Shown: positions 1 to 64,000 of the stretch, one piece after another
How positions within the stretch are numbered: the stretch's first letter is position 1
Layout: every line of letters begins with the position of its first letter
IMG/VR virus record: IMGVR_UViG_3300022602_000024
Coordinates: 248,001-312,000 of that record
DNA: 64,000 nucleotides
Direction: 5' to 3' (one strand)
The notes under the pieces: generated by a model
Told to the model about the DNA's origin: nothing
Databases searched by the model: none
The model's input: only the letters and a program-made list of their open reading frames with translations
Made by a program: the position numbers and the translations under genes

Positions 1-82
1 CGATAGGAGTGGGTGCATTGGTGCCTTCAACACCACCAACTCCATCTAATATAGTTGTTACAATTGCTATCGGGCTTGGCAT
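1..82 (-). CDS. Partial ORF (N-terminus MPSPIAIVTTILDG...), runs off the window; function unknown
   Basis: ATG at 82 overlaps the TAA of the upstream gene (TAATG coupling); frame is open to the window edge. Confidence 0.5.
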   Translation of the reverse strand, partial: MPSPIAIVTTILDGVGGVEGTNAPTPI

Positions 83-390
83 TAAGTTATGATCCCTTTT
101 CCTGCTGGTTCAATTCCTGTAGTGGTACGAATATAGTGATTTTCTATATCTTTGATTACAGGACCATGCATAATAATATGTATGTTTTTTAACTCTACAT
201 TATTATTTATATCCGCAGAAATTAGGCTTTGCATCAAGCCCAGGCCTTGCTGGCTAGGGATAACTGTACAGGGACGATTAACAGTAAATCCGTCTTCATC
301 AACTGATACAATTTTTGCTACAATTTCGTCGCCATTGGAGATTTTGAAACATACGATGTCACCTGCACCGTAGCCTTTTCGAATTAACAT
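82..390 (-). CDS. Conserved phage hypothetical protein, possibly Sm-like fold
   Basis: 102-aa ORF; the GDIVCFKISNGDEIVAK beta pattern resembles Sm-like proteins of T4-like phages. Confidence 0.55.
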   Translation of the reverse strand: MLIRKGYGAGDIVCFKISNGDEIVAKIVSVDEDGFTVNRPCTVIPSQQGLGLMQSLISADINNNVELKNIHIIMHGPVIKDIENHYIRTTTGIEPAGKGIIT

Positions 391-393
391 ATT

Positions 394-639
394 TTAACCT
401 TTGAGTGTTTGAAAGAATTCTTCGGACTGTTTACGCAATCCGTTGAATCCGCCTTCGACCAATAATTTTCCGTCTTGGTAAATTTGAGGTACTGTGCGAT
501 GACCTTCTGCTAGGATAAAGTCACGTGCATCAGTGTTTTCGTCTATTTTAACTTCTTGAAATTCAATGCCTTTGCTAGCAAGCAGATTTTTAGCTTGCAC
601 ACAGAAGGCACAATTGTTTTTACTATAAACTGTTATCAT
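394..639 (-). CDS. grx: Glutaredoxin
   Basis: CAFC redox motif, RTVPQIY cis-Pro motif and GGF; 81 aa; downstream of nrdAB. Confidence 0.92.
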   Translation of the reverse strand: MITVYSKNNCAFCVQAKNLLASKGIEFQEVKIDENTDARDFILAEGHRTVPQIYQDGKLLVEGGFNGLRKQSEEFFQTLKG

Positions 640-646
640 TCTTTAA

Positions 647-952
647 TTATTCGTTAGATTCTACTACAGTTAGTGTAGTTCCAGTTTCTGCTAGGTACCT
701 ATCAAAAAATACTTTCCAGTCTGGATCAATATGAGCTTCAACATTAACATTTGCATTGTTCCATTTGACTTTGCCGGGCTCGTGTCCTGCTAGTGCTCCG
801 GATGCAATGTTAGCATCGTCAATTGCTTGTTGTTTAGCTTGAGCTGAAGCAAAAGCCGTTTGTTGATCTGCAGGTAATGTTGCAATCCACTCAAGTAAAG
901 TAACCAGTGGTTTGCCTGCAGCAGGTGTATAAGTTAACGTATGAACTAGCAT
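647..952 (-). CDS. Hypothetical protein, paralog of 979..1326
   Basis: Shares W..TL...Q..F and DP.WK....RYLAETG with its neighbour. Confidence 0.7.
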   Translation of the reverse strand: MLVHTLTYTPAAGKPLVTLLEWIATLPADQQTAFASAQAKQQAIDDANIASGALAGHEPGKVKWNNANVNVEAHIDPDWKVFFDRYLAETGTTLTVVESNE

Positions 953-978
953 GTTGATGCTCCTTTAATATATTGTAT

Positions 979-1326
979 TTATTGTTTTATTTCTGTTTCA
1001 ATAATATCAAACTCAATTCCTGTTTCAGCCAAATATCTATTCCAATATTCTTTCCAAGTTGGATCAAAAGGTTTACCTTTACGTGCAGTTTCTTCATCTT
1101 TCCACACATAAAGGGGTTGGCTAGCAGGATTCTTGGGATCAACACTACTAAAATCACGTATCATGTCGCCACGATCAATTGCTTCTTGCCTGTACGCTTC
1201 TTGCCGTTGTTTAGAAGCATAAAAATCTGTTTGTTCGGCAGAAGACAGGGTTTTAACCCAATCTTCAAACTGAATAAACTTTTTTCCCTCTGGCACAGAG
1301 TAATTAAACCGATGCGCGACTGCCAT
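979..1326 (-). CDS. Hypothetical protein, paralog of 647..952
   Basis: DPTWKEYWNRYLAETG; directly follows nrdB. Confidence 0.7.
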   Translation of the reverse strand: MAVAHRFNYSVPEGKKFIQFEDWVKTLSSAEQTDFYASKQRQEAYRQEAIDRGDMIRDFSSVDPKNPASQPLYVWKDEETARKGKPFDPTWKEYWNRYLAETGIEFDIIETEIKQ

Positions 1327-1327
1327 T

Positions 1328-2452
1328 TTACAAACTAAATCCCTTAAATGTATTGTTGTCTACGTCTTGCTTAGTACCACCAATCACATAAGTTGTAATT
1401 TCTGTTTCTTGTGGTGCCACTTGCACTTCTGATCCAGCAATCCATTTAGCAGTCCAGGGTAAGGGGTTAGAACCAGGCTTGATACCACAGTCTAAGCCTA
1501 CCGCAGTCATACGTTTGCATGCCAACCAATCAACATACTGCGCCAACAGTTGTTCGTTAAGGCCAATCATTGATCCGTCCTTGAACAAGTACTTGGCCCA
1601 GTTCTTTTCTTGCTCAGCAGCAGCCAAGAACATGCGAGTACATTCTTCCTTGGTTTCTGCTTTGATTGCGACATAGTCGGGATCATCCTGAGGCAATAGT
1701 TTCAACAGAGTTTGAGTAGATCCTAAGTGCACATTTTCGTCACGTGCAATTAGTTTAATGATCTTGGCATTGCCTTCCATCTTTTTAAGTTCAGCAAAGG
1801 CCCAACTACAAGCAAAACTCACATAGAAACGTATGCCTTCTAGTGCGTTAACACTATTCAAACACAACCACAGTTTCTTTTTAAGTTCATATGGATCTAC
1901 CACAATAGTTTTGCCATTGACAGAGTGTGTGCCGTAGCCCAACATACGATACCAACCCGATGCTTCAATCAATGAATCATAGTACTTGCTGATGTCTGTG
2001 GCGCAAGCCACAATCTCATCCAGATCCATGAGTTCATCAAACACTTCACTGGGATTGGCATACACATTACGAATAATGTGTGTATAACTACGACTGTGAA
2101 TAGTTTCGTTGAATGCCCAAGTTTCGATCCAAGTTTCCAACTCAGGAATAGTGGCCAAGGGCAAGAATGCCAAGTTGGGACTACGACCTTGAACTGAATC
2201 TAATAGGATTTGTCTTTTGAGATTTGACGTAAAGATATGTTTTTCATATTCACTGAGTTCTTTGAAGTCCTTGGCATCATGTACTACATCTACTTCTTCG
2301 GGTCTCCAGAAGAATCCTAACTGCTTATCTGTTAATTTATCAAATTGTCTGTACTTTAACACATCATACCGTTGAACTGCTGGAGTTCCGTTAGTGTCCA
2401 AAAACGCCAGGCTCTTGGTATGATCTGTTTTCTTAATATTAAATACACTCAT
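1328..2452 (-). CDS. nrdB: Ribonucleotide reductase class Ia beta subunit
   Basis: FFWRPEE, LLDSVQGR, ETIHSRSY, EGIRFYVSF, RDENVH and VAPQETE motifs. Confidence 0.98.
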   Translation of the reverse strand: MSVFNIKKTDHTKSLAFLDTNGTPAVQRYDVLKYRQFDKLTDKQLGFFWRPEEVDVVHDAKDFKELSEYEKHIFTSNLKRQILLDSVQGRSPNLAFLPLATIPELETWIETWAFNETIHSRSYTHIIRNVYANPSEVFDELMDLDEIVACATDISKYYDSLIEASGWYRMLGYGTHSVNGKTIVVDPYELKKKLWLCLNSVNALEGIRFYVSFACSWAFAELKKMEGNAKIIKLIARDENVHLGSTQTLLKLLPQDDPDYVAIKAETKEECTRMFLAAAEQEKNWAKYLFKDGSMIGLNEQLLAQYVDWLACKRMTAVGLDCGIKPGSNPLPWTAKWIAGSEVQVAPQETEITTYVIGGTKQDVDNNTFKGFSL

Positions 2453-2462
2453 TTATAATTCC

Positions 2463-4766
2463 TTAGATTACGCAACTATCACAATCTTCTTGATCCATAG
2501 TTTCATCGATTTGTAATGGATTCTGTGCATTGAGTTTATCAACGTCAATTTCACCCTGACCATCATTGGTGTTAAAGTAGTATAACTGTTTGGCACCATA
2601 TTTGTAACACAACAACAGGTGTTGTAGCATCTCGCTCATTGGAATCTTTTCATCTTCGTAGAAACGTGGATTGTAAGAAGTGTTGGTACTGATACCTTGA
2701 TCAATGTATTTCTGTAGCACTGAACATATTTTCAAATAACCTTCTGGAGATCGTTGATCCCATAACAGTTCGTACTTGTTCTTGAGTTTGCGGAACTCAG
2801 GAACCACCTGTTTCAATACACCGTGCTTGCTTTGCTTGATACTGACATAACTACGTGGTGGTTCGATTCCGTTGGTAGCATTACTTATCTGTGCGCTAGT
2901 CTCGGCAGGCATAATTGCCATCAAAGTTGCATTGCGGATACCAGTGTCCAGAATCTGTTCGCGGAGAGCACGCCAAGGCATACGCTCTTGGTGAGCCACT
3001 AGTTCATCGACTTCTTTCTTACGTGTGTCAATGGGCAAACGCCCATCGGCGTATTTTAAATCAGTCCAACGTGTGCAAGCACCTTGTTCCCGGGCCAAGT
3101 CTGCTGATGCTTTGATCAAGTAATAACTCCATGCTTCGGCATATTCATCTACTAATGCCAATGCAGCAGGATCACTGTAACCAACATCGTTCTTGGCCAG
3201 GAAGTAAGCAAGGTTAATGATACCTACTCCCAATGGACGGAATTCTTTTGTAGCCAATTCAGCAGCTTTGATTGGATAGTTTTGATAACTCAACAATGCA
3301 TCCAGTCCGCGCACTGCCAGTGTGCAAGGCTTTTCAAAGTCTGCAGGCGATTTAACATTGCCCCAGTTGATTGCACTCAATGTACACAAGGCAATACGAC
3401 CTAACTCGTCATTGATATCGTTCAATGGTACTGTAGGCAAGTCAATTTCACCACACAGGTTACTCATCTTAACAGGAGCGATTTCTTCTTTGAAAGGACT
3501 GTGTGTATTTGCATGGTCTACATTTTGCAAATAGATACGACCTGTGTCCTTACGCTCTTGCATAAAACGTGTAAACAAATCAATGGCTTTGAACGTTTTC
3601 TTGCGCAGTTTTGTATTGCGCTCTGCACGCTCGTACAGTTCTTTAAAGCGTTCTTGGTTGTTGAAGAAAGCATCGTACATTTCTGGCACATCGTGGGGGC
3701 TAAAACAGGTAATATCGCCGCCTGTGATGAGTCTTTCGTACATTAATTTGTTGAATTGCACGCCATAATCCATGTGACGTACTCTATTATCCTCTGTGCC
3801 TTTGTTGTTCTTTAAAACCAGGAGATCTTCAATTTCCAAATGCCAGATGGGATAGTAAAGTGTTGCAGCACCATTGCGTACACCGCCTTGACTACATGAA
3901 CGTGTTGCACTCTGGAACAACTTGTAAAAAGGTACTACGCCCGTATGGTAGGCGTCGCCAGACCTGATGGGTGATCCCAACGCCCGAATGCGTCCTGCAC
4001 CGATTCCAATGCCGGCTTTCTGTGATACATACTTGACAATGCTGCTAGCAGTAGCGTTAATGCTATCGAGGCTGTCGTCAGTCTCGATAAGAACACAACT
4101 GCTGAATTGCTTCTGCGGAGTCCTAACACCAGCCATAACCGGAGTTGGTAAGCTAATGTCGCCCATGCTGGTTGCATCATAATAATCCTTTACCCAACGT
4201 AGACGTGTTTCTGTGGGATATGTTTGAAATAGTGTTGCGGCAATCAGCATATAAGCCATTTGCGGAGTTTCAAAGATGTCGCCTGTGACACGGTTTTGTA
4301 CCAAGTACTTGCCGCGCCATTGTTCCATGGCCACATAAGTAAAGTTCTCATCACGTTCGTGCTTGATATAACTGTCAAGTGTATTCCACTCATCTGCGGT
4401 GTAGGCGGCGAGAAGGCCCTTGTCGTAAAAACCATTCTCCACATTACGAGTCACTAATTCTAATAAGCTACAAGGTGTGTAACTGTTATAAACTTGTTTA
4501 CGTAAATGATAGTTGATTAATCTACCGGCTACGTATTGATAGTTAGGGGTTTCTTCGCTAATCAAGTCAGCTGCACTCTTAATAAGAGTTTCTTGAATAT
4601 CACTAGTTTTAATTCCGTTGTAAAATTGAATATGGCTTTTGATTTCTACTTCGCTTGCGCTAACCCCAGTTATTCCCTGTGTGGCCCAAAATACTACTTT
4701 GTGTAGTTTCTCTAAGTTGAGGTCTTCTTTATGACCTTCTCTTTTTGTGACTTGAATTGTCGTCAT
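2463..4766 (-). CDS. nrdA: Ribonucleotide reductase class Ia alpha subunit with ATP cone
   Basis: N-terminal VTKREG ATP cone, QFSSCVL, SNLCGEI, MPAETS, KQLYY and C-terminal CDSC. Confidence 0.98.
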   Translation of the reverse strand: MTTIQVTKREGHKEDLNLEKLHKVVFWATQGITGVSASEVEIKSHIQFYNGIKTSDIQETLIKSAADLISEETPNYQYVAGRLINYHLRKQVYNSYTPCSLLELVTRNVENGFYDKGLLAAYTADEWNTLDSYIKHERDENFTYVAMEQWRGKYLVQNRVTGDIFETPQMAYMLIAATLFQTYPTETRLRWVKDYYDATSMGDISLPTPVMAGVRTPQKQFSSCVLIETDDSLDSINATASSIVKYVSQKAGIGIGAGRIRALGSPIRSGDAYHTGVVPFYKLFQSATRSCSQGGVRNGAATLYYPIWHLEIEDLLVLKNNKGTEDNRVRHMDYGVQFNKLMYERLITGGDITCFSPHDVPEMYDAFFNNQERFKELYERAERNTKLRKKTFKAIDLFTRFMQERKDTGRIYLQNVDHANTHSPFKEEIAPVKMSNLCGEIDLPTVPLNDINDELGRIALCTLSAINWGNVKSPADFEKPCTLAVRGLDALLSYQNYPIKAAELATKEFRPLGVGIINLAYFLAKNDVGYSDPAALALVDEYAEAWSYYLIKASADLAREQGACTRWTDLKYADGRLPIDTRKKEVDELVAHQERMPWRALREQILDTGIRNATLMAIMPAETSAQISNATNGIEPPRSYVSIKQSKHGVLKQVVPEFRKLKNKYELLWDQRSPEGYLKICSVLQKYIDQGISTNTSYNPRFYEDEKIPMSEMLQHLLLCYKYGAKQLYYFNTNDGQGEIDVDKLNAQNPLQIDETMDQEDCDSCVI

Positions 4767-4776
4767 TGATACCTCT

Positions 4777-5226
4777 TTAATATTTTTCTAATTGTAAATC
4801 TTCTGCAGTGAATCGATATTTTAACGTTAACAATTTATTAAACTGTTCGATATTTACTACCTCGTTGTCAATCAAATTAAGTATATATTTTCCTTGATCG
4901 AACCAGGATAAATTATACATATATCGAGTTTCTGGATCTTCGTATATTCTTATTTCAGTAGTTAAATTCTTTTTATGCTCAGTTAAGTGCATAGTATACA
5001 CTATTCCCAGACATCTTGCAACATCACAGTAATAATTTTCGTGTATTAATGCCCATGGATCTGGCCAAACTTCAGGAGTATCGTAGTCTAGATAATAGGG
5101 AACGTAAGGAGCACGTGCCCAAAACTCTGCAGTTTGAGTTAATGCCGTTTCTAGAGGTAAAGAATCTAGCCCAGTTCGAAATTCACGCCAGGATCTCAGT
5201 CGATCCTCGGCTGTCAGTTGAAACAT
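4777..5226 (-). CDS. Conserved phage hypothetical protein
   Basis: 149-aa ORF tightly packed in the operon (WPDPWALIHENYYC). Confidence 0.7.
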   Translation of the reverse strand: MFQLTAEDRLRSWREFRTGLDSLPLETALTQTAEFWARAPYVPYYLDYDTPEVWPDPWALIHENYYCDVARCLGIVYTMHLTEHKKNLTTEIRIYEDPETRYMYNLSWFDQGKYILNLIDNEVVNIEQFNKLLTLKYRFTAEDLQLEKY

Positions 5227-5229
5227 TGT

Positions 5230-6405
5230 TTATACGAATTGTGTTATGTTGTATTTAAAGGTTGTAGTGTAAGGAGAAATATTTACATTCCCGGGAGTAC
5301 AAACTAAATTGCCACTGGCAGTAGCATAAAGATTAGCGCCCATGCTAGTCAGTGGTTCAGTCCATTCGTCATCAAAAGAAAGCACACCGTTACTGTTGTT
5401 ATATTTTAATTCACCAATTCTATAATTGTTAGACAAGTCTGTTAGTTGATATCTAACAACTCCGGCGCCAGCCGATAACGAAGTTATTGTAGTTGTTGTA
5501 CTGTTTGGTAAATTTTGTTTTCTTGTATCAAAATAGTTTGTTCTAGTAATTAATCCAGTGGTACTATTGACTGGTTCATAAATTGGTGCGGTTGTACTTC
5601 CAGTTAATACTGAATCTTCAATTTTGATATAGTTAGAAGTTGCCTTAGAATTGTATATTGCCAGGTTATATGTTCCGCCAGAAAATTTAACTTGGTCGAA
5701 TATTATGCCAGTTACACTATCTACATAAAATAAGACTGCACTACCTGTTAGTGCAAAAGTAAGACCTTTAAATGACATGGCTTTGGGCAATGTGGCACCA
5801 TTAGTACCAAATCCAGCTCCAGTTTGAAATAAACTGTCGCAGGTTACAAATGCTGCTCCACCAGTATATGTAGAACTTATAACTGTATTGTCTCTACCAT
5901 CACCAACTATAGTAATGTTTGGTGGAAGTAAAATCTGTCCTGTAATAATGTATGTGCCAGCAGGAAATTTAATTACTCTTTGCGAGTTAATGTATGATGT
6001 ACCATTTAACCCACTATAATAAACTTGTTGTATAGCACGATTGATAGCAACTGTATCGTCTGTGGTTCCGTTACCTTTGGCACCAAAATCTTTAACACTT
6101 ACATCTTCATCTAACAATTGTTGTAGTGTTCGTACTACAGGACTTAATGCATTTGGGCCCGTGATACTTGTATATCCAGATTCTGTTCCTTGAAATGTAT
6201 AACTAATACCAACCTCTAGTAGGTTACTGTATTGTGTTAATATTTCTGTAATACCTTCGGTGGGTGCACCCTCGGCTGTTGTTCCATTGCCAATGTATAA
6301 TTGACGAGTATCTAAACTCCAACCCATTTCGCCACTGGCCAACTGCGGAAGGTCTGAATTTAATCCACGACGAACCTGTATTTGACTGATTTGTACAATT
6401 GCCAT
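5230..6405 (-). CDS. Virion tail/baseplate-associated protein with pectate-lyase-like beta-helix
   Basis: N-terminal IQVRRG...LASGEMGWSLDT fibre head; VSVKDFGAKGNGTTDDT and FPAGTY motifs; late promoter TAAATA at 6429-6434. Confidence 0.75.
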   Translation of the reverse strand: MAIVQISQIQVRRGLNSDLPQLASGEMGWSLDTRQLYIGNGTTAEGAPTEGITEILTQYSNLLEVGISYTFQGTESGYTSITGPNALSPVVRTLQQLLDEDVSVKDFGAKGNGTTDDTVAINRAIQQVYYSGLNGTSYINSQRVIKFPAGTYIITGQILLPPNITIVGDGRDNTVISSTYTGGAAFVTCDSLFQTGAGFGTNGATLPKAMSFKGLTFALTGSAVLFYVDSVTGIIFDQVKFSGGTYNLAIYNSKATSNYIKIEDSVLTGSTTAPIYEPVNSTTGLITRTNYFDTRKQNLPNSTTTTITSLSAGAGVVRYQLTDLSNNYRIGELKYNNSNGVLSFDDEWTEPLTSMGANLYATASGNLVCTPGNVNISPYTTTFKYNITQFV

Positions 6406-6437
6406 ACGTTAAAAATCCTAATATTTTGTATTTATGC

Positions 6438-7424
6438 TTAGGTATCTGAACTGTTCTTCAGTTTAAACAGTTTCTTGGGCAAGTGCTGTTGTGCTGGTAA
6501 GTCTGTATTACTATACATAAATCCACACATGTTACAGGTGTTTTCGGGCGATTTTTGTTTCAAAAACCATTGATCTACTTCAGATTCGGTAGCATTTGTT
6601 GCCAATGATTCGTAGTCGTTGTAATAGCTGTACCAATCAGAATCTTCAGTTAACTTGTAGGTATCTAACGTATGATTTAATACTGCACGCGGAGGACATT
6701 TCCATAAACGATTGTCATATAACTGTATATAATTCTTGATATGACATACTGTATGATTATCATTTAGTGCAACAGCATTGGTGTATTCGTGAAAAGGTTT
6801 TAATGTGGGACCGTACCCGCGATAATGCGGCACAAAATGATCTTCATGTTGTTCTGTCATGTTTAACATGATCATCCGATGCCCGGCATTATTTTCCAGG
6901 CAGGTAAATTTTTTGTGTTCAGTATCCCAGGGTGTAGGAGCAACCCATTGCCATTGATAACTTGGTCTACGCAGTTGGTATTCTGCAAGAATTAAATCTT
7001 GTAAACGTTTATAGTTGTTTAATACCAGACTGGAATAAGGCTCCTCTAGTGTGTGATGTGTAACACTAACAAATGTTTGATTTTCAACAAACAGTTCTTC
7101 TATGTTGTTAAACAGTTTGTCTAGGTAGTATCCATTGGTGTTGAGCCATATAGGTAAGCGTTTACCATCGGTGGCCAAGGGCCAGTACTTGAATGCCAAT
7201 CTGAACCAATCCATGTACTTGGGGTGCATCAATGGCTCGCCACCAAACAAGTGTACTCGTGTGGGATCTATATATTGACTAAAGAACGCAATTGCAGGTT
7301 CTGCATCAGCAGGATTAACTAATCCGTTTATTTTTTGATGGTCACTAAATGTGCAACAACCTTCGCAGGCTAGTTGGCAACTGCGTATAATAACTAAATC
7401 TAGAAAATCAACTTTATATTTCAT
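6438..7424 (-). CDS. Radical SAM protein
   Basis: CQLACEGC, FGGEPLMHP, NTNG and a C-terminal Cys cluster (CNMC). Confidence 0.9.
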   Translation of the reverse strand: MKYKVDFLDLVIIRSCQLACEGCCTFSDHQKINGLVNPADAEPAIAFFSQYIDPTRVHLFGGEPLMHPKYMDWFRLAFKYWPLATDGKRLPIWLNTNGYYLDKLFNNIEELFVENQTFVSVTHHTLEEPYSSLVLNNYKRLQDLILAEYQLRRPSYQWQWVAPTPWDTEHKKFTCLENNAGHRMIMLNMTEQHEDHFVPHYRGYGPTLKPFHEYTNAVALNDNHTVCHIKNYIQLYDNRLWKCPPRAVLNHTLDTYKLTEDSDWYSYYNDYESLATNATESEVDQWFLKQKSPENTCNMCGFMYSNTDLPAQQHLPKKLFKLKNSSDT

Positions 7425-7431
7425 TAAGTAG

Positions 7432-8142
7432 TTATGCCATCAGATAATATAGTTCAACCTTTTTAAGCCACTCGTCAGACCAAAAAGCAAATTCTTCAGG
7501 CTCAACTACAAACTCTTGATACTGCGGAGTTGAGTATGTACCATCTTCTAACTGCTTGGGTTGCACACACATCATGATCACACCTGTGTCGATATTGGTA
7601 CCATGTGTGTCGTTGTGTGCAGCCGCATAAGCAGCCAACTGCATAAAGTAATCGCCAATGTTTTCACGCTTTTTGGGTTTGTTGGTTTGTTTAAAGTCAA
7701 TGATGCTGGGCTGGCCTTTCCACACACCAATGCAATCTGTGGTGCCAGCATACAGTCCACTATAGTAAACAGGAACTTCCACTCCCCAAAACTCATCGAC
7801 ATTACTCAAGCCTTCCATGATAACCTGCGCAGCCATGAACCAGCTGGGGTGTGCATAAGGGTTTGATGGCAAGGGTTTCATGTCATCTTGTAAGATGTAG
7901 GTCTCAAGATAACTGTGCATCCTTGTGCCACGATTAGCGGCTTCAGTGGTAATCTGTTGTGCACGTTCATTCCCAATGGCATTGCGCCAGTTTTGTAAGG
8001 CTTGGCGTGACTCTGCACTTTTAGTCTTGTCTAAGATAGTTGTCACACTGGGTACTTTACTGCCATCAGGAAGACAATAGTGTCGCTTGCCCTCTAAGGT
8101 TGTACGACTAAGAGGTGCATAATTGTATTGTTGTTTTATCAT
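7432..8142 (-). CDS. PD-(D/E)XK exonuclease (Cas4/MGME1-like phage exonuclease)
   Basis: PSVTTIL, RGTRMH, YAGTTD, IIDFKQT and QLAAYA motifs. Confidence 0.88.
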   Translation of the reverse strand: MIKQQYNYAPLSRTTLEGKRHYCLPDGSKVPSVTTILDKTKSAESRQALQNWRNAIGNERAQQITTEAANRGTRMHSYLETYILQDDMKPLPSNPYAHPSWFMAAQVIMEGLSNVDEFWGVEVPVYYSGLYAGTTDCIGVWKGQPSIIDFKQTNKPKKRENIGDYFMQLAAYAAAHNDTHGTNIDTGVIMMCVQPKQLEDGTYSTPQYQEFVVEPEEFAFWSDEWLKKVELYYLMA

Positions 8143-8592
8143 TTATACTTTCTTTATGTCTACGTTGGATTTGGTGAGAAATTGCACACCTGCATCACTG
8201 CGATAGTCTTCGGCATAAAATACACTACGAATACCGCTTTGGAATATGAGTTTAGCACAATCTAAACAAGGAGCATGGGTAATAAACATAGTAGCATCCA
8301 ATCCAGACTCTGTGCTTCTAGCCAGTTTAGCAATGGCATTTGTTTCAGCGTGAAGAACTTCGGGTTTGGTTTTTAACACAGTTCTGTGTATAGCACCTTC
8401 GTATCCTGAATAAAGTTCTACACTTTCATCTTCACAGTTGTTGTCCCATCCTGCAGGCATACCATTGTAGCCAATAGAGATGATTCTGTCGTCTTTGACA
8501 ATGATAGCACCAACATGCAATCTACGTGCTGAACTGAGGTCTGCAAACCTACGTGCAGTATCCATGTATGCTTGAATAAACTTTTCTTTCAA
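8143..8592 (-). CDS. dCMP deaminase
   Basis: [14 protein letters not shown] and PCLDC zinc motifs. Confidence 0.93.
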
Positions 8593-8909
8593 ACTCGAAA
8601 ACTTTCACCGCAACCACAACGGTCACGCTCATTAGGGTTGTTGAACTCAAATCCTTCGTTAAGACCGTTCTTAACATAATCTACTGTTAGACCCTGCAAG
8701 TAAACACAACTTTTTGGATCTACGAATAACTTACAGCCAGCGCAGTCAATGACTTGGTCATCGGGCGCAGGTGTATCTACGTATTCTAACACATAAGCAA
8801 GTCCGCTGCAACCTGTTGTTCTTACACCCAGACGAATTCCTTCGCCATGCCCTCTACGAGCAATAACTTGTTTAACTTTGTTAACGGCTTTTTCGGTTAA
8901 GGTAATCAT
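8589..8909 (-). CDS. iscA: Fe-S cluster assembly A-type carrier IscA
   Basis: TTGCSGLAY and C-terminal CGCGESF. Confidence 0.96.
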
Positions 8910-10228
8910 CGGTTGAAATATAGCGAAACTGGTTTACTAATATTTACGTTTGCTAGTTTATTATTAAAGTTTGATTTATCATCATCAGTCAATAAACTAT
9001 ATAGCTTGGAATTTAAAATAGAAAATTGTGTATTGGTTCTGATATCAAATTCAGCAGTGAAATTTAAATAAAAATTCCATAAATCATCATTGTCATCCCA
9101 TACATCCAATTCATTGATAGTTGCAGAAATAAATCCCTGCATTACCCTTGTTTTGTCTAGGTACCTATCAAATATTGGGTGAGCAGAACACTCTTTAAGT
9201 ATTGCTTTAAGTCCATTCCTATATCTAACTGGTAATGCTTGTATATCTAAGAAATTTGTTCTTTCAACCAAGGTAGTATTTAAAAATGTTATACTTTCAT
9301 TGGCATTAAACCAACCATACCAGTAATCTAGATATTCTTTTATGTAAAATATATTATTAAGACTAAAAACAGGATCTAAAGAAAAATCAAATTGTCTACG
9401 ACTATCAATAGATAAAAAAGATTTTTTAAATTCTAGCATTCGAGTTAGATTATTTTCAATTTTACTAAACTTAACCGGCCATCGAACATATTGATAGTTG
9501 TCGCCCACACTATCAATGCTCATGCCAAACCATATGCTTTTAAATTGCAAAAAGTAGTTTAATAACTCTTCTGACAGATTGACACTTAATGCAGTACTCA
9601 ATTTGATTCCGATACGTGGCGCCAGGCCTTGATCGATGCACCATTTTAATAATTTAAGGGCACCTGGTTGTATTAATGTTTCACCGCCTATTAAAAATAA
9701 ATGAAAAAATTTACAGTCGTTTACTTTATTGATAATATTGGTAGTGATAAAATTCCAATATTCATCTATTTCTGTTATATCTTGCGATAAGAAATCAGAG
9801 TCTGTATTGTTGGTTATCTTAGCAAAGGTAGTACTATCATACGTACTACAACTTCTACAACTCAGGCTGCAAAAGTTACTAAATTTAATTCTAAGTTCTG
9901 TGTTCCTGTTGTAATCAAATGGAAATTCGTTGGCGTTAAGTGCAATTATTGATCGGATACGCTCGGACTGCCCTCCGTGCAATTCTTCATTTTTGCACCT
10001 CCAACATGCAGCAGGAAGATATCCCTGCTCCATAGAACTTTTGATTTCCTTAAAGGGGTCATCTATATGAGAAATTGTAAATTTATTTGTATCAACATTA
10101 CAACAACAAATAATATCCATCTTTGCAGGATTACTACTATGACGTCTTACATCTGTTGTATTGTAAGGAAAAGGGCAGAAACTGGGATTATTTTTAGCCC
10201 ACTCTATTCTTTCATTGACTGTCTGCAT
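8906..10228 (-). CDS. Radical SAM protein with N-terminal twitch/SPASM-like Cys cluster
   Basis: CPFPY...CC...[12 protein letters not shown] and GGET; AT-rich; lies between iscU and iscA. Confidence 0.88.
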
Positions 10229-10605
10229 GTTTCTTTCGATAGTCTTCGACCGCGGCCTTTATGGCATCTTCGGCGAGGATACTGCAATGGATTTTAACAG
10301 GCGGCAAAGCCAACTCATTTGCAATGTCCGAGTTTTTGATTGTTGCAGCTGCATCCAATGTCTTGCCCTTGACCCACTCTGTAACAAGTGAGCTACTCGC
10401 GATAGCTGATCCGCATCCATAGGTTTTAAATCTTGCATCTGTGATAATCCCATCTTTAACTTTGATTTGGAGTCTCATTACATCTCCGTTAACCGCAAGC
10501 TGGGGCACCGACTAAGCCGGTCCCAACTTGCGCATCTCCTTTATCAAAAGTTCCCACATTTCGGGGATTTTCAAAATGATCTATTACATCTTTACTGTAA
10601 GCCAT
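10212..10605 (-). CDS. iscU: Fe-S scaffold IscU interrupted by a 7-nt insertion containing TAA (recoded gene or pseudogene)
   Basis: ATG at 10605 gives MAYSKDVIDHFENPRNVG...GAPACG then TAA (10489-10491). The gene resumes in the +1 frame as GDVMRLQIKV...YGCGSAIASSS...LPPVKIHCSILAEDA. Removing 7 nt gives a 128-aa IscU. Confidence 0.9.
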
Positions 10606-11191
10606 AACTATCTCCTGTTATTGATTCTACTGTCTCTTTAGACTGATAACTATCCCATTTTTTTCTATTCTCTTCACCTAATATATATCTTAGATTTTTC
10701 CTACTACCAATTACTGCTGGAGGTATTCCTAATTCAAATCCTTGTTTATACGGTATAATGTGATCCAATTGGTAATCTGTTTTATGTTTACCAGTTATTT
10801 TAGATATGCCTTCTTTTTTCATAGCATAAACTGTTCTATATGTTGCTCTCCTACACTCCCTTTTATATGCTTCAAATTCATTATCCGTATAGTTTTTTGG
10901 GCGAAGGTTGTTTAATTTACCATCTTTGTTGGGATTATTTTCTAACCATTTTTTTCTTTGGTGTTCATTAGATAATCCTTTATTCCAGCCCCATCCTTTT
11001 TTAAGGCCATCTCTATTTTGTTTTTCCTTTTGTTCTTCACTAAGTGTTATTCCTTTGTTCCAAGGAGTATGCCCGGGGCGGTTATTAGGGTTTTTACAGG
11101 CCTGAGAACAATAATCCAAAAATCGTGGTTTAGTAATAAATGTATCGTTGCAAAAAAGGCACGCCTTTGATATACCATACTTGTTTTTCAT
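10592..11191 (-). CDS. Free-standing HNH-family homing endonuclease
   Basis: CLFC...CSQAC zinc motif, PWNKG/GWNKG NUMOD-like repeats and YQLDHIIP...NLRYI...ENRKK; late promoter at 11197-11202. Confidence 0.82.
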   Translation of the reverse strand: MKNKYGISKACLFCNDTFITKPRFLDYCSQACKNPNNRPGHTPWNKGITLSEEQKEKQNRDGLKKGWGWNKGLSNEHQRKKWLENNPNKDGKLNNLRPKNYTDNEFEAYKRECRRATYRTVYAMKKEGISKITGKHKTDYQLDHIIPYKQGFELGIPPAVIGSRKNLRYILGEENRKKWDSYQSKETVESITGDSYGLQ

Positions 11192-11227
11192 ACAAGTATT
11201 TATGATTGGCGTGCCCGTTTGTGAGTA

Positions 11228-11359
11228 TTATCTTACCGCGGTTGTGTGTTTATGTTTTAAACTCTTTTTAAGAATCTTAAACCAGAATTTCTTTGCTTTT
11301 TCAAGGTTATGCTCAAACTCAGCTCTATTGAGCTTATTAATTAATTTCTGAAGTTTCAT
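11228..11359 (-). CDS. Small basic hypothetical protein (MKLQKLINKLNRAEFEHN...)
   Basis: 43-aa ORF; ATG at 11359 is coupled to the upstream micro-ORF. Confidence 0.55.
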   Translation of the reverse strand: MKLQKLINKLNRAEFEHNLEKAKKFWFKILKKSLKHKHTTAVR

Positions 11360-11462
11360 TTTGTTCTTCCCAAAGTTTAATGGCTTCCCAATAAGAAGCC
11401 CATACACAATTTTCGCAACCACGCCCACAACATGTTGTGGGCTCTTGTGGTTTAGGATACAT
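11337..11462 (-). CDS. 41-aa Cys-rich microprotein of the oxidoreductase-like N-terminal domain type; absent from the ORF track
   Basis: MYPKPQEPTTCCGRGCENCVWASYWEAIKLWEEQNETSEIN; matches the P..P..CCGxGCxxCVW..Y pattern; ATG overlaps the upstream TAA. Confidence 0.8.
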   Translation of the reverse strand: MYPKPQEPTTCCGRGCENCVWASYWEAIKLWEEQNETSEIN

Positions 11463-11782
11463 TAATTGGGAACCGCAACAACTTGCTTAACGCCAGTCTG
11501 TGGATTTACCATCTCTTGCCAGTGATAACCTACAGGTGGTGCTTGTACAACTGTTTGTGGTTGTTGCACAATAACTGGTTGTTGCTCAACAACTACATTA
11601 TTCGGTTGAGCTAGTTCATATCCAACTACACCGCCGATTAGTGCAGGAGCAACCCAACATCCGCCGCAACCATAGCCACCGTGATAATACCCACCGTGCC
11701 ATCCAAATGCACGATATGGGCCATGTGCTGATGCCGCTTGAAAAACAGATATTAACGATAATGCTAATAGTAATTTTTTCAT
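11462..11782 (-). CDS. Secreted or membrane Gly-rich protein
   Basis: Signal peptide MKKLLLALSLISVFQAASA, Gly/His/Tyr-rich segment and WVAPALIGGVVGY; AGGAG Shine-Dalgarno. Confidence 0.75.
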   Translation of the reverse strand: MKKLLLALSLISVFQAASAHGPYRAFGWHGGYYHGGYGCGGCWVAPALIGGVVGYELAQPNNVVVEQQPVIVQQPQTVVQAPPVGYHWQEMVNPQTGVKQVVAVPN

Positions 11783-11801
11783 AATATACTCCTTATAAAC
11801 A

Positions 11802-11830
11802 AGTATACAATATTTATGCTAAAAAGTCAA
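11802..11830 (-). promoter_or_regulatory. Sigma70-type promoter with embedded late motif
   Basis: TTGACT-17 nt-TATACT with TAAATA in the spacer. Confidence 0.7.
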
Positions 11831-11840
11831 TGATTTTTGG

Positions 11841-12275
11841 TTATGCGCCAGCGGCACGTTTGGCCATGCCACTTACGATCTTGCTGGGATCTCCGGCTGG
11901 TGCGCCATGGGCACCCAGGGGATCTGAATCGTCTACTGTGTTTTCTGGTGGTGTTAGATACACATACTTTTCACCAGTGTGATGATCATCGTCGATGCTT
12001 TTGATCATGCCTTTAACAGTTTCATTATCTTTTTGTGCTTTGTCTAATGCAGCATAGTTGAACTGTTCATTGCCGGGAATGGCACGAACACGATCAATAA
12101 CTGTGTCAACTTTAACTCTTGGAGTAACTGCCGAGCTTTCAGCGGCTTCACTACGAAGCCACTCAAGAGTAGATATTAACGCAGCATCGCCACGTGTATC
12201 TGCTTCGTCTTCGATTGCAGACGCTTCCACATCTGCATCAAATTCGCTTTCAAAGATAATTTCTTTAATACGCAT
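11841..12275 (-). CDS. Acidic hypothetical protein, putative head/internal protein
   Basis: N-terminus MRIKEIIFESE; lies in the late gene block. Confidence 0.65.
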   Translation of the reverse strand: MRIKEIIFESEFDADVEASAIEDEADTRGDAALISTLEWLRSEAAESSAVTPRVKVDTVIDRVRAIPGNEQFNYAALDKAQKDNETVKGMIKSIDDDHHTGEKYVYLTPPENTVDDSDPLGAHGAPAGDPSKIVSGMAKRAAGA

Positions 12276-12276
12276 A

Positions 12277-12984
12277 TTAACGACGTGTGCGTCCTAAGTC
12301 TGCGCTACCACCAACTGCTGCATCTGTAGCGGCAAATTGATCTGCACCTGCGTCCAAATCAGCACCACCATCAGCGTCTAGATCACTTTCAGGAGCACCT
12401 AACTCAGCACCGCCCTCAAGGCCTTGGTCTATACCACCTAGGTTCATATCGCCTTGGCCAACTTGTTCACCAGCCAATGTACGGCTAGCATTGTCTGCCG
12501 ACTCACGACCAGAAGTCATGCAATCATACAAACTCTTTAGTACAGGACCAATGGCAGTTTTAAATGCTTCGGCTTGTTCCATGCCAATTTGGTCACGGAT
12601 TGTGTCTACCAGTGCAGGCACTTGTTCGTTTTGCATCTTGGAAACTTTTTCCAACATGTCTTGAATTGAGTCAACAATGTCTTTAGCAGCTAGTACAGCT
12701 TCGCTTTTGCCCATTTCGCTTTCGAATAGGCCTTGCTCACTGTTCAACCATTTGTCTAAGCCTTCTTTGACCAGCATTAGTTCCATGTACTTTGGATTCT
12801 TTTCTGCTGTGTGGCTACCAAAACTACGTTTGATTGCGGTGATATTTTCGCTTAACGCTCGGCTCAAACGTTGTGCTTTTGCATAGGACAAATTATCATA
12901 ATCAATGCTGAAGCCAAAACGACTTTCAGTGATTTTGTTAATTTTTTGTGGCGTTACCGCAGTATGCATTTCAGAGAGTCTCAT
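12277..12984 (-). CDS. Putative prohead core/scaffold-like protein
   Basis: Helical and acidic with a low-complexity C-terminus; start MRLSEM preferred, downstream of a TAAATA motif. Confidence 0.55.
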   Translation of the reverse strand: MRLSEMHTAVTPQKINKITESRFGFSIDYDNLSYAKAQRLSRALSENITAIKRSFGSHTAEKNPKYMELMLVKEGLDKWLNSEQGLFESEMGKSEAVLAAKDIVDSIQDMLEKVSKMQNEQVPALVDTIRDQIGMEQAEAFKTAIGPVLKSLYDCMTSGRESADNASRTLAGEQVGQGDMNLGGIDQGLEGGAELGAPESDLDADGGADLDAGADQFAATDAAVGGSADLGRTRR

Positions 12985-12989
12985 AGTGT

Positions 12990-13517
12990 TTATTCCCAAA
13001 CTTTATTATATTTAGCATGTGTATGTATTTTCGATATTTTGTCCCGAGCAATTTCTAACTGTTTCTGTGCAATTTCTAGCCTTGACTGTCTAATATCCAC
13101 AATTTCGTAGTCTTTTTTTGTTCTTGCCCGGCGTTGACTATTTTGCATAGCCAACACATCTGCATAATTTTTATTTATTTCTTTGTCCAGGGCAATGATT
13201 TCATCTGCCCGGCGTATGTTGTTTTTCATGAGATATACTGCATACAGTATAGCACTGATCTTGTTGTCAAATGTGTGTATGAATTCTCTGTTGGGATCTT
13301 GCACTTCGCAAGTTCGATTCTTGTTTAAAATCAGTGTGTAAAGACCGACTCGGTATCCGTTCTTCAGGGGAATACACAAAGGAGCAGACTGCGCAATTCT
13401 TGCCAGTTCTTTAGTGGTCCAATATGTGATATAGCCAGCCGCTTGGTCAACAAATTCGCTAACCGCCGGGGGCATTGTGTCTTTATTTGATTTTTTTCGT
13501 GTACGTGATCTGGCCAT
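12990..13517 (-). CDS. Hypothetical protein
   Basis: 175-aa ORF with a coiled-coil C-terminus. Confidence 0.7.
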   Translation of the reverse strand: MARSRTRKKSNKDTMPPAVSEFVDQAAGYITYWTTKELARIAQSAPLCIPLKNGYRVGLYTLILNKNRTCEVQDPNREFIHTFDNKISAILYAVYLMKNNIRRADEIIALDKEINKNYADVLAMQNSQRRARTKKDYEIVDIRQSRLEIAQKQLEIARDKISKIHTHAKYNKVWE

Positions 13518-13692
13518 TTTGATTGCGACGCAACAAGATATCTTGTGTGGTTAGTTGATTTGCTATTAGTTGTTCTCGTTCATTGAGACTATTTTTTGAT
13601 ACTGTGGGCTCATGGTCAAAACGACCCAACAAGTCTGCTTGCTCGTTGTTGATAGGCACATGTACTCTATTGAGTAGTTCTACAATTTTCAT
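13483..13692 (-). CDS. Hypothetical protein
   Basis: 69 aa, starts MKIVELL, ATGA-coupled to the upstream gene. Confidence 0.7.
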   Translation of the reverse strand: MKIVELLNRVHVPINNEQADLLGRFDHEPTVSKNSLNEREQLIANQLTTQDILLRRNQNGQITYTKKIK

Positions 13693-13946
13693 TTAAAATG
13701 TGTTGCTAATAATGTTATGATACCGGCGATCATAACACCTAAAATACTTGTGCCGATAGCGATTATTGTTTTATAAGGGCCATTGGCTTTTTCAGTTAGG
13801 GATTCTTTGATGTCAACCAAGTGACCTTCTAACTTGTCCATCCGGTCTTCCAGATTGTTAAGTTTAGTTTCCAAACTGCTATACCTTTCAGCGCATAATT
13901 CTACGTGCGCTTCTAGGCTTTTCTTTTCAATATCCGTACCGGCCAT
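13689..13946 (-). CDS. Coiled-coil protein with one C-terminal TM helix (holin/haemolysin-XhlA-like architecture)
   Basis: Heptad repeats LETKLNNLEDRMDKLE, then hydrophobic IIAIGTSILGVMIAGIITLL. Confidence 0.65.
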   Translation of the reverse strand: MAGTDIEKKSLEAHVELCAERYSSLETKLNNLEDRMDKLEGHLVDIKESLTEKANGPYKTIIAIGTSILGVMIAGIITLLATHFK

Positions 13947-14047
13947 TTTTGTTAATCTTTCTGAGGTGGCGATGCTATTAGTTTTAGTATGCCTTAAAAA
14001 TGAGCCTTAATTATGAGCCTGAGTGGTGCCGTAGCATCAACTATTAT

Positions 14048-14485
14048 TTAGCTGATTTCGCTCTGAACCACATATATGTTCTTGATGCTGCCGTAAGGAT
14101 AGAATATGGGCAACATGAATCTTGCAGTTTCTTCTAAGCCACACACAATAGGTACCTGTTCCAGGTCCTGCAGTAACCCGCCCATTGGGCTGTTAGGCAA
14201 GTCATAGATCCCGTGTTTTTCAACTGCCCACGACCATGTCCAAACAGTCTGGGGTCGCATGTTGTAGAATTCGCCAAATCTGGTACGAGCAATTTCTACA
14301 TTTTGATAGATAATGGGTTCTTGTATGTGCAGGGGTTGAGTACGTAAACCAATGCATTGCAATACTGTTTCCCAGTTGCGTTGTTGATTACGACGTATAT
14401 CATCAGGATCCGAGCTACGTATTACACTAGTGGCAGTAATGTCTACCAATGTATAACCTTTAAAAAATTGTAGTCCTGTGTCCAT
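14048..14485 (-). CDS. Conserved phage hypothetical protein
   Basis: YTLVDIT and RNQQRNWETVLQCIGLR; start moved to the ATG 7 nt after TAAATA (14493-14498). Confidence 0.7.
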   Translation of the reverse strand: MDTGLQFFKGYTLVDITATSVIRSSDPDDIRRNQQRNWETVLQCIGLRTQPLHIQEPIIYQNVEIARTRFGEFYNMRPQTVWTWSWAVEKHGIYDLPNSPMGGLLQDLEQVPIVCGLEETARFMLPIFYPYGSIKNIYVVQSEIS

Positions 14486-14505
14486 GATATAGTATTTATC
14501 GGCCA

Positions 14506-14537
14506 TAAAAAAAGCACTCCTAGAAGTGCTTCTTTTA
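14506..14537 (-). terminator. Rho-independent terminator
   Basis: AAGCACTTCTAGGAGTGCTT hairpin followed by a T-run on the minus strand. Confidence 0.8.
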
Positions 14538-14555
14538 TTTTAACTACACTACTGA

Positions 14556-15011
14556 TTAGGAAGTAGCTAGTTTGAAGTTTACAGAACCAACAACAGTAGC
14601 TGTGTTAGCCCAAATATTACCAGTACCATTACCGATGTTAGCAGTTAAACCTTGGATACGTGTTTGTAATGCTGAAGCAACTGTAGTTGCAGTATAACCA
14701 GAACCTGCAGTAGCAGCAGTGTCAGTACCAGCACCAGATGCTTCTAACAGAATACTGATAGAACCACTGTTAACTTGATACATTGTGATTGTACTGTCAA
14801 CTGCGATAGCACGTAGAATTGTTTCTACTGAACCACCTGTTGCCATATCACCAGCTGCAAAAGTTTGTTGTGAACCAGTTACAACAGAAATTGCGATTGG
14901 GTTCTTTGTCAAACCTGTTGAAATAATACCGCCAAGACCTGCTTGTGCTGTTGCTGAATCGACGTTTACTACGCCATATGAGTCACCTACGTAACGTGTT
15001 TGGATTGCCAT
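14556..15011 (-). CDS. Putative abundant virion structural protein
   Basis: Ala/Thr/Gly-rich; has its own late promoter, a 5' TACGC-GAAA-GCGTA hairpin, an AAGGA SD and a terminator. Confidence 0.6.
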   Translation of the reverse strand: MAIQTRYVGDSYGVVNVDSATAQAGLGGIISTGLTKNPIAISVVTGSQQTFAAGDMATGGSVETILRAIAVDSTITMYQVNSGSISILLEASGAGTDTAATAGSGYTATTVASALQTRIQGLTANIGNGTGNIWANTATVVGSVNFKLATS

Positions 15012-15089
15012 TTTATTTTCCTTTATAAATGTTTACGCTTTCGCGTATGTAAATATTTATGATTTGCGGAAAAAAACGGTATTTTATGC

Positions 15090-16184
15090 TTACTTTGCAA
15101 ACAAGGCTGCACTAAAAGTACCACGGTTTACCAGTTTAACCAGCCCTTGCGGTGTGTTAAACACAAAACCTTCGCCAGCAGGTTTACCATTTACACTTTG
15201 TTGTATACCTTGTACCTGGCGTTCAAGTTGATCTGCTAGGTTTACTTTCAGGGCATATAAACTATTCCATATTGTAAATAGTCCGTTTAGACCTTTGCGA
15301 TTCCTATACAAGTATCCACCTTGGTTATCCCCAATCAAGGATTTGATCTGCTTTGCACTGATTTTGTTAGCAGGATCTTGCAACCAGTCAACCAATTCCA
15401 AGTTAGTTTGACCAGTAATACGTTTATTCATATAGCGTTGTATTGCTTGACGTATTACACCATCTAGTCCTGATAAGAAACTGTCTGCTACTGCACCGTA
15501 CTGGCTGACTGCGTTTTTAGCAGCTTTGGATAACTGCACAGGATCATCCAATTTAAAATTTAATCCGGCGCTGGGTGTTAGTATAACCACCAAGCCATCA
15601 CGTTTGAGTCCTTGCCCAGTCCATTGTACAGGTTTTGCCCCATCATTGGCAAAGTATTGATGCACCACTACTCCGCCTATGCTACGACCAATCTGTTGCC
15701 CTAATGCTGATTTAACCGGAATACGGTATTCTACCACATTGGGCTTGAATTCGTACATGCCTTTAACAGGAGCAAGTCGCTGATACCATAATAAATCGCC
15801 CCAAAAGAATCCAGAGCTTGTACCTACTGCTTCTTCTAATCCTGCCCAAATGTTTTGTAGTTTTGCATACAGGTCTGGACGTAGTCGGCCTGATGCTTTT
15901 TTGCTATCGTATTCTTGCCACCGTGCAGGACTATCTGCAAAGAACTTTGTATCAAACATGTATTTGTCTTGTACAGTAAAACGACCATCAGGCAAACGTC
16001 CAAATATCAATGCAGGAAATCCGTCCCACTTGATAGTAACACTCTGTGGATTTTTAATAACATACTCCAAACTGGCCAAGGCTTGTTGTGCGGCTGCCGC
16101 TCCATCAAATATGCTATCTTCAGGGTGTGGTTGTGCTCCAGTGCGAGCCTCTACCAGCATGTTATTGATAAAATCCAACTTCAT
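15090..16184 (-). CDS. RNA-ligase-like / ATP-grasp nucleotidyltransferase-fold protein
   Basis: Motif I TIKWDG, WGDL, motif IV GEGFV and motif V LVKLV. Confidence 0.65.
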   Translation of the reverse strand: MKLDFINNMLVEARTGAQPHPEDSIFDGAAAAQQALASLEYVIKNPQSVTIKWDGFPALIFGRLPDGRFTVQDKYMFDTKFFADSPARWQEYDSKKASGRLRPDLYAKLQNIWAGLEEAVGTSSGFFWGDLLWYQRLAPVKGMYEFKPNVVEYRIPVKSALGQQIGRSIGGVVVHQYFANDGAKPVQWTGQGLKRDGLVVILTPSAGLNFKLDDPVQLSKAAKNAVSQYGAVADSFLSGLDGVIRQAIQRYMNKRITGQTNLELVDWLQDPANKISAKQIKSLIGDNQGGYLYRNRKGLNGLFTIWNSLYALKVNLADQLERQVQGIQQSVNGKPAGEGFVFNTPQGLVKLVNRGTFSAALFAK

Positions 16185-16954
16185 ACTATGTGCCCCATTT
16201 TACGGAACCAGGCTGCAGTACCAGGTGCATGGTCTTCGGGCAGGGTCAACAAACCTTTGGCTTGATCTTGACGTGCCTGTGCTAGTTTTGCTTCGCGGTC
16301 AGGATCGTTGGCCAAGGCTTTCATTACAGTGGCAACACTGTTTAGGTCTTCGGCTTTTGCTTTGGGATTCAACAACAGTTTAGCTGCGGCTTGACGATTG
16401 TCAGCAACAACTTCATTGTTGTCCCGACGTAGTACTGTACCACCGAAGGCATCAACTTTGACTCCTAGTGCTTTACCAATACTGTTTAACAATATAAACA
16501 ATTGACTGGCCTTGAAGTTAGGGTCATCATACATGCCACGTGGACCATGTTGGTGCCAGTCTGCCACTTTGGCAGCGTTGGGTATGATCATATAATCCAC
16601 TTGTGCAAATGCTTCTCGCCCGTCGGCGTTCTTATAAGGAATGTCTGCATGTACATTACGTCCTTTGACCACTGCAGGAATTTTCTGTGCCGCAAGGTGT
16701 GTTTGTAGGGCTTTTTTGGCCTGTGCAGGATCATCAACACCGTAGTTTTTTAATGTGATTGCTTGATCAATGAATAAGTCAATGTCTCCAGATTTTACTT
16801 TAAACCCAGCTGACCCAATATCTTTAATAACATGGTTTTGTAGTGCAGGTGGTAATAGTCGACGTGCAATTTCTACCACAGTTGGTACATCTTGTTTTAA
16901 TACATCCGTGGTATTGTCAAAGATGGTATGGCTGCTTTCATATACGTACATCAT
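16181..16954 (-). CDS. Pol-beta-superfamily nucleotidyltransferase
   Basis: IGSAG..KSGDIDL and a third acidic residue in QVDYM. Confidence 0.72.
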   Translation of the reverse strand: MMYVYESSHTIFDNTTDVLKQDVPTVVEIARRLLPPALQNHVIKDIGSAGFKVKSGDIDLFIDQAITLKNYGVDDPAQAKKALQTHLAAQKIPAVVKGRNVHADIPYKNADGREAFAQVDYMIIPNAAKVADWHQHGPRGMYDDPNFKASQLFILLNSIGKALGVKVDAFGGTVLRRDNNEVVADNRQAAAKLLLNPKAKAEDLNSVATVMKALANDPDREAKLAQARQDQAKGLLTLPEDHAPGTAAWFRKMGHIV

Positions 16955-17463
16955 AATGCGTGGACTGGTTCTTCTTTTACTTTGCCAAGCTCAGCAGCTT
17001 GGTCATAATACTTGTTAATCTTGCTGATGCTAGTGGAAAGTTTAACTGGGAATAGCCCAGTCTTTGAATCTTTTTTAACTTGCCCTTGTAAATGTTTAGG
17101 GAGTCTAGTTAAGTAATACCCATCCTGTCTTATAATAACATCAATTGTCGGCTCTTCAGGGTACGGAAACCTATATTGTGTTTCATTGTCGGGTAATGTT
17201 TTACTTATATCATTAATTGGTTGAGTTGGCGCAGTTGATACAGGTGGTTGAGTTGGTGCAGTTTGAGCTTGGTCTTTTGGAACCCATTTATTTTGAGCAC
17301 TGTTAAATGACCAATTCTTGTTGTTTGGTCCAGTCCATTGTTGTCCATTTGTTGGATTTAGTGGAATTTGTCGAGATTTATTATAGGATGCGCCCTTGGC
17401 AACCTGTCCAATTTTGCTAAGTGTATCATACCAACTCTCACTTATTATTTCATTAATCTTCAC
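16951..17463 (-). CDS. Hypothetical protein, putative internal head protein
   Basis: GTG start gives MKINEIISES and overlaps the stop of the upstream ORF. Confidence 0.65.
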   Translation of the reverse strand: MKINEIISESWYDTLSKIGQVAKGASYNKSRQIPLNPTNGQQWTGPNNKNWSFNSAQNKWVPKDQAQTAPTQPPVSTAPTQPINDISKTLPDNETQYRFPYPEEPTIDVIIRQDGYYLTRLPKHLQGQVKKDSKTGLFPVKLSTSISKINKYYDQAAELGKVKEEPVHAL

Positions 17464-17701
17464 TGCGCATTCTCCTGACACCGCGACGGAATTTATCGGG
17501 TTCTTGCGTGCGAATGCTGTTAAGTAATCTACGCTCCAACTCTCCGGCTTGTTCAGCATCGTAGTTTTCGCGGATATAGTTTATCAAGTTGATAGCACCT
17601 TGTATTACATGACTGGCCCTACTTTCCACAAGATTTTCACGATCTTTGTGGGTCAGCATGGTGTCTAATTCGTCAAGTATGCTACGAGCTCGCTTTTGCA
17701 A
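17453..17701 (-). CDS. Conserved phage hypothetical protein
   Basis: 82 aa, TTG start with a GGAG SD, downstream of a TAAATA late motif. Confidence 0.75.
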   Translation of the reverse strand: MQKRARSILDELDTMLTHKDRENLVESRASHVIQGAINLINYIRENYDAEQAGELERRLLNSIRTQEPDKFRRGVRRMRSED

Positions 17702-17725
17702 GATTTACTCCAATTTATGTTATAT

Positions 17726-18694
17726 TTATGTTGGGTTAGCAAGTTCCGGGAATACAGTACGCCAGTTAGTGCCTCTGCGTTTATCGCATTTGTCTAAAAA
17801 ATCAAGTGCTTTTTGTTTGTTTTTATACCCTGAGGAAAATATACCCATAACAGGTTGTTGTCTATGTTCGATTTTATCTCCAAGTCTGTTTTCGTTAAAA
17901 TTACTAACCAGCCACAAATTTAGATTATCAAGATTTGCTTGATTTAAAATACCCACAGATGTATTAACGTTAAACATACAATTTACAGGGCTATTATCAA
18001 TGTACCATTGTAAATTATCCGTTACCTGATTCCAGATAGCAGGAAATCTTTGGTACTCAAATCTTTCTCCTATGTCATCAATGCTAAAATCAAGTTGAAC
18101 TAATTTAAATTTACTCCACAAATCTAATAATTCAGCCGATGGCAAAATAGTTCCATTGGTATTATAATCTAGTTCAACTTGTGATTTATGAGGAATTGTC
18201 TGTAAAAAAGTTATATGTTCTTTACTAAGCAATGGTTCGCCACCATTAAAATGAATTAGCCTCAGAGAGCTTGTGTCAAGAGTTTTCCAGAATTGATTTA
18301 CGGATAATTTTTTAATTGGCAAATTTAATTCTTGTTTCCAAGAACTGCTATTTTGCGGACCGCATATTACGCATCTTAGGTTACATGTGTCCCCGGTCCA
18401 ATAGTCTATTTTTGCCAACTCAACATCAGTATTGGTTAAATTTTGACTTTTATACCAGTTGTTTACATTTATTCTTCGGCTGGACCAACCAGACTCTTCT
18501 GTAGATTTACAGGCGCTACATGAACTTGGAAAATTTCCAGTTAGCCATGTTGTTCTTACTTCATTTAAAAACGAATCTTGGTGGAAATTAATGGTATCGG
18601 CTGTATTAGCAGGAGATAAACAACAAGTAGAAAAAGATTGTTGATTATTTTGATACACTATGTTTAAATTTTTAAATGCATCGTAACAAATCAT
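17726..18694 (-). CDS. Radical SAM protein with twitch-like N-terminus
   Basis: CC...CSAC, CNLRCVIC, FNGGEPL, YNTNGT, FSIDD and YQRFP. Confidence 0.9.
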   Translation of the reverse strand: MICYDAFKNLNIVYQNNQQSFSTCCLSPANTADTINFHQDSFLNEVRTTWLTGNFPSSCSACKSTEESGWSSRRINVNNWYKSQNLTNTDVELAKIDYWTGDTCNLRCVICGPQNSSSWKQELNLPIKKLSVNQFWKTLDTSSLRLIHFNGGEPLLSKEHITFLQTIPHKSQVELDYNTNGTILPSAELLDLWSKFKLVQLDFSIDDIGERFEYQRFPAIWNQVTDNLQWYIDNSPVNCMFNVNTSVGILNQANLDNLNLWLVSNFNENRLGDKIEHRQQPVMGIFSSGYKNKQKALDFLDKCDKRRGTNWRTVFPELANPT

Positions 18695-20124
18695 AATCCG
18701 CTTTTTAATCCTGCTAGCATCTGCTTGAGTTTGGTACTTTGTGCATCTCCTGTGACTCTAGGTGCACCACCGGGTTCGATATCCAAGGGATCTGGTATGC
18801 CTGCTTTGAGTGTGGGCTTTTCCCATGTAGATGTTTGTGTTTTGATTTGATTCATGATACTGGTCACTTTAGGAGGGCCATTGCCAGTATCGTTAGAATC
18901 TAACCCAGGATCAGTAATACGCATAGTTTCAATGTTGTATTCCAAATCAATCTTTTGTCCCACGCCTGTACTGTTACGACTTTTCATACACTGAATTTGA
19001 TAGCGTCCACGCTCACGCATTGCACGACTGGTAAAGATACCAAACACATTATCAGCAGTATTAATCTTACTGATACCACCCGAAATATGACTATGATCAA
19101 ATTCAGGTTCATCAACAGCACTACGATTCAACTGACTTGCAGTTACCATCAAGATGCCTAGTTCTTTGGCCAAGTTACGCAGTTCTTCTGACACATACTT
19201 GTCCTTAACAAACAAGTCATTGGGACTTACTTTGGCACTGACTGGCATCAACAAGTCCAGATAGTCTACCATCATAAAGTCAACCTTACGTCCTGTTTGT
19301 ATTTGATATTCTTTTAAGAAACTGCGAATGTCGTTGATATTGCTCTGTGCCGGTAGTGCTTTGACTTGATATGTGCCGGACTTTTTGCCCACCATCTTGA
19401 CCTTAAGTTCTGTTGTTTCAATGTCCTTGCGAATGTCTTTGGTACTCATGCCTGCCAACATGGCATCAGTTCTCAGTGCAGTCATTTCTTCACTTAACTC
19501 TAAACTGATATACACACCGTGTAAGCCTGCTTGCACCCAACTCAGTGCAATGTTCATCATCACTAGAGACTTGCCTGATCCTGATCCGCCAGCAAAGATG
19601 TTTAGTTCACCTCTACTGAATCCACCGTACAACAATCTATCCAGTTGTGGCCAACCTGTACTTACTTGCCCGCCCGAATTAAAATACTTGTTGATACGTG
19701 CCGCAGGATCTGCAAAGTAATCTGTACCTAAGTCTTTGGTTAACGATATCTGCACCGCGTCTTTGATCAATTTTTCTACAGGATCGTAGTCGCCTTTTTC
19801 TAGCAAGTCTGCTGCTTTTAAAATTGCACGTTCCAGTTCCTGCCTACGTGTAAACTGTTCAAACTCATCTGTGAACCAACCAGTGGGCAAAGCAGTAGTT
19901 TCAACTGGTTTTAATTGAACACCATTGGTTGCATTGACTTGTTCAAATGTAGGAAGTGTATTGTATTTGCTGCTGTACTCAGCAATAAACTTAGCAGTTT
20001 CTCTAAGACTGCGATCAAAGTTTTCAGGGTTGTAAATGTTTTGCACACGCACAAATTCTTGTGCGTCACTCATCATGGTTTCTAATAATAATTTTTGTAA
20101 GTCTGCGGAGTATTCTTTTGTCAT
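18691..20124 (-). CDS. DnaB-like replicative helicase (T4 gp41-like)
   Basis: Walker A GGSGSGKS, ISLELSE, MVDYLDL, TASQLNRSA and MKSR. Confidence 0.95.
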   Translation of the reverse strand: MTKEYSADLQKLLLETMMSDAQEFVRVQNIYNPENFDRSLRETAKFIAEYSSKYNTLPTFEQVNATNGVQLKPVETTALPTGWFTDEFEQFTRRQELERAILKAADLLEKGDYDPVEKLIKDAVQISLTKDLGTDYFADPAARINKYFNSGGQVSTGWPQLDRLLYGGFSRGELNIFAGGSGSGKSLVMMNIALSWVQAGLHGVYISLELSEEMTALRTDAMLAGMSTKDIRKDIETTELKVKMVGKKSGTYQVKALPAQSNINDIRSFLKEYQIQTGRKVDFMMVDYLDLLMPVSAKVSPNDLFVKDKYVSEELRNLAKELGILMVTASQLNRSAVDEPEFDHSHISGGISKINTADNVFGIFTSRAMRERGRYQIQCMKSRNSTGVGQKIDLEYNIETMRITDPGLDSNDTGNGPPKVTSIMNQIKTQTSTWEKPTLKAGIPDPLDIEPGGAPRVTGDAQSTKLKQMLAGLKSGL

Positions 20125-20753
20125 AATATTTTCGAAATTAGCTTTGTATTTTTACTTGCCCACGTATCGTATGTTGCATTAAATTGTTCTTGATTAATGT
20201 TTGATTGTAACATAGATTCTACTAGGCTACGACACTTTTTCTTATCAACTATGTCTTTTATGTCAATTCTGTTTAAATTTAATGCTTTCCACCCATTAAG
20301 ACATTTTTGCCAATCATTTCTCATTATGATTTTTACATGTTCATCTGTTAATGGTTTTATTTTTTTAATATCTTTAAATGAATGTGTCCTTAATAAAAAA
20401 TTAAATAATGTTTCGTTTGATGGTGTAATACGTTTGTCTATAAAAATTTCTGTTGTGACATCTAAGTAGTTGCCATCATCAATATAATAAAATTTACATT
20501 CAGGAAATAGATCAACAGTTTCTTTATAGCAATAATGTGTGTTAACTATGTTATTAAAATTTGAATACTCAAAATTTTTAAATTTTGTTAAATAAAAATT
20601 TTTACAAGCGGTTTTAAAATTGGCACTTGGGTGAGTTAATACCATTCCGTTATTGTCTATATCAACTTTATTAGTTTGAGATAACAGGACCACTAGAAAA
20701 TCTCCTGCTGCGCCACCATTAAACGCTATACAAATTTCGGGATTTGAATTCAT
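20121..20753 (-). CDS. Hypothetical protein (P-loop/sulfotransferase-like N-terminus)
   Basis: IAFNGGAAGDFL; very AT-rich gene. Confidence 0.55.
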   Translation of the reverse strand: MNSNPEICIAFNGGAAGDFLVVLLSQTNKVDIDNNGMVLTHPSANFKTACKNFYLTKFKNFEYSNFNNIVNTHYCYKETVDLFPECKFYYIDDGNYLDVTTEIFIDKRITPSNETLFNFLLRTHSFKDIKKIKPLTDEHVKIIMRNDWQKCLNGWKALNLNRIDIKDIVDKKKCRSLVESMLQSNINQEQFNATYDTWASKNTKLISKIL

Positions 20754-21289
20754 TTAAACATCAACTTTATTGTTTTTGCCCATATCATATGTGTTTTAAC
20801 TCCTGGATGAGAAGAACTTACATCACTGTCAATTTGTGGCATTAGATTTATTGCATTGGGATATTTTTTACCTTGGCTTATGTGTTTTATGTTAATATTA
20901 AATTTTTCAACTTCTTTAATTAACTCTGATATATCTTCTTGACCTGGACGGTCAACCCAAAAAAAGATTATTTTAGTGTTATGATAGTTTGTAGATGTTA
21001 TAAAGTTTTTTAAATTTACAATGCTGTCTCTATTTAAATAATTGCCAGCTAATCCGTAGTTATGTGCATTGGGGAAATAAGATACCATTGTTTTATCTTC
21101 TGGTACTCCGATACCAAATACAGTGCTAGCACCAAAAAATGCAAAATCTGGCAACCAGGTGTAGTCTACTGAGCTTCTAAATCCCTGATTATTTAGCTTG
21201 TATGTTATTAAGCCAGTTTGATCTTTTCCCCATTTATTTACTGTTTGCCCACGAAGTTCAAATAATGGTTTATTGACATTATCAATCAT
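20750..21289 (-). CDS. SGNH-hydrolase-like protein
   Basis: NNQGFR, AFFGASTVFGIGV, NYGLAG and D...HPG. Confidence 0.65.
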   Translation of the reverse strand: MIDNVNKPLFELRGQTVNKWGKDQTGLITYKLNNQGFRSSVDYTWLPDFAFFGASTVFGIGVPEDKTMVSYFPNAHNYGLAGNYLNRDSIVNLKNFITSTNYHNTKIIFFWVDRPGQEDISELIKEVEKFNINIKHISQGKKYPNAINLMPQIDSDVSSSHPGVKTHMIWAKTIKLMFK

Positions 21290-22328
21290 GTGCTAGTTTC
21301 TTCTTCTTTAACTCAATTTTTAATCTACTGGTTTCTTTGTAATGCAGAATGGTTTTTAAAACAAACAATTTGCCATAACGTTCCACTGCGGCACTGACAT
21401 CTTTGACATCATCTTCCCACTCAGGGAAACTCACACTCCATCCATATTCTACAGCATCATCAACTAACCGTGCCCCAGCCCGATCTCGATCGGGCACTAG
21501 GATAACTTCACGTGCTAGACTATCAATAATGTCGGCTTGTTGTTCATTGCATTGATTACTTAGTATAGCAACACCATCAATGGCCATGGCATCAAATGGT
21601 CCTTCAACCACAATCACAAACTTTGCATCTGTGGGTTGCAGATCTATGTTAAACACATAGTTAGGTTCGTGACTGTTAAAGTACTTGGGTTTAACATAAG
21701 GATCAAATGCTCTTGCAGTATAACCAATGGTTTTGTTCTTCCAAGTAAAAGGAACAATCACACGTTTGTTCAAGTTGTATTGCGATTCCGGAGTCCACAT
21801 TAGATTGTATTTGATCATATCAATCTCACGGTCCGCGGTGTACATGACTGCTGAGTGATAATCTGCTGGTACATTGTATACATCAGGATTTACTGCACCT
21901 AGGGTATAAAAAGTTTCCCATCCAGTGAAGTTCATTGCTGACTCTGGCAAGGGTCTTGGCTTGAACTCTACTTCTAGTCGTGCTTCTTCTACAAATGTTT
22001 CTGGTGCTACTAGATCTTTAACACGAATGGCTTCAATGACCAGGCGTTTGACTTCTGTTTCCGCGGCACCCAACCACGACAATAGTTTTCGAAACTTATA
22101 AGTTAAGTGGCGTCCAGGAACATAACTGGCTTTGAAGTTGCAGTTAAAGCAATGATAACTTACTCCTCCGTCGGGATTGGCTACTAAACCACCACGGCCA
22201 CGGGTATCTGCTGATTCACCGTTGTGATGACAACAAGGTGCATTAAAACTGATCCATCCGCTTGTGCTGTTGGTCTTCCTTTTATTAGGAAGCAACTGCA
22301 TTACAGAATCTTGAATACTATTAAACAT
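21282..22328 (-). CDS. DNA primase (zinc finger plus TOPRIM)
   Basis: APCC...YHCFNC zinc motif, PKY, VVEGPFDA, PDRDRAG and KDV. Confidence 0.92.
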   Translation of the reverse strand: MFNSIQDSVMQLLPNKRKTNSTSGWISFNAPCCHHNGESADTRGRGGLVANPDGGVSYHCFNCNFKASYVPGRHLTYKFRKLLSWLGAAETEVKRLVIEAIRVKDLVAPETFVEEARLEVEFKPRPLPESAMNFTGWETFYTLGAVNPDVYNVPADYHSAVMYTADREIDMIKYNLMWTPESQYNLNKRVIVPFTWKNKTIGYTARAFDPYVKPKYFNSHEPNYVFNIDLQPTDAKFVIVVEGPFDAMAIDGVAILSNQCNEQQADIIDSLAREVILVPDRDRAGARLVDDAVEYGWSVSFPEWEDDVKDVSAAVERYGKLFVLKTILHYKETSRLKIELKKKKLAHD

Positions 22329-22367
22329 CTTAGTAGTATACACTACTTTTTGGATTAAATCAACAGG

Positions 22368-23132
22368 TTAGATACCATATCTTGAGCGCAATGCCGTAAA
22401 GTTTTGGGTAACTTGCGTTGGGGTTAGCGCGGCACTGTATATCTTCCAGGCTCCGATATATCCGTTGAAGTAGTTAGCAACACCACCTATGTATGAGCCA
22501 CCGTTACCGCCACCAGTTGCGTCGGGCCTGCCCATACTCAAATATGTTGCATAGGGAGTTGTACCTGGCGGATTAGATTTGGTTCCTGCAATAGTCCCAC
22601 CTGCCGCACCATTTACATATGTTCTCACTGTGGCTAAATCATAAGTCATAACTATGTTGTACCATGTACTAGAACTCCATCCCGATTGAGCAATGGTACC
22701 TCCCAAATTGTAAACACCTGCGTTGATAGAACCGGCAATAAAACCCATTTGTGCATCAGTCCACCCGCTGTTCCATGTGCCATTGCTCCATTCAGCAATC
22801 AATGTGCCAGCAGTGCTAGCAGAAAGATTTCTACACCATACATCAAAGGTAAATCCATTATTTAATGTTGTACCATATCCGCCAGTGTATCCAAAGTATT
22901 GGCTACTTGCACTTGATAGTTGTAGCACAGTAGTTCCATTAACTGTTGTAGTAGATGGACTATTATATATTGTAGCATTGTAAGCGTTGGGACTGCTATC
23001 TAAGAATGTACTACCACTGACGCCAGTTGCAGCATCGTAGTTAGCAACCAAATTGGTTGTTACAATCATAGGAACATAGTCGTTCACAATAGTGATACCG
23101 TTGCCAATTTTGATTCCGCCACCTATGTTCAT
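22368..23132 (-). CDS. LamG/concanavalin-A-like domain protein
   Basis: LVANYDA, FTFDVW, WYNIVMTYD, YVNG and IYSAALT..QV.QNF. Confidence 0.85.
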   Translation of the reverse strand: MNIGGGIKIGNGITIVNDYVPMIVTTNLVANYDAATGVSGSTFLDSSPNAYNATIYNSPSTTTVNGTTVLQLSSASSQYFGYTGGYGTTLNNGFTFDVWCRNLSASTAGTLIAEWSNGTWNSGWTDAQMGFIAGSINAGVYNLGGTIAQSGWSSSTWYNIVMTYDLATVRTYVNGAAGGTIAGTKSNPPGTTPYATYLSMGRPDATGGGNGGSYIGGVANYFNGYIGAWKIYSAALTPTQVTQNFTALRSRYGI

Positions 23133-23839
23133 ACACCGTACCTTGTTCTTGTTACCAAATAATTCTGTGCTATTTCTGCGCTGGTTAATACACGATTATA
23201 AATCAGTGCTTGACCAATTTTGCCTTGTAGTGTTTCGCTACCACCAACGTTAGTAGCACCAACCTGTAATAAACTTGATGTGACATTAAGGCCACTAGCT
23301 GTTTGTGAGCCAACTTGACTGCCGTTGAGCCAAATACTTCTAGTAGTCCCGTCCCATTGTGTAAGAATATAGAACCATTGTGTCACAGGACTGAGTGAAG
23401 TTGTAACGGCATAATCATTACCATACCAATAGGCCACAAAAGCATTAGTAGTAGTGGTTCTAAATTGATTGGTTTGACTACCTGTAGTTGAATTACCAAT
23501 ACCAATGATACCTTGCCCATTCCAAGTCGACCCCAATTGGATCCACGCCGACATACTATAAGGACTCGATCCTGTGGGCAAAGTAGTGGACGATTTGTTA
23601 AAGTATCCGTTACTGGTCAAAGTAAAATATCCACCACCTGTACTGGTATAGGAGATGTTGCTAGAGTTCTGCATGGTGACGTTGTTGTTTTGCCCGCTTA
23701 GGTCGTACCATGTGGTGCCTGTGCCAGGATAACTAGTGGTGTTGGCGGCATCAAGATACAATTGTAGATTTGATGTAACAATTGGTTGCTGATCAATTAC
23801 AAATCCAACCCCGCTTAAGGTAATACCACGTATGATCAT
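23129..23839 (-). CDS. LamG/concanavalin-A-like domain protein
   Basis: LYLDAANTTSYPGTGTTWYDLSG and IYNRVLTSAEIAQNY. Confidence 0.87.
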   Translation of the reverse strand: MIIRGITLSGVGFVIDQQPIVTSNLQLYLDAANTTSYPGTGTTWYDLSGQNNNVTMQNSSNISYTSTGGGYFTLTSNGYFNKSSTTLPTGSSPYSMSAWIQLGSTWNGQGIIGIGNSTTGSQTNQFRTTTTNAFVAYWYGNDYAVTTSLSPVTQWFYILTQWDGTTRSIWLNGSQVGSQTASGLNVTSSLLQVGATNVGGSETLQGKIGQALIYNRVLTSAEIAQNYLVTRTRYGV

Positions 23840-24558
23840 ATGCCGTACCTTGTTCTGATTGAGGCATGGTTTTGTGCTATTTCTGCGGCCAACAATGCCC
23901 GACTGTAGACTGCCACTACACTGATATCACCATACCAGTAGTTGTCACCATATGCTACATTTTCGCCACCATTGCTGACCCATTGTGCTAGTGTCTGTCC
24001 TGTGGCACTATACACCGACTGTCCGTTAAAATAGCCCGTCATATTTCCACTACTGTCTTGAGTGACACCCACTGTAAACCATTGCCCAGTTGTCAACGTT
24101 AGAGGATTTGACACTATAGCACCACTTCCAAAACTGCCGTGTATCTCGTAAACTCCCGAACTGGGACTATAGATATAGGTATTGAAGTTTCTGGTACCAG
24201 TTGGGGTACCAAACAAACAACGATAAAGTCCGCTACCAAAACTGGCATTCATTCTTGCCGCAACAAATACAGTCTTACCTGTGTAGGTGGTGTTGTACTT
24301 GCCGGTGGGAGTACTGGCCAGCTGTGTACCGGCACCATTAAACGAAAAATAACTAGCGGCACCAGCACTGGTAAAAGGTGGACTGCCAGTGAATGTGGCG
24401 TTGTTGGTATTTGAGCTTAAATCAGTCCAAGTTGCACCTGATCCTGCGTAACTGGCAGTTTGCCCAGCATCTAGGTACAGCAATGCGTTGGTTTTAACAA
24501 ACGGTTGTTGATCAATTACATACCCAACGTTGTAAAGTGTGGCACCTTTGATTATCAT
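23836..24558 (-). CDS. LamG/concanavalin-A-like domain protein
   Basis: LYLDAGQTASYAGSGATWTDLS and VYSRALLAAEIAQNH. Confidence 0.87.
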   Translation of the reverse strand: MIIKGATLYNVGYVIDQQPFVKTNALLYLDAGQTASYAGSGATWTDLSSNTNNATFTGSPPFTSAGAASYFSFNGAGTQLASTPTGKYNTTYTGKTVFVAARMNASFGSGLYRCLFGTPTGTRNFNTYIYSPSSGVYEIHGSFGSGAIVSNPLTLTTGQWFTVGVTQDSSGNMTGYFNGQSVYSATGQTLAQWVSNGGENVAYGDNYWYGDISVVAVYSRALLAAEIAQNHASIRTRYGI

Positions 24559-24559
24559 A

Positions 24560-27500
24560 TTACCAATCTATCTTTAGTTGACGTACCCAGTTTTGAGCAG
24601 TGGATCCTCCAGTATATGCCGCTACACCAAAGTAATTTCCAGCTGGAGTCCAACTGCCAATGTTAACTGATCCTTGATATATTTCATTGAGATATACTTC
24701 TAACATACGGTTGCCGTTTTGTATCTTGCGAATCTTTAGGGTCAAGTTGTAGAAACTGGTGTAACTAGCGTTCCATAATGTAACTCCAGATGTTACATAG
24801 TTACCGTTACCAATATAGGGAATATTAGTTTGTGTGCCGTTAACATAAACCTCAAACTGACTTGCACTACTATAATAATGGTTCATAACTGCGATACCAC
24901 CAAGAGTGTTGGTATTACCGGGATTACCTGTGATGGCAGCATTAGATCCAAAGTAGATCCATTGTCCATCTGCACCGGTGCCTCCACTAGCACCAATACT
25001 AGCAGTTATAACCATATCATAGTTATAATTGATTGTACTACTATTCCAGTTAATGTAGCCAGACTGTGTAGTACTTGTTGTGGTTAGTTTTAATCCGTAT
25101 GCTTGTGTGCTATCCCAGGTAGCGTTGCCGCCAATAGTACCACTTGGAGTAAATGAACTTAGTGCAGAAGTGGAGTTGGCTTGCCATGTATCCCACAAGA
25201 AACGTGTCTTGGGTCCGCTTGCACCAGCAGCAATAATATTACCAGTGGATGAAACATTACCATATACTGTTAGCTGATTGGTGTTCCCATCCAAGTTCAT
25301 TCGTGTTACCCCAGGAGTAAACCAACGGAATGCGCCATTGTAGTTGTCTATTTCCCAGTTCTGTGTGGTATTGCCATTGAAGAATCCAACACGCGGTGAT
25401 TGTGCTCCAGTTGTGCCAGAATTACCAACAAACACACCAGATATGGTTGTACTTTCATTGAATGCACCAGTAAACTGTCCGTATCCTGAAGTTACCAAAT
25501 TGCCGGCAGTCACGTTACCACTAAATGTAGCACTAGTACCAATACTATTTCCATACTGTGTACCAATGATATTACCGGCGTTTAAATTACCAAGGACGGT
25601 TACGGTATTACCAAACCAAGCAGGCGTAATACTTGTAACAACAAACTGACCCGTACCATCCGGGTTAACTGTAATGTTGGCATTGGTTCCTACCACTGTA
25701 CCAATGGTGCCGCTAGTGTTCATTACAAGATCACCATTGACCGGCATTGTCAAATTGCCAGTAGTATCAAATACATAATTGTAACTGCCGGATACCAATG
25801 TCACATTAGGTTGTGTACCATAGATGTTGCCCACACTACTGATGCCAGTCAGTGCAGCACCATTACCTACAAAGTAGTTGGCAGTAACATTGCCAGTATA
25901 GGTAGCAGATGTGCCTATGCTATTGCCGTATTGTGTGCCAATGATATTGGCTGCTTGTACATTGGCACTGGCAATGACATTACCAATGACATTAATTTGG
26001 CTTTGACTAAATGTAGCAGTCGATACTCCGCCAATTTGTACTACTGCATTGCCACCACTTGTAGCAAATGACAAACTGCTTGTACCATTGCTAACAGTGG
26101 TAATTGAGTTTAATATGTTTACACCATTAGCAAATAAATGATTGTTAGAAATTACGTTACCAACAGTGATATTTGCTGATCCACCAACTGATGATAGAAT
26201 AATTGATCCATTTGAAATTATGTTAACGTTTGCAGGTAATGCTAAGTTACCATCTAACCCAAACACATAATCAGCAAGTCCTGTAAGTAGACTTGAGCTA
26301 ACTCTATTAGGATTATAATTGGTTAGAATAACAGTAGCACCTAGCCCACCTGGTAAAGTTAGAATATCACCATTCTTATATCCTGTACCAGGGTTGGTTA
26401 CAACATAGCTGTTAGGGTAGCCGCCAGTAGCACCATAACTTGCTGTCATGCCTGTACCCGAACCACCTGTTAGACTTTGGTTATTGTATGGTGGACTGTT
26501 ATATCCACCAGCTCCTGTATAGGTGCTAAGTTGATTGTATGTGCCAAAAGCACGAACTGTCAAATTACCATTGCTGGTTCCAACCGCATTTGCAACAAAC
26601 ACATTACTAGCAGCAGCCGCAGTAGTAGTGCCCAGGTTGATGGTAGTTGCGGCACCGCCCATGGAGATTGTGGTTGCTGTACCGTTAAATATTGCAGCGG
26701 ATGTTTGGTTGGTTGTGATAGTACCAATGGTGTTAAGTACTAATCCAGCAGTTGATGTAAATCCAACACCAGTGACTGCCCCAGCACTAGTGATACCAAC
26801 TGAGTTATATGTAGTCAATGCGGTACTGGTCAAAGCCATTCTAGTGCCCATGCCAGCTACTGCGTTAGCAGTACCGCTACCCTGTCCGTTCCAATAGAAG
26901 CTACCGCCATCTATATAAAATTGTCCAGCACCATTGGAGTAGGTGTTGCGAATAAACATAGCACCGTTGCTGCCAAAGTAAGCGTTGTTTAGAATCTGTG
27001 TGGTCGATAAGTTTGTGCCCGTACCTGTACTGATCGTTGTATTGTTACCAACAAATAACTGTGTTATGTTAGCCTGTGTAGGATATGTATTGACGTTGCC
27101 TAATGCAACAATACTATTAGCACTCAACATTGCGACTACGTTGGCATTGCTGTATGTTGTTCCGCCGCCTGATCCACTTGTGAATACTGTACCATTGGCG
27201 TATAAAATATTGCCAGTTGTGGGTATAGTTAAGTTACCAGTGTTGTCAAATATCCAATTGTAGCTGCCAGCTTGTAGTGTTACATTGGGTTGAGTACCAT
27301 AGATATTACCCGCTTGACTATAAGTGAGTCCGGTTAATCCTGATGCTGGTCCATAGAAGTTGGCGGCAATAATATTGCCTGGGGCAATCACGTTGCCTGC
27401 AGATGTTATGGTCAAACGAGTTACTAATGCATTATTACTGGCACCCGGAGTCTTTGTAGCAAATTGTATATTGGCCGAGTAATCACCATTGTCAATGGAA

Positions 27501-30500
27501 TATATTCTTGCTTCTGGTGGTTGTCCTGCACCTGTATAGGTGTATAAGTCAATAGCAGTACCAGCACCAGCTTGTCCGCCAGTGTTGACCAAACTCAATA
27601 CACTGGCCACGTTGCCAGTATTGGCCACTGTAATATTCAGTGGTGTTGCGTAATACAAATTACTAGCAGCCGCACCAATAAACACATTACTGGTTGTGAC
27701 AATATTGGATGAGATACCATTGCTTAAATAACTAGCAACATTGGTGTTACTGTATGTGCTTCCTTGTGGATTAGCAACCAAATAAGCAGCCACATTACTA
27801 TTGCTATAGAATGTTTGTGTTGTTAGGTATGCAGCAACATTGGTATTTGAGTAGGTGCCGCCTATACCAGTCAAAATACTGACACCATTGGCATAATTAT
27901 AACTGTTGCTATAAATGCCATTAGACACAATCATTGAGCCGTTGCCGTACAAGGATGCTATGTTGGAAGTACCAGCATACCATTTGTAGCCAAATGAATT
28001 GGTGGCTTGCGGAATACTGAACCAAGTAAATCCCGACTCAATGCCAACGGCATAGTCAACATTGGTGCTATTAACTTGTGGCCAAAGAATAAGTTTGCTG
28101 CCAACACTACTGGTTGTGAATGTGGGAGTACCAAATCCACTGGCAGTCCAACTGATGTTGCCAGTGAGACTGTTCAATGATGGTGTGGCCGAAATTCCTG
28201 ACAGTATGTTGACGCCATTGGCATAGGTGAATTTGTTTGCCGATACACTATTCACCACAGTAACATTGTTGGCAAACCAAGCATTTTGTGTGTAGCCCAC
28301 AAGTTCAAATATGCTGGCTCCGCCAGTTTGTCCCACTGTGAATCCATCGGGACCTGCTTGTCCTTGTCCAACCACAACATCTACAGTGGCTTGGGCTGTG
28401 GTTTTTGTATAGGCGCCAAGACCGTAACCAATTCTCCAGTTTTGATCTGTTGTTCTGAAATCCAACCAACTGCCAATTGATAGTCCAACATTGCCTGTTG
28501 TGATGTTGCCCAACAAGTACGAGGCAACATTGGCATTGGCATAACTGCTGGTTCCAAAATTTAAATTAGCGTATGTGTAGAAACTTCCAATATTGGCCTG
28601 TAGTGTCGTAATATTAGAACTGAATGCAGCATCATTTGCTTGTATACTAGTAATAATACTAGACGTTGGCAGGTATTGTGCAACCTGTAAGTTACCGTAA
28701 GTAATAATAGGACTGTATCCACCAATTACTTGAATGTCAAACCATTGATTTGATATAGTATTATTAGATAAAGAACTACCTGATGCTGAATATAATTGAA
28801 GTTTAATATTAGCTGTTGAGCTTGTAGTAAGTATTGCTTCAGCAGTAGGAGATCCAGATCCATATGTAAGCCCAGCTGAAGTTTGCGGGACCAATACTGG
28901 ACTACCTATTACTGCACCATTACTAGAAAATACCCATTGTACAAAAGGTTGGCCAAGATTATTGGTGACTCCAGCACTTAAATCTCCTATAGCACCCATT
29001 AATCTATATGTTTTGCCAGCTTGTAAAGTAATATTTCCCGAATTACTATCATAAGAAATATCACTACCTGCAATATTATCTATACCTGAAAATAGTATAG
29101 TAAAGGTACCAGTCCCACTTAAACTTTGTGTTGTGTTTGTTCCATGAGCATAACTTGCAACTACCCCGGTATTAACATATGGTAATCCATTTGCATAGAA
29201 TAACCCGTTTGTATAAAGATTACCAAAGTTACCGCTATACGTTGACAAATATGCATTAACTTGTGTATTGCCATAATTACTACTTGTAAATGGTGTGCCA
29301 TTAGCATAGAAGAATCCTGCAGCTAACACATTGCCAGCAGTGACATTACCACTATGACCCACATTGCCTGCAAAGTAACTGTCGCCAACTACACCCAGTC
29401 CACCTCCGGCAACCACCAGAGTTTGTGAGTTGGTACCAGCAACGTTTCCTGTACCAATTGCGCCAACTGTGGCTTGAGCAGCAGTGATGGTAAATGCAGT
29501 GGGAGTTGAATTATTGTTGATTCTAAAAAACAAAGAACCTGAACTTGCAGCATTTAACCAAGTATTAGTTCCGTTGACCAAAATACTATAGTTACCATTG
29601 GCAGGTGTAATTGCAGTTGAATACAAAGCTGCATAACTACCGCCGCCAGTCCAAGGTTGTAGTGCAATACCTTGTGTGCCTGTACCGCCTTGTAGTGCTC
29701 CAGTTGTTATCACACTACCAGCATACAAGTTTCCGGCAACGCCTACACCACCAGCAACTTGTAGAGCACCTGTTGTTGTGCTGGTGCTGGTAGTGGTTTG
29801 TGCCAATATCAAACCAACATTGTTTTTAAAACGTCCTTGATAGTTGCTGGTTGTACTAAATCCACCTGTGGTAAACACAATGTCATTTGGTCCACCAGTA
29901 CCCAGTATCAAATTACCATTGGTGTTTGCAGTTCCTTGCACATATAGATATCCATCAAGTGCACGATTAAGTTCATTGCCAGTGCCGCCAACAAACCCAC
30001 TGCTGTTGATACCCATATCAATGTAACCAGCACCAGCGGAGCCAGTATCAGCAGTAGCCACATAATCAGTGCTGGCATTGATGCCTGAATTGATATTTTG
30101 ATGATTTACTTGTGCATAACCATTGAAGTTGGTTGAGTTTTGTAATACCGTTTGTGGCTGATAATTATAACCAGAAAGAATACCTGCGTATAGTGCACCA
30201 AAACCTGCGGCGTTACCTTGGAACGTACCAGTAGCAATAGTAATACTATTAACATTACCAACATAATTAATGTTGCCTGTTACTGTTAAATTTCCAGCAG
30301 TCAGATTACCAGCATAAGTCGGCAGATACGTTGACAAATATGCCGACACATTGGCATTGGTATATGAACCGTTCTGTAATGTAGCGACGAGTACATTAGC
30401 CGCCGACACGTTGGCGTTAATGGTATCAATTAATGTTTGTTGCGCACCAGCATTTGCAGTCAATGATGTAGTAAATGAATCCACATAGGTCTTCATTGCT

Positions 30501-31102
30501 GAATTTGCAGTGACTATGGCCAAGTTGGCAGCAGTCACATTGGCATTTATATTAGTAATACTGTTAGTAATAGCACCTATTGCACTGCCTTCGGCAGCTA
30601 AGTTAGCGGCAATCTCTCCTAGTGTATCCAAAGTACCCGGAGCACTGTTGATCAAGTTGTTGATTGCAGTACTGATTTGGTAGTCAGTGTAGCCTTTTAG
30701 AGCAGTATTGGCTGTAATAATGGCTGCATTAGCAGCCAAGATATTTGCATTTATAGCCGAAATAGTAGCGTCATGCGGCAAATATACTGCCACATTGGCA
30801 TTGCCGTAAACCAAATTCTGTAATTCTTCTAAGTTTACATTGGCAAAAAATGATTCAAGCTGGGTAATATTGCCTGTGATACCTGCTATGTTGGCTATTT
30901 CGGTTTGTAATGTAGCAATGGTATTGTTGAGAGTGTTGACATTTGCACCAATTTGGTGTCCACCTTGTGTGACACCATCTTGTACATATACTGAATTGTC
31001 ATCTGTGTTTAATATCAACTCACCGTGAGGACCGGTATATGTACTAATCGTCAGAGTATTACCGCGTTTAATTAGAATTTGTTTTATATTGAGATTAGAC
31101 AT
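24560..31102 (-). CDS. Giant tail fibre / adhesin (2180 aa) with C-terminal L-type lectin-like domain
   Basis: N-terminal IKRG...GELILNTD...QDGVTQGG; APGTLDTLGEIA fibre motif; Gly/Asn/Thr-rich repeats; GADG motif near the C-terminus. Confidence 0.88.
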   Translation of the reverse strand: MSNLNIKQILIKRGNTLTISTYTGPHGELILNTDDNSVYVQDGVTQGGHQIGANVNTLNNTIATLQTEIANIAGITGNITQLESFFANVNLEELQNLVYGNANVAVYLPHDATISAINANILAANAAIITANTALKGYTDYQISTAINNLINSAPGTLDTLGEIAANLAAEGSAIGAITNSITNINANVTAANLAIVTANSAMKTYVDSFTTSLTANAGAQQTLIDTINANVSAANVLVATLQNGSYTNANVSAYLSTYLPTYAGNLTAGNLTVTGNINYVGNVNSITIATGTFQGNAAGFGALYAGILSGYNYQPQTVLQNSTNFNGYAQVNHQNINSGINASTDYVATADTGSAGAGYIDMGINSSGFVGGTGNELNRALDGYLYVQGTANTNGNLILGTGGPNDIVFTTGGFSTTSNYQGRFKNNVGLILAQTTTSTSTTTGALQVAGGVGVAGNLYAGSVITTGALQGGTGTQGIALQPWTGGGSYAALYSTAITPANGNYSILVNGTNTWLNAASSGSLFFRINNNSTPTAFTITAAQATVGAIGTGNVAGTNSQTLVVAGGGLGVVGDSYFAGNVGHSGNVTAGNVLAAGFFYANGTPFTSSNYGNTQVNAYLSTYSGNFGNLYTNGLFYANGLPYVNTGVVASYAHGTNTTQSLSGTGTFTILFSGIDNIAGSDISYDSNSGNITLQAGKTYRLMGAIGDLSAGVTNNLGQPFVQWVFSSNGAVIGSPVLVPQTSAGLTYGSGSPTAEAILTTSSTANIKLQLYSASGSSLSNNTISNQWFDIQVIGGYSPIITYGNLQVAQYLPTSSIITSIQANDAAFSSNITTLQANIGSFYTYANLNFGTSSYANANVASYLLGNITTGNVGLSIGSWLDFRTTDQNWRIGYGLGAYTKTTAQATVDVVVGQGQAGPDGFTVGQTGGASIFELVGYTQNAWFANNVTVVNSVSANKFTYANGVNILSGISATPSLNSLTGNISWTASGFGTPTFTTSSVGSKLILWPQVNSTNVDYAVGIESGFTWFSIPQATNSFGYKWYAGTSNIASLYGNGSMIVSNGIYSNSYNYANGVSILTGIGGTYSNTNVAAYLTTQTFYSNSNVAAYLVANPQGSTYSNTNVASYLSNGISSNIVTTSNVFIGAAASNLYYATPLNITVANTGNVASVLSLVNTGGQAGAGTAIDLYTYTGAGQPPEARIYSIDNGDYSANIQFATKTPGASNNALVTRLTITSAGNVIAPGNIIAANFYGPASGLTGLTYSQAGNIYGTQPNVTLQAGSYNWIFDNTGNLTIPTTGNILYANGTVFTSGSGGGTTYSNANVVAMLSANSIVALGNVNTYPTQANITQLFVGNNTTISTGTGTNLSTTQILNNAYFGSNGAMFIRNTYSNGAGQFYIDGGSFYWNGQGSGTANAVAGMGTRMALTSTALTTYNSVGITSAGAVTGVGFTSTAGLVLNTIGTITTNQTSAAIFNGTATTISMGGAATTINLGTTTAAAASNVFVANAVGTSNGNLTVRAFGTYNQLSTYTGAGGYNSPPYNNQSLTGGSGTGMTASYGATGGYPNSYVVTNPGTGYKNGDILTLPGGLGATVILTNYNPNRVSSSLLTGLADYVFGLDGNLALPANVNIISNGSIILSSVGGSANITVGNVISNNHLFANGVNILNSITTVSNGTSSLSFATSGGNAVVQIGGVSTATFSQSQINVIGNVIASANVQAANIIGTQYGNSIGTSATYTGNVTANYFVGNGAALTGISSVGNIYGTQPNVTLVSGSYNYVFDTTGNLTMPVNGDLVMNTSGTIGTVVGTNANITVNPDGTGQFVVTSITPAWFGNTVTVLGNLNAGNIIGTQYGNSIGTSATFSGNVTAGNLVTSGYGQFTGAFNESTTISGVFVGNSGTTGAQSPRVGFFNGNTTQNWEIDNYNGAFRWFTPGVTRMNLDGNTNQLTVYGNVSSTGNIIAAGASGPKTRFLWDTWQANSTSALSSFTPSGTIGGNATWDSTQAYGLKLTTTSTTQSGYINWNSSTINYNYDMVITASIGASGGTGADGQWIYFGSNAAITGNPGNTNTLGGIAVMNHYYSSASQFEVYVNGTQTNIPYIGNGNYVTSGVTLWNASYTSFYNLTLKIRKIQNGNRMLEVYLNEIYQGSVNIGSWTPAGNYFGVAAYTGGSTAQNWVRQLKIDW

Positions 31103-31105
31103 TTG

Positions 31106-31600
31106 TTAAATAGTCCCGCCATCAATTGAGAAAGTTGTATTTCCCGGAGGTGCAACTGTTGTGCTATAGTATGCTGGTAATACTTCCAAGTCCAAAGGAA
31201 CTCCGTAGTTGTCATCGATATAGACCGGACTGGTTGTATCAGTACTGGTAACTGTGGTTGAAAAAGCCAACTTGTAAAAACGATTTTCTAAACTGTTGAT
31301 GGTGTTGGCATCAAATGTAAACGTGCCTTGTCCTAATTGTATGTTGGCAAAAGTCACTGCATAACTTTTAATAGTAACCTGATTAGTAGGGTCCTGTATG
31401 CTGGCTGTTACAGTACTGCCAGTCAAATTCACCGGCCTTTGGTCTTGATTTTTAATAATGACTTGTACTGGATTGTCTACACCTTGGTAAACTTTGATAG
31501 GACGTGAATACATAACTCGGTTCCGATTTGTAAAAATAGTAGGGTCAAATACCTGTACCTCAACAGTATTTGGATAGACGTAGGCTTTAACGGTGATCAT
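31106..31600 (-). CDS. Putative baseplate/fibre attachment protein
   Basis: VYQGVDN....IKNQDQRPVNLTG Ig-like pattern; start 4 nt after TAAATA. Confidence 0.6.
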   Translation of the reverse strand: MITVKAYVYPNTVEVQVFDPTIFTNRNRVMYSRPIKVYQGVDNPVQVIIKNQDQRPVNLTGSTVTASIQDPTNQVTIKSYAVTFANIQLGQGTFTFDANTINSLENRFYKLAFSTTVTSTDTTSPVYIDDNYGVPLDLEVLPAYYSTTVAPPGNTTFSIDGGTI

Positions 31601-31604
31601 ACAA

Positions 31605-31636
31605 TATTTATCCGGATATTTATTTTGGATTAAATA
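31605..31636. promoter_or_regulatory. Divergent T4-type late promoter pair
   Basis: TAAATA on minus (31605-31610) and plus (31631-31636), each 4-6 nt from an ATG. Confidence 0.7.
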
Positions 31637-31642
31637 CAACTG

Positions 31643-32017
31643 ATGGATGACCACTACACACAATTATTAGCCAAATACCCGTATCTAAGCCACATTACAT
31701 ACGGAGGCAACGATTACATAGGGATTATACAAAATTCCGACGAGGTCATCACTACCTTGTATGATTTTGGTGCGCTGAAAGACGGGGATATGAAACGAGT
31801 ATTCTTAGAATTAGGGGAAACCTGGTGGTGGGAAAGCAACAGGCTCATTCCCATCAACGTGTTCTTGAAGAAGGACTGGAGTGTTTTTAGAATATGTCTA
31901 CGTACTATGAACAGCAAAGACGTAGAAATTGTAATGGGCCCTTATGTGAGCCTAAAGGAAATGGCTACTAAACGTAGCAAACGTAAGTCAATTACCTTGG
32001 TTAGAAAAGTCAGCTGA
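31643..32017 (+). CDS. Conserved phage hypothetical protein
   Basis: 124 aa, YIGIIQN and WWWESNRLIPINVFL. Confidence 0.75.
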   Translation: MDDHYTQLLAKYPYLSHITYGGNDYIGIIQNSDEVITTLYDFGALKDGDMKRVFLELGETWWWESNRLIPINVFLKKDWSVFRICLRTMNSKDVEIVMGPYVSLKEMATKRSKRKSITLVRKVS

Positions 32018-32600
32018 CATCACTGCGGAGTTGTTCGCAGATCAAGTTCATGTGAACTGCCACAAGATGCGCATAAGCCAGGCTGTGCGACTTCTTAAAA
32101 TAGTATTCATCATCTGTTTTGTTCCAAACAGTTTCTGCCACTTCTCGCCAAGTCTTACCAACTAAATGCCGCTTGCCAGGACGTATTAGTGCCAAGAACA
32201 TGGCCATCCTGGGAATACTATTCACTGGCTCAGGACATCGCATCAGCAAGTCATGATGATTGCCAATGTGTATAACAAGACTACAAAATTCAGGATCCAA
32301 CAACAACTCCCACATGGGCTCTTGTGCCATTAGATCTGTTAAGTGTTGCTCGCTCTTTATCTGTGTATATAAAGACACATTCAAAAAGTCCAGTTTGGCG
32401 TAACCTAGATCCTCTGCAGTCTCGTAGTTGATACTAGCAATGCCCAAGAATGGATCTACGGGAATGTCTGTGGCGTATACTCCAGTATTGTGCCGAACTA
32501 ACCGTCCGTCACGTAAGATGCTTGCTGGCGTAACCGACAACAAATCAATGGCCTGTTGCCTGTTTCCAAAGTCAATGTCAATGTCTGACTTAAACTTCAT
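32010..32600 (-). CDS. Miniature DNA polymerase III alpha (DnaE)-like catalytic domain
   Basis: SDIDID, RHNTGVY, AKLDFL, ALIRPG and YYFKKSHSLAYA match the DnaE palm/finger motifs in order. Confidence 0.85.
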   Translation of the reverse strand: MKFKSDIDIDFGNRQQAIDLLSVTPASILRDGRLVRHNTGVYATDIPVDPFLGIASINYETAEDLGYAKLDFLNVSLYTQIKSEQHLTDLMAQEPMWELLLDPEFCSLVIHIGNHHDLLMRCPEPVNSIPRMAMFLALIRPGKRHLVGKTWREVAETVWNKTDDEYYFKKSHSLAYAHLVAVHMNLICEQLRSDVS

Positions 32601-33522
32601 ATATTGTCTCTATATATTTTATAATAGTATTGGCTATGTTCTTATTTGATTCTACACCGGGATGGAGTTTATCTGTCCCAAAATCTACTAGATATTCTGC
32701 CATCCAACTTGCTGGTATAAATTCTTTCATATCATAAAAGTAAGTCTGATCCGATGATGAATATATATTGTTATCTTTATAATTAATTAACCAAAAAACT
32801 AATTTTAATTTTTTTGCACGTGCAATATTGACCATTGATCTTATTTTAACTAATAGTTCATAAAATAAAAAGTCTTTATGGTAAACATCTAACATTGATT
32901 TTGTGGGATGTCGAGCAAACATAAGTTTAATTAATTGCTGAGAGTTTTCTGTACAATAATGAATACGGTCTAATCCTGTAAATTGTACTACAACCAACTG
33001 CCCCGGGTTCATTTCAAGTCTGCTAAATTTATCAAATATTAAATTATTGCTCCCCCCGGGTTCAGATAAATTTAATACTGTTTTATTAAAATAATTTGCA
33101 ACAATATTCGAATACATTGCTTGTCGGTTAGGTAATGCAATCCCATAGGTAAAACTACACCCTAAAAATATCATTTGATCATTTGTAACTGATATTTTTT
33201 TACCCCACTGATAAACATCAAAGCTCATTTGATCTAGATTCTTTACAGTTTTATATTTTAAATTAAAGTCTTTAAGCCAATTTAAAAAGTTGTAGTATTC
33301 AGCATCACTATAAAATTCATCAGGACTGCATTCTGCCCAGTAAACTTCATCTGCTGACTTTAATACCATTTCCAATTCATTTAAGTCGGGGATATCTTGT
33401 ATTGATGTATGCCCCACAACTTCGTTGTTATCAACGGATGTAATTAAATTACTATGAGGTAGTTCAAGTCTTTTGTAATAATTTGCAGTATTATTATGTG
33501 CACTACCAATGATAATTTTCAT
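32590..33522 (-). CDS. SGNH-hydrolase-like protein
   Basis: FLGCSFTYG, NLSEPGGSN and D.LHPG; AT-rich. Confidence 0.7.
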   Translation of the reverse strand: MKIIIGSAHNNTANYYKRLELPHSNLITSVDNNEVVGHTSIQDIPDLNELEMVLKSADEVYWAECSPDEFYSDAEYYNFLNWLKDFNLKYKTVKNLDQMSFDVYQWGKKISVTNDQMIFLGCSFTYGIALPNRQAMYSNIVANYFNKTVLNLSEPGGSNNLIFDKFSRLEMNPGQLVVVQFTGLDRIHYCTENSQQLIKLMFARHPTKSMLDVYHKDFLFYELLVKIRSMVNIARAKKLKLVFWLINYKDNNIYSSSDQTYFYDMKEFIPASWMAEYLVDFGTDKLHPGVESNKNIANTIIKYIETIYEV

Positions 33523-34202
33523 AGTCCTGCTTTCTGTAATATATCTTTAACCCATTCCGTATCAGCCATGTAATCACGAAACTTTTGTTGCCAATAATCG
33601 GGATCAATCCACGGCAATATGATTGCTAGTTGTTCTTCGGACAAGGACTCAAGAAATTCCACACCAGATACACAATTGAATAAAACCCAAGGACTAATCC
33701 TCCCAGTTGTAATATGGTGACAAATGCGATTGCTGTTACCAAACCTAAAATAGTCTCGATAACCGTTTTTAAGATCCGGGTGATCATCTGCATAACTTTC
33801 CATTTCCTTTAAGGTACGCTCCATGGCGTCTTGTACTGCTTCACGTTTGACATAATCGTGTAGCCATTGCTCGTATAAGGTGTCTTTACACCAGTAGTCT
33901 AGTTTTTTATTGTTCTTTAACAACCAGTCTGTAAAACTGTTGGTGTTAACTGCTCTGATAGACACAAGGTATCTACCATATTTTACAAAAGCATTGTAAT
34001 AAGAACTTGTAACAAAATCTTCGTAGCTCTTTAACTTGGCCGAACCCTGTGTGGTTTCATAAAAACGCAAGTATGCACGCAGTCCAAATTGTACGCCTGT
34101 TTCTTTTTCCTGTTGCCATCTGCGTTTTTGTTCGCAGAGATGTGCAGTCAACGTAGACTCTTTACTATAAGATTTGTTACAGTATCGGCAAGTAAAACTC
34201 AT
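33519..34202 (-). CDS. Conserved protein with N-terminal C2H2-type zinc finger
   Basis: FTCRYCNKSYSKESTLTAHLC. Confidence 0.75.
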   Translation of the reverse strand: MSFTCRYCNKSYSKESTLTAHLCEQKRRWQQEKETGVQFGLRAYLRFYETTQGSAKLKSYEDFVTSSYYNAFVKYGRYLVSIRAVNTNSFTDWLLKNNKKLDYWCKDTLYEQWLHDYVKREAVQDAMERTLKEMESYADDHPDLKNGYRDYFRFGNSNRICHHITTGRISPWVLFNCVSGVEFLESLSEEQLAIILPWIDPDYWQQKFRDYMADTEWVKDILQKAGL

Positions 34203-34669
34203 AGTTCTTTTTTAATGTCCCGATCTTCCATGCCCATTGCACGTGCATAGGCTTTGAGTTCTTTGGTATCATTGATTTCACTCATCAATCTCAAATCATC
34301 TTCTTTCAAGTGAGGATACAAGTTGCGCAGGAACTTGATTGCTTTGTTATCAGTGGTCTTTTTCTTTGCAGCCAACCAAGGATGATATTTAACTCCCATA
34401 CCGGGACTTACAGTGGTAGCCAACAACCATTGTAGTTTTTTATGCTTGCTACCACTGATGTCAAAGAAGTGTTTGTTCAAGCGTTCGTTGGTAGCACGCA
34501 CATACCACTCTTGAAACTCAGGGCCAGCATCTACTGTGGCTCCCCAGCGAATCATCAAGAATGGCGCAAACTTTTTCTTTTCGTCTTCGGACAAGTCGTC
34601 AAAGAACGCTCTGTTTTTGCGATCAAACTGTGCCATTTCGTTTTTGATGTTTAATTTATCTTCGCTCAT
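34199..34669 (-). CDS. Putative clamp-loader small subunit-like protein
   Basis: KKFAPFLMIRW...QW.L; size and replication context resemble gp62; start MSEDKL. Confidence 0.5.
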   Translation of the reverse strand: MSEDKLNIKNEMAQFDRKNRAFFDDLSEDEKKKFAPFLMIRWGATVDAGPEFQEWYVRATNERLNKHFFDISGSKHKKLQWLLATTVSPGMGVKYHPWLAAKKKTTDNKAIKFLRNLYPHLKEDDLRLMSEINDTKELKAYARAMGMEDRDIKKEL

Positions 34670-34989
34670 ACTGGATGGTACATAAGTGGTGGTTCTTGTT
34701 CTTTGCTTAAATGATATATAACTATAGCACGTTCTAGGGCTTCTTGCAAGGCAGGATTGTCCTTTGCAGCACGACGTATATTGCCCCAAAGTTGATCTTC
34801 TCTCATGTGTTCGTACAAGGGTCTGCCGTCTGAGGTGCGTTTGTCATAATCAATCTTGTGCCCATTTATGGGATCATAGTCCCACCCAATGGCTTGTCTA
34901 GTAGATGGGTCTGCGCCTATTTCCCTAGCATAAGTCACACCATCTGCTTGTTCGTAAACATAAACTGCGCCAGGTTTAAGTGTTCCCAT
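34666..34989 (-). CDS. Hypothetical protein
   Basis: Start MGTLKPGAVYVYE directly after the upstream stop. Confidence 0.65.
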   Translation of the reverse strand: MGTLKPGAVYVYEQADGVTYAREIGADPSTRQAIGWDYDPINGHKIDYDKRTSDGRPLYEHMREDQLWGNIRRAAKDNPALQEALERAIVIYHLSKEQEPPLMYHPV

Positions 34990-34990
34990 A

Positions 34991-35506
34991 TTACCAAGCC
35001 TTGCTATAATTAATAACCTCACTTTGGCGACTGATGTCTTTGATAAAGTAGGCACACATGGGTTTTTCACCTTCGGTTAACGGAACTGCGAGTAGTTGCC
35101 CGGGCTTTAACTTTGGAAAATACCATTTAACATCTTGATAGATGTCTACAATTTCCACAGGTTTAAACTCTGGTCTAAAACTGCTCAAGGGGTTGAATGT
35201 AAACACACTAAAGCCACGGTCGTTGATACTGGTAAGAGGCACTACTTCTAGGTCTCCTAGATCTGGTTCGCCAATCAACAGTTGCCAATCCACTGGCATA
35301 CGGATAATGTCTTTACCAATACGCAATACCAATGCAGGACTGTTAAATGATTCTAGAAATATCAAAGGTATATAAAAGTAATCAGGTTCTTTGGGATCAC
35401 TGTTATCTAATACACAAAATCTTACTTCGTCTATTTCATCCGGGATTTGATCCATTGGATATGCTTGATTGTCTAAGGTTAGGATACGAATTTTACTTCC
35501 AATCAT
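34991..35506 (-). CDS. Conserved phage hypothetical protein (beta-rich, possibly a degenerate Hint fold)
   Basis: RILTLDN, FLESFNSPALVLRIG and WYFPKLK. Confidence 0.7.
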   Translation of the reverse strand: MIGSKIRILTLDNQAYPMDQIPDEIDEVRFCVLDNSDPKEPDYFYIPLIFLESFNSPALVLRIGKDIIRMPVDWQLLIGEPDLGDLEVVPLTSINDRGFSVFTFNPLSSFRPEFKPVEIVDIYQDVKWYFPKLKPGQLLAVPLTEGEKPMCAYFIKDISRQSEVINYSKAW

Positions 35507-35575
35507 AAATAATATTGCTAGTCGCGATATTGCAAGTATCCACTAGCTCTAACAGTTTATAAGGAACTATCAGTA

Positions 35576-36394
35576 ATGTATTTAAGTAACAAGTACTCCA
35601 AGTGCTATGATAACATCATTCATCGAGCAAAGTCAAGAGATTTACCAAAAGAAATATATACCGAGAAGCATCATATTATCCCACGAAGTCTTGGCGGGAC
35701 CAACAATGTTGCAAATTTGGTCAGATTGACCGCAAAAGAGCATCGACTTGTTCACATTCTTCTCCCTAAGATGACCATTGATCCTGCACACACAAAGAGT
35801 ATGTGGTATGCGTTATGGATGATGCTACGTACTAAAAATAAAGATCAACAACGGCAAGTTTCAAAAGGCAGAGCATTTGAACTTGCTAAAATACAAGTCG
35901 CTGCTGCATTGTCACATCTACATAAAGGTAAAGTAGTTTCGCCCGAAACTCGTAATAAACTATCTAAATCTCGCATAGGCAAGCCAGGTCCAAATAAAGG
36001 CAAATCTATGTCTCAAGAACAAAAAAACAAATTATCGATTGCTAAAAGGGGAATTCGGCAATCGCAGGAAACTATAGCAAAACAAGTTGCATCTCGTGCT
36101 GGCCACAAACATTCAGAAGAAACTAAACAAAAAATCTCAGAATCCAATAAAGGCAAAATTGTTGTTATTACTAAGGAAACTAAACAAAAGATTTCTAACG
36201 CACTCAAAGGGAGACCATCACCTCTTAGAGGGAGACCATCACCTCTTAAAGGAAAACAAGCATCCGCCGAACTAATACAACGGTATAAAGATGGACATAA
36301 AAATAGAGAAATTGTAACCTGTCCACATTGCAATAAGACTTTAACAAAACAGAATTATAATAGATGGCACGGAGACAGATGTAAAAACAAATAA
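35576..36394 (+). CDS. Free-standing HNH homing endonuclease with NUMOD3 repeats
   Basis: YTEKHHIIPRSLGGTN...NLVRLTAKEH...H; repeated HSEETKQKIS; C-terminal CPHC...RWHGDRCK; antisense to its neighbours. Confidence 0.92.
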   Translation: MYLSNKYSKCYDNIIHRAKSRDLPKEIYTEKHHIIPRSLGGTNNVANLVRLTAKEHRLVHILLPKMTIDPAHTKSMWYALWMMLRTKNKDQQRQVSKGRAFELAKIQVAAALSHLHKGKVVSPETRNKLSKSRIGKPGPNKGKSMSQEQKNKLSIAKRGIRQSQETIAKQVASRAGHKHSEETKQKISESNKGKIVVITKETKQKISNALKGRPSPLRGRPSPLKGKQASAELIQRYKDGHKNREIVTCPHCNKTLTKQNYNRWHGDRCKNK

Positions 36395-36396
36395 TT

Positions 36397-37857
36397 CTAT
36401 TGCCAATTTGCTTTTTCTATTGTGTACGGATAGTTGGCTTCCGTATAAAATTTCTTTCTACTGGTCAAGTGTCTTTTTGCAAACTTGCAGGTGCTGGTGA
36501 TGTCCCAGATTTGGACAAAATCTTTATCTTCCGCTTTCCTAATGCCGCGCCCAATTGATTGTATAACTCGTACAAAGCTCTTTCCGGGTTCAACAAGAAC
36601 CAAATTAAAAATACGTGGAATATTAATACCCACAGCGGCCACACCATAAGTCGCCACAATAATCTTGTCAGATGATATCGCCACCGCGTCATATTCTTCC
36701 TTTCTATCTTTTGCTTTAGTTGACCCCGATACAAATACTGCACGATCTCCTAGTCGTTCTACTAGAAGTTTACCAGTGGCAATACGATCTACCAAGACCA
36801 AGGTATTGCCTGTTTCGTTAACTCTATTAATTAGGCTCTGCATGTAATCTAATCTACCATCTGTTTCTAACAGGTATTTTACTTCTGTTTGATAGTCTTT
36901 GTACTCTACATGGTCAACTAATTGTACTATATTAATGTGGCAGTTAGCAAGATGTCCGACTTCTTGCAAGTCGCTGGCACTGAGTTGTCCCACTACCGGT
37001 CCTAGGCTACAAAATATACTGACCTTGGCATAGTCTTCTTTAGGTATTGTTCCTGTTAGTCCCCAACGAATAGGAACATGAGCAAATACTCCTGTCAATA
37101 GAGTCTTCAGTGCATCTGCTTTGGCCATGTGTACTTCATCGACCATGATGCAGACTACACCTTCAATGAAGTCACCAATGTCCACTTCCGCTTCGGCATT
37201 CTTTGTATTCTTTAGCATGTTGTTTAGACTTTGCCAAGTACATATTGTATGTGTCTTGTTGTATTCTTTACGATCGCCGAAGTAAACTCCCACATCAAGT
37301 CCAAGATTTTTGTAGTCATCTTCAGTTTGTGTAACTAGACTTTTGTTGGGCACAATGATAATACTGCGCCCATATGGTTCCACACTCTTACTTAAAGCTG
37401 CGGTCATAATAGTCTTACCTGCACCGGTAGCGATCTCCTGCAGACTCTGAGGATTGTTAAAAAAGTTATTTAAGATAGGAACTTGATAATCACGCAACAT
37501 AATGGGTTCGCCAGCTCGTGGATGGCCTTTGGGCCATGTCTTGTCAGCAAACATATCTTCAGTTGCTACAGGAAATTCAAATGTGGTTCGATAATCCCGG
37601 GTATCATCTATTTCGATGTCATAGCCTTCAGCATCCAGGATAGGAAGTATATCAGGCAACAAATTGATATACGTGCTGCCCCCAAGTTGGAAGAATGCAA
37701 CCTTGCCATCCCACCGGCCTAATCGCACACTTGGTTGAAAACGTGCTCCGGGGATTTCGTATTTGAATTTGTTGGACAAAGTTTTTCTAGTAGAAAGATC
37801 CAGTCCTTCTATCTTGACATTAACTTCATCTCTTATAATCAATTTACAATAGGTCAT
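36397..37857 (-). CDS. uvsW: UvsW-like superfamily 2 DNA helicase
   Basis: LRDYQ, ATGAGKT, DEVH, GLTGT and QSIGRGIR. Confidence 0.92.
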   Translation of the reverse strand: MTYCKLIIRDEVNVKIEGLDLSTRKTLSNKFKYEIPGARFQPSVRLGRWDGKVAFFQLGGSTYINLLPDILPILDAEGYDIEIDDTRDYRTTFEFPVATEDMFADKTWPKGHPRAGEPIMLRDYQVPILNNFFNNPQSLQEIATGAGKTIMTAALSKSVEPYGRSIIIVPNKSLVTQTEDDYKNLGLDVGVYFGDRKEYNKTHTICTWQSLNNMLKNTKNAEAEVDIGDFIEGVVCIMVDEVHMAKADALKTLLTGVFAHVPIRWGLTGTIPKEDYAKVSIFCSLGPVVGQLSASDLQEVGHLANCHINIVQLVDHVEYKDYQTEVKYLLETDGRLDYMQSLINRVNETGNTLVLVDRIATGKLLVERLGDRAVFVSGSTKAKDRKEEYDAVAISSDKIIVATYGVAAVGINIPRIFNLVLVEPGKSFVRVIQSIGRGIRKAEDKDFVQIWDITSTCKFAKRHLTSRKKFYTEANYPYTIEKANWQ

Positions 37858-38723
37858 TCAAAATATACTTGGTTTATGTGTTGCCTTGCAGCAATGTCAG
37901 CAACGATTTGTGCTGGCTCTTGTGTTCTTACTAGTTGTGCAACTGGAAATCGGTAGGGCGCTATAGCATAACTGTACAAGTTATTATAGCCTCTACTGCT
38001 GAAAAAGTCAATATGTTTATGATGATATTCTTTTAACCTAGCCATTTTATTATTGACTTGGTCCATGGTTTCGTCAAACATTCGTATAACAAAATCAGCA
38101 GAATAATAACGAAATGGACGGAACGCATCATCTGCTATATATTGGTCGTTGTCTTGCATTAGATCTTCTGCAGTCTTGCCTATTTCACAATAGTTCAAAC
38201 ACACAGTACCAAATTCGGGCTTTAATACACCATAAGCACCAATCAGGTTAGGAGTTAAAGTTTTGGTTTTAGGTAACCCATACCATGTACACACAAATCT
38301 AGGTTGTGGGGCTCTGCTGACAGTTTCGCATCGGTGTACAGCTATATTTAGATTGGCTAGTGCCTGTCGTACATGCACAGGTGCACGTTGCCAAAACTCA
38401 TGTGTTTGCTGATCCAACAATCCGTGATACACTTCAAATATGTGATGTAGATAATTTAAACAATCTTGATCGCGGATGTTAGTAAACTCACGTTCAATAA
38501 TAGGCTCAAAATTGTTTATAGTTGTTATACATTCATTTATAAATTGTTCAGCCCGTGCTGTTTCTTCAGCCAAGGACCCAAAGCCATAAAATCTCGCAGG
38601 ATCATCCAATGGATAACTTGCACGTGCTTGCATACGCTCAACCCATAGTTTAGCAATGGGAGTATCAAGTACTCGAAATTTTAATGTGTAATTGTCGTGG
38701 CCTAAGTCAATGCAAAGATTCAT
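37854..38723 (-). CDS. Hypothetical protein, distant paralog of 61447..62397
   Basis: LNYLHHIFE, LNIAVHRCE and IGK...D motifs. Confidence 0.7.
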   Translation of the reverse strand: MNLCIDLGHDNYTLKFRVLDTPIAKLWVERMQARASYPLDDPARFYGFGSLAEETARAEQFINECITTINNFEPIIEREFTNIRDQDCLNYLHHIFEVYHGLLDQQTHEFWQRAPVHVRQALANLNIAVHRCETVSRAPQPRFVCTWYGLPKTKTLTPNLIGAYGVLKPEFGTVCLNYCEIGKTAEDLMQDNDQYIADDAFRPFRYYSADFVIRMFDETMDQVNNKMARLKEYHHKHIDFFSSRGYNNLYSYAIAPYRFPVAQLVRTQEPAQIVADIAARQHINQVYFE

Positions 38724-39892
38724 TATGAGATTGAAGTAACTGGTGTATCCTTGTTATTCTTGTTGTACACATCTTTTGTAAAGTAAACAATCTTTTCGGC
38801 TGTTTGAATCCACATTTGTCTGTCGCCGCCAAACAACATACCAGCGGTACTGATAAGCAATGGAATATGTGTAACAGGATATTTAGGAATTCTATTAGTA
38901 TATATCACTTTAGCCGATGAATCTATTGCTGTACTGCCGTCCACTAGTATTTGTATTTGATCAGCAAAGTGCCGATTGAGTTCGGTTAATATCTTCACAT
39001 CAGGGCTGGGTTCGTATACATAAACAGGGAATCGATCAACTGCTTTGATATAGGTTACAAGATCTGCAATTACATCTTCAGTAACCACTTCTCCTTTTAG
39101 TTGACGATTGGTACAAAAACTAGCAAATCTTTCTCCACACTCTGCAGTCACTACTTGAAGTATTTCATCAGATACCGTATAGCCAAATAGTGGTGCAATG
39201 TCTATTAAATGCACTAAGTTGTCGTTGTTTATGCCCCTGTGATGTTGTTTGATATAGTCTATCAAACTTGATTCGGCATTGGTAATCGAAACTGTGCCAT
39301 TCTTAATAACAAGTTCTATTTTGTAATCTGTTTTTTCCACTGCAAGAATAAGATCCATAAGATCTTGCACACTTGCATCAATTTCAAAATTGTGTTGTTT
39401 TGCAAAACTGTAGCAGAAGTTCAAATTCCATTCTGTTAAGTCAGCTTCTTGTAATCGCAGTTCTCTATTAAAGCGTATTTGCCCATGGCTATCTTTGGCA
39501 GCTGTACGCATTTGATCAATCATTTCTGTGTTAAATGGATATCGTAGTCTGATTAGATTGTCTTCGACCCATACTCGTGTAGTACGGTCCACTCGGCGTA
39601 TTGGCATTTTAAAAACAGGATTCTTAACAATACCGATGTCAATGTCTTTTTTAGCAAGCTGCCGTTCGTAGGTTGACAATAACTTTACTGCCAGGGCCGC
39701 TTGCCTATCTGTGTAGGCGGTCCCGATCAAACTCTGCTCTGCCAAACTAGGAACAACTTTGGTATCATACCTAGCCAGGCTAATGAGTGGTTCCACAGTA
39801 GAGAACAAATAGTTACTATCTACTTTGCCGTTAATGCCACGATAGCCAGCAATGACTTCAATGTATTCTTCAATGTAGTTAAATGTAATCAT
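38723..39892 (-). CDS. Conserved phage hypothetical protein
   Basis: 389-aa ORF; TATAAT 5 nt before the ATG. Confidence 0.75.
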   Translation of the reverse strand: MITFNYIEEYIEVIAGYRGINGKVDSNYLFSTVEPLISLARYDTKVVPSLAEQSLIGTAYTDRQAALAVKLLSTYERQLAKKDIDIGIVKNPVFKMPIRRVDRTTRVWVEDNLIRLRYPFNTEMIDQMRTAAKDSHGQIRFNRELRLQEADLTEWNLNFCYSFAKQHNFEIDASVQDLMDLILAVEKTDYKIELVIKNGTVSITNAESSLIDYIKQHHRGINNDNLVHLIDIAPLFGYTVSDEILQVVTAECGERFASFCTNRQLKGEVVTEDVIADLVTYIKAVDRFPVYVYEPSPDVKILTELNRHFADQIQILVDGSTAIDSSAKVIYTNRIPKYPVTHIPLLISTAGMLFGGDRQMWIQTAEKIVYFTKDVYNKNNKDTPVTSIS

Positions 39893-39919
39893 ACAGTATT
39901 ATAACATAGTTATACGAAA

Positions 39920-39949
39920 GAAAAAACCCCAAGTGTTTCCACTTGGGGC
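39920..39949 (-). terminator. Rho-independent terminator
   Basis: CCCCAAGTG-GAAA-CACTTGGGG followed by TTTTTT on minus. Confidence 0.88.
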
Positions 39950-40003
39950 AAAACTACAACCCAGGAGCTAGAACGGATTGTAGGGAAAGGAGCAAACACA
40001 ACT

Positions 40004-40102
40004 TCAACTACATACCAACAAAAACGCTAGTAAGAAAGCAATAATGGGATGACCAAAAACTATGAACAATAGTACAGCAAGCCATCCCATATCTTCCTCC
40101 AT
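40004..40102 (-). CDS. 32-aa membrane microprotein; absent from the ORF track
   Basis: MEEDMGWLAVLLFIVFGHPIIAFLLAFLLVCS; TAATG-coupled to the ATPase. Confidence 0.55.
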   Translation of the reverse strand: MEEDMGWLAVLLFIVFGHPIIAFLLAFLLVCS

Positions 40103-41130
40103 TATGCTGCCTTCATACAAGTAACTTCAGCCATTGCCTTCCAACGCAACGGGAAGCTCTTGCGCAAGTCAGCAACCTTGATTGCCATACGTAAACTGAT
40201 TTCGCGGAACTTGTGCTTGTTGACTTCGAGAAACTCAACAATCTCATCTTGCACACACTTCTCAAAATCGTAGTCGGCAAACAGGGCACCATCTGCAGCA
40301 ATTTGTTTGATACGCAACACTTTGTCACGCATAGTGTCTAGTGTCAAGTCCAGGTAGTGACAACGTGATTGAAGTGCATCCAAGTGATCACGCAGTTTTT
40401 GCGATTTCATTTGATCAAACTTGAGATTGGTAATAAAGATAACACTACCATTGAAAGTAAAACTATCTGGGATACCTTCTCTACGCAACAATGAACTGTC
40501 GCTCAACCATGAAATCTTGCGTTTCTTACCCGAGTCCAGAGCACCTTTAAGCAAGTTGAGTGCAACATCGTCCAATAGGATTGAGTCACAGTCATCAAAC
40601 ACCAACACACAGTTGGGATCTGAATACTTGTATAGAGTTGAATACAAGCCAAGTGCTGTTGCACTACCTTTTACAACCTCGGCACGTAATTTTTTACCTG
40701 CAATTTGATCAAACAAACAGGCTTTCTCAACAATCTTTTCTACACCAAACGATTTGCCAACTCCAGGGGGGCCCGACACAATCATAGCACGAATGTCGCC
40801 ATTGGTAGCAGCTTCTGTCATTTGATCCAGAATCTCGAAGCGTTCGCGAATACGCTCCATAACTGCCTCATCTGTTTCTACTGCCACTTCAGCGGCTTCT
40901 TTAACTTCTGCTACCATGCTATCCCCTTCTGATACAAATTCGTAAGATGAAACACCTTCTACCTTGACGCGAATAACGTCGGGCATGCCAGGGAATACAC
41001 CACCATTTTTAACTGTCACATAGCCACCTTTTGCGGTAGTCTTATATTGTTCCACTAGTTCAAAACAAACACCAGATACATCCGTTGTACGATAAGCACC
41101 TGACTTGACACGAATAAATGCTGTTGACAT
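40102..41130 (-). CDS. AAA+ ATPase
   Basis: Walker A GPPGVGKS, Walker B VFDDCD, FITN and SRC; AGGAG SD before ATG 41130. Confidence 0.88.
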   Translation of the reverse strand: MSTAFIRVKSGAYRTTDVSGVCFELVEQYKTTAKGGYVTVKNGGVFPGMPDVIRVKVEGVSSYEFVSEGDSMVAEVKEAAEVAVETDEAVMERIRERFEILDQMTEAATNGDIRAMIVSGPPGVGKSFGVEKIVEKACLFDQIAGKKLRAEVVKGSATALGLYSTLYKYSDPNCVLVFDDCDSILLDDVALNLLKGALDSGKKRKISWLSDSSLLRREGIPDSFTFNGSVIFITNLKFDQMKSQKLRDHLDALQSRCHYLDLTLDTMRDKVLRIKQIAADGALFADYDFEKCVQDEIVEFLEVNKHKFREISLRMAIKVADLRKSFPLRWKAMAEVTCMKAA

Positions 41131-41162
41131 GTTTACTGCTCCTGTTTTGTTAATATACATAT

Positions 41163-41192
41163 ATTATACTGCAACTTGGGTATTTTGGTCAA
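41163..41192 (-). promoter_or_regulatory. Early sigma70-type promoter
   Basis: TTGACC-18 nt-TATAAT. Confidence 0.7.
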
Positions 41193-41307
41193 CCAAAATT
41201 TGTTGCGTAAATACCACACCGCCGTATGCTTGTTGATACATTTCAGCCACAGATTGCAAGAAAAAAGTGTAAACTTTTCCTGAATTTGTTAGTAACGTAT
41301 ACTGCAT
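41164..41307 (-). CDS. 47-aa early microprotein; absent from the ORF track
   Basis: MQYTLLTNSGKVYTFFLQSVAEMYQQAYGGVVFTQQILVDQNTQVAV; AAGGAG SD and its own promoter. Confidence 0.7.
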   Translation of the reverse strand: MQYTLLTNSGKVYTFFLQSVAEMYQQAYGGVVFTQQILVDQNTQVAV

Positions 41308-41330
41308 TTTGGCTCCTTTTTACTGTCTAT

Positions 41331-41365
41331 GCTGTTATTATAACAAAATGCCCATTTCTGGGCAA
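41331..41365 (-). promoter_or_regulatory. Early promoter, copy 1 of a 35-bp direct repeat
   Basis: TTGCCC-17 nt-TATAAT; identical to 41644..41678. Confidence 0.8.
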
Positions 41366-41380
41366 GTGTGCTTGTTGTTT

Positions 41381-41623
41381 TTAGAACACAGCACCTACAA
41401 AACGCTCGTAATCGTAAAATGCTACTAAAGTATTACTTTTGAAGTATACAGAGAGCCCTCCCAAATCCTCACTAGTATCGTAAGAGATTGTGCCCTCAAA
41501 ACGCTCTTGCAATGCCTCCATTAAGTCGTCCCCAGTTGCCTCAAAACTTGCAATTGCTTCTGCTTCGTAATTGTGCGTATAAGTGGCATTGTTAATTTGT
41601 GTGCTTTGTGCAGATGTTAACAT
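41381..41623 (-). CDS. Small acidic early protein
   Basis: 80 aa with AAGGAG SD and its own promoter. Confidence 0.75.
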   Translation of the reverse strand: MLTSAQSTQINNATYTHNYEAEAIASFEATGDDLMEALQERFEGTISYDTSEDLGGLSVYFKSNTLVAFYDYERFVGAVF

Positions 41624-41643
41624 ACTGGCTCCTTTGTTGTTAA

Positions 41644-41678
41644 GCTGTTATTATAACAAAATGCCCATTTCTGGGCAA
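41644..41678 (-). promoter_or_regulatory. Early promoter, copy 2 of a 35-bp direct repeat
   Basis: TTGCCC-17 nt-TATAAT; identical to 41331..41365. Confidence 0.8.
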
Positions 41679-41706
41679 ATTGCATTTGTAGCATTTTTAC
41701 AACATG

Positions 41707-41784
41707 TTAAGATCTTGGGCGATCGGCGGCATTGCAAGTTTCGATACCCTTGAAGTGCCATTTACGGCAATGTGTACATTCCAT
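41707..41784 (-). CDS. 25-aa Cys/His micropeptide; absent from the ORF track
   Basis: MECTHCRKWHFKGIETCNAADRPRS; AAGGAG SD; promoter TTGCAG-17-TATAAT at 41812-41840. Confidence 0.6.
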   Translation of the reverse strand: MECTHCRKWHFKGIETCNAADRPRS

Positions 41785-41856
41785 CGTGTGCTCCTTTGTT
41801 GTTAAGCTGTAATTATAGCAAGATTGCCATTATCCTGCAATCACCGGTGTTGTTTT

Positions 41857-42078
41857 TTACGAATTTACAGTGATAAAAGGGCTTAAATCTTCGTCTGTAG
41901 AATGTAATACAAAAGTACTATCGTTTGGAACTGCGATACCTGCTCTAAATTCACATTCTTCTACGTAGTCTGCTTCAATATCGGCCATCCAACTATTGTA
42001 TTCCTGATCATACGGAAATAGACTTTCGTACTCGTCAGCATCAAATTCATTCACGGTTTCAAAAAATTTCATACTCAT
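41857..42078 (-). CDS. Small acidic hypothetical protein
   Basis: 73-aa ORF overlapping the end of the upstream gene. Confidence 0.6.
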   Translation of the reverse strand: MSMKFFETVNEFDADEYESLFPYDQEYNSWMADIEADYVEECEFRAGIAVPNDSTFVLHSTDEDLSPFITVNS

Positions 42079-42514
42079 AGTCGCCTACCTTTTCATAGTT
42101 AAGTGTTAACGCAAATTCAATGGCATCGTGCAGTTGGGCTACACTGATACCATGTTCGTAATAACCGTCATACAACATTTCAAGATAATGTTCGCTTGGG
42201 GGCAAATCTGTGTTGCCTTCTAGCATATAGTACACTAATGCTTCAACAGGCTTGCCTTCATGTATGACTGTTACTATCTTACGATCATAATAATAACCGT
42301 ATCCTTCAAGTTTGTCAAGTTCATATAAACAATCGTTGCTTATTTCCCACAGAACTCCATCTGTATCAAAAGTACTGTTTTCCAGAACATCTGCGTGGAC
42401 TGCGAATCTAAATTCGTATCCAGGCAAGGTTGCGATGCCCAAACTCACTGCTTGTGGGCAACGTCGGGCCATTTGATCAAGGTTGGTATTCATACCATAT
42501 GCAAAATATTTCAT
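42059..42514 (-). CDS. Gamma-glutamylcyclotransferase-family protein
   Basis: YFAYGMN...QM..RCP, GVLWEI, LDKLEG and PS..YL. Confidence 0.88.
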   Translation of the reverse strand: MKYFAYGMNTNLDQMARRCPQAVSLGIATLPGYEFRFAVHADVLENSTFDTDGVLWEISNDCLYELDKLEGYGYYYDRKIVTVIHEGKPVEALVYYMLEGNTDLPPSEHYLEMLYDGYYEHGISVAQLHDAIEFALTLNYEKVGDYEYEIF

Positions 42515-42545
42515 AAGTGTATTATAACACCTTATGAATTATGTG

Positions 42546-43676
42546 TCAAATCCAAGTGGGATTGAACATTTGCTGGAAACTTATACCTCTAATTTTGTCT
42601 GTTATTTCAACAAATTTTCGAAATTTGGCAAGTTGCCTGGAATCAAACTCGTAACTGTTGATCCATGATTCCAAAGTTGGATTTGGGTTTTCTTTAAGGT
42701 ACGATTTAAACTTTTCTACATCCTCGGGTGCTGCAGAGTTTACAGTTAAGTAACCTCCTGACCCATATCCTGATTTTGTATATACTTCGTTAAAATGTAT
42801 TTTGATATTGTTGTCTTTTGCGTACTTGATCAAATCAGGCAATGTATAGATACTGCTGTGTTGCAAAACGGTTTCGATAGTTAGTTGTATATTTGGATAT
42901 TTTTTAATTGTGTCAACTGCCTGCACAATCGTTTCCCATTTACTGCCATAACGAATATAATCATTATGCTTTCCAACGCCTTCTAGGCTAGCAGATATTC
43001 CCACTGTTTTAAATCTTGATAATGCAACAAATACTTTTTCAGTAAAACGAGTCATGTTGGTATTGAATGTTACTTTTACATTGGTATCTTCAATGCTGTT
43101 TAGAACATCAACTACCTCAGGAATCATCATTGGTTCTCCGCCAGTCATATGAATGCTTTTTACACGTTGAACCATACTATACAGTTTATCAAGTGCACCG
43201 GGTTCTTCCCACCAACGTATTGTTTTTACATTGTGCACTTTAAAATCGTTACTAGAAAATAGTTCGATGTTTCTTACATATTCCTCGCTTAAACTACTGC
43301 TAGCATAAGGACCACACATCAAGCATTTTAAATTACAATAATTTCCAAACCGAATTTCGATTTGCTGAATTTCAGGAGTATAATTATCTTGCTTAATCGG
43401 ATAACACTTATTATGATGCAATCTCAAATGAAACTGTCCAGGAATAGATTCTTTATTTTTACAATACGTACACCCATCGTCGTGTTGATTGTTTAACATT
43501 TTTTGCCGCAGCAGTTCATTCTCAACTGTCCACCATGTATCAAAATTTGAGAAATTATTTTCGCTTTTGTAAGTGGGAGCAGGATACTTGTATTCACAAC
43601 AAGGCAACATCGATCCGTCTGTATCGATTACCATGGCCCTAAAAGGAGCAGAACAAAAAGAGTTTGAATTGGGCAT
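42546..43676 (-). CDS. Radical SAM protein with twitch-like N-terminus
   Basis: FCSAPF, PCC, CTYC, CNLKCLMC, TGGEPM, NTN and YIRYGSKW. Confidence 0.92.
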   Translation of the reverse strand: MPNSNSFCSAPFRAMVIDTDGSMLPCCEYKYPAPTYKSENNFSNFDTWWTVENELLRQKMLNNQHDDGCTYCKNKESIPGQFHLRLHHNKCYPIKQDNYTPEIQQIEIRFGNYCNLKCLMCGPYASSSLSEEYVRNIELFSSNDFKVHNVKTIRWWEEPGALDKLYSMVQRVKSIHMTGGEPMMIPEVVDVLNSIEDTNVKVTFNTNMTRFTEKVFVALSRFKTVGISASLEGVGKHNDYIRYGSKWETIVQAVDTIKKYPNIQLTIETVLQHSSIYTLPDLIKYAKDNNIKIHFNEVYTKSGYGSGGYLTVNSAAPEDVEKFKSYLKENPNPTLESWINSYEFDSRQLAKFRKFVEITDKIRGISFQQMFNPTWI

Positions 43677-43677
43677 A

Positions 43678-43701
43678 ATAGAAACCCGCCACTAGGGCGG
43701 G
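43678..43701 (-). terminator. Terminator after groEL
   Basis: ACCCGCC-CTAGT-GGCGGGT followed by TTCTATT. Confidence 0.65.
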
Positions 43702-43725
43702 TCGGTTAGTGTAATATTATTTATA

Positions 43726-45643
<1,918 letters not shown>

Positions 45644-45725
45644 AATAATCTCCTTTTATGATTTAATGTATTATATAATAGAAAATGCCAGCATGTCAAC
45701 ATCACTGGCAAAAATTATTTATCTT

Positions 45726-46499
45726 TTAGAAATAGGTACAATTTTTCCTGGGAAAGAAACATTCGTTGTTCTGCAATGGTTTGATTTTCATTGTTTCTAA
45801 CATGCTTTCTTTGCCCAAGCCCATAGCTAAACTATAAACAAAGTTTTGATTGGCCATAACCATATCTGCTCCTGCAACTATGTTGGCCAGTTCCAAAAAG
45901 TCTTGAACTGGATGGTATGGGATTGGAACTCCAGTTACTTTGACAAAATCCCTATGTTCTTCTTTGGTACCCAGAAAAACTCCGTTAACATCCAGCATAC
46001 CCTGGTCGGCCATGTACTCCCAGTATGTATCAGATTCGGGATCTCTATAGCGGAAAGTACGGCTAACCACAATAGGTTTGATCCTAACAGGATCTGCTTC
46101 CAACCAAGGTGTATCATAATCCTGCATTAGGAATGGCAAGCCAAATGTTCTGTGGTATGCTTCCACATAGTTGCCTTCAAAGCCACGGAACAGTACCCCA
46201 CGGAAACGATCCAGGTCTACATCAGGTTCGGGCGTGCCTTGTGTCCATGTGCCAGCATCGGCAATGTAACTTTGGCGGTTGAGTAAGGGCCGTAGCCATT
46301 CATAATCTTGGTAAGTAAATCTTCCCCGGTGTGCAGGATCAACTTCTTCGGGTCTGTATCCATATTGTGCAACACAATGTTCGATATTGTTTAGGGCCAC
46401 AAGGAACATGGCATTGTTCTCTACTGCCATTTTCTTTACCGCACTTAGGCTATAAATCAAATCGCCTAGTGTTCCTGAATGTCTATATGTCGTCATCAA
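45726..46499 (-). CDS. GT9-like (GT-B) glycosyltransferase
   Basis: HSGTLGDLIYS and FLELANIVAGADMVMANQ. Confidence 0.65.
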   Translation of the reverse strand: MMTTYRHSGTLGDLIYSLSAVKKMAVENNAMFLVALNNIEHCVAQYGYRPEEVDPAHRGRFTYQDYEWLRPLLNRQSYIADAGTWTQGTPEPDVDLDRFRGVLFRGFEGNYVEAYHRTFGLPFLMQDYDTPWLEADPVRIKPIVVSRTFRYRDPESDTYWEYMADQGMLDVNGVFLGTKEEHRDFVKVTGVPIPYHPVQDFLELANIVAGADMVMANQNFVYSLAMGLGKESMLETMKIKPLQNNECFFPRKNCTYF

Positions 46500-46681
46500 T
46501 ATCTACTGCCTTCTTGTCCTGGTTCATTGCTGTGTGAGCACTCTAATTCGTGATTGGTTGCTCGGGGGCAACGTTTATTGCCGCAATCCGGGCATACTAT
46601 AAACGTGTAACTGGTTACTGGAATTCCGTTTTCGTCCTCAATTTGACTCAAGCACCGATAACACCAACACTTGTATTTCAT
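46496..46681 (-). CDS. Small Cys-rich zinc-binding protein
   Basis: CWCYRC...CPDCGNKRCPRATNH..C. Confidence 0.75.
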   Translation of the reverse strand: MKYKCWCYRCLSQIEDENGIPVTSYTFIVCPDCGNKRCPRATNHELECSHSNEPGQEGSRY

Positions 46682-47568
46682 AGCGTCTCCAGTATTGCAC
46701 CAGCAATGGCAGCAGTATCAAAATTGTTGTTGCAAGGAGTGTTTCCTTTTTTGCAAATCAATCTACTAACTGGACGTTGCTGAATGTCATTACATCCTGC
46801 ACAATCTTCTAAAGTCTGTATAGCCACTGCGTTTTTACCATCTTCCCAATTTCGGATTGGCACAATGACTTCAGGACGTAGATGTGTTAGTAATGCAATG
46901 ATATGTGTATCACTTGCAGCCGCACACCAATAAGGACCCGAATCAACCCCAGCAAATGCTCGTGCACCATCACACAGCACTTTTATCTGTTGGTTATTAA
47001 ACCGGGCTCTTGCGTCAACAAACAAAGGATGATCAACAAAATGATCAGTCGAGCCACCAACACATACAACCTTAAAGTCGGCTTTTTGTTTAAATACTTG
47101 AGCATATACATCTAACCACACATCCATAGTAATATTCTTAGCAGTCCAATGCCAATTACGCATATGAACCACAATGTATTGATCTAACTCATTTTGTCGT
47201 TGAAACTCAGCAACTGCAGCTTGATCTTCATTAGATGGGAATAATTCTACTCCGTGATTTAGCGAATTAACACCAAACGCACGATACATATAATTCTTTT
47301 GATAATGTTGCGTAGGATTAAGTTCGTATGCATTATCCAAGTTGATGTATATGTCCCAACCTGCTACATTGGGAATTTGATCCACTGGGAAAATGTTTCT
47401 AATATGCGGGTTGTTGCGATATACTTCAGCAAAGTCTGTAGCCACGTCAATATTTGCGTTGGATCCATATTTTAGTTTTAATTCTCTTACTACTGCGGTG
47501 CTCATGATAACATCGCCAATGGCCGCACGACGTTGCACTAATATGTTAATTGGTTGTTCTAATTTCAT
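46678..47568 (-). CDS. Glycosyltransferase family 9 (heptosyltransferase-like)
   Basis: RRAAIGDVIMST, RNNPHI and FAGVDSGP. Confidence 0.85.
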   Translation of the reverse strand: MKLEQPINILVQRRAAIGDVIMSTAVVRELKLKYGSNANIDVATDFAEVYRNNPHIRNIFPVDQIPNVAGWDIYINLDNAYELNPTQHYQKNYMYRAFGVNSLNHGVELFPSNEDQAAVAEFQRQNELDQYIVVHMRNWHWTAKNITMDVWLDVYAQVFKQKADFKVVCVGGSTDHFVDHPLFVDARARFNNQQIKVLCDGARAFAGVDSGPYWCAAASDTHIIALLTHLRPEVIVPIRNWEDGKNAVAIQTLEDCAGCNDIQQRPVSRLICKKGNTPCNNNFDTAAIAGAILETL

Positions 47569-48776
47569 TCTGCTTGTAATTTTGGAAAATAGCGTAAAAA
47601 TCGATCGTTGGCGTTATCTCTACGGGCTTTGATCTTGGATCTAATTTCTTTGTAGAAGTTCCATGCCAGGGGAATGAACAACACCGACTCATCTGTGCCA
47701 ATGCTGTCTAAATAGTCAATGCCTACTACAGGAATATCAGTGCCAGGACAATATAATCCTTGCTTTAAAGGATTATCATCAACAACACAATCCATTTCAA
47801 TTTTGGCGGCATTGATCAATGTCATTCCTTTGGCGGCTGCTCCATATCCAACAACACGATATCCTTGCGCTCTACTACTGTCAATACTGTTTTTCAAGTC
47901 TGACAATAGTGCAGTAACTCCAGTGGCCCAATCCGTATATGTACTGGGTTGATGTAGTTTGGCTTCCATTGCTAGTATGTTTTGCATATGGAAACGATTC
48001 TCTGGTTTCTTAGCCAACACAAAGATATAACTTGTGCCATGTATAGGAGTCTTGACCACATCAACCAAGTACAGGCCAGCACGTTCAGCCAATCTACGCA
48101 TCGATTCTGCATTGTAAAAACTGATGTGCTCGTGATAGATGGTGTCAAACTCACCATTAACAACCATGTCTGCTTGGCTTGTGCTGATAAAGATCTTGCC
48201 ATCATGTCGCAATACACCGGCAGCAATTTGCAAGTATGTTAAAGGATCGGGAATGTGTGCAAAGGCATTTTGACTTGTTATAATATCAAATTCACGTCCC
48301 AGTTGGTCAGCACAGGCTTGATTCCAGAATCCTTGTACCACTTGATGTCTTTTGGCACTACTAACAGGATACAAGTTCTCTGCAGGATCTACTCCGTATG
48401 TATCCATACTCAACCGTCGAAATGCATCAAGTTGACTGCCGTCATTGCACCCAATATCTAACACTGACATAGGACTATGATAAAAATGTTCACGTACAAA
48501 CCTAGCATACCAATCCATATACTCAGTATAGGTCCGACTTGTTCCGCTAACATACAGATAATGTGTATAGATTAATTCAGGATCAACTGCATGTGTAAGT
48601 TGTAAGTGATCGCAATCTTCACATCGGTTAACTGCTAATGGATAACGATCTTCGTGTTCTTGACTGGCAGCGTTGCGAAAATTATTGGCCAGGGGCTGAT
48701 CATTGAGATCTAAGGTCGGCACCAGATCATTGCCACCACAGGCAATGCATTTAAGAATAGATGTACAATGTTCCAT
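47565..48776 (-). CDS. NDP-sugar C-methyltransferase
   Basis: CIAC...QPLAN zinc domain, LDIGCNDG, FDTIYHEH and GYGAAAKG. Confidence 0.9.
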   Translation of the reverse strand: MEHCTSILKCIACGGNDLVPTLDLNDQPLANNFRNAASQEHEDRYPLAVNRCEDCDHLQLTHAVDPELIYTHYLYVSGTSRTYTEYMDWYARFVREHFYHSPMSVLDIGCNDGSQLDAFRRLSMDTYGVDPAENLYPVSSAKRHQVVQGFWNQACADQLGREFDIITSQNAFAHIPDPLTYLQIAAGVLRHDGKIFISTSQADMVVNGEFDTIYHEHISFYNAESMRRLAERAGLYLVDVVKTPIHGTSYIFVLAKKPENRFHMQNILAMEAKLHQPSTYTDWATGVTALLSDLKNSIDSSRAQGYRVVGYGAAAKGMTLINAAKIEMDCVVDDNPLKQGLYCPGTDIPVVGIDYLDSIGTDESVLFIPLAWNFYKEIRSKIKARRDNANDRFLRYFPKLQAE

Positions 48777-49501
48777 TAGTTTTTGATAGGTGATCCGTTG
48801 GGTGCAATTTGACCTTCTACGCCAAGATTGGCAATTTCTTGCACATGTTCTGCGGGCAGGAACTTGGCCAACACGTGTTCAATATCAATGTATCCGCCGG
48901 CATTGACACGTTCAGCAAAGAACATGAAACTGTCGCGATACACTTGAATAACTTCGTCAGTCATTGAGTTAGGCCAAGACCATAGTCTAGCCATGTACTG
49001 CCAAGGTTGTGTGGTTACTTCCACTGGGAATTGGCTTTTGAACTTGGGACCAATGATGATCTTGTCTGTGTTGGCAGAGTCTTCGTACATTGCTGGATCA
49101 AACATGTCATTGAGCACATAGCGCCCTGACATCTTATGCACACGATCAATGCCCTCAAACTTGCCAGAATTATTCAATGCTTCTAGTGCATTACCAAAGC
49201 ACATGATCTCTGTGCCGTTTTTGACTACATCCCAGTTGTCTGAGTCATACATGGCCTGCACGTTGGGATCTTTACTGTAGTCAATGAATCCATTGCTGGC
49301 TGCAATCAAATGATTGGCCTGTTGATCTGTAATGGGTGTTCCGCAACATTCCATAACAAAGATTTTAGCAGTGGGTATCCGGCTACGAATACTGGTAATA
49401 GTATCTAGTGTTTGGTTAAGCCGTTGTGCGGCACTAAAAACACCAAACTTGCTGTTGATTGCACTTGTGACAACAAATGCGTGATTTACTTGGTTAGCCA
49501 A
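48776..49501 (-). CDS. Hypothetical protein in the glycosylation cluster (GT-A-like)
   Basis: VVTSAIN...R..QT..TI.SI, KMSGRY and DIEH. Confidence 0.55.
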   Translation of the reverse strand: MANQVNHAFVVTSAINSKFGVFSAAQRLNQTLDTITSIRSRIPTAKIFVMECCGTPITDQQANHLIAASNGFIDYSKDPNVQAMYDSDNWDVVKNGTEIMCFGNALEALNNSGKFEGIDRVHKMSGRYVLNDMFDPAMYEDSANTDKIIIGPKFKSQFPVEVTTQPWQYMARLWSWPNSMTDEVIQVYRDSFMFFAERVNAGGYIDIEHVLAKFLPAEHVQEIANLGVEGQIAPNGSPIKN

Positions 49502-50526
49502 CGTTTATTCTCCAATGTCCATTGTACCATTCCGGCAATACGCTCACTCAATTTGATCTTAGGTTCCCATCCCAACTGCTTTAGCAAGCCACCATCTAAG
49601 GCATAACGCAAGTCATGTCCGGGACGGCTACCATGGAAGTCCACCATTTCATAAACAAGTTCTTTACCTACACCAGCAGCAATCATTTGTGCCAAGGTCA
49701 AGTTATCAATTTCTTCTGTACCCACTAAGTTAAACTTGGGGCAATGTGCCCATCCGTAATCACCTGTGTGTTTGTAGTTTTGTGGCAATGTTTGTAATAT
49801 AAACATCAGTCCTTCTGCTACATCTCGAGCATGAATATACATACGTGTGCCAGCTGCAGTCTTGGTAGGATCAGCGTGGATGAAAATCTTTTCTCCGTCA
49901 CGTACACGTTGGATACACATGGGAATAAACTTCTCTGGATGCTGACGCTCCCCAAATACGTTCATGGTATGTGTTACAACAATGGGCATCTTGTAAGTGT
50001 TTTCGTAAGCAACGCAGAATTCTTCTGCGGCTGCTTTACTTGCACTGTAGGGATTGGTACTGTTATAACGATCATACTCTTTATAACTTACTCCCGGAGG
50101 TGCAACACCAAAGATCTCGTCTGTGCTAAAGTACACAAAACGCTCTAGGTCGGGCAAGTTTTTACGTGCATAGTCCAACATATTGACTGTGCCCACTGTG
50201 TTGTCTAACACAAACTCCATGGGGTATGTAATACTACGATCCACGTGGCTACTGGCAGCCAAGTGCAACACAATATCAATCGGACCAATGTCGGCTACAA
50301 TTTGACTGTTTAGTTCTGCTTTGATATCGTGAAAGATAATGCGTAAACGTTCACTGACCAATTTGGGATCGTGATCTTTCAACATGTCGTGCAGTCTGTT
50401 TAGATTACCGCTGATGTCCAAACGGTCTAGTGTGACCACATTCCAATCAGTATCTCGTAAAATTTTATCTATAACGTGGTGGGCAATGAATCCCGCACCA
50501 CCGGTGATTAATACGTTCTTTGACAT
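49486..50526 (-). CDS. rfbB: dTDP-glucose 4,6-dehydratase
   Basis: ITGGAGFI, HLAASSHVDRSI, STDE, PYSASKA and RPGHDLRYA. Confidence 0.93.
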   Translation of the reverse strand: MSKNVLITGGAGFIAHHVIDKILRDTDWNVVTLDRLDISGNLNRLHDMLKDHDPKLVSERLRIIFHDIKAELNSQIVADIGPIDIVLHLAASSHVDRSITYPMEFVLDNTVGTVNMLDYARKNLPDLERFVYFSTDEIFGVAPPGVSYKEYDRYNSTNPYSASKAAAEEFCVAYENTYKMPIVVTHTMNVFGERQHPEKFIPMCIQRVRDGEKIFIHADPTKTAAGTRMYIHARDVAEGLMFILQTLPQNYKHTGDYGWAHCPKFNLVGTEEIDNLTLAQMIAAGVGKELVYEMVDFHGSRPGHDLRYALDGGLLKQLGWEPKIKLSERIAGMVQWTLENKRWLTK

Positions 50527-50542
50527 AGTGTTCCTGTTTGAA

Positions 50543-51418
50543 TTAGCTAGTATACGGATATTTTGGCAACAAGTCAACGGCTTTGGCTTCCGGATTGCTC
50601 AAAATAAATTCGGCATACTTTTCTTGATTGTCTACAATGGTTTTAGGGAAGTACGAGTCCAATTCCACAATGCTATAACGATCGTTGGGATTGCCACGAT
50701 TCCATTCTTTGCGTTCGGCAATCGACTTTTCTACATCAATCTGCTCAATAAACTCGGGACGATTAACTTCAGCATGTGCAAAGTTCTTGGCCTTGTTACG
50801 CAACCATTCGTTGTTGCCCATATAACCAAAGTGCCAACCACCATGCTCAATCACTTCACATCCATCGTTCTTGAACTGATAAGGCGCTGACATGAATTGG
50901 AAACGTATGCGTCTGAATTCTGTAGGGGTAATGTCTTTCAATAACGCCCGACGCCCGGCCATGGCCCAAATGTCATATTCGCCTGGAGTGGCTCTCATGT
51001 AATTGAACTTGAAGTTGTGCAGGCTCATACGTAGTGCAAATAGGCTTTGATCGCTAGCAACCATGTACTGTAGTGCAGCCGGACGAATGATTTCATCCAA
51101 GTCACTGATCAAGATCAAATCATCTAGGGCAGCATCAGCAATGCCTTGGCGAATTTGATCTCTGTGGTGTGCTTCGTTAACCCAGGAATCTGGATCATTG
51201 GGCATGTCATCAACTTGGATATGGATAATCTTATCTGCCCACTGTGCGTAGCGGGCCTTATTATCTTCGTAGTAGTAAGGCTTTGGATTACCTTGATGTG
51301 TCATATTGGCTTCAACCAAAACAAAGTGGTCGACAAAATCATATAATTCTGTTAATCTTAGTTCAAGTAGATCCAACTCATTGTAGAAGGGGAAACAATC
51401 GTAGATTTTTATTTTCAT
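50543..51418 (-). CDS. Glycosyltransferase family 17 (beta-1,4-GlcNAc-transferase-like)
   Basis: YDCFPFYNELDLLELR, VLVEA..TH.G.PK, ISDLDEI and GGWHF. Confidence 0.88.
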   Translation of the reverse strand: MKIKIYDCFPFYNELDLLELRLTELYDFVDHFVLVEANMTHQGNPKPYYYEDNKARYAQWADKIIHIQVDDMPNDPDSWVNEAHHRDQIRQGIADAALDDLILISDLDEIIRPAALQYMVASDQSLFALRMSLHNFKFNYMRATPGEYDIWAMAGRRALLKDITPTEFRRIRFQFMSAPYQFKNDGCEVIEHGGWHFGYMGNNEWLRNKAKNFAHAEVNRPEFIEQIDVEKSIAERKEWNRGNPNDRYSIVELDSYFPKTIVDNQEKYAEFILSNPEAKAVDLLPKYPYTS

Positions 51419-51473
51419 AGTGATATTTATTTGCTAATAAATACTGTACATTAATTTTCAAAGGCGGTCAACC

Positions 51474-52157
51474 ATGTATGCTGTTGTAAGCATGTGCACT
51501 TCAAACCTAGATGACCTGGGTAACTTAACAAACAAATACAAACTCGAATACTGTGAACGCCATGGTTATGAGTTCTTCAATATCGGCGACGAAGAAATTG
51601 GCCCAGTAGACGGCCCATGGAGTTTTTCAATGGACTGGCATAAACCACGTTATGTCAGCAACCTATTTGCTCAACGCCCAGATATTGAATGGGCACTAGT
51701 AACCGAAGCCGACGCCACCATTACCAACTTGACCATTCCCATGAGTGATCGGGTAGACAATGACTTCCATGTGGTTGTTCCAGTGGATAGACTCAACATC
51801 AATTCCGGCAACATGTTGGTACGCAATAGCCCAGAAGGTCGTGCTTACTTGCAAGCCATGTTGGCAGACGGAGACAAGTACCTTACAAATACCACCAACA
51901 ATCCCATATTTGGATTGCAGTTATGGATGGTAGATACCATTGATCAACATGGTGATATCACAAAGATTGTACCACAAAAGCACATGAACAGTTACGAACT
52001 GGAAATTTACGACTATTGCGATGTCAGCACCGACATCATGGGCAATAGCGGAGTATGGACCCGGGGCGACTGGATTGTGCACTGGCCTGGTATCAGACAT
52101 GAAGTTAGACTTCAACGTGCTGCATCATTAGAAACAGAAGGAAGGATAACAAGATAA
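51474..52157 (+). CDS. Glycosyltransferase family 34-like
   Basis: YCERHGY, WHK, EADA, INSG.MLVRN and GDWIVHWPG. Confidence 0.8.
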   Translation: MYAVVSMCTSNLDDLGNLTNKYKLEYCERHGYEFFNIGDEEIGPVDGPWSFSMDWHKPRYVSNLFAQRPDIEWALVTEADATITNLTIPMSDRVDNDFHVVVPVDRLNINSGNMLVRNSPEGRAYLQAMLADGDKYLTNTTNNPIFGLQLWMVDTIDQHGDITKIVPQKHMNSYELEIYDYCDVSTDIMGNSGVWTRGDWIVHWPGIRHEVRLQRAASLETEGRITR

Positions 52158-52708
52158 TGGCTATACCATTTGGAGAAGATGACACAATCAAAATAGATCG
52201 GTGTCATGCTGATTTATTAAGAGGCTTGATAGTTGCTGGAAAACCCCGGACTGTATTGGAATTGGGCATCGGCGGTGGACAAGCAACGGATGCAATGCTA
52301 GACGGATTAGCGTATAATCAACAAGCATACGAATACACACTGGTTGATAACTGGCTAGACTTCAACAGTACAATGCCTGCCCGAGTTGGCGAGTTATACA
52401 GCAGTAGAGTCAACATTGTTACATCCGGTGAAAAAGAATTTGTGTTCAGCACCAACAAGAAGTTTGATTTGATAATGAGTGATGCAGATCACCACCATAC
52501 ACAAGAATGGTTTGAGTATGTATACGAGAATCTGCTGAATGATGATGGTATACTTTGTTATCATGATGTTATGTTAACTTCACAGTTTCCAAATTTAATG
52601 GAAATATATAACAAGTGCAAAGAACTTAACCTAAGATACAAACTGTTTGACAAAGATAGTTTATCAACCGAAATGTGCTTTCGTGGCTTTTTAGTAATTT
52701 TTAAATAA
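52157..52708 (+). CDS. Class I SAM-dependent methyltransferase (Methyltransf_24-like)
   Basis: VLELGIGGG, FDLIMSDADH and GILCYHD. Confidence 0.85.
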   Translation: MAIPFGEDDTIKIDRCHADLLRGLIVAGKPRTVLELGIGGGQATDAMLDGLAYNQQAYEYTLVDNWLDFNSTMPARVGELYSSRVNIVTSGEKEFVFSTNKKFDLIMSDADHHHTQEWFEYVYENLLNDDGILCYHDVMLTSQFPNLMEIYNKCKELNLRYKLFDKDSLSTEMCFRGFLVIFK

Positions 52709-52715
52709 GGCAGCA

Positions 52716-53366
52716 ATGACAAGTATTCAAGAAACATTTACTGACATATATGTTAATCGACGTTGGGATGAGCCCAACAAACCCAACGAATCGGCCAGTG
52801 GCAACGGATCAACACTGGACTTCACTAGAAATTTACGTAAAGAACTGCCAAAGTTGTTTGACATGTTTGCTATACAATCAGTATTTGACGCACCGTGTGG
52901 TGATTTAAATTGGATGAGTCAAGTGTTATCAGAGTGCCCAGACATTGACTATATCGGCGGAGACATTGTTGCGCCGTTGATCGATCAACTCACTGAACAG
53001 TATGCCGAATATGCCAACATGGATTTTGTTAACATCAATATTATCAATGACGAGCTACCTGCTGCAGATTTAATGATCTGCAGAGACTGTTTGTTCCATC
53101 TAAGCGAAGCAGATGTCAAAACATTCTTTAGAAACTTTGTCTCTTCCGATATTGCGGCTTTGTTAGTTACATCCGATATACTGCCAGAACCCAACAGAGA
53201 CATTGAGACTGGCGACTATCGTCACCTGAATCTATTCACTGCACCTTACAACTTTACCGCCGATTACATATACGAAATCAGCGATTGGCCTTATCCTACT
53301 CCCGCTACTAGAAAAATGTTTATGTGGAGTAGAGAACAAATTGAAGAAATAGTGAGCAAATTTTAA
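52716..53366 (+). CDS. Class I SAM-dependent methyltransferase
   Basis: SGNGS, VFDAPCGD, YIGGDIV and DLMICRDCLFHL. Confidence 0.85.
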   Translation: MTSIQETFTDIYVNRRWDEPNKPNESASGNGSTLDFTRNLRKELPKLFDMFAIQSVFDAPCGDLNWMSQVLSECPDIDYIGGDIVAPLIDQLTEQYAEYANMDFVNINIINDELPAADLMICRDCLFHLSEADVKTFFRNFVSSDIAALLVTSDILPEPNRDIETGDYRHLNLFTAPYNFTADYIYEISDWPYPTPATRKMFMWSREQIEEIVSKF

Positions 53367-53367
53367 T

Positions 53368-54309
53368 ATGAATATTTTTATTACTGGCATGGCAGGTATG
53401 ATCGGGTTTCATACTGCCAAACATTTAACTGCATTGGGACACACAGTAACAGGCGTAGACAACTTCAATGACTATTACGAAGTCAGTTTAAAAAGAGAAC
53501 GTGCACGTATCCTGCAAGACGAGCATGGAGTCGCTGTAACAGAAGCAGATATCATTACACTAGATTACGACTCTGCATTGTCAGGTGTAGATGTAATTTT
53601 ACATTTATCTGCTTATGCCAACCCACGTCACAGTTTGGAATATCCGCAACTGTACATTGACAACAACATTACTGGCACACAAAGATTGATTGAAGGTGCA
53701 GAGCGCATGGGTATACACAATGTGGTATATGCATCTAGTAGTTGTGTGATGCATGGACAAGAATTGCCTTGGAAGGAATCCGACAATCCTGGACATCAAA
53801 ACAATCCATATGGATGGACCAAACGCAGTAATGAATGTCAATTCATATACAGTAAGATCAAAAACACAATGGGTTTAAGATTCTTTACAGTATATGGACC
53901 TTATGGTCGTCCAGACATGGCCTTGTTTAACTTTACTAAAAACATTTTAAACAATGAACCAATCGATTTGTTTAATTACGGAGATATGAAGCGAGACTTT
54001 ACCTTTGTAGACGATATTGTCCAGGGTATTACCTTGGTTATAGACAACTGTGTCAAGCAAGACCATGTGCACGAAATCTACAACATTGGTTATGGTCAAC
54101 AAGTCAATTTGATGGATTTTGTTAGCGAGATTGAACGTTGCTTGGAGCGGAAGGCAGTGACCAACTTGTTGCCCAAGCACCCAGCAGATGTACCAGCTAC
54201 TTGGGCCGATACAACTAAGATTCAGGGTTTGGGTTATCGGGCAACTACCAGTATTACTGACGGTGTTAGCAAATTCATTGACTGGTATCGCAGTTATTAC
54301 CGGATTTAA
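53368..54309 (+). CDS. NAD-dependent epimerase (UDP-glucuronate 4-epimerase-like)
   Basis: ITGMAGMIG, YASSS, YGWTK, LRFFTVYGPYGRPDMA and RDFTFVDD. Confidence 0.92.
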   Translation: MNIFITGMAGMIGFHTAKHLTALGHTVTGVDNFNDYYEVSLKRERARILQDEHGVAVTEADIITLDYDSALSGVDVILHLSAYANPRHSLEYPQLYIDNNITGTQRLIEGAERMGIHNVVYASSSCVMHGQELPWKESDNPGHQNNPYGWTKRSNECQFIYSKIKNTMGLRFFTVYGPYGRPDMALFNFTKNILNNEPIDLFNYGDMKRDFTFVDDIVQGITLVIDNCVKQDHVHEIYNIGYGQQVNLMDFVSEIERCLERKAVTNLLPKHPADVPATWADTTKIQGLGYRATTSITDGVSKFIDWYRSYYRI

Positions 54310-54983
54310 TAATTAATATAACGGCTATTATGGTTAACGCCATATAGTCGTTCTTTAGTTGCGATATTGATAAACATAATATCAACTTGAACCAACACAT
54401 GATCCCCGGTATGGATTTCTAATAAATCGCTGGGGATAAATCGTTGACTGGCCATGTATTCCAAATACTCTTGTATATTTGGTGCACCTATATTGTATTT
54501 GCCTATAGGGCATTCTAGGTAAACTAAATCCACTGCAGGCAGTATTGTTTCTGCTCCACGTAAGATATCCAACTCAGATCCCTGTGTGTCTATCTTTATA
54601 AAGTTAGGTGCAGGCATTTCGCACTCGTTAACAATAGACTCTAGAGTTCTTGCTGGAACTGTTATTGGCGTTTTACCGTCATAGATTGGTGTATTTTCTT
54701 TGTAGTAACTGTCGCCAGTGCCGCCGTAGCCGTCAGTGGTATAATACTCAACTGAGTCTCTGCCAGGGTTACTTAATATTCCGATATAGTAAGGCAAGTT
54801 AGTTCTTTGTAGTGCAGGTTCGTGTGCAACATTGCCCTCAAACAAGTAGAAGTAACTGTTTCTTAACACGCCTGCTTTCATTGGCACGGCCCAATTGCCT
54901 TGATTGGCTCCTATGTCAAATACTGTTTCTATGCGTAACCCGTCTTGCTGAATTTGTTTGAGATAATTTTCTAATGTGTTCAC
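54306..54983 (-). CDS. FkbM-family methyltransferase
   Basis: FDIGANQG and IKIDTQGSELDILRG. Confidence 0.9.
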   Translation of the reverse strand: MNTLENYLKQIQQDGLRIETVFDIGANQGNWAVPMKAGVLRNSYFYLFEGNVAHEPALQRTNLPYYIGILSNPGRDSVEYYTTDGYGGTGDSYYKENTPIYDGKTPITVPARTLESIVNECEMPAPNFIKIDTQGSELDILRGAETILPAVDLVYLECPIGKYNIGAPNIQEYLEYMASQRFIPSDLLEIHTGDHVLVQVDIMFINIATKERLYGVNHNSRYINY

Positions 54984-55936
54984 AAAAATACCGTTTTGAA
55001 TTTATTCATAACTTGATCTGGGGCAAACTGTTCAACCCGCTTGCGCCAATCTTCTGTTGTTGCAAGATCACGTATATGTAATAATTTATCTCGAATTGTT
55101 TCCTGAGTATAAATTAGTCCCGAGTCTTTTAACATCAGTGCATGATTTTGATCGTTGCCACCAGCCCATGACAATACTGGTTTATTCATGTATAAGGATT
55201 CAGCAACTGCCAGTCCAAAACTTTCACCATTGCTACGTGCGTGCAAGGTAGCATCACAGGTGTTAAAGAAGTTGGCTTTGCGTTGAGTATCATGAAACTC
55301 GGGAATGTATCGAATGTTGGCATGTTCGCCCCAAGGTTGTGTTCCAGCAAATACAAACACAAAATCGTCACGTTGAGTAACGATATCTGCAATGGCCTGT
55401 TTAACAAACATCAAGTCAAAGGTCAAAAAGCCACCTATGCGTCCTATTACTGTTTGACCGGGACGGATGTTGAGTTCTTCACGTAGATCACCTGTTGGCT
55501 CAGGCAGTGTAACAATGTGTGGCACATAAGGGCGGTTATCATTATACTGAGCGTTCATTGCCGACGCTAACCACTCACTGATATAAGCATATTCACGATA
55601 CTCGGGCTTTACCTCATGACGTTGCCACACTTCGTGCATAACCACCGGGCAATTGTCAGGAATGAATCTATTGCCGTTGTACAAGAGATCTACATGTTCT
55701 CTGTCGATGATGTCTTGAAGTTCTTGGATATCATCATAAGCAATAACTGTAAACTCCTCTTGTAAGTTAGCAAGAACTTCAGGTTCTGTACCTACATCAA
55801 GAGTCCAAGGCCTAGCACCATCATAACAAATTATGCTTTCATTGCCCAGTATCGTTTGATTGTATCGTGCATAGTCCGTGATGGCAACTGTGCTACCACG
55901 ATAGTTCAATATATCAGTTTGGAATAAGATTTTCAT
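54980..55936 (-). CDS. GT-B glycosyltransferase (GT4-like)
   Basis: IGRIGG and CDATLHARSNGESFGLAVAE. Confidence 0.82.
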   Translation of the reverse strand: MKILFQTDILNYRGSTVAITDYARYNQTILGNESIICYDGARPWTLDVGTEPEVLANLQEEFTVIAYDDIQELQDIIDREHVDLLYNGNRFIPDNCPVVMHEVWQRHEVKPEYREYAYISEWLASAMNAQYNDNRPYVPHIVTLPEPTGDLREELNIRPGQTVIGRIGGFLTFDLMFVKQAIADIVTQRDDFVFVFAGTQPWGEHANIRYIPEFHDTQRKANFFNTCDATLHARSNGESFGLAVAESLYMNKPVLSWAGGNDQNHALMLKDSGLIYTQETIRDKLLHIRDLATTEDWRKRVEQFAPDQVMNKFKTVFL

Positions 55937-56094
55937 TCGACATCGTCAGCAGTGATCTTTTGCCCAAGGTATTGTTTAACTACACGAATCAATTTGCGTT
56001 CTGTGTCATAAACAAACTCTTTGGTGTCGTCTTCGGTATTGATAACCAAAATAAAACCATTTGCGGCACGACGAATTTCTAAAGTTTCAAACAT
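55933..56094 (-). CDS. 53-aa hypothetical protein; absent from the ORF track
   Basis: MFETLEIRRAANGFILVINTEDDTKEFVYD...; AGGA SD; ATGA-coupled to the next gene. Confidence 0.7.
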   Translation of the reverse strand: MFETLEIRRAANGFILVINTEDDTKEFVYDTERKLIRVVKQYLGQKITADDVE

Positions 56095-56148
56095 AATTGT
56101 TCCTAAAAAGAGTTGATAGCATTATAATAGCATATATTGATTTGTGTG

Positions 56149-56895
56149 TCAAACGTTTGTGATACCAAAACGCCCATAATCAAAAGGCACAATTTGGTTT
56201 TCGTACTGATTGTAGTTTAACATAAGGTCTTTGGCAATATCTTTGAACATGGTGTGATACTCATCACTCATATGGCCAACACGATCCATTTGATATGGCG
56301 TTACACCAATCAAATCACCTTCGTGTGCGCTAATAGTTTCAAATGCAAAGTCTAACAATACACCTCTAGCGAAATGTCTCTTGGCCATTTCTCGTGATAG
56401 CTCTGTATTAGGTAAAAATATAAATCGAGTTTGGGGAAATTGGGCAGGCAAATCTAAACACCATTTGACCATTTGTTCGTAGTTGAACTGGGCCTGTGCT
56501 TGATTGTGCAGGACTTCGTAGTAAAGTCCCAGTGCTTGTATGCACTTTTCTGCTTCGCCGGGCTGAAATAAATGCCGGTCTTCTTCGTAGATAGCTCTGT
56601 TTTCGGCGTGTGCTGATAAGATCTTTTGCCATTTGGGATCATCTATGTACAAACGATTGTCCCAGGTAAAAGTAAAGAAAGCATAATCAAACTCCACGCC
56701 GCGAGCCTGTGCTTCTTTCCATTGTGTGATAGCGTAGTATTGATTGCTACCACCCAACCCTGATGTGATTACAGGAGCATCGAGTTCTTCTAATAGGCGT
56801 TGTGCCCAGATTTTCTTTTCTGGGGGCACTCGATACGTTGGCCAACGATGCCAAACTATGTCAATATAACTGTCACCAAATAGTCCAATTTTCAT
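56149..56895 (-). CDS. SGNH-hydrolase-like protein
   Basis: IGLFGDSY, GLGGSN and C-terminal GH. Confidence 0.65.
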   Translation of the reverse strand: MKIGLFGDSYIDIVWHRWPTYRVPPEKKIWAQRLLEELDAPVITSGLGGSNQYYAITQWKEAQARGVEFDYAFFTFTWDNRLYIDDPKWQKILSAHAENRAIYEEDRHLFQPGEAEKCIQALGLYYEVLHNQAQAQFNYEQMVKWCLDLPAQFPQTRFIFLPNTELSREMAKRHFARGVLLDFAFETISAHEGDLIGVTPYQMDRVGHMSDEYHTMFKDIAKDLMLNYNQYENQIVPFDYGRFGITNV

Positions 56896-56906
56896 TCTTG
56901 TCCTTG

Positions 56907-57179
56907 TGTACTAATAAGTTTGAGCACAATACATCTGCTTTTCGACTGTGGACCACAATGTGTGTTGGAGCGACCAACAACCACTAACTGAGCAAGCTCA
57001 GTATTGTTCATGGAATCTTAAACGTTTTCGCAGTTTTAAAATCTAATATACCCTCGGGAGTACCCGAATCCGCCTATCCAGCGCACGAGGTATGGGTTGT
57101 GAATTGCTTCACTACTGCTACTAAGCCTACCACACGTATCAGATAGTCGCCACACTTTGTGCTCAAACTTATTAATACA
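56907..57179 (-). ncRNA. Putative structured non-coding RNA (~273 nt) of unrecognised family
   Basis: 23-bp terminal stem with one G-U pair; internal GCAA and CUUG tetraloop hairpins; dedicated promoter directly upstream; no credible ORF. Confidence 0.72.
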
Positions 57180-57184
57180 AGCTG

Positions 57185-57213
57185 ATTATAAGTTATTTAC
57201 ACACAAAAGTCAA
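57185..57213 (-). promoter_or_regulatory. Sigma70 promoter with embedded late motif, driving the ncRNA
   Basis: TTGACT-17 nt-TATAAT with TAAATA in the spacer. Confidence 0.8.
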
Positions 57214-57230
57214 GGATTTTTTAAAATAAT

Positions 57231-57318
57231 TGGCGGAAACGGTGAGATTTGAACTCACGGAACTTTTCAAGTCGCTGGTTTTCAAAACCAGAGCCATAGA
57301 CCACTCGACTACGTTTCC
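57231..57318 (-). tRNA. tRNA-Ser(TGA)
   Basis: Cloverleaf with long variable arm; CTGGT-TTTGAAA-ACCAG; G73 and encoded CCA. Confidence 0.93.
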
Positions 57319-57481
57319 AATAAATACTGCATGATATCCGAAGATTTAGAGTTTGCTTATAGACTTTTGTACACACAGTTGGCCAACAAACCGTATGCGC
57401 CTGCGGCATATCATACTAATTCCAGGGATTTTGTGCCGGACCCTATACTAACGGATCCAAAGTTCATGCTAGATGAAGATT

Positions 57482-57557
57482 TGGTGCAACCTCCAGGAAT
57501 CGAACCTGGTTCAACGGCTCTTCAGACCGCCGCTATGACCACATCAGCTAAAGTTGC
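57482..57557 (-). tRNA. tRNA-Phe(GAA)
   Basis: GCGGT-CTGAAGA-GCCGT, GGTTCGATTCC and encoded CCA. Confidence 0.93.
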
Positions 57558-57588
57558 AGATAAATAAGTTTAACTTCAAAGGATTAAT

Positions 57589-58335
57589 ATGTCTTCACCA
57601 GGAATTACAATCGGACCAGGTATTACAATCGGCGGCGGAATAGACATCGGCGGCGGATATAACTCTTACAGCAGTGGCAACGGCAGTTTGCAGTTTTCGA
57701 ATACCGGAGATGTAAAAATTACCGACAGTAATAGATTGAGTTTAAGCACAGGAAACAACTGGACCATTGAAGGTTGGTTTTATTTTAATTCTTATTCGAA
57801 TCAAGACCGCTATTTTGACAAATATAACAACAGCAACAACGAATACATATTCTGGGCCGAAACTGCTGGAACACGTTCGTTTGTTACTTATTCAGCGGGT
57901 GGCGGAACTCAAAACATGGACTGTGCATTTAACAATCCTCCACTGAACACTTGGGTTCATTTGGCCTTTGTAAGATCTGGCAGCACATTCAATGTTTATC
58001 AAAACGGCACAGTGGTTGGAACTTCTACTGGAATAGTTGGTTCTGTTAATGTCAATTCTGGATCCGCATTTGAACTGGGATATAGCGGAAGCTATAATGT
58101 CAGCAACTTTAGGATAGTGCCCGGGGTCGCAGTATATACTGGTGCATTTACGCCACCTGCTGCACCTTTAGGTGTCACTCAATCTAGTGGTACTAATATC
58201 AGTGCAATCACTTCAGGTCAAACTGCACTATTATTGAATACTTATACTGCAACGCCTTTGTTGGATGCATCAGGTTATTATGGTAATGTACCAGTTAATG
58301 GCACAATTACCTACTCATCTGCAGCTCCATTCTAA
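57589..58335 (+). CDS. LamG/concanavalin-A-like domain protein
   Basis: GITIGPGITIGGG N-terminus, WTIEGWFY, WVHLAFVRSG and SNFRIV.G.AVYT. Confidence 0.85.
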   Translation: MSSPGITIGPGITIGGGIDIGGGYNSYSSGNGSLQFSNTGDVKITDSNRLSLSTGNNWTIEGWFYFNSYSNQDRYFDKYNNSNNEYIFWAETAGTRSFVTYSAGGGTQNMDCAFNNPPLNTWVHLAFVRSGSTFNVYQNGTVVGTSTGIVGSVNVNSGSAFELGYSGSYNVSNFRIVPGVAVYTGAFTPPAAPLGVTQSSGTNISAITSGQTALLLNTYTATPLLDASGYYGNVPVNGTITYSSAAPF

Positions 58336-58339
58336 TATT

Positions 58340-58414
58340 TGGTCTGGCCTGCAGGAATCGAACCTACATTCGTAAGGTAGAAGCCTACTGTACTATCCAT
58401 TGTACTAAAGACAG
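58340..58414 (-). tRNA. tRNA-Arg(TCT)
   Basis: GTAGG-CTTCTAC-CTTAC, T-arm and CCA; one acceptor-stem mismatch. Confidence 0.9.
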
Positions 58415-58420
58415 AATGCG

Positions 58421-58507
58421 TGGTGCGGGATACCAGATTTGAACTGGTACGCTTTATTAAGCGGCGGGTTTTAAGCCCGCTGGGTCTGCCGATTCCCCCA
58501 ATCCCGC
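58421..58507 (-). tRNA. tRNA-Leu(TAA)
   Basis: GCGGG-CTTAAAA-CCCGC, long variable arm and CCA. Confidence 0.93.
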
Positions 58508-58527
58508 AAAAAATACTTAATTAAAAG

Positions 58528-58601
58528 TGGTGCCCCACGACAGAATCGAACTGCCATCACAGGATTACAAAACCAGTGTACTACCATTGTACTAGTAGGG
58601 C
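58528..58601 (-). tRNA. tRNA-Thr(TGT)
   Basis: Loop TTTGTAA, T-arm and CCA; two U-U mismatches in the anticodon stem. Confidence 0.85.
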
Positions 58602-58602
58602 T

Positions 58603-58676
58603 TGGCAGGGGAACTAGGGATCGAACCTAGAATAGCAGAATCAAAATCTGTTGTGATACCATTTCACTATTCCCCA
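58603..58676 (-). tRNA. tRNA-Gln(TTG)
   Basis: Loop TTTTGAT, G73 and CCA; U1-U72 mismatch. Confidence 0.9.
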
Positions 58677-58683
58677 ACTAACC

Positions 58684-58759
58684 TGGTGGTAATAAGTAGA
58701 ATCGAACTACTGACAGGCGGCGTATGAAGCCACTGCTCTACCAACTGAGTTAACGATCC
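58684..58759 (-). tRNA. tRNA-Met(CAT)-like gene with unpaired acceptor stem (chimeric or pseudo-tRNA)
   Basis: GTGGC-TTCATAC-GCCGC, intact T-arm and CCA, but 5' GGATCGT pairs with 3' TATTACC at only 2 of 7 positions. Confidence 0.75.
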
Positions 58760-58766
58760 AAATGTG

Positions 58767-58991
58767 TTAGCGAACCTTACGAATTCCTTCAAGTCCCAAC
58801 TCACCATTCTGGATTTCTAGGAGTGCAGTGACTGGTGTATGAAGATGTTCAATACGATTGCTGTGTCTGTTGTTGGCACTGATCTCACGTGCTCGTGCCG
58901 CGGCAATGATAACCAAGTTAAATCGATTGCCACCTACGTTATCCACGCATCGGTTAGTGTCAATATATGTTCCACGACTGATATAACTCAT
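58767..58991 (-). CDS. rpoZ: RNA polymerase omega subunit homolog
   Basis: CVDNVGGNRFNLVIIAAARAREI...PVTALLEIQNG matches the omega pattern NRF.LV..AA.RAR...AL.EI..G. Confidence 0.88.
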   Translation of the reverse strand: MSYISRGTYIDTNRCVDNVGGNRFNLVIIAAARAREISANNRHSNRIEHLHTPVTALLEIQNGELGLEGIRKVR

Positions 58992-59015
58992 AATTGCCTT
59001 TCTTTGTAAGTATGT

Positions 59016-59044
59016 ATTATAACATGTCTTTTGTTTGTTGTCAA
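59016..59044 (-). promoter_or_regulatory. Consensus sigma70 promoter for rpoZ and the tRNA cluster
   Basis: TTGACA-17 nt-TATAAT with extended -10 TG. Confidence 0.88.
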
Positions 59045-59047
59045 CTA

Positions 59048-59644
59048 TTACATTGCAGGTCCATTTCCATTTTTACGGAAATCAACTTCACCTCCTTGTG
59101 CTTTGATGAGTTTGATAGCATCCTCAAACAAGATAGGTGCAAAGTCTGGCAACTGCTCTACACAGGCACACCAGTATCTTGGGTCAACTACCTTGGTGTT
59201 GCCCGCTTTCTTTGTCCATCCTGGCATCATAACACGATTAGCGTGCAAGTGACCATGTATGTTGGTACCAAAGCGTCCCAATGACTCAGGGTGCAAAGGG
59301 ATATGACTCAAGATCATGCCCGACATCACATGGTAAGCTCGCAACTCGCGAAAGTGCTCACGATAGTCTTCGTCTCGGAAAATGTCGTGATTGCCACGGA
59401 TCAGGACTTTGTCTCCGTTTAAGCGATGCATGATTTTCAATGCTCGGCGATTGATCACAACATCGCCCAAATGGTAAACTTTGTCTGTGGGCCGAACACG
59501 TTCGTTCCAAGCCCGAACCATGGCTTCGTCCATTTCTTCTGGATCCGTCCATGGGCGCAATTTTGTCACTCCGTCATCACGTGTGAATCTACATACTCCG
59601 GCATGACCGAAGTGCGTATCACTGACTAAAAATACACTAGGCAT
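59048..59644 (-). CDS. Calcineurin-like metallophosphoesterase
   Basis: SDTHFGH, HLGD, GNHD, SHIP and HGHLH; start MPSVFL. Confidence 0.92.
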   Translation of the reverse strand: MPSVFLVSDTHFGHAGVCRFTRDDGVTKLRPWTDPEEMDEAMVRAWNERVRPTDKVYHLGDVVINRRALKIMHRLNGDKVLIRGNHDIFRDEDYREHFRELRAYHVMSGMILSHIPLHPESLGRFGTNIHGHLHANRVMMPGWTKKAGNTKVVDPRYWCACVEQLPDFAPILFEDAIKLIKAQGGEVDFRKNGNGPAM

Positions 59645-60110
59645 ACCATATCTCCTTAAAGCCCTCTTCTTCAGTGGGCATTTCAAAACTTGCCAACATA
59701 CCTTCCAATACTGCATCAGGAATTTCTTTACCAGGTCGGCTATCTAGTCTACGTTTTAATTCAATCCTTGATGGAGTCCCAAATACCACTGCAATTGCAT
59801 AGTAGTCCGGAAGCATATTGAACTTTCTTGTACGACTAGTAACTGTAGTTGATGTTTGATCCCAAATAATGTCCCGACCAGATTCACGTGCTGCAACAAC
59901 TTCTTGTGCCATTAGTTCAACAGCAGTAGGCATATATTCATTGAATACTTCCGAATATGTTTTGCCTTGTGTAATAGCATAGGCCAGCACAAATTTGTCA
60001 GTGGATATATGCGTACAAGTATCTGCCCAGTCTTGGTTACTGACCCAGGTGCTTTTACCCGATCCAGGCACACCCACTAACACATAAAGTTTTGGTTGTT
60101 TTGTTTCCAT
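59637..60110 (-). CDS. P-loop kinase (polynucleotide kinase-like, AAA_33)
   Basis: VGVPGSGKST, ISTD, IIWDQT and R...R. Confidence 0.88.
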   Translation of the reverse strand: METKQPKLYVLVGVPGSGKSTWVSNQDWADTCTHISTDKFVLAYAITQGKTYSEVFNEYMPTAVELMAQEVVAARESGRDIIWDQTSTTVTSRTRKFNMLPDYYAIAVVFGTPSRIELKRRLDSRPGKEIPDAVLEGMLASFEMPTEEEGFKEIWYA

Positions 60111-60128
60111 ACTGTATTATACTATAAA

Positions 60129-61454
60129 TCACCGTATTTGCAAAATACGATTTTCTTTTTCCAGACAAACTGATCCTGAGTGTTGTTTTAATGCCACAAT
60201 TAACGCATCACTGCGGCTTTTTAGCCACGATAATCCATAACGTGCTATAGTGTGTTCCATGTTATAAGCATTACTGACCCACATATACACATTGCCTTGT
60301 AATGTGTTAACAAAAGTATCGACCTGTTCAGTATCATGTAGATCCAGCAGAGTATAGTCAATCGTTAACTGGCAATACTGTTGCCAAGCAGATTGAAAGT
60401 CTGCGGCAGTCATTCTAGCTGACGTTAAAAATGCTGACACTTCAGTGTCCCATGTATTCCAACTGCGCCAAGCATAAATTAAATCGGAATGTTGTTTTTG
60501 GTACTGATCAAAAACTTGCTGGTAATCAGCAAAGTTACCGTCCCAGTTAGCTACCAAATATCTTTGATAATCCAATGCAGGTTTGCTAATGTCAAATAGG
60601 CTAACTCTGGTATCAGCATCAAATCCTTGAGAATTTAATACTGCCACTGCTTTTAATCCGCCACATACACCTACATAGTGGTCAATCTTACGCGGTGTGG
60701 TTATCAGCACTGGTTCACTATTTAATACATAAACTGTACGTAAGTCATCCGCAAACAAACCACGTATATGACCAGCATATTTTTGTAGCGGTATTACAGT
60801 GGGGTTGAATGTCCAGTCCTTAAACAACTGTTCAAGTTCCTTTTGATTGTCTGTAGGATACAAATAGACTTTTCTATTTCTAATGTTATTGTTTACATTA
60901 ATTAATCGGTATCCATGTTCTAAAAATGTTCGTACTACATGGGTACCAAACTCAAATTCTCGGACTTGATATGTTTGTGTGCCCGTAGCGGGTCGAATCC
61001 AATAGGGAGTATATTCATCATGAAAGTTTTCTTTACTACGTTCTACGCAACAACTAGTAAAACGATATCCCCCAGGTACACCCGGGACTGCGCCGAACCG
61101 TGGCCGACCCACTGCTGTCCACGCCTGCAAGTTCAAACAAAAGAACTGCGGATCAATATTGTAATATCCTCTACGATCCAACAAGTGTCCCACTAATGGA
61201 GCGTTGTTATCGATGCTGTCTGAGATGATTTCATCGTTAATACTGCCCAGGCGTAGATAGTTGCCCAATGCCGACACCACTACGAAATCTACTCCACGGT
61301 CTGCAAGCTCTATCAGTTTATCATCTAAGTGTGTGGTACTATCAAATCGCCAACCCGCTACAGGAAAGTGATAATATTGATTTAATTCTAATAAGCGTGT
61401 GTGTACCACTTCGCCAACATCAGTGTTGTCATAACACAAAAAAACTTTATTCAT
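60129..61454 (-). CDS. Hypothetical protein
   Basis: 441-aa ORF with no recognised family. Confidence 0.7.
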   Translation of the reverse strand: MNKVFLCYDNTDVGEVVHTRLLELNQYYHFPVAGWRFDSTTHLDDKLIELADRGVDFVVVSALGNYLRLGSINDEIISDSIDNNAPLVGHLLDRRGYYNIDPQFFCLNLQAWTAVGRPRFGAVPGVPGGYRFTSCCVERSKENFHDEYTPYWIRPATGTQTYQVREFEFGTHVVRTFLEHGYRLINVNNNIRNRKVYLYPTDNQKELEQLFKDWTFNPTVIPLQKYAGHIRGLFADDLRTVYVLNSEPVLITTPRKIDHYVGVCGGLKAVAVLNSQGFDADTRVSLFDISKPALDYQRYLVANWDGNFADYQQVFDQYQKQHSDLIYAWRSWNTWDTEVSAFLTSARMTAADFQSAWQQYCQLTIDYTLLDLHDTEQVDTFVNTLQGNVYMWVSNAYNMEHTIARYGLSWLKSRSDALIVALKQHSGSVCLEKENRILQIR

Positions 61455-62397
61455 TGACAGTGACTCGTAGTTGATCTGCCGAAAAACTATTTCTACGATT
61501 TCGGAGCATGACCAAAAATTCTTTACCTGATACTACTCGTCCAACAGGCATGCCGCAAATTGCCGGTGTGTATGTTACACCACCTTTGGCTAACCAATTT
61601 TGAAAATCTGTTGTTTTAACAATGTCTGATCTTCTTAATGGCGAAATATCAATCGCTAGTTTTGCTGAGTACCCTAACATATGGGTTATGTCCCATGCTC
61701 CTGCATCATCATCTTCGTAATAAGCAATTATATAATCTTTGCCTAGTATGCTGGTTCCTACCCATACATCATAATCGCCACTATCATCCCAATATGGATA
61801 ATCTTCTTGCTCTATATTAAAAAAACATTCTTTAATAAGTCTGGTGCCATCGTTGATGTAGGTGTTGGCAATAATTTCAACTTGTTGAGCCAATTCTGAA
61901 ATATTATTGGTTTTAAGATCTGTTTTAACATACAGTTCTGTTTTATGTACTATATCATTGATTTGATCTATCAGATACAAAAATCTATCCTGATCCGACT
62001 CCTTTAACTGAAATGTCAAAGGCACTCTATCATTCCACACATACGGCGGACCATCATAATATGAACGATGTGCAGTAGTAAATGCTCGATGCAAGTCATT
62101 CAGATAATGCTGGGTTTCTTTGGTTCTTTTTTGCATCAGATCTACATCAACTTGATATAAAAAGTCGGTACCCATTGCATTTAATTCATTGATAGTATCA
62201 GTGAGACGTTGTATTTGCGTGTCGACAAATCCCTGCGGAGGTGAAAGCATGATTCCGCCATAAGTCTTTGTGTAAAATATTGTCGGATAGTCCAAAAACA
62301 TTTCTGTAATTTTCGAAATAAATTTGTCTGTAAAAGAATTTTTTACAACTTCGATTTGAGAAACACCCAATGGAGATTCTATTGTGATTGTTGACAT
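61447..62397 (-). CDS. Hypothetical protein, distant paralog of 37854..38723
   Basis: LNDLHRAFT, INDIVHKTE and LGK...DDD. Confidence 0.7.
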   Translation of the reverse strand: MSTITIESPLGVSQIEVVKNSFTDKFISKITEMFLDYPTIFYTKTYGGIMLSPPQGFVDTQIQRLTDTINELNAMGTDFLYQVDVDLMQKRTKETQHYLNDLHRAFTTAHRSYYDGPPYVWNDRVPLTFQLKESDQDRFLYLIDQINDIVHKTELYVKTDLKTNNISELAQQVEIIANTYINDGTRLIKECFFNIEQEDYPYWDDSGDYDVWVGTSILGKDYIIAYYEDDDAGAWDITHMLGYSAKLAIDISPLRRSDIVKTTDFQNWLAKGGVTYTPAICGMPVGRVVSGKEFLVMLRNRRNSFSADQLRVTVNE

Positions 62398-62426
62398 GTT
62401 CGTATTTACTCCTATAAATACCCTAT

Positions 62427-63548
62427 ATGAACAATTATTGCCCTGACTTATTCAACACTATCTTTATACAAAAAGTCAATGAATCAGAGTCCGAGATTGG
62501 ACATTGTTGTGTTAGCAAGTTGAGTGACCCAGTATCCACTATTGATTTTCAAAGTGATTTCTTAGCTACCAATCGACAACATTTTTTATCAACAGGCAAT
62601 CTCCCGCCTGCTTGTGTTTACTGCACCACTGCTGAATCCAAAGGGGAAATTTCAAGACGCACTAAACGGTCAAGACCTTATGTAGAAAACAATAACTATC
62701 CAACTGAAGTAGTGGTAGAACATTTAGATTACAATTGCGACAATATATGTAATTTGAAATGTATAATGTGTAGCGGATACTACAGCAGTGCCTGGAGAGA
62801 AGATGAAGTAGCACTAGGTTTCAGAATAGATTATCGTACTAAACCTACCAAACACAACACAATGATATACGATGCTGATGTGAGTAAACTCAAAAGCATT
62901 TATTTCAACGGAGGCGAACCCTTAATGACTCGGGATCATATAAATGTGCTGAATCATGCGTTGTCTAATAGTCAAGAACCACAACATATTCGGATTAGCT
63001 ATAGCAGCAACGGCACCTTTCCGATGACTGACGAGATGGCAGATTTGTGGAAACAGTTCGAAGCAGTTTACATCAACTTCAGCATTGACGCCACAGAAAA
63101 AGAATTTGAGTACATACGGTTTCCTGCAATATGGGCTGACGTTGAAAAAAATATTGATACTTTCCGCTTGCCAAATTTGGTAACAAAAATTACTGCTACC
63201 GTAGGAGTACACAATATATTGTACTTTGACAAATTGTACCATTGGGCAGCTAAACGCAACATAGAAATATATGTACAAGATACCAATGGTAGATCACAAC
63301 TTGCAATACAAAACTTTCCCAGGGCTGGCAAAGATCGTTTGATTGCTTATCTTAATAAATTACCAGAGTCTGGCAGTAAACAATCGTTGTTGAATCTTGC
63401 ACACAACATCAATAACGACGGGCATGCACGATGGATCGAGTATCTTAACAAACTAGACCGTATGCGAGGCAACAACTGGAGAAATAGTCTAAGTAGACTG
63501 AATGAAATCAACAGGTCATGGATGTATGGAGTAAGGGGTGAGATTTGA
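62427..63548 (+). CDS. Radical SAM protein with twitch-like N-terminus
   Basis: HCC, CVYC, CNLKCIMC, FNGGEPL, FSIDA and YIRFP; TATAAATA promoter at 62413-62420. Confidence 0.92.
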   Translation: MNNYCPDLFNTIFIQKVNESESEIGHCCVSKLSDPVSTIDFQSDFLATNRQHFLSTGNLPPACVYCTTAESKGEISRRTKRSRPYVENNNYPTEVVVEHLDYNCDNICNLKCIMCSGYYSSAWREDEVALGFRIDYRTKPTKHNTMIYDADVSKLKSIYFNGGEPLMTRDHINVLNHALSNSQEPQHIRISYSSNGTFPMTDEMADLWKQFEAVYINFSIDATEKEFEYIRFPAIWADVEKNIDTFRLPNLVTKITATVGVHNILYFDKLYHWAAKRNIEIYVQDTNGRSQLAIQNFPRAGKDRLIAYLNKLPESGSKQSLLNLAHNINNDGHARWIEYLNKLDRMRGNNWRNSLSRLNEINRSWMYGVRGEI

Positions 63549-63604
63549 ACTCACGGTTGTACTGGTTTGCAATCAGTTGCCTTGGACCACTCGGCCACCC
63601 TTAC
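63527..63604 (-). tRNA. tRNA-Cys(GCA)
   Basis: Loop TTGCAAA, U73 and CCA; 3' end overlaps the end of the convergent radical SAM gene. Confidence 0.9.
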
Positions 63605-63605
63605 A

Positions 63606-64000
63606 TTATTTTTTTTGCCGAACTAAACGAACAGGTCCTTGAATCATACGAGAACCTGGTTGACTAACAGGATTTACTAAAGAGATATACTTGTCGTAGT
63701 ATTTTTTATCCATAGTAAGATTTAATTTGTTTAAAAAACTTAAAAAGTAATCCCAATTTCTCCAGATTTGTTCAATATCAATTTCATAATCAAACAAACC
63801 CGAATTATAATATTTTCGAATGTCATTTTCAATAATACGTTTATTTTCAGCTGGGTCTCCATTGGCGGATGGTATCAGACCTGTTTTTAATATAAGGTCT
63901 TTATTGACTCTATCAAAATCCAAACTGTACAGATATATCTTGATTTGATTTTTTTCTACTATATTTTTGTATGAACATGTTGATATCTGTTGAAAATATA
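63606..64000 (-). CDS. Partial AT-rich hypothetical protein; 5' end probably outside the window
   Basis: ORF C-terminus ends at 63606. Confidence 0.5.
   Translation of the reverse strand, partial: YFQQISTCSYKNIVEKNQIKIYLYSLDFDRVNKDLILKTGLIPSANGDPAENKRIIENDIRKYYNSGLFDYEIDIEQIWRNWDYFLSFLNKLNLTMDKKYYDKYISLVNPVSQPGSRMIQGPVRLVRQKK

Follow-up and report, generated by a model that had tools for sequence, protein, structure and literature searches.

The window analyzed here (the whole stretch of DNA, 64,000 nucleotides) carries five radical SAM genes, three SGNH-like genes, and a gene that had been read as P-loop-like, and it raises the question of what these enzymes act on and whether they form a rapidly exchanged toolkit, as an earlier sequence-only reading had proposed. 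The window is part of the 354,429-bp genome of a freshwater lake jumbo phage that belongs to a very abundant clade. The comparison set comprised 160 related loci, one complete relative (G001), and lake metagenome contigs. For the helicase-based set, relatives were found on at least 597 IMG/VR contigs, of which the best 80 (at least 73% identical) were kept.

Two enlarged gene families and a sulfotransferase-like protein

All five radical SAM genes were recovered where the sequence-only reading had placed them (PF04055; Table 1), and the N-terminal four-Cys twitch module ascribed to four of them was borne out by matches of rSAM2 to rSAM5 to NF033640 (N_Twi_rSAM, "twitch domain-containing radical SAM protein"), with which they share the four N-terminal cysteines and CxxxCxxC. 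Cutoffs were 170 bits (curated) for NF033640 and 29.5 bits for PF04055; rSAM1 and rSAM2 retained CxxxCxxC despite their sub-cutoff Pfam scores. Residues 8 to 49 of rSAM4 were also matched by Pfam SPASM. rSAM1 is of a different type, because its CxxxCxxC lies at residues 16 to 23 and additional cysteines cluster at its C terminus; its NCBIfam matches were all weak.

Table 1. Positions, strands, and supporting evidence for features of the window
Feature	Position	Strand	Evidence	GC
rSAM1, radical SAM without N-terminal twitch	6438..7424	-	PF04055 28.1 bits (below cutoff), Fer4_12	
IscA-type Fe-S carrier	8589..8909	-	PF01521, 78.5 bits	
rSAM2, N-twitch radical SAM	8906..10228	-	NF033640 168.4 bits (cutoff 170); PF04055 24.5 bits (below cutoff)	31.9%
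IscU Fe-S scaffold	10212..10508	-	PF01592, 127.8 bits	
rSAM3, N-twitch radical SAM	17726..18694	-	NF033640 197.6 bits	33.3%
DnaB-like replicative helicase, backbone gene	18691..20124	-	PF03796	
Sulfotransferase-fold ("P-loop-like") gene	20121..20753	-	Structure model	27.2% (lowest in genome)
SGNH1, GDSL/SGNH-like	20750..21289	-	Iterated HMM	31.3%
DnaG-like primase, backbone gene	21282..22343	-	Toprim_2, DNAG_N	
SGNH2, SGNH-like domain (residues about 115-310) and extra N-terminal region	32590..33522	-	Iterated HMM	29.5%
Gamma-glutamyl cyclotransferase-like (GGACT/AIG2) gene	42059..42514	-	PF06094	
rSAM4, N-twitch radical SAM	42546..43676	-	NF033640 249.4 bits, best family match in window	
GroEL and GroES	43726..45643	-	GroEL 61% identical to Vibrio phage 2.275.O GroEL; Cpn10	
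Glycan cluster	46678..55936		Glycosyltransferase, NDP-sugar, methyltransferase genes	
SGNH3, GDS-motif SGNH-like	56149..56895	-	Family HMM 94.6 bits	41.9% (normal)
rSAM5, N-twitch radical SAM	62427..63548	+	NF033640 211.4 bits	

Genome-wide, we found 17 radical SAM matches (about 17 genes), 12 of them N-twitch, and this set makes up 5.9% of the genome. NF033640 was matched end to end by 12 genes (4 in the window), 11 of them above the curated cutoff. The N-twitch genes are the largest paralog family of the phage genome, whereas the model is rare in Pseudomonadota, scoring above cutoff in 3 of 401 sampled genomes. All 12 paralogs are intact and keep the four N-terminal and three radical SAM cysteines invariant; with identities of 16 to 34%, they are old and deeply diverged. 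Our literature search for NF033640 returned no paper on the family and no assigned function.

The three SGNH-like genes proved to be genuine paralogs within a single viral GDSL/SGNH family that is related to DUF6071. When searched directly against Pfam, NCBIfam, and PHROGs, SGNH1 to SGNH3 gave no match, but iterated HMMs connected the three with one another and with five additional paralogs (i.e., eight esterase-like copies genome-wide), one of which exceeded the DUF6071 cutoff (42.9 versus 27 bits). In the PDB, the family profile matched only GDSL/SGNH structures (best, 4rw0; E value, 6e-8). The Ser, Gly, Asn, and His of blocks I, II, III, and V were found in all three genes, as in GDSL/SGNH hydrolases (Axe2, TesA) and DUF6071; the family differs from these hydrolases in that the window genes alone match no Pfam model and the DxxH block lacks a conserved Asp. 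An AF2 model of SGNH3 (pLDDT 73) loosely matched acetylxylan esterase Axe2, TesA, and other GDSL proteins in Foldseek (E value, 1.5e-4; TM about 0.3), and its atlas structure matches included viral DUF6071 clusters. For SGNH2, an atlas feature search gave weak leads (scores 0.83 to 0.85, against a tool threshold of 0.9) to viral clusters with Lipase_GDSL or DUF6071 in 15 to 18% of their members.

The P-loop label did not survive. The gene at 20121 has no Walker A motif (GGAAGDF instead) and no family match in Pfam, NCBIfam, or PHROGs, and its AF2 model (pLDDT 92.6) is predicted to fold like a PAPS sulfotransferase. The top 50 PDB matches were all PAPS sulfotransferases (Z 10.5 to 9.3, about 170 of 210 residues aligned, rmsd 3.4 to 4.2; Foldseek E value, 4e-3), headed by a tyrosylprotein sulfotransferase. 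This likeness concerns the overall modeled fold: sequence identity is about 10%, no recognizable PAPS-binding loop is present, and the N-terminal loop NGGAAGDF is without the Lys/Thr phosphate-binding signature of these enzymes.

Cassette slots and a stable array

The accessory copies occupy fixed backbone slots, often as AT-rich cassettes of one or two genes; many are ATGA-coupled, and they are present, absent, or replaced among close relatives. Six of the nine flagged genes occupy slots that are closed in most relatives, with the conserved genes lying next to each other. Primase and helicase are direct neighbors in 49 of 72 loci (relatives with helicases 73 to 97% identical), with a gap of 27 nt in L006 versus 1,169 nt in the window, where SGNH1 (first half) and the sulfotransferase-like gene (second half) form a two-gene cassette running from primase to helicase. 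Homology to L006 and L007 ends at 21294 and restarts at 20124; a cassette-less contig in lake run X2, which also holds the cassette, joins 20124 to 21297 (side 67). The two genes co-occur in four further loci (L045, L059, L063, and L084). rSAM3 fills the slot directly after the helicase, ATGA-joined to its stop; homology to L007, L008, and L009 ends at about 18700 to 18710 and restarts at 17729 to 17731, and an rSAM3-skipping joint (17730 to 18716) in lake runs X1 and X2 is weakly anchored (side 25). For both cassettes, nucleotide homology to the closest relatives thus stops no more than about 10 nt from the cassette borders. In 26 of 78 loci, the helicase is directly followed by an N-twitch gene, and the plus-strand genes of this slot form one clade (support 99), to which rSAM5 (34% identical to rSAM3) is sister by tree.

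The IscU and IscA genes overlap each other in 49 of 64 loci. In the window rSAM2 lies between them, overlapping the IscU end by 17 nt and meeting the IscA start at an ATGA junction, and its nearest kin (clade support 100) are located after IscA in L092, L104, and L126. rSAM1 sits between a PD-(D/E)XK nuclease gene and an Mtd_N/pectate-lyase-like gene, a slot that 61 of 63 related loci leave unfilled and that holds rSAM1-like inserts in the other two; no rSAM1 ortholog was found in G001. SGNH2 is inserted between two genes whose G001 orthologs (B_254773-255351 and B_255348-256121) overlap each other. Slot cargo in relatives is mostly N-twitch, third-type radical SAM, SGNH-like, and P-loop-like genes; the third radical SAM type accounted for 12 of 34 "other" hotspot open reading frames, and SGNH-like genes numbered 14.

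These comparisons refine the description given from the letters alone. ATGA overlaps were confirmed at five junctions (SGNH1/P-loop-like, P-loop-like/helicase, helicase/rSAM3, rSAM2/IscA, and upstream gene/SGNH2). Of the nine genes, six were indeed AT-rich (GC percentile rank in a set of 416 genes: P-loop-like, 0; SGNH2, 0; SGNH1, 1; rSAM2, 2; rSAM3, 4; rSAM4, 10), and rSAM1 (25), rSAM5 (26), and SGNH3 (61) were not; the radical SAM/SGNH family genes were overrepresented in the lowest GC decile (9 of 25 family genes; P = 2.8e-4). Insertion between core genes was found for rSAM1, rSAM2, rSAM3, the SGNH1 plus P-loop-like pair, and SGNH2. GroEL itself is absent from G001 and not a core gene; GroEL and GroES are accessory in the clade of the phage.

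Rapid exchange describes these accessory copies, with their empty slots and border breaks, but not rSAM4 or a five-gene array, both of which are stable. rSAM4 follows a terminator-like hairpin behind GroEL and precedes the GGACT gene, its conserved partner by synteny, upstream of which is a perfect TTGACA-N17-TATAAT promoter-like site. Among 91 rSAM4 homologs, at least 4 lie on contigs of 170 to 337 kb; the 333-kb contig of one relative encodes an ortholog (P0021, 45% identical) and preserves the gene order of glycan cluster, three unknown genes, rSAM4, GGACT, AAA, UvsW. The centre of the expansion lies outside the window, where a tandem run of five radical SAM genes (G000 66949-73509) leads into two unknown genes and then three SGNH-like genes (74840-76939), so that the two families are linked in one operon. 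This array is orthologous in G001 (radical SAM genes, 53 to 78% identical; SGNH-like genes, 31 to 42%) and forms a stable core common to both genomes. It stands beside tail-fibre-like genes (Collar, Peptidase_G2); the surrounding genes had no family matches and found nothing in PDB sequence searches, and DxD-like motifs were read by eye in three of them. The sole match of rSAM5 in G001 is a 26% identical paralog, and its 3' end overlaps a tRNA-Cys gene of the opposite strand.

Candidate substrates of the enzyme set

We favor, at about an even chance, a reading in which the radical SAM, SGNH-like, and sulfotransferase-like enzymes act together to build and tailor a glycan, because of the glycan cluster in the window, a bacterial O-antigen locus with a Wzt fusion, and glycan genes in 6 of 10 bacterial neighborhoods of homologs (a raw count). 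The cluster, with SGNH3 at its edge, comprises a GT9-like gene, a sugar C-methyltransferase, an NDP-sugar 4,6-dehydratase, GT17, GT34, two SAM methyltransferases, an NDP-sugar epimerase/reductase, an FkbM methyltransferase, and GT1; the region from 50543 to 58335, including part of the cluster, has no counterpart in G001. In L086, three unannotated genes separate the rSAM4 ortholog from a GT17/GT34/epimerase/FkbM cluster upstream. The bacterial contig G108:C19, with the O-antigen locus, carries genes for a WbsX glycosyltransferase, a methyltransferase, and a TylF-like O-methyltransferase, then four tandem N-twitch genes, RmlD, and RmlC. The final gene of the four forms a fusion in a single open frame with the exporter Wzt (ABC_tran, Wzt_C, SPASM, and Radical_SAM; 854 amino acids). 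Homologs in G179, L207, and L211 have glycan genes within a few genes, those in L206 and the P0150 contig are more loosely associated with such genes, and the other four neighborhoods are a nif cluster and mixed or isolated contexts. Of the four substrates listed in the sequence-only reading, glycan gained indirect support (sugar-gene cluster, O-antigen locus), and DNA and peptide gained little.

On the glycan reading, the N-twitch enzymes would apply 5'-deoxyadenosyl radical chemistry to sugar residues of a polymer or of a lipid- or nucleotide-linked precursor, the auxiliary cluster serving as an electron conduit; oxidation, epimerization, deoxygenation, and C-C or C-methyl chemistry are candidate reactions. 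SGNH-like proteins may add or remove O-acyl groups, the sulfotransferase-like protein may add a charged group, and methyltransferases may cap the product, which would be a glycan attached to surface proteins of the virion (tail fibres, lectin-fold proteins) or a polysaccharide of the host envelope in modified form. Cassette swapping would then change the decoration. BtrN, HygY, and SpeY are twitch radical SAM enzymes that act on sugars and have one auxiliary [4Fe-4S] site; they offer an analogy and not membership, since none was among the PDB sequence matches of the phage family at E values of ≤0.01, and their twitch is C-terminal, whereas that of the phage family is N-terminal.

The best PDB sequence match of the N-twitch profile was instead 8VPO, a radical SAM cyclopropyl synthase for peptides (E value, 9.6e-13). 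Together with many weak NCBIfam matches to peptide maturases, it suggests that the N-twitch enzymes might resemble SPASM maturases and crosslink, epimerize, or modify in some other way the residues of a phage peptide or virion proteins, e.g., the tail fibres beside the array; the SGNH-like, sulfotransferase-like, and GGACT proteins would be further protein-tailoring enzymes. The tyrosylprotein sulfotransferase at the head of the structural matches and the GGACT partner of rSAM4 fit this proposal, which we nevertheless regard as unlikely. The 8VPO match is limited to the radical SAM core (positions 105 to 330), and although such maturases (8VPO; anSME, 4k37) are the best solved-structure matches, the N-terminal module is unmatched and the domain order reversed. 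Family scans reported no peptide-recognition (RRE) domain in any copy, and a nonsystematic look revealed no conspicuous Cys-rich or repeated small open reading frame (i.e., no precursor peptide) beside the genes. The O-antigen and glycan loci of bacterial homologs, including the Wzt fusion, also argue against it, and sulfotransferase matches within 1 Z unit of one another include carbohydrate and small-molecule enzymes.

Hypermodification of DNA or nucleotide pools, by which phage DNA would escape host restriction, would account for the placement of several copies beside RNR, dCMP deaminase, primase, and helicase genes. A ThyA-family gene in the genome, distant homologs near a QueC-like gene in Vibrio phage KVP40, and weak QueE and viperin-like matches point the same way. 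We consider it very unlikely: the QueE and viperin scores are far below cutoffs, the replication-gene junctions are permissive, empty in most relatives, and filled with varied cargo, and the conserved array adjoins tail-fibre-like and SGNH-like genes rather than replication genes. GT1, GT9-like, GT17, and GT34 are, moreover, polysaccharide or glycoprotein types, and the bacterial context is O-antigen. The accessory copies might instead share no pathway at all and be independently acquired "morons" (e.g., for anti-defence or host takeover) that accumulate just because the junctions tolerate insertions. The AT-richness of the cassettes relative to the genome, their absence from G001, their patchy presence in relatives, and the heterogeneous bacterial contexts of homologs are in keeping with this. 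Yet different slots in many relatives draw on the same few enzyme families, a single conserved operon unites the two main families, no copy has lost its catalytic motifs despite the divergence, and the after-helicase slot holds one deep clade and not random genes, which makes this explanation quite unlikely.

Fe-S supply and relation to marine phages

A phage with many radical SAM genes and an Fe-S carrier has been known since 2017: T4-like marine viral genomes carry Fe-S scaffold genes and up to 12 radical SAM genes, and marine viral IscU or A-type carrier genes were read as serving virus-encoded Fe-S enzymes (Nishimura et al. 2017, PMC5332604). That phage is marine with a genome of 183 kb, whereas the phage described here comes from a lake, has a 354-kb genome, and gives 17 radical SAM matches. 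The earlier study gives no family assignment, substrate, or account of gene turnover; added here are a named subfamily, the conserved five-gene array, the co-expanded SGNH-like family, and mapped cassette slots. The lake phage encodes IscU and two IscA copies (the second at G000 175404-175730); IscS and flavodoxin were sought in the phage and were absent. Its IscU and IscA would supply the [4Fe-4S] demand of at least two clusters per N-twitch enzyme, with cysteine desulfurase and reductants presumably taken from the host. IscU was present on at least 594 related viral contigs.

Radical SAM and SGNH-like gene families

The window covers bases 248001 to 312000 of an IMG/VR virus record from a jumbo phage (record length, 354,429 bp; CheckV completeness, 98%; GC content, 40.5%). 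The expansion of radical SAM and SGNH-like genes described in the sequence-only reading was confirmed genome-wide, with 17 radical SAM places and eight SGNH paralogs. All five radical SAM genes called in the window encode CxxxCxxC and match the PF04055 core (24.5 to 53.9 bits; rSAM1, at 28.1, and rSAM2, at 24.5, are under the 29.5 cutoff). The N-terminal twitch-like Cys module reported for four of them was also upheld, as these four match nearly the full length of NF033640, the NCBIfam family of radical SAM proteins with an N-terminal twitch module (N-twitch; curated cutoff, 170 bits, whole-protein score). rSAM1 was rejected as a member (16 bits versus the cutoff of 170) and is a different radical SAM type, with its motif N-terminal and Cys residues at the C terminus.

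The genome carries 12 N-twitch genes, 11 of which are over the NF033640 cutoff, and they form its largest paralog family. C8, C27, C69, and C72 (rSAM4 numbering) are invariant across the 12 paralogs; the Pfam SPASM match covers rSAM4 residues 8 to 49, and the module is a candidate auxiliary [4Fe-4S] site ahead of the radical SAM core. Every paralog keeps the CxxxCxxC and GGE motifs and lacks internal stops, and pairwise identity ranges from 16 to 34%. Judged from their sequences, the paralogs are old and under constraint. Pseudogene-like decay, named beforehand as an argument against a toolkit of modifying enzymes, was ruled out, with open frames and all motifs intact. Recent tandem duplication was ruled out by the low identity among paralogs and by the pairing of each array gene with an ortholog in G001, a complete related genome. 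The 17 Pfam Radical_SAM places (21.0 kb, 5.9% of the genome) include one N-terminal-SPASM gene outside NF033640. They also include two AT-rich radical SAM genes of ~500 aa, outside the window and with no counterpart in G001, which may encode cobalamin-dependent methylases; one has a weak B12-binding-domain match.

Environmental phages commonly carry radical SAM genes as "auxiliary" genes, and to our knowledge almost none of these has a known substrate. Here, ~6% of a phage genome is given to them, together with its own Fe-S scaffold: the genome encodes IscU along with two copies of IscA. The idea that the phage sustains its radical SAM enzymes unaided was rejected, as the genome lacks IscS, flavodoxin, MTA/SAH nucleosidase, SAM synthetase, and a RuBisCO-like gene. 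A RuBisCO_large (Pfam) match on a 333-kb ENA contig (L086) adjoins that relative's glycan cluster and may encode a RuBisCO-like protein that acts in the salvage of sulfur or 5'-deoxyadenosine. Marine T4-like viral genomes with IscU or A-type carrier genes and as many as 12 radical SAM genes were described in 2017, and the same Fe-S supply role was inferred there for the phage scaffold genes (PMC5332604). Phage sets of Fe-S and radical SAM genes are already known; the present set is assigned to a family, a conserved operon, and cassette slots and is coupled to a testable glycan hypothesis. The NF033640 identity, an operon joining these genes to SGNH-like enzymes, defined exchange slots, and a bacterial O-antigen locus with a Wzt fusion turn the initial remark on many radical SAM genes into claims that can be tested.

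The three SGNH-like genes were borne out, as SGNH1, SGNH2, and SGNH3 each contain the expected Ser, Gly, Asn, and His from blocks I (GDS), II, III, and V. Across the family, 42 of 46 members retain the Ser and 42 of 49 the His, and the block V Asp is not conserved. Direct searches of Pfam, NCBIfam, and PHROGs with SGNH1 to SGNH3 gave no match. Iterated HMMs built on the genome and 160 related loci unite them with five further paralogs, three of which lie in tandem immediately after the five-gene radical SAM array. One paralog matches DUF6071 (PF19547; 42.9 bits, Pfam cutoff of 27 bits) and, weakly, Lipase_GDSL_2; SGNH1 to SGNH3 do not reach the DUF6071 cutoff and are tied to it via iterated HMMs and Atlas neighbors only. 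All 42 PDB matches of the family profile (49 sequences) are GDSL/SGNH proteins (top, 4rw0; E value, 6e-8). For the SGNH3 model (pLDDT, 73), acetylxylan esterase, TesA, and other GDSL proteins rank first, with TM scores of only ~0.3.

The identity of the neighboring gene as P-loop-like did not hold, since its product has no Walker A GxxxxGK[ST]; the loop reads NGGAAGDF, and Lys-Ser/Thr is missing from it across 13 homologs. Like SGNH1 to SGNH3, this gene gave no match in direct searches of Pfam, NCBIfam, and PHROGs. The structure model (pLDDT, 92.6) predicts a sulfotransferase fold, and the top 50 PDB matches are all PAPS sulfotransferases (Z scores, 10.5 to 9.3), at ~10% sequence identity and with no PAPS phosphate-binding Lys/Thr loop recognizable by eye.

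Coordinates of features (window numbering unless prefixed; G000, full phage genome; L086, related contig; L202, bacterial locus; G006, MAG; G108 and G179, bacterial genomes)
Feature	Coordinates	Strand	Remarks
rSAM1	6438-7424
rSAM2	8906-10228		NF033640, 168.4 bits (just under cutoff)
rSAM3	17726-18694		NF033640, 197.6 bits
rSAM4	42546-43676		NF033640, 249.4 bits
rSAM5	62427-63548		NF033640, 211.4 bits
N-twitch array	G000 66949-73509		five tandem genes
Other N-twitch genes outside window	G000 102817, 123688, 243496
Unannotated genes beside N-twitch array	G000 64089-66956, 73789-74862
Radical SAM genes, ~500 aa	G000 231367-232923, 323664-325145
SGNH1	20750-21289
SGNH2	32590-33522
SGNH3	56149-56895
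SGNH paralog with DUF6071 match	G000 75635-76273
Sulfotransferase-like gene	20121-20753
257-aa backbone gene	16181-16954
240-aa backbone gene	12277-12999
Mtd_N/Laminin_G_3 proteins	5230-6405, 22368-24558, 24560-31102, 57589-58335
Homing endonuclease gene	35576-36394	+	HNH + NUMOD3
Deep-coverage segment	18840-19207		summed depth ~800-950 versus ~6 elsewhere
Deep-coverage segment	17552-17735		summed depth ~35 versus ~6 elsewhere
Segment shared with related locus L008	17655-17731		100% identical
RuBisCO_large match	L086 1-1162
Wzt-N-twitch fusion	L202 8579-11143 (G108 contig C19)		854-aa single open frame; O-antigen-type locus
Interrupted matches	G108:C19 4283-5902; G179:C134 10522-12165		~480 nt extra sequence, frame continuous
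N-twitch matches in MAG	G006 contigs C12, C44, C79, C86, C94, C193
Promoter-like sites	42521-42549, 45670-45699, 59016-59044	minus	upstream of GGACT gene, GroES, small ORF
tRNA cluster	57231-58752		Ser, Phe, Arg, Leu, Thr, Gln + one weak extra Rfam match
tRNA-Cys(GCA)	63527-63604	minus	overlaps final 22 nt of rSAM5

Cassette slots and the stable core

Two backbones recur in the related loci, one running from primase through helicase and the 257-aa gene to DUF6267 and the other from the 240-aa gene through IscU, IscA, a PD-(D/E)XK nuclease, and an Mtd-like gene to RNR. Direct adjacency was seen for the pairs primase-helicase (49 of 72 related loci), IscU-IscA (49 of 64), IscA-nuclease (30 of 49), and nuclease-Mtd-like gene (61 of 63). 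The proposed insertion between core genes stands for most flagged genes, whose slots are closed in most relatives, but GroEL is absent from G001 and is therefore not a core gene. In comparisons with the closest relatives (helicase proteins 93 to 97% identical), nucleotide homology ends at 21294 and restarts at 20124, the helicase start codon; the primase-helicase gap is 27 nt in the related locus L006 versus a 1169-nt cassette of SGNH1 and the sulfotransferase-like gene in the window. Around rSAM3, homology ends at ~18700 and restarts at 17729. G001 (354,098 bp) has orthologs for 0 of the 9 flagged genes, yet the flanks are syntenic, and the genes flanking SGNH2 overlap one another there. Contigs identical to the cassette occur in both lake metagenome runs, X1 and X2, and one X2 contig links 20124 to 21297 via 30 other letters (side 67). 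A joint bypassing rSAM3 is present in both runs with weaker anchoring (side 25).

Filled slots in relatives mostly hold N-twitch genes, a third radical SAM type (~298 aa), SGNH-like genes, P-loop-like genes, or dCMP deaminase. In three relatives, kin of rSAM2 are located on the opposite side of IscA, showing local movement (quick tree, SH-aLRT support only). In the same tree, the plus-strand genes after the helicase form one deep clade to which rSAM3 and rSAM5 also belong; this slot therefore carries a lineage that has diverged and at times been lost, not a series of random arrivals. The greater AT-richness claimed for the inserted genes was found for six of the nine, which rank in the bottom GC decile among 416 genes, and not for the remaining three; this decile is enriched for family genes (9/25; P = 2.8e-4), and the five-gene array has normal GC content. 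ATGA coupling, which had been noted, was seen at five junctions. Two segments with raised summed depth in lake metagenome contigs look like segments common to many abundant relatives. A homing endonuclease gene adjoins the UvsW helicase gene, and nearly all of its neighbors are on the opposite strand.

Rapid exchange, as originally proposed, describes the cassettes at these slots but not the five array genes or rSAM4, which are stable and have orthologs in relatives. Each array gene is paired with a G001 ortholog at 53 to 78% identity, and G001 has eight N-twitch genes in total. The rSAM4 ortholog on a 333-kb contig is 45% identical, and the order of glycan cluster, three unknown genes, rSAM4, GGACT, AAA, and UvsW is kept there. 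The N-twitch array and the three SGNH-like genes after it form one conserved operon adjoining tail-fiber-like genes. Unannotated genes beside the array, for which PDB sequence searches and PHROGs gave no matches, are by eye candidate glycosyltransferase-like genes.

Glycan context and possible function

Glycan tailoring is a typical activity of SGNH enzymes and sulfotransferases, and twitch-type radical SAM enzymes with sugar substrates are known. The window contains a glycan cluster (GT9-like, GT17, GT34, and GT1 genes, a sugar C-methyltransferase, an NDP-sugar dehydratase, an epimerase, and FkbM and other methyltransferases) with SGNH3 at its edge, and a comparable cluster precedes the rSAM4 ortholog of a relative, with three unannotated genes in between. 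In the bacterial genome G108, four tandem N-twitch genes are flanked on one side by a WbsX glycosyltransferase and two methyltransferases and on the other by RmlD/RmlC, and the fourth is fused to a Wzt O-antigen exporter ATPase and carbohydrate-binding domain. Glycan genes are clearly present in four of the 10 bacterial neighborhoods examined, more loosely placed in two, and absent from four; these counts, taken without a matched control, are only suggestive of a glycan role. The N-twitch matches in G108 and in a second bacterial genome, G179, include one each that is interrupted by extra sequence. A literature search found no paper on NF033640 or its substrate.

The window cluster, the conserved operon near tail-fiber-like genes, and the G108 O-antigen locus with its Wzt fusion together point to a glycan role. 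We tentatively suggest, as a possibility rather than a probable outcome, that N-twitch enzymes are a hitherto uncharacterized class of radical glycan-tailoring enzymes and that an abundant clade of jumbo phages from lakes and oceans varies a virion or infected-cell surface glycan through a stable five-enzyme core and exchangeable cassettes of radical SAM, SGNH, and sulfotransferase-like genes, much as in bacterial O-antigen serotype switching, on phage-supplied Fe-S scaffolds. The toolkit of modifying enzymes envisaged in the sequence-only reading is partly supported, with exchanged cassettes retained and a glycan role indicated, and is revised in that the array is stable and the P-loop identity was wrong. 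Were the glycan reading true, radical chemistry would join polysaccharide tailoring and large phages would have a route to surface-chemistry diversity; the G108 locus is a tractable system for finding the reaction. Two window proteins, one of 2180 aa, have an Mtd_N (major tropism determinant) N-terminal domain, and four have a Laminin_G_3 lectin fold; these are likely host-recognition proteins and possible glycosylation targets.

Peptide or protein modification carries some weight as an alternative, given that the top solved-structure match of the N-twitch enzymes is a peptide cyclopropyl synthase, that the best fold match of the sulfotransferase-like model is a tyrosylprotein sulfotransferase, and that the partner of rSAM4 is GGACT. 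Pfam and NCBIfam report no peptide-recognition domain, and inspection of neighboring ORFs revealed no obvious precursor. The case for DNA modification is weak because the sites beside replication genes are permissive junctions. A further reading, in which the copies share no common pathway, is weakened because different slots repeatedly hold the same families.

Host, habitat, and expression signals

Lake and freshwater metagenomes of 22 studies contain the window stretch, and helicase relatives occur on at least 597 IMG/VR contigs, the best 80 of which are at least 73% identical. The phage GroEL shares 61% identity with its counterpart in Vibrio phage 2.275.O (349 kb). Megablast of the region of the 2180-aa gene against cultured phages gave no match, and radical SAM matches in cultured phages are only distant (~20% identical, in KVP40-like Vibrio phages). 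A MAG labeled uncultured Polynucleobacter has ten N-twitch matches across many short contigs, one of them 75% identical to an array gene. These matches probably represent a phage of the same clade binned with the MAG and so give a weak hint of Polynucleobacter as the host. A scan of genome collections with a single protein matched only two short MAG contigs, which are probably binned phage.

The late-promoter motif of T4, TATAAATA, shows no enrichment (3 seen versus 5.8 expected), and no RNA runs holding the window region were found. Three perfect TTGACA-N16-18-TATAAT sites are present on the minus strand, versus 0.11 expected by chance, which suggests host sigma-70 transcription of the GGACT, GroES, and small-ORF units. 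The window also carries a tRNA cluster and, separately, a tRNA-Cys gene; the latter is located beside genes for Cys-rich enzymes.

What the first reader, a model, noticed from the sequence alone, without database searches (positions are those of the whole stretch)
8589..11462. Phage Fe-S supply module, including an unannotated CCGxGCxxC microprotein
Seen: a 41-aa ORF missed by the track (11337..11462, CCGRGCENCVW) lies upstream of HNH, iscU, a radical SAM gene and iscA. The radical SAM gene sits between iscU and iscA, which are adjacent in bacterial isc operons. Inference: the phage carries a scaffold, a carrier and a small metal or cluster-binding protein to mature its many radical SAM enzymes.
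Basis: partly seen in the sequence, partly recalled or inferred. Interest (0 to 1): 0.6.

Follow-up and report, generated by a model that had tools for sequence, protein, structure and literature searches.

The report
Phage iscU interrupted by recoding cassette

Summary
The 41-aa ORF (11462..11337, minus) is real. It matches Pfam PF09791 at E 1e-12. It lies upstream of an HNH-like gene, iscU, a radical SAM gene and iscA in a 354-kb phage with 17 radical SAM hits.

- The micro-ORF is a 101-nt insert found only in this lineage. About 120 related phage loci lack it, and so does a co-occurring variant in the same lakes. There is no evidence that it belongs to the Fe-S module.
- iscU is not one ORF. 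A 7-nt insert after the Cys37-Gly38 codons (GGT TAA C GGA) splits it.

The insert is not an error or decay. Sixty-one distinct phage iscU sequences carry it with the same layout: Gly codon, stop (all three kinds), one base, Gly codon. Each has a strong hairpin with compensatory changes ending on the first Gly codon, and intact genes lack that hairpin. The HNH-like gene sits directly upstream in most carriers and in none of 77 intact relatives. Sister sequences share the 5' part but not the 3' part.

Best reading: a homing-endonuclease cassette whose immunity insert is decoded by a 7-nt ribosomal hop, or less likely a +1 frameshift. It resembles T4 mobA/gene 60. No protein data exist.

The parts
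11802..11830 (-). Sigma-70-like promoter (TTGACT, 17 nt, TATACT) ahead of the operon
   Evidence: 10 of 12 matches. The sequence is conserved in L002 and L003 in the alignment. It is a consensus match only.
11462..11782 (-). 106-aa ORF with a signal-peptide-like N terminus and a Gly/Tyr-rich region; first gene of the operon; function unknown
   Evidence: No family was found. It is conserved in relatives at 40-93%.
11337..11462 (-). 41-aa micro-ORF, PF09791 (Oxidored-like) domain with a CC-G-x-G-C-x-x-C-V-W motif; its start overlaps the stop of the upstream gene (TAATG)
   Evidence: Pfam E 1e-12. Invariant C11, G15, C16 and C19 in 52 homologues. AF2 model: loop at residues 1-19 plus helix at 20-39, pLDDT 80. 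The insert at 11360..11460 is absent in L003 and in a co-occurring contig.
11228..11359 (-). 43-aa Lys-rich ORF, conserved just upstream of iscU in relatives; it overlaps the micro-ORF by 23 nt in another frame
   Evidence: 58-91% identity in L003, L036, L047, L054, L083, L113. Coordinates checked. No family found.
10592..11191 (-). 199-aa putative HNH-type free-standing homing endonuclease (N-terminal Cys4 finger, PWNKG repeats, D143-H144...N166...N175)
   Evidence: Absent from L003 at an otherwise collinear site and from a co-occurring contig. Homologues at 58-98% lie directly upstream of interrupted iscU only. Alignment A1. Sub-threshold PF01844 match in 6 of 10 members. The C-terminal part is 35-46% identical to free-standing endonuclease genes of T4-like phages. 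GC 33% against 40% for the window.
10489..10605 (-). iscU 5' part: 38 codons ending in GAPACG, then stop TAA (10491..10489)
   Evidence: PF01592 positions 1-35, E 3.4e-10. 100% identical in eight carriers whose 3' parts differ.
10494..10532 (-). 39-nt RNA hairpin (-25.9 kcal/mol) whose 3' arm ends on the first G of the take-off Gly codon
   Evidence: Present in all 29 unique interrupted genes (-23.4 to -27.9 kcal/mol). The 76 intact genes average -13.4 kcal/mol. Compensatory pairs. Core pairs filled 10.6 of 11 against 5.7 of 11 in intact genes.
10485..10494 (-). Recoding core: take-off GGT (10494..10492), stop TAA (10491..10489), spacer C (10488), landing GGA (10487..10485); 7 extra bases relative to intact iscU
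   Evidence: The same layout occurs in 61 unique sequences.
10212..10487 (-). iscU 3' part in the +1 frame: Gly-Asp39-Val40-Met41 through to the end, holding Cys63, His105 and Cys106
   Evidence: PF01592 positions 34-125, E 3.5e-37. 97% identical to the intact L003 gene.
8906..10228 (-). 440-aa radical SAM protein of the N-terminal twitch-domain type; CX3CX2C at CSLSCRSC; its start overlaps the end of iscU
   Evidence: NF033640 at 168.4 bits (cut-off 170). PF04055 at 24.5 bits (cut-off 29.5). GC 32%.
8589..8909 (-). iscA, an A-type Fe-S carrier
   Evidence: TIGR02011 at 155 bits against a cut-off of 150.6. PF01521 at E 5.6e-22.

Best explanation
The locus is one operon of a 354-kb freshwater phage. 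Its conserved core is an Fe-S assembly pair, the scaffold IscU and the A-type carrier IscA. This pair probably supports the phage's many radical SAM and other Fe-S enzymes, using the host's cysteine desulfurase.

Three later additions sit on that core:
- The PF09791 micro-ORF, a 101-nt insert unique to this lineage. It is a small cysteine-rich protein of a family that recurs in phages. Its biochemical role is unknown and no conserved link to the Fe-S genes was found.
- The low-GC twitch radical SAM gene between iscU and iscA.
- A mobile cassette, the main point of this report. It consists of an HNH-like homing endonuclease gene, the first 38 codons of iscU, and a 7-nt insert placed in the invariant GAPACG|DVM coding sequence.

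Inferred mechanism at the DNA level: the endonuclease cuts intact iscU alleles of co-infecting relatives at or near that invariant sequence. Repair then copies the cassette up to the insert. The insert destroys the target, so carriers are immune.

Inferred mechanism at the translation level: the ribosome reaches the Gly38 codon with a stop codon in the A site. Termination is slow, and the strong upstream hairpin tries to re-form behind the ribosome. This pulls the mRNA forward. Peptidyl-tRNA-Gly leaves the take-off codon and re-pairs with the Gly codon 7 nt downstream. Decoding resumes at Asp39 and gives a normal IscU.

Shown here: the layout, its conservation, the covarying hairpin, the linkage to the HNH-like gene, and the recombination boundary at the insert.

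Inferred only: the hop itself, the cleavage site, and any function of the micro-ORF.
For: The insert is real and widespread:
- The identical junction occurs in eight independent assemblies.
- Pattern scans found 43 viral contigs when the 10 nt after the stop were left free. All 43 keep N-GGN-GAY-GTN before Met41.
- A pattern that left the 4 nt after the take-off codon free gave 61 unique iscU sequences. Fifty-five have a stop after the take-off codon (TGA 33, TAA 15, TAG 7) and six have TGT.

Codon pairing fits a hop:
[quoted passage not shown] C/A and A/C never occur.
- Spacer base G, which would create GGG at +6, occurs in 9 of 17 GGC or GGT landings and in 0 of 44 GGA landings.

The hairpin:
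- MFE is -23.4 to -27.9 kcal/mol in all 29 unique interrupted genes. The 76 intact genes have a mean of -13.4, and their most stable is -21.6 (U=0, p=3e-15).
- Compensatory pairs include AU14/CG5/UA2 and UA12/CG6/GC2. The covariation score is 0.216 against 0.102 in shuffles (0 of 500 reach it). Slid controls score 0.075 or less.

Selection:
- pN/pS of the cassette-borne 5' part is 0.20 at pS 0.61.
- iscU stays intact in lineages where the HNH gene has shrunk to a remnant or is gone.

Mobility:
- The HNH gene is full-length in 17 and a remnant in 6 of 33 carrier loci. It is present in 0 of 77 intact loci.
- The interrupted state changes 2 times on the 5'-part tree and 11 times on the 3'-part tree.
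- Sister pairs have near-identical 5' parts but saturated 3' parts, for example 0 of 114 nt against 45 of 267 nt.
- L003 and a co-occurring contig lack the HNH gene.

Fe-S context. Precedent for a homing endonuclease linked to a bypass cassette: 10.1101/2022.08.31.505936.
Against: - No protein, ribosome or RNA data exist. No RNA run holds the locus.
- The largest class pairs take-off GGU with landing GGA. One standard tRNA-Gly does not read both codons, so the hop would rest on two base pairs or on an unusual tRNA.
- One clade has the sense codon UGU instead of a stop.
- The 3' parts come from recent recipients, so their integrity alone does not prove function after insertion.
- The hairpin could serve the HNH transcript, for example as a stability or processing element, rather than recoding.
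- HNH identity is weak by sequence and the fold model failed.
- Counts of codon combinations are not phylogenetically independent.
- For the micro-ORF, absence from relatives does not exclude a local Fe-S role.
Confidence: 0.55

Rival explanations
1. Programmed +1 frameshift at the Gly-stop site, as in RF2 or antizyme. The ribosome shifts one base at GGN-stop and reads the rest of the insert. The product is IscU with two extra residues (X-Gly, where X is Asn, Arg, Asp, Glu, Ser or Val) between Gly38 and Asp39.
For: A stop in the A site and a 5' structure that favours forward movement fit +1 shifting. The frame change is +1 modulo 3. The GGU/GGA class needs no tRNA re-pairing rule under this model.
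Against: No +1 re-pairing is possible, because GGN-U gives GNU. No internal Shine-Dalgarno sequence lies upstream. The model does not explain why the second codon is always Gly, why its third base tracks the take-off codon, or why spacer G is excluded only with GGA landings. The two extra residues would sit inside the invariant Cys37-Gly38-Asp39 cluster-ligand loop, and X is not conserved.
Confidence: 0.2
2. Gene in pieces. The 38-aa N fragment terminates at the stop. A second polypeptide starts at Met41, 10 nt downstream, by termination-reinitiation. The two pieces assemble into a working or regulatory IscU that lacks Asp39 and Val40.
For: In GGA variants the insert creates GGAG 5 nt before the ATG. 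Gene callers annotate two genes. Homing endonucleases are known to split phage genes.
Against: GGC-landing variants have no GGAG. The Gly codon inside the insert varies only at its third base across a cassette old enough for pS 0.6. Asp and Val codons show only synonymous change in 43 of 43 loci when left unconstrained. The model leaves the hairpin that ends on the Gly38 codon unexplained. It would also remove Asp39, which by general knowledge of IscU is needed for cluster release.
Confidence: 0.12
3. Selfish scar. The insert simply inactivates iscU. The cassette spreads by homing faster than it is purged, and the apparent conservation reflects recent insertion.
For: Sister pairs show that many insertions are recent. 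The host has its own IscU, so loss may be cheap. A few carriers have further indels near Cys106.
Against: The cassette-borne 5' part has diverged to pS 0.61 while keeping pN/pS 0.20 and its start codon. The stop, both Gly codons and a covarying hairpin are kept across 61 unique sequences. Lineages that lost the HNH gene keep both iscU halves open. Decay by random stops or frameshifts is not seen.
Confidence: 0.08
4. One reading: a small metal- or cluster-binding helper that works with phage IscU and IscA to mature radical SAM enzymes.
For: It has four invariant or nearly invariant Cys, including a CX3CX2C spacing. It lies in the same operon. A PF09791 domain occurs in an accessory subunit on the Fe-S/flavin module of fungal complex I (PMC9699679). 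Phage relatives sit beside thiol-redox genes.
Against: About 120 related iscU-iscA loci lack it, as does a co-occurring variant. Its DNA is identical in all copies, so there is no sign of selection. Bacterial contexts are unrelated to Fe-S assembly. No metal is reported for the solved homologue: the word zinc does not occur in that paper.
Confidence: 0.15

Closest known systems
Phage T4 mobA / gene 60 mobile cassette (HNH homing endonuclease plus 50-nt translational bypass)
   Same: A free-standing HNH-type endonuclease gene lies just upstream of the target gene. A short 5' coding stretch travels with it. An insert in an invariant, Gly-coding site of an essential-type gene disrupts the nuclease target. 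The layout is a Gly take-off codon, then a stop (or in one clade a sense codon), then a Gly landing codon. The gap has no competing cognate triplet. The endonuclease is lost in some lineages while the insert stays.
   Different: The target gene is iscU, not the topoisomerase subunit gene. The gap is 7 nt, not 50. There is no room for a take-off stem-loop or mini-SD inside the gap. Instead a strongly conserved, covarying hairpin lies 5' of the take-off codon, whereas the 5' stem-loop of gene 60 is reported as not conserved. The gene is not split by the endonuclease ORF. No sequence relation to the gene 60 cassette was seen or expected. Decoding is untested.
Short 'stop-hopping' and RF2-type +1 frameshifting in bacteria (classical recoding; from general knowledge and review PMC5009743)
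   Same: A stop codon in the A site is the pause signal, the displacement is small and forward, and the frame change is +1 modulo 3.
   Different: Laboratory hops are inefficient and not conserved. RF2 uses a slippery CUU-U and an upstream Shine-Dalgarno sequence, and both are absent here.
Phage-encoded Fe-S assembly genes (IscU, A-type carriers) as auxiliary metabolic genes, co-occurring with many radical SAM genes (PMC5332604)
   Same: iscU plus an A-type carrier in large phages rich in radical SAM genes. That paper reports 12 radical SAM genes in one phage genome that carries an A-type carrier gene. This genome has 17 hits.
   Different: These are freshwater jumbo phages. iscU here is interrupted and linked to a homing endonuclease, which that work does not describe.
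PF09791 Oxidored-like domain proteins (human OXLD1; Chaetomium thermophilum complex I subunit 'Ct-NDUFV3', PDB 7zm7 chain o)
   Same: The CC-G-x-G-C-x-x-C-V-W motif followed by a helix.
   Different: The phage protein is the bare domain of 41 aa. The eukaryotic proteins are longer and mitochondrial. No biochemical function is established for the domain.

Membership tests
PF09791 Oxidored-like | HMM score over the gathering cut-off | tested here: met
   47.9 bits against 24, E 1e-12. Also found by a genome scan.
PF09791 Oxidored-like | Conserved P-x-x-P...CCGxGCxxCVW core | tested here: met
   C11, G15, C16 and C19 are invariant. P5, P8, C12, G13, V20 and W21 are at least 90% conserved in 52 sequences.
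IscU / NifU_N (PF01592) | HMM match over the whole domain | tested here: met
   Positions 1-35 and 34-125 both match, but in two frames.
IscU / NifU_N (PF01592) | One continuous reading frame holding Cys37, Asp39, Cys63, His105 and Cys106 | tested here: not met
   All residues are encoded. A 7-nt insert with a stop separates Cys37-Gly38 from Asp39 onward.
IscA (TIGR02011) | Equivalog score over the cut-off; three conserved Cys | tested here: met
   155 bits against 150.6. The motifs GCSG and CGCG are present in the translation.
Radical SAM, N-terminal twitch subfamily (NF033640 / PF04055) | CX3CX2C motif and family score | tested here: inconclusive
   The motif CSLSCRSC is present. NF033640 scores 168.4 against 170 and PF04055 scores 24.5 against 29.5, both just under their cut-offs.
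HNH homing endonuclease | HNH (beta-beta-alpha-metal) catalytic motif | tested here: inconclusive
   D143-H144, N166 and N175 are invariant in 10 homologues. PF01844 scores below threshold in 6 of 10, best E 0.0084. The AF2 model has pLDDT 65 and gave no Foldseek match.
HNH homing endonuclease | Presence/absence polymorphism at a fixed site next to a conserved target gene, with co-conversion of flanking sequence | tested here: met
HNH homing endonuclease | Site-specific cleavage of the insert-free allele | not testable with these tools
   Needs purified protein and DNA substrates.
Gene 60-type translational bypass cassette | Take-off and landing codons readable by one tRNA | tested here: inconclusive
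   35 of 61 pairs are identical or U/C. 26 of 61 are GGU to GGA, with only the first two bases matched. C/A and A/C never occur.
Gene 60-type translational bypass cassette | Stop or slow codon directly 3' of the take-off codon | tested here: met
   55 of 61 have a stop, of all three kinds. 6 of 61 have UGU.
Gene 60-type translational bypass cassette | Gap free of premature cognate landing triplets | tested here: met
   Spacer G is never seen with a GGA landing (0 of 44) but occurs in 9 of 17 GGC or GGT landings.
Gene 60-type translational bypass cassette | Take-off stem-loop within the gap and a mini-SD before the landing codon | tested here: not met
   The gap is 7 nt. The conserved structure lies 5' of the take-off codon instead.
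Gene 60-type translational bypass cassette | One polypeptide made from two frames | not testable with these tools
   No proteomic or expression data. No RNA run holds the locus.
RF2-type +1 programmed frameshift | P-site codon that re-pairs in the +1 frame, and an upstream internal Shine-Dalgarno sequence | tested here: not met
   GGN-U gives GNU in the +1 frame. The upstream sequence is the hairpin arm, not a Shine-Dalgarno sequence.

The most novel reading that the evidence does not exclude
The iscU insert is a second, independently evolved natural translational bypass cassette. It is a minimal one: a 7-nt gap driven by a 5' hairpin and an A-site stop, and it is spread by a homing endonuclease as its own immunity device. 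iscU in these phages is also a general arena for this strategy. The other invariant motif (ALPPVKIHC) carries a 6-nt in-frame insert with a stop in one lineage and a 1-nt deletion in an A-run in two others, and a candidate endonuclease ORF directly follows iscU in the two lineages where the downstream DNA was read (Vsr-like by eye in L205; not examined in L198). If so, small frame-breaking indels decoded by recoding would be a recurrent way for homing endonucleases to protect invariant coding targets.
Probability: 0.45. Interest if true: 0.9.

Novelty: new variant of a known kind. Interest (0 to 1): 0.78.

Why it matters
Until now the T4 gene 60 bypass cassette has been the only natural case in which a homing endonuclease travels with a recoding signal. 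A 2022 survey still describes it as unique.

A second family would show that the strategy is general. This family sits in a different gene. It has a far shorter gap and a different, strongly covarying stimulatory structure.

It would also give recoding research a minimal system of about 50 nt. That system comes with 61 natural variants to test what makes a ribosome take off and land.

On the practical side, annotation pipelines currently split these iscU genes into two ORFs. Phage Fe-S auxiliary genes are therefore being miscounted.

For the finding as handed over, the Fe-S module is real but already a known kind. The micro-ORF should not be counted as part of it without biochemical evidence.

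Tried and rejected
- The word-index protein search with the micro-ORF found only itself. I therefore used the one large profile search for it, because its function rests on the contexts of relatives.
- The genome-contig scan for the GGA-landing junction gave six hits. All were chance matches outside iscU. No species-representative bacterial genome carries that form. The GGC-landing forms were not scanned there.
- The HNH profile against PDB sequences found nothing.
- The AF2 model of the HNH-like protein was poor, and Foldseek returned only weak YacG-like zinc-finger rows.
- The micro-ORF model had no PDB fold match.
- No Rfam family covers the region.
- Papers: nothing for PF09791, Oxidored-like or DUF5522, and nothing linking iscU with frameshifting or homing in phages.
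- No RNA sequencing run holds the locus, so expression could not be examined.
- I first read the mostly synonymous differences in the 3' part between the window and L002 as selection after insertion. I rejected that because sister-pair analysis shows the 3' parts are recipients' backgrounds.
- I did not fold or search the joined (hop) IscU product, because it has no reference in the window under any code. I named no alternative genetic code.
- I considered an RNA-level removal of 7 nt (intron or editing). I dismissed it because no known bacterial mechanism fits and there is no homopolymer for transcriptional slippage.


Full report
WHAT IS THERE

The window is bases 248001-312000 of a 354,429-bp IMG/VR virus record, 98% complete by CheckV. 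All genes of the finding lie on the minus strand. In order they are:
- a sigma-70-like promoter (11830..11802);
- a 106-aa secreted-looking ORF (11782..11462);
- the 41-aa micro-ORF (11462..11337);
- a 43-aa Lys-rich ORF (11359..11228);
- a 199-aa HNH-like gene (11191..10592);
- iscU in two pieces (10605..10489 and 10487..10212);
- a 440-aa radical SAM gene (10228..8906);
- iscA (8909..8589);
- dCMP deaminase (8592..8143).

Family scans identify most of these. The micro-ORF matches PF09791 at E 1e-12. The two iscU pieces match NifU_N positions 1-35 and 34-125. iscA matches TIGR02011 above its cut-off. The radical SAM gene matches the N-terminal twitch subfamily NF033640 at 168.4 bits, just under the cut-off of 170.

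The genome as a whole has 17 PF04055 matches (11 over the cut-off), one iscU, two iscA-type genes and no cysteine desulfurase. It also has 21 tRNA genes, including Gly-UCC and Gly-GCC.

THE MICRO-ORF

The ORF is a genuine member of PF09791. Fifty-two homologues share invariant C11, G15, C16 and C19, and near-invariant P5, P8, C12, G13, V20 and W21. The AF2 model is a loop followed by one helix, with pLDDT 80.

It is not a conserved part of this locus:
- In L003 the flanking genes are 91% identical to the window's, yet the ORF is missing as a clean indel of about 100 nt, and the Lys-rich ORF follows the upstream gene directly.
- None of about 120 related iscU loci has a CC-x-x-GC-x-x-C ORF, apart from contigs of the window's own lineage.
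- In those contigs its DNA is 100% identical.
- In two lake runs a contig at depth 19-26 skips both 11360..11460 and the HNH gene. The window-like form there is at depth about 5.

The nearest relatives (59-71% identity) are other phage micro-proteins. One overlaps the end of a thioredoxin gene and another lies near a peroxiredoxin gene. Bacterial members sit in unrelated contexts. The ESM Atlas has an all-viral cluster of 72 such proteins.

The only solved homologue is an accessory subunit at the NDUFV3 position of Chaetomium thermophilum complex I (PMC9699679). No metal is reported for it.

In short, this is a real small protein of a family that recurs in phages. Its function is open, and nothing ties it to the Fe-S genes beyond position in one lineage.

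ISCU IS INTERRUPTED

Against L003, the window has seven extra bases after the Cys37-Gly38 codons...TGC GGT TAA C GGA GAT GTA ATG.... The first frame ends at TAA. The rest of IscU continues in the +1 frame. Eight independent assemblies from JGI, ENA and Logan carry the identical junction. The locus occurs in at least 19 freshwater studies.

Of 81 viral iscU loci fetched by protein similarity, 78 are intact and two more carry a 7-nt insert with a different stop codon; the last is cut off by its contig end before the junction.

Three pattern scans followed:
- 33 viral contigs matched a strict pattern.
- 43 matched when the ten bases between the stop and the Met41 ATG were left free. All 43 still read N-GGN-GAY-GTN there.
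- When the four bases after the take-off codon were left free, viral and metagenome contigs together gave 61 unique iscU sequences.

The 61 unique sequences break down as follows:

| Feature | Counts |
|---|---|
| Codon after take-off | TGA 33, TAA 15, TAG 7, TGT 6 (one clade) |
| Third bases, take-off/landing | A/A 18, T/A 26, C/C 12, T/C 4, T/T 1; no C/A or A/C |
| Spacer base G | 9 of 17 GGC or GGT landings; 0 of 44 GGA landings |

A spacer G before a GGA landing would create GGG one base early, and tRNA-Gly(UCC) can read GGG. A scan of one genome per bacterial and archaeal species for the GGA-landing form found only chance matches outside iscU.

A CONSERVED HAIRPIN ENDS ON THE TAKE-OFF CODON

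The 45 nt ending in the Gly38 codon fold to -23.4 to -27.9 kcal/mol in all 29 unique interrupted genes then in hand. The 76 intact genes have a mean of -13.4, and their most stable is -21.6. The two sets do not overlap (Mann-Whitney U=0, p=3e-15).

The 3' arm is the invariant Pro-Ala-Cys-Gly coding sequence. The 5' arm is the coding sequence for residues 24-27. Those residues are X-Gln/His-Val-Gly in interrupted genes but Asp-Thr, Asp-Ser, Thr-Asp and others in intact ones.

On an alignment of 21 distinct sequences the helix has compensatory changes at four pairs:
- AU 14 / CG 5 / UA 2;
- UA 12 / CG 6 / GC 2 / GU 1;
- GC 20 / AU 1;
- GC 7 / AU 3 / CG 3.

The covariation score is 0.216 against 0.102 in shuffles (0 of 500 reach it). 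With partners slid by 1-3 columns it is at most 0.075. In the window the hairpin is 10532..10494 at -25.9 kcal/mol. No Rfam family matches.

THE HNH-LIKE GENE AND THE INSERT TRAVEL TOGETHER

A homologue of the 199-aa protein (58-98% identity, open reading frames) lies directly upstream of interrupted iscU and overlaps its start. It is present in 17 of 33 carrier loci and is a 33-39-aa C-terminal remnant in six more. It is present in none of the 77 intact loci. The genome has one copy.

Evidence on its identity:
- D143-H144, N166 and N175 are invariant in 10 homologues.
- Pfam HNH models match below threshold.
- The fold model was too poor to test the fold.
- Its C-terminal part is 35-46% identical to free-standing genes of T4-like phages. 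One of these, annotated as a homing endonuclease, lies between the tail sheath and tail tube genes.

Evidence for mobility:
- On a tree of the 5' iscU part, the interrupted state changes twice. On a tree of the 3' part it changes 11 times. Shuffled labels give about 25 changes on either tree.
- In 11 sister pairs the 5' parts are nearly identical (pS 0.14; several pairs differ at 0 of 114 nt). The 3' parts are saturated (pS 0.53; for example 45 of 267 nt differ).
- The recombination boundary therefore lies at the insert. This is the signature of double-strand-break repair from a cut near that site.
- Carriers without the HNH gene are expected from short conversion tracts or from later loss of the gene.

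IS THE INTERRUPTED GENE ALIVE?

The 3' parts are recipients' backgrounds, so their integrity is weak evidence. The stronger evidence lies inside the cassette:
- The 5' part has diverged to pS 0.61 while keeping pN/pS 0.20, about the same as intact genes at 0.17.
- It always keeps a start codon.
- The inserted Gly codon varies only at its third base.
- The stop is kept through all three stop codons.
- The hairpin is kept by compensatory change.
- Lineages where the HNH gene has decayed still have both iscU halves open.

A dead gene would not show this pattern.

HOW IT IS MOST LIKELY DECODED

A hop of peptidyl-tRNA-Gly from the take-off codon to the Gly codon 7 nt downstream restores the universal ...PACG-DVM... 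sequence exactly. It explains:
- the duplicated Gly codon;
- the tracking of the two third bases;
- the exclusion of spacer G before GGA;
- the A-site stop;
- a hairpin whose re-formation behind the ribosome would pull the mRNA forward and, in some variants, pair with the take-off codon itself.

This matches the logic worked out for T4 gene 60. [quoted passage not shown]

The weak point is the GGU-to-GGA class (26 of 61), which needs two-base re-pairing or a U34 tRNA that reads GGU.

I rank the alternatives as follows:
- A +1 frameshift would insert X-Gly into the cluster-ligand loop. It has no slippery codon or upstream Shine-Dalgarno sequence.
- Termination-reinitiation at Met41 fails to explain the GGC variants (which lack GGAG), the Gly, Asp and Val codon pattern, and the hairpin.
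- A selfish scar is the least likely reading, for the reasons given in the previous section.

I did not fold or search the joined product because no reference encodes it.

COMPARISON AND NOVELTY

Phage IscU plus an A-type carrier alongside many radical SAM genes is already described (PMC5332604). That part of the finding is a new member of a known kind.

I found no paper on an interrupted phage iscU or on a homing endonuclease at iscU. The 2022 survey of gene 60 cassettes states that the bypass cassette remains unique and is exclusive to the topoisomerase gene.

The iscU cassette works like that system but is not a member of it. The gene differs. The gap is 7 nt rather than 50. No stem-loop or mini-SD lies in the gap. 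A conserved 5' hairpin is present instead. I classify it as a new variant of a known kind.

VERDICT

- The main result is a conserved HNH-linked recoding cassette in iscU. It is supported by comparative evidence and still needs a protein-level test.

Noticed in passing
L103, L201, L204 (iscU 3' part, at the ALPP|VKIHC codons): One lineage, seen in three assemblies, carries the 7-nt element and also a 6-nt in-frame insert, TAACTA, between the Pro-Pro and Val-Lys codons of the second invariant IscU motif. The insert brings an in-frame stop. Together with the native GTTAAG it places stops in all three frames. A Cys-rich ORF starts right after iscU.
   Followed up: partly
L198 and L205 (iscU 3' part); L205:3037-3765 (minus): Two diverged sequences from independent assemblies share a 1-nt deletion in the A-run of GTA AAA ATC (Val-Lys-Ile, just before His105-Cys106). 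A -1 slip of tRNA-Lys on A_AAA would restore the frame. In L205 a 242-aa ORF follows iscU. It has an N-terminal zinc finger and a C-terminal Vsr-like motif recognised by eye. It may be a second kind of homing endonuclease.
   Followed up: partly
L156-L160, L175, L183: One clade of interrupted iscU has GGT TGT T GGA, with the sense codon Cys instead of a stop after the take-off codon. Its 5' hairpin is weaker (-19.7 kcal/mol). Both halves are still open.
   Followed up: no
window 11423-11442: A perfect 20-nt palindrome (8-bp stem, 4-nt loop) lies inside the micro-ORF. The Pro-Thr-Thr codons are the reverse complement of the Cys-Cys-Gly codons of the conserved motif. Its meaning is unknown.
   Followed up: no
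window 11228-11359 (minus): A 43-aa Lys-rich ORF is conserved immediately upstream of iscU (or of the HNH gene) in several relatives at 58-91% identity. It overlaps the micro-ORF by 23 nt. No family was found.
   Followed up: partly
G000:C1:67339-72936 (outside the window): Five consecutive plus-strand radical SAM matches in open frames of about 406-466 aa form a tandem cluster. In total the genome has 17 PF04055 matches.
   Followed up: no
G000:C1:175425-175727 (outside the window): A second IscA-type carrier gene (PF01521, 79.6 bits) lies far from the iscU locus.
   Followed up: no
window 8906-10228 and 10592-11191: The radical SAM gene (32% GC) and the HNH-like gene (33% GC) are well below the window mean of 40% and iscU at 45%. 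In several relatives the homologous twitch radical SAM gene lies after iscA rather than between iscU and iscA (L032, L042, L062, L093, L116).
   Followed up: partly
L062:4233-4751: In one relative a 172-aa ORF sits between the interrupted iscU and iscA. I read it as a peptide deformylase from its translation alone; no family scan was run on it.
   Followed up: no
G000:C1:313045-313279 (outside the window): The phage encodes both tRNA-Gly(UCC) and tRNA-Gly(GCC) among its 21 tRNAs. This may bear on which tRNA takes off from GGU and lands on GGA.
   Followed up: no
window 7432-8142 (minus): The 236-aa gene that follows the Fe-S genes in nearly all relatives matches the PD-(D/E)XK nuclease family PF12705 at about its cut-off: 22.5 bits against 22, E 1.2e-4, with no single matched stretch passing on its own.
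   Followed up: no

Follow-up and report, generated by a model that had tools for sequence, protein, structure and literature searches.

Programmed translational bypassing has rested on very few natural cases, namely T4 gene 60 and its homologues, yeast mitochondrial byps, and a few Streptomyces phage genes. In T4 gene 60 (Huang 1988; Bonocora 2011, PMC3182709; Manning & Atkins 2022, preprint 10.1101/2022.08.31.505936) a Gly take-off codon is followed by a stop, a Gly landing codon lies directly before the next conserved residue, and the 50-nt insert between them sits in a highly conserved coding stretch. An SD-like element and mRNA structure 5' of the take-off are involved, some members replace the stop by a sense codon, and the gene for the HNH-type homing endonuclease mobA lies next to the insert and moves with it as one cassette, the insert blocking self-cleavage (PMC5009743) and surviving loss of the endonuclease. 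The mitochondrial byp elements of Magnusiomyces (as cited in PMC5009743 and in 10.1101/2022.08.31.505936) are likewise numerous mobile inserts in conserved genes with loosely matched take-off and landing codons, although they are 27-55 nt long, organellar, lack an SD and are not linked to homing endonucleases. Shorter events are known as synthetic "stop-hops" in E. coli (Weiss et al. 1987, as cited in PMC5009743), which were engineered and of low efficiency, and bypassing has been proposed, with some experimental support, for blocks of 7-10 nt in the terminase of Streptomyces phage phiHau3 and related prophages (PMC10732093). In those three genes an internal SD and local structure are invoked, but the trigger is the rare UUA codon, the proposed role is regulatory (sensing host state), there is no endonuclease link, and no family-wide covariation has been shown. 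A 2016 review stated that shorter natural counterparts with matched take-off and landing codons were long expected and that no natural in-frame stop-hop was known (PMC5009743).

During our analysis of a 64,000-nucleotide stretch of a large freshwater phage genome (IMGVR_UViG_3300022602_000024:248001-312000, hereafter the window; the matching IMG/VR contig is 354 kb) we saw that the gene for the iron-sulfur scaffold protein IscU was broken by a stop codon plus one base. A preliminary description had read this as a candidate programmed short hop from the first Gly codon to the following GGA, or a +1 shift, beside an HNH gene, and the sequence is as it was described. The two pieces together match Pfam NifU_N end to end, removal of 7 nt gives a 128-codon gene with the canonical A-C-G-D, and the residues Cys37, Asp39, Cys63, His105 and Cys106 are visible in the translations, although they are contiguous only if the gap is skipped. 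This is the only iscU in the window, which has about 40% G+C and belongs to a large phage that encodes ribonucleotide reductase, GroEL, DnaB, IscA and radical SAM proteins; iscU sits in a block with IscA and two radical SAM ORFs, and the phage Fe-S assembly genes may serve its own radical SAM enzymes. Coordinates are collected in the table, in which L numbers denote our individual loci.

Table. Features of the window and of other loci mentioned in the text.
Feature	Sequence	Coordinates	Strand	Description
Upstream ORF	window	10592..11191	minus	199 aa, probable HNH-type homing endonuclease with an N-terminal Zn-finger; its stop overlaps the iscU start by 14 nt
iscU N piece	window	10492..10605	minus	codons 1-38 (MAYS...GAPACG), then TAA at 10491-10489; NifU_N positions 1-35, E 3.4e-10
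SD-like motif	window	10536..10540	minus	AGGAG inside the coding sequence, 3 nt 5' of the hairpin
Predicted mRNA hairpin	window	10494..10532	minus	11 bp plus 6 bp, 3-nt loop, 2-nt bulge; last pair uses the first G of the take-off codon
Junction	window	10500..10482	minus	GCT TGC GGT TAA C GGA GAT
Proposed take-off codon	window	10492..10494	minus	GGT (Gly38)
Gap, inferred to be untranslated	window	10488..10491	minus	TAA-C, a stop plus one base
Proposed landing codon	window	10485..10487	minus	GGA, directly before Asp39
iscU C piece	window	10212..10484	minus	codons 39-128 (DVMRLQ...; 90 aa, 10484..10215) plus the stop, in the +1 frame relative to the N piece; NifU_N positions 36-125, E 8.5e-36
Mobile block, approximate extent	window	10464..11214	minus	endonuclease gene, iscU 5' part, junction and about 30 nt beyond
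Fe-S block	window	6438-10228	minus	IscA (8589-8909), two radical SAM ORFs (8906-10228 and 6438-7424), dCMP deaminase (8143-8592)
Long ORF	window	24560-31102	minus	2180 aa
tRNA genes	window	57231-58676 and 63527-63604		seven: Ser, Phe, Arg, Leu, Thr, Gln, Cys
Second iscU interruption, example	L275	3848-3958		at LPP|VKIHCS
Intact allele, possible revertant	L078	2950-3024		12 of 17 hairpin pairs
Split gene calls	L264	3103-3505		38-aa ORF and overlapping 108-aa ORF
Split gene calls	L265	877-1279		38-aa ORF and overlapping 108-aa ORF
Bacterial isc operon	L001 (CAKLQH020000011.1)	21502-29765		INPHARED record labelled "Acinetobacter phage MD-2021a"; iscR, iscS, iscU, iscA, hscB, hscA, fdx

We first asked whether the interruption might be an assembly error, a recent pseudogene, or an intron or repair scar without function. 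The exact 28-nt junction was present in 8 independent IMG/VR contigs, and relaxed, degenerate scans of IMG/VR and of JGI metagenomes found the same site interrupted in 172 loci, mostly from freshwater lakes; since the two collections overlap, we count unique 108-nt contexts, of which there were 106, rather than contigs. These alleles are diverged, with synonymous sites saturated (pS about 0.8 in the C half), yet the halves stay open in all but one of 169 N pieces and in all but a few of 159 complete C pieces. pN/pS was 0.19 (N half) and 0.18 (C half), against 0.17 and 0.15 in 75 intact phage alleles, indicating that the part downstream of the stop is translated in its own frame. A few alleles carry further defects, e.g., L173 has TAT (Tyr61) changed to TAG shortly before its contig ends and may be a decayed copy, and L149, L153 and L165 lack one A from GTA AAA ATC near VKIHCS, which could be a further recoding site requiring a -1 shift on the A run, gene decay, or a homopolymer sequencing error. 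On the comparative data, however, a dead gene or artefact is very unlikely, none of the alternatives raised in the preliminary description (intron scar, recent pseudogene, assembly error) is supported, and the resemblance it noted to the start of the T4 td intron plays no part. Megablast of the locus against INPHARED phages gave no match, and protein-level hits there were limited to an intact Kyanoviridae iscU and records labelled as phage that carry a whole bacterial isc operon, one of which (L001) looks like host chromosome rather than phage. No iscU with this interruption pattern was found in the genomes of 185,579 bacterial and archaeal species, the single hit being a chance match in an unrelated Acidimicrobiales gene.

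The first 47 loci all had a 7-nt insert, with TAA, TGA or TAG after the first Gly codon, but a scan that placed no requirement downstream of the stop changed this picture. A GGN occupies the take-off position in all 106 contexts and a second GGN always sits directly before GAY GTN (Asp39, Val40), while the gap between them varies from 3 to 7 nt, giving hops of +6 (3 contexts, e.g., GGT TAG GGC), +7 (68, the window type), +8 (17, e.g., GGA TGA CA GGT and GGT TAA CT GGA), +9 (15, e.g., GGT TAG ATA GGC) and +10 (3, e.g., GGC TGA ATTA GGT). All three frames therefore occur and indels inside the gap are tolerated, as is expected only if the gap is not decoded. The gap starts with TGA (52), TAG (30), TAA (21) or TGT (3), so that a stop is the first gap codon in 103 of 106 contexts and a sense codon in three. 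The simplest reading that fits every allele is a hop of peptidyl-tRNA-Gly from the first GGN to the second. Wobble matching is nevertheless loose: the wobble base is identical, or a U/C pair that one tRNA can read, in 59 contexts, U/A in 35 (including the window, where GGU and GGA are normally read by different tRNA-Gly species), and another mismatch in 12, and the restriction to A/A, C/C, T/C and T/A pairs seen in the first 47 loci did not hold in the larger set. There is no tRNA-Gly gene among the seven tRNA genes of the window. In addition, some gaps create a GGG one base before the in-frame landing codon (e.g., TGA G GGC), so landing precision is not explained.

These data bear on two other ways of decoding the message. 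For the window allele alone the frames fit a +1 frameshift at GGU-UAA-C, like prfB or antizyme, in which the U of the stop is skipped and AAC GGA GAU are read to give IscU with two extra residues (C-G-N-G-D); the +1 frame is open from 10508, and as in prfB a stop in a weak context (followed by C) sits in the A site, and an rRNA-binding SD-like element and tension on the mRNA may favour forward movement. However, a uniform +1 shift cannot serve the +8, +6 or +9 alleles, which have the same hairpin and site, the inserted residue would be N, D, R, E or V in an otherwise invariant loop, tRNA-Gly cannot re-pair on GUU, and the SD-like motif lies about 42-46 nt upstream, separated from the site by a hairpin, rather than 3 nt upstream of a CUU-U slip as in prfB, so we regard this alternative from the preliminary description as improbable. 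Readthrough likewise cannot serve the +7, +8 or +10 alleles. A split IscU, with a 38-aa peptide and a C fragment started separately at AUG41 that assemble with each other, was considered because GGAG lies 5 nt before ATG41 in the window and could act as its SD, and because endonuclease insertions are known to split T4-like genes into two assembling products (10.1101/2022.08.31.505936). Eleven of 106 contexts, though, have no ATG, GTG or TTG in the first 25 codons after the gap because Leu replaces Met41, excluding a separately initiated C fragment there, and GGAG at the landing site is absent in 15 of 43 contexts. The Asp39 and Val40 codons upstream of that AUG vary only synonymously (GAT 87 and GAC 19; GTA 60, GTC 22, GTT 17 and GTG 7), the landing Gly codon is always kept, and the model has no use for a hairpin ending at the take-off codon; we consider it equally unlikely.

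Although this was not noted in the preliminary description, the interrupted alleles also carry a hairpin 5' of the site. In the window its MFE is -27.9 kcal/mol (z -3.6). On an alignment of 30 alleles 95.3% of cells pair, against 27-39% when the partners are slid, four pairs show compensatory double changes, and 0 of 500 shuffles reach the covariation score; over 56 unique sequences, pair 15-45 is CG 28, AU 24, UA 3 and GC 1, and pair 18-42 takes six different standard types. Fixed G-U pairs place the structure on the sense strand, that is, in the mRNA. The five outer pairs form in 30 of 30 interrupted alleles, against a mean of 1.35 of 5 in 75 intact alleles, and hairpin MFE is -25.6 against -13.1 kcal/mol. 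Building the 5' strand required amino-acid changes, as the two residues before VGTG are [A/P/T/S]-[Q/H] in all interrupted alleles and mostly D-T, D-S or T-D in intact ones; one intact allele (L078) has A-Q before IGTG, forms much of the hairpin, and may be a revertant that lost the gap. A GGAG, GAGG or AGGA motif lies 3-6 nt 5' of the stem in 43 of 43 interrupted contexts, against 12 of 75 intact alleles. A candidate GGT GGT T GGT in L154/L158 forms only 7 of 17 hairpin pairs and was discarded. We found no conserved structure downstream of the gap (GGAG...CUCC pairs in some alleles only), and Rfam gave no match around the site. Selection for a stop as the first gap codon in the upstream frame and for an SD-like motif are translation-level signatures, which argues against removal of the gap at the RNA level by polymerase realignment from the first GG to the second or by hairpin-guided cut-and-ligate editing. 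Although the hairpin ends 7-10 nt before the resume point, a geometry that may resemble hairpin-driven forward movement of RNA polymerase, no precedent is known for such a jump without a homopolymer run, and on the comparative data this reading is unlikely.

We propose that the interruption is a programmed translational bypass, a short stop-hop, and on comparative evidence alone we put the probability of this explanation at roughly 0.75. In this model the ribosome translates iscU codons 1-38; with peptidyl-tRNA-Gly on GGU in the P site and UAA in the A site the tRNA lets go of the mRNA, which slides 7 nt until the same tRNA re-pairs with GGA; and decoding resumes at GAU (Asp39) to give one canonical 128-aa IscU with the C-G-D cluster-binding loop intact. 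That non-standard decoding restores IscU is very likely and that it is a Gly-to-Gly hop is likely, whereas the roles we infer for the hairpin and for the gap in protection are at best somewhat more likely than not. At take-off the inner stem would lie at about -27..-13, at or beyond the ribosome's edge, and the outer 3' strand (-10..0) inside the ribosome, so the suggestion that zipping of the outer stem draws mRNA out of the exit side, in the same direction as translocation and while the stop keeps the A site empty, is only geometric reasoning. With the hairpin closed the SD-like motif is about 8-14 nt from the landing codon (9 nt in the window), within or near the normal SD-to-P-site distance, and could steady the landing; however, hop length did not correlate with stem extension or SD spacing. 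Pairing of exiting mRNA as a forward driver has been proposed for gene 60 (10.1101/2024.12.09.627546).

The ORF upstream of iscU belongs to a family of more than 415 proteins from phage metagenomes, 64-80% identical, with invariant Cys pairs and an invariant D143-H144-x-x-P147...N166...N175 motif. Its assignment as an HNH nuclease is only weakly supported: weak, below-threshold Pfam HNH hits were found in 12 of 40 members and NUMOD3 in 4 of 40, a Foldseek search with an AlphaFold model (pLDDT 75.6) gave Cas9 HNH domains as best hits but not significantly (E 0.12), and PDB sequence searches gave nothing meaningful; we call it a probable HNH homing endonuclease. The gene, whole or as a remnant, abuts iscU in 118 of 163 interrupted loci with enough flank and in 0 of 77 intact ones, and two distant family members looked up independently also sit directly upstream of split NifU_N genes. 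The N piece of iscU is 96.5-100% identical in nucleotide sequence to the window in L003, L004, L006, L007 and L008, while the C part is only about 70% identical in all of these except L007, a near-identical relative (97%). When the window was compared with L008/L010, identity was mostly 96-100% from about -720 to +30 around the take-off codon, a block of about 750 bp, and mostly 35-75% outside it. Interrupted alleles are scattered on the iscU tree, L003, L059 and others keep the gap without the endonuclease gene, and L058 and L097 keep only a 41-47-aa remnant of it. Thus the endonuclease gene, the first 114 nt of iscU, the hairpin and the gap behave as a mobile cassette, and this is the life cycle described for T4 mobA/gene 60. 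By analogy, the gap probably breaks the endonuclease's target in the conserved iscU sequence without costing the protein.

A second, unrelated site in iscU of other phages (L270-L280, L101, L151, L152, L194, L198, L210, L242 and L246) has the same architecture. Here the conserved LPP|VKIHCS is interrupted in frame, reading CCN, then TAA or TAG, then CTN (CCG in one case), then GTN, preceded by GAGGAGG and by a hairpin GGGGAGA...UCUCCCY that is fully compensated to GGGCAAA...UUUGCCC in two loci; there are 15 contexts. The site occurs with or without the first cassette, and the window's own LPPVKIHCS is intact. In 6 of 9 loci inspected an ORF of about 243 aa lies directly downstream of iscU, with a DUF559/Vsr-like domain and the same Zn-finger as the HNH family. 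This repeat of the design is the strongest hint that the device is modular. A different kind of insert, intein-like and with an open frame of 427-434 codons, follows FKTYG|C at the second cluster Cys in L230, L250 and L236, alleles that also carry the hop cassette.

Compared with gene 60, the gap here is 3-7 nt instead of 50 nt, leaving no room for an A-site take-off stem-loop, the SD-like motif lies 5' of the hairpin rather than inside the gap, the host gene is iscU and is not split into two genes, and the strongly conserved structure is the 5' hairpin, which in gene 60 relatives is the least conserved element (10.1101/2022.08.31.505936). The +6 and +9 alleles have exactly the geometry of the synthetic stop-hops, but at a natural, conserved site equipped with a hairpin and an SD-like motif. 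We found no paper linking iscU with recoding. Public gene calls in NCBI metagenome assemblies split this iscU in two (L264 and L265), so such genes are being miscalled as broken. With more than 100 natural variants, including hops of 6-10 nt, all three stops, one sense codon and a hairpin with compensatory changes, the family amounts to a ready-made mutagenesis series, and it allows a test of whether mRNA refolding at the ribosome exit can drive forward sliding, which is still unresolved for gene 60. It is possible, at slightly better than even odds, that phage homing endonucleases of at least two kinds (HNH-like and Vsr-like) carry a portable, modular recoding device consisting of an SD-like motif, a hairpin that refolds on the mRNA leaving the ribosome, a take-off codon, a stop and a nearby landing codon, which, dropped into an invariant coding stretch, would destroy the nuclease's own target while the ribosome hops the few extra bases. 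This would be the first large natural family of short stop-hops, and the clearest case in which an exit-side hairpin, rather than an A-site structure or a nascent peptide, drives bypassing, and would extend the idea that homing endonucleases protect their own genomes with translationally silent inserts.
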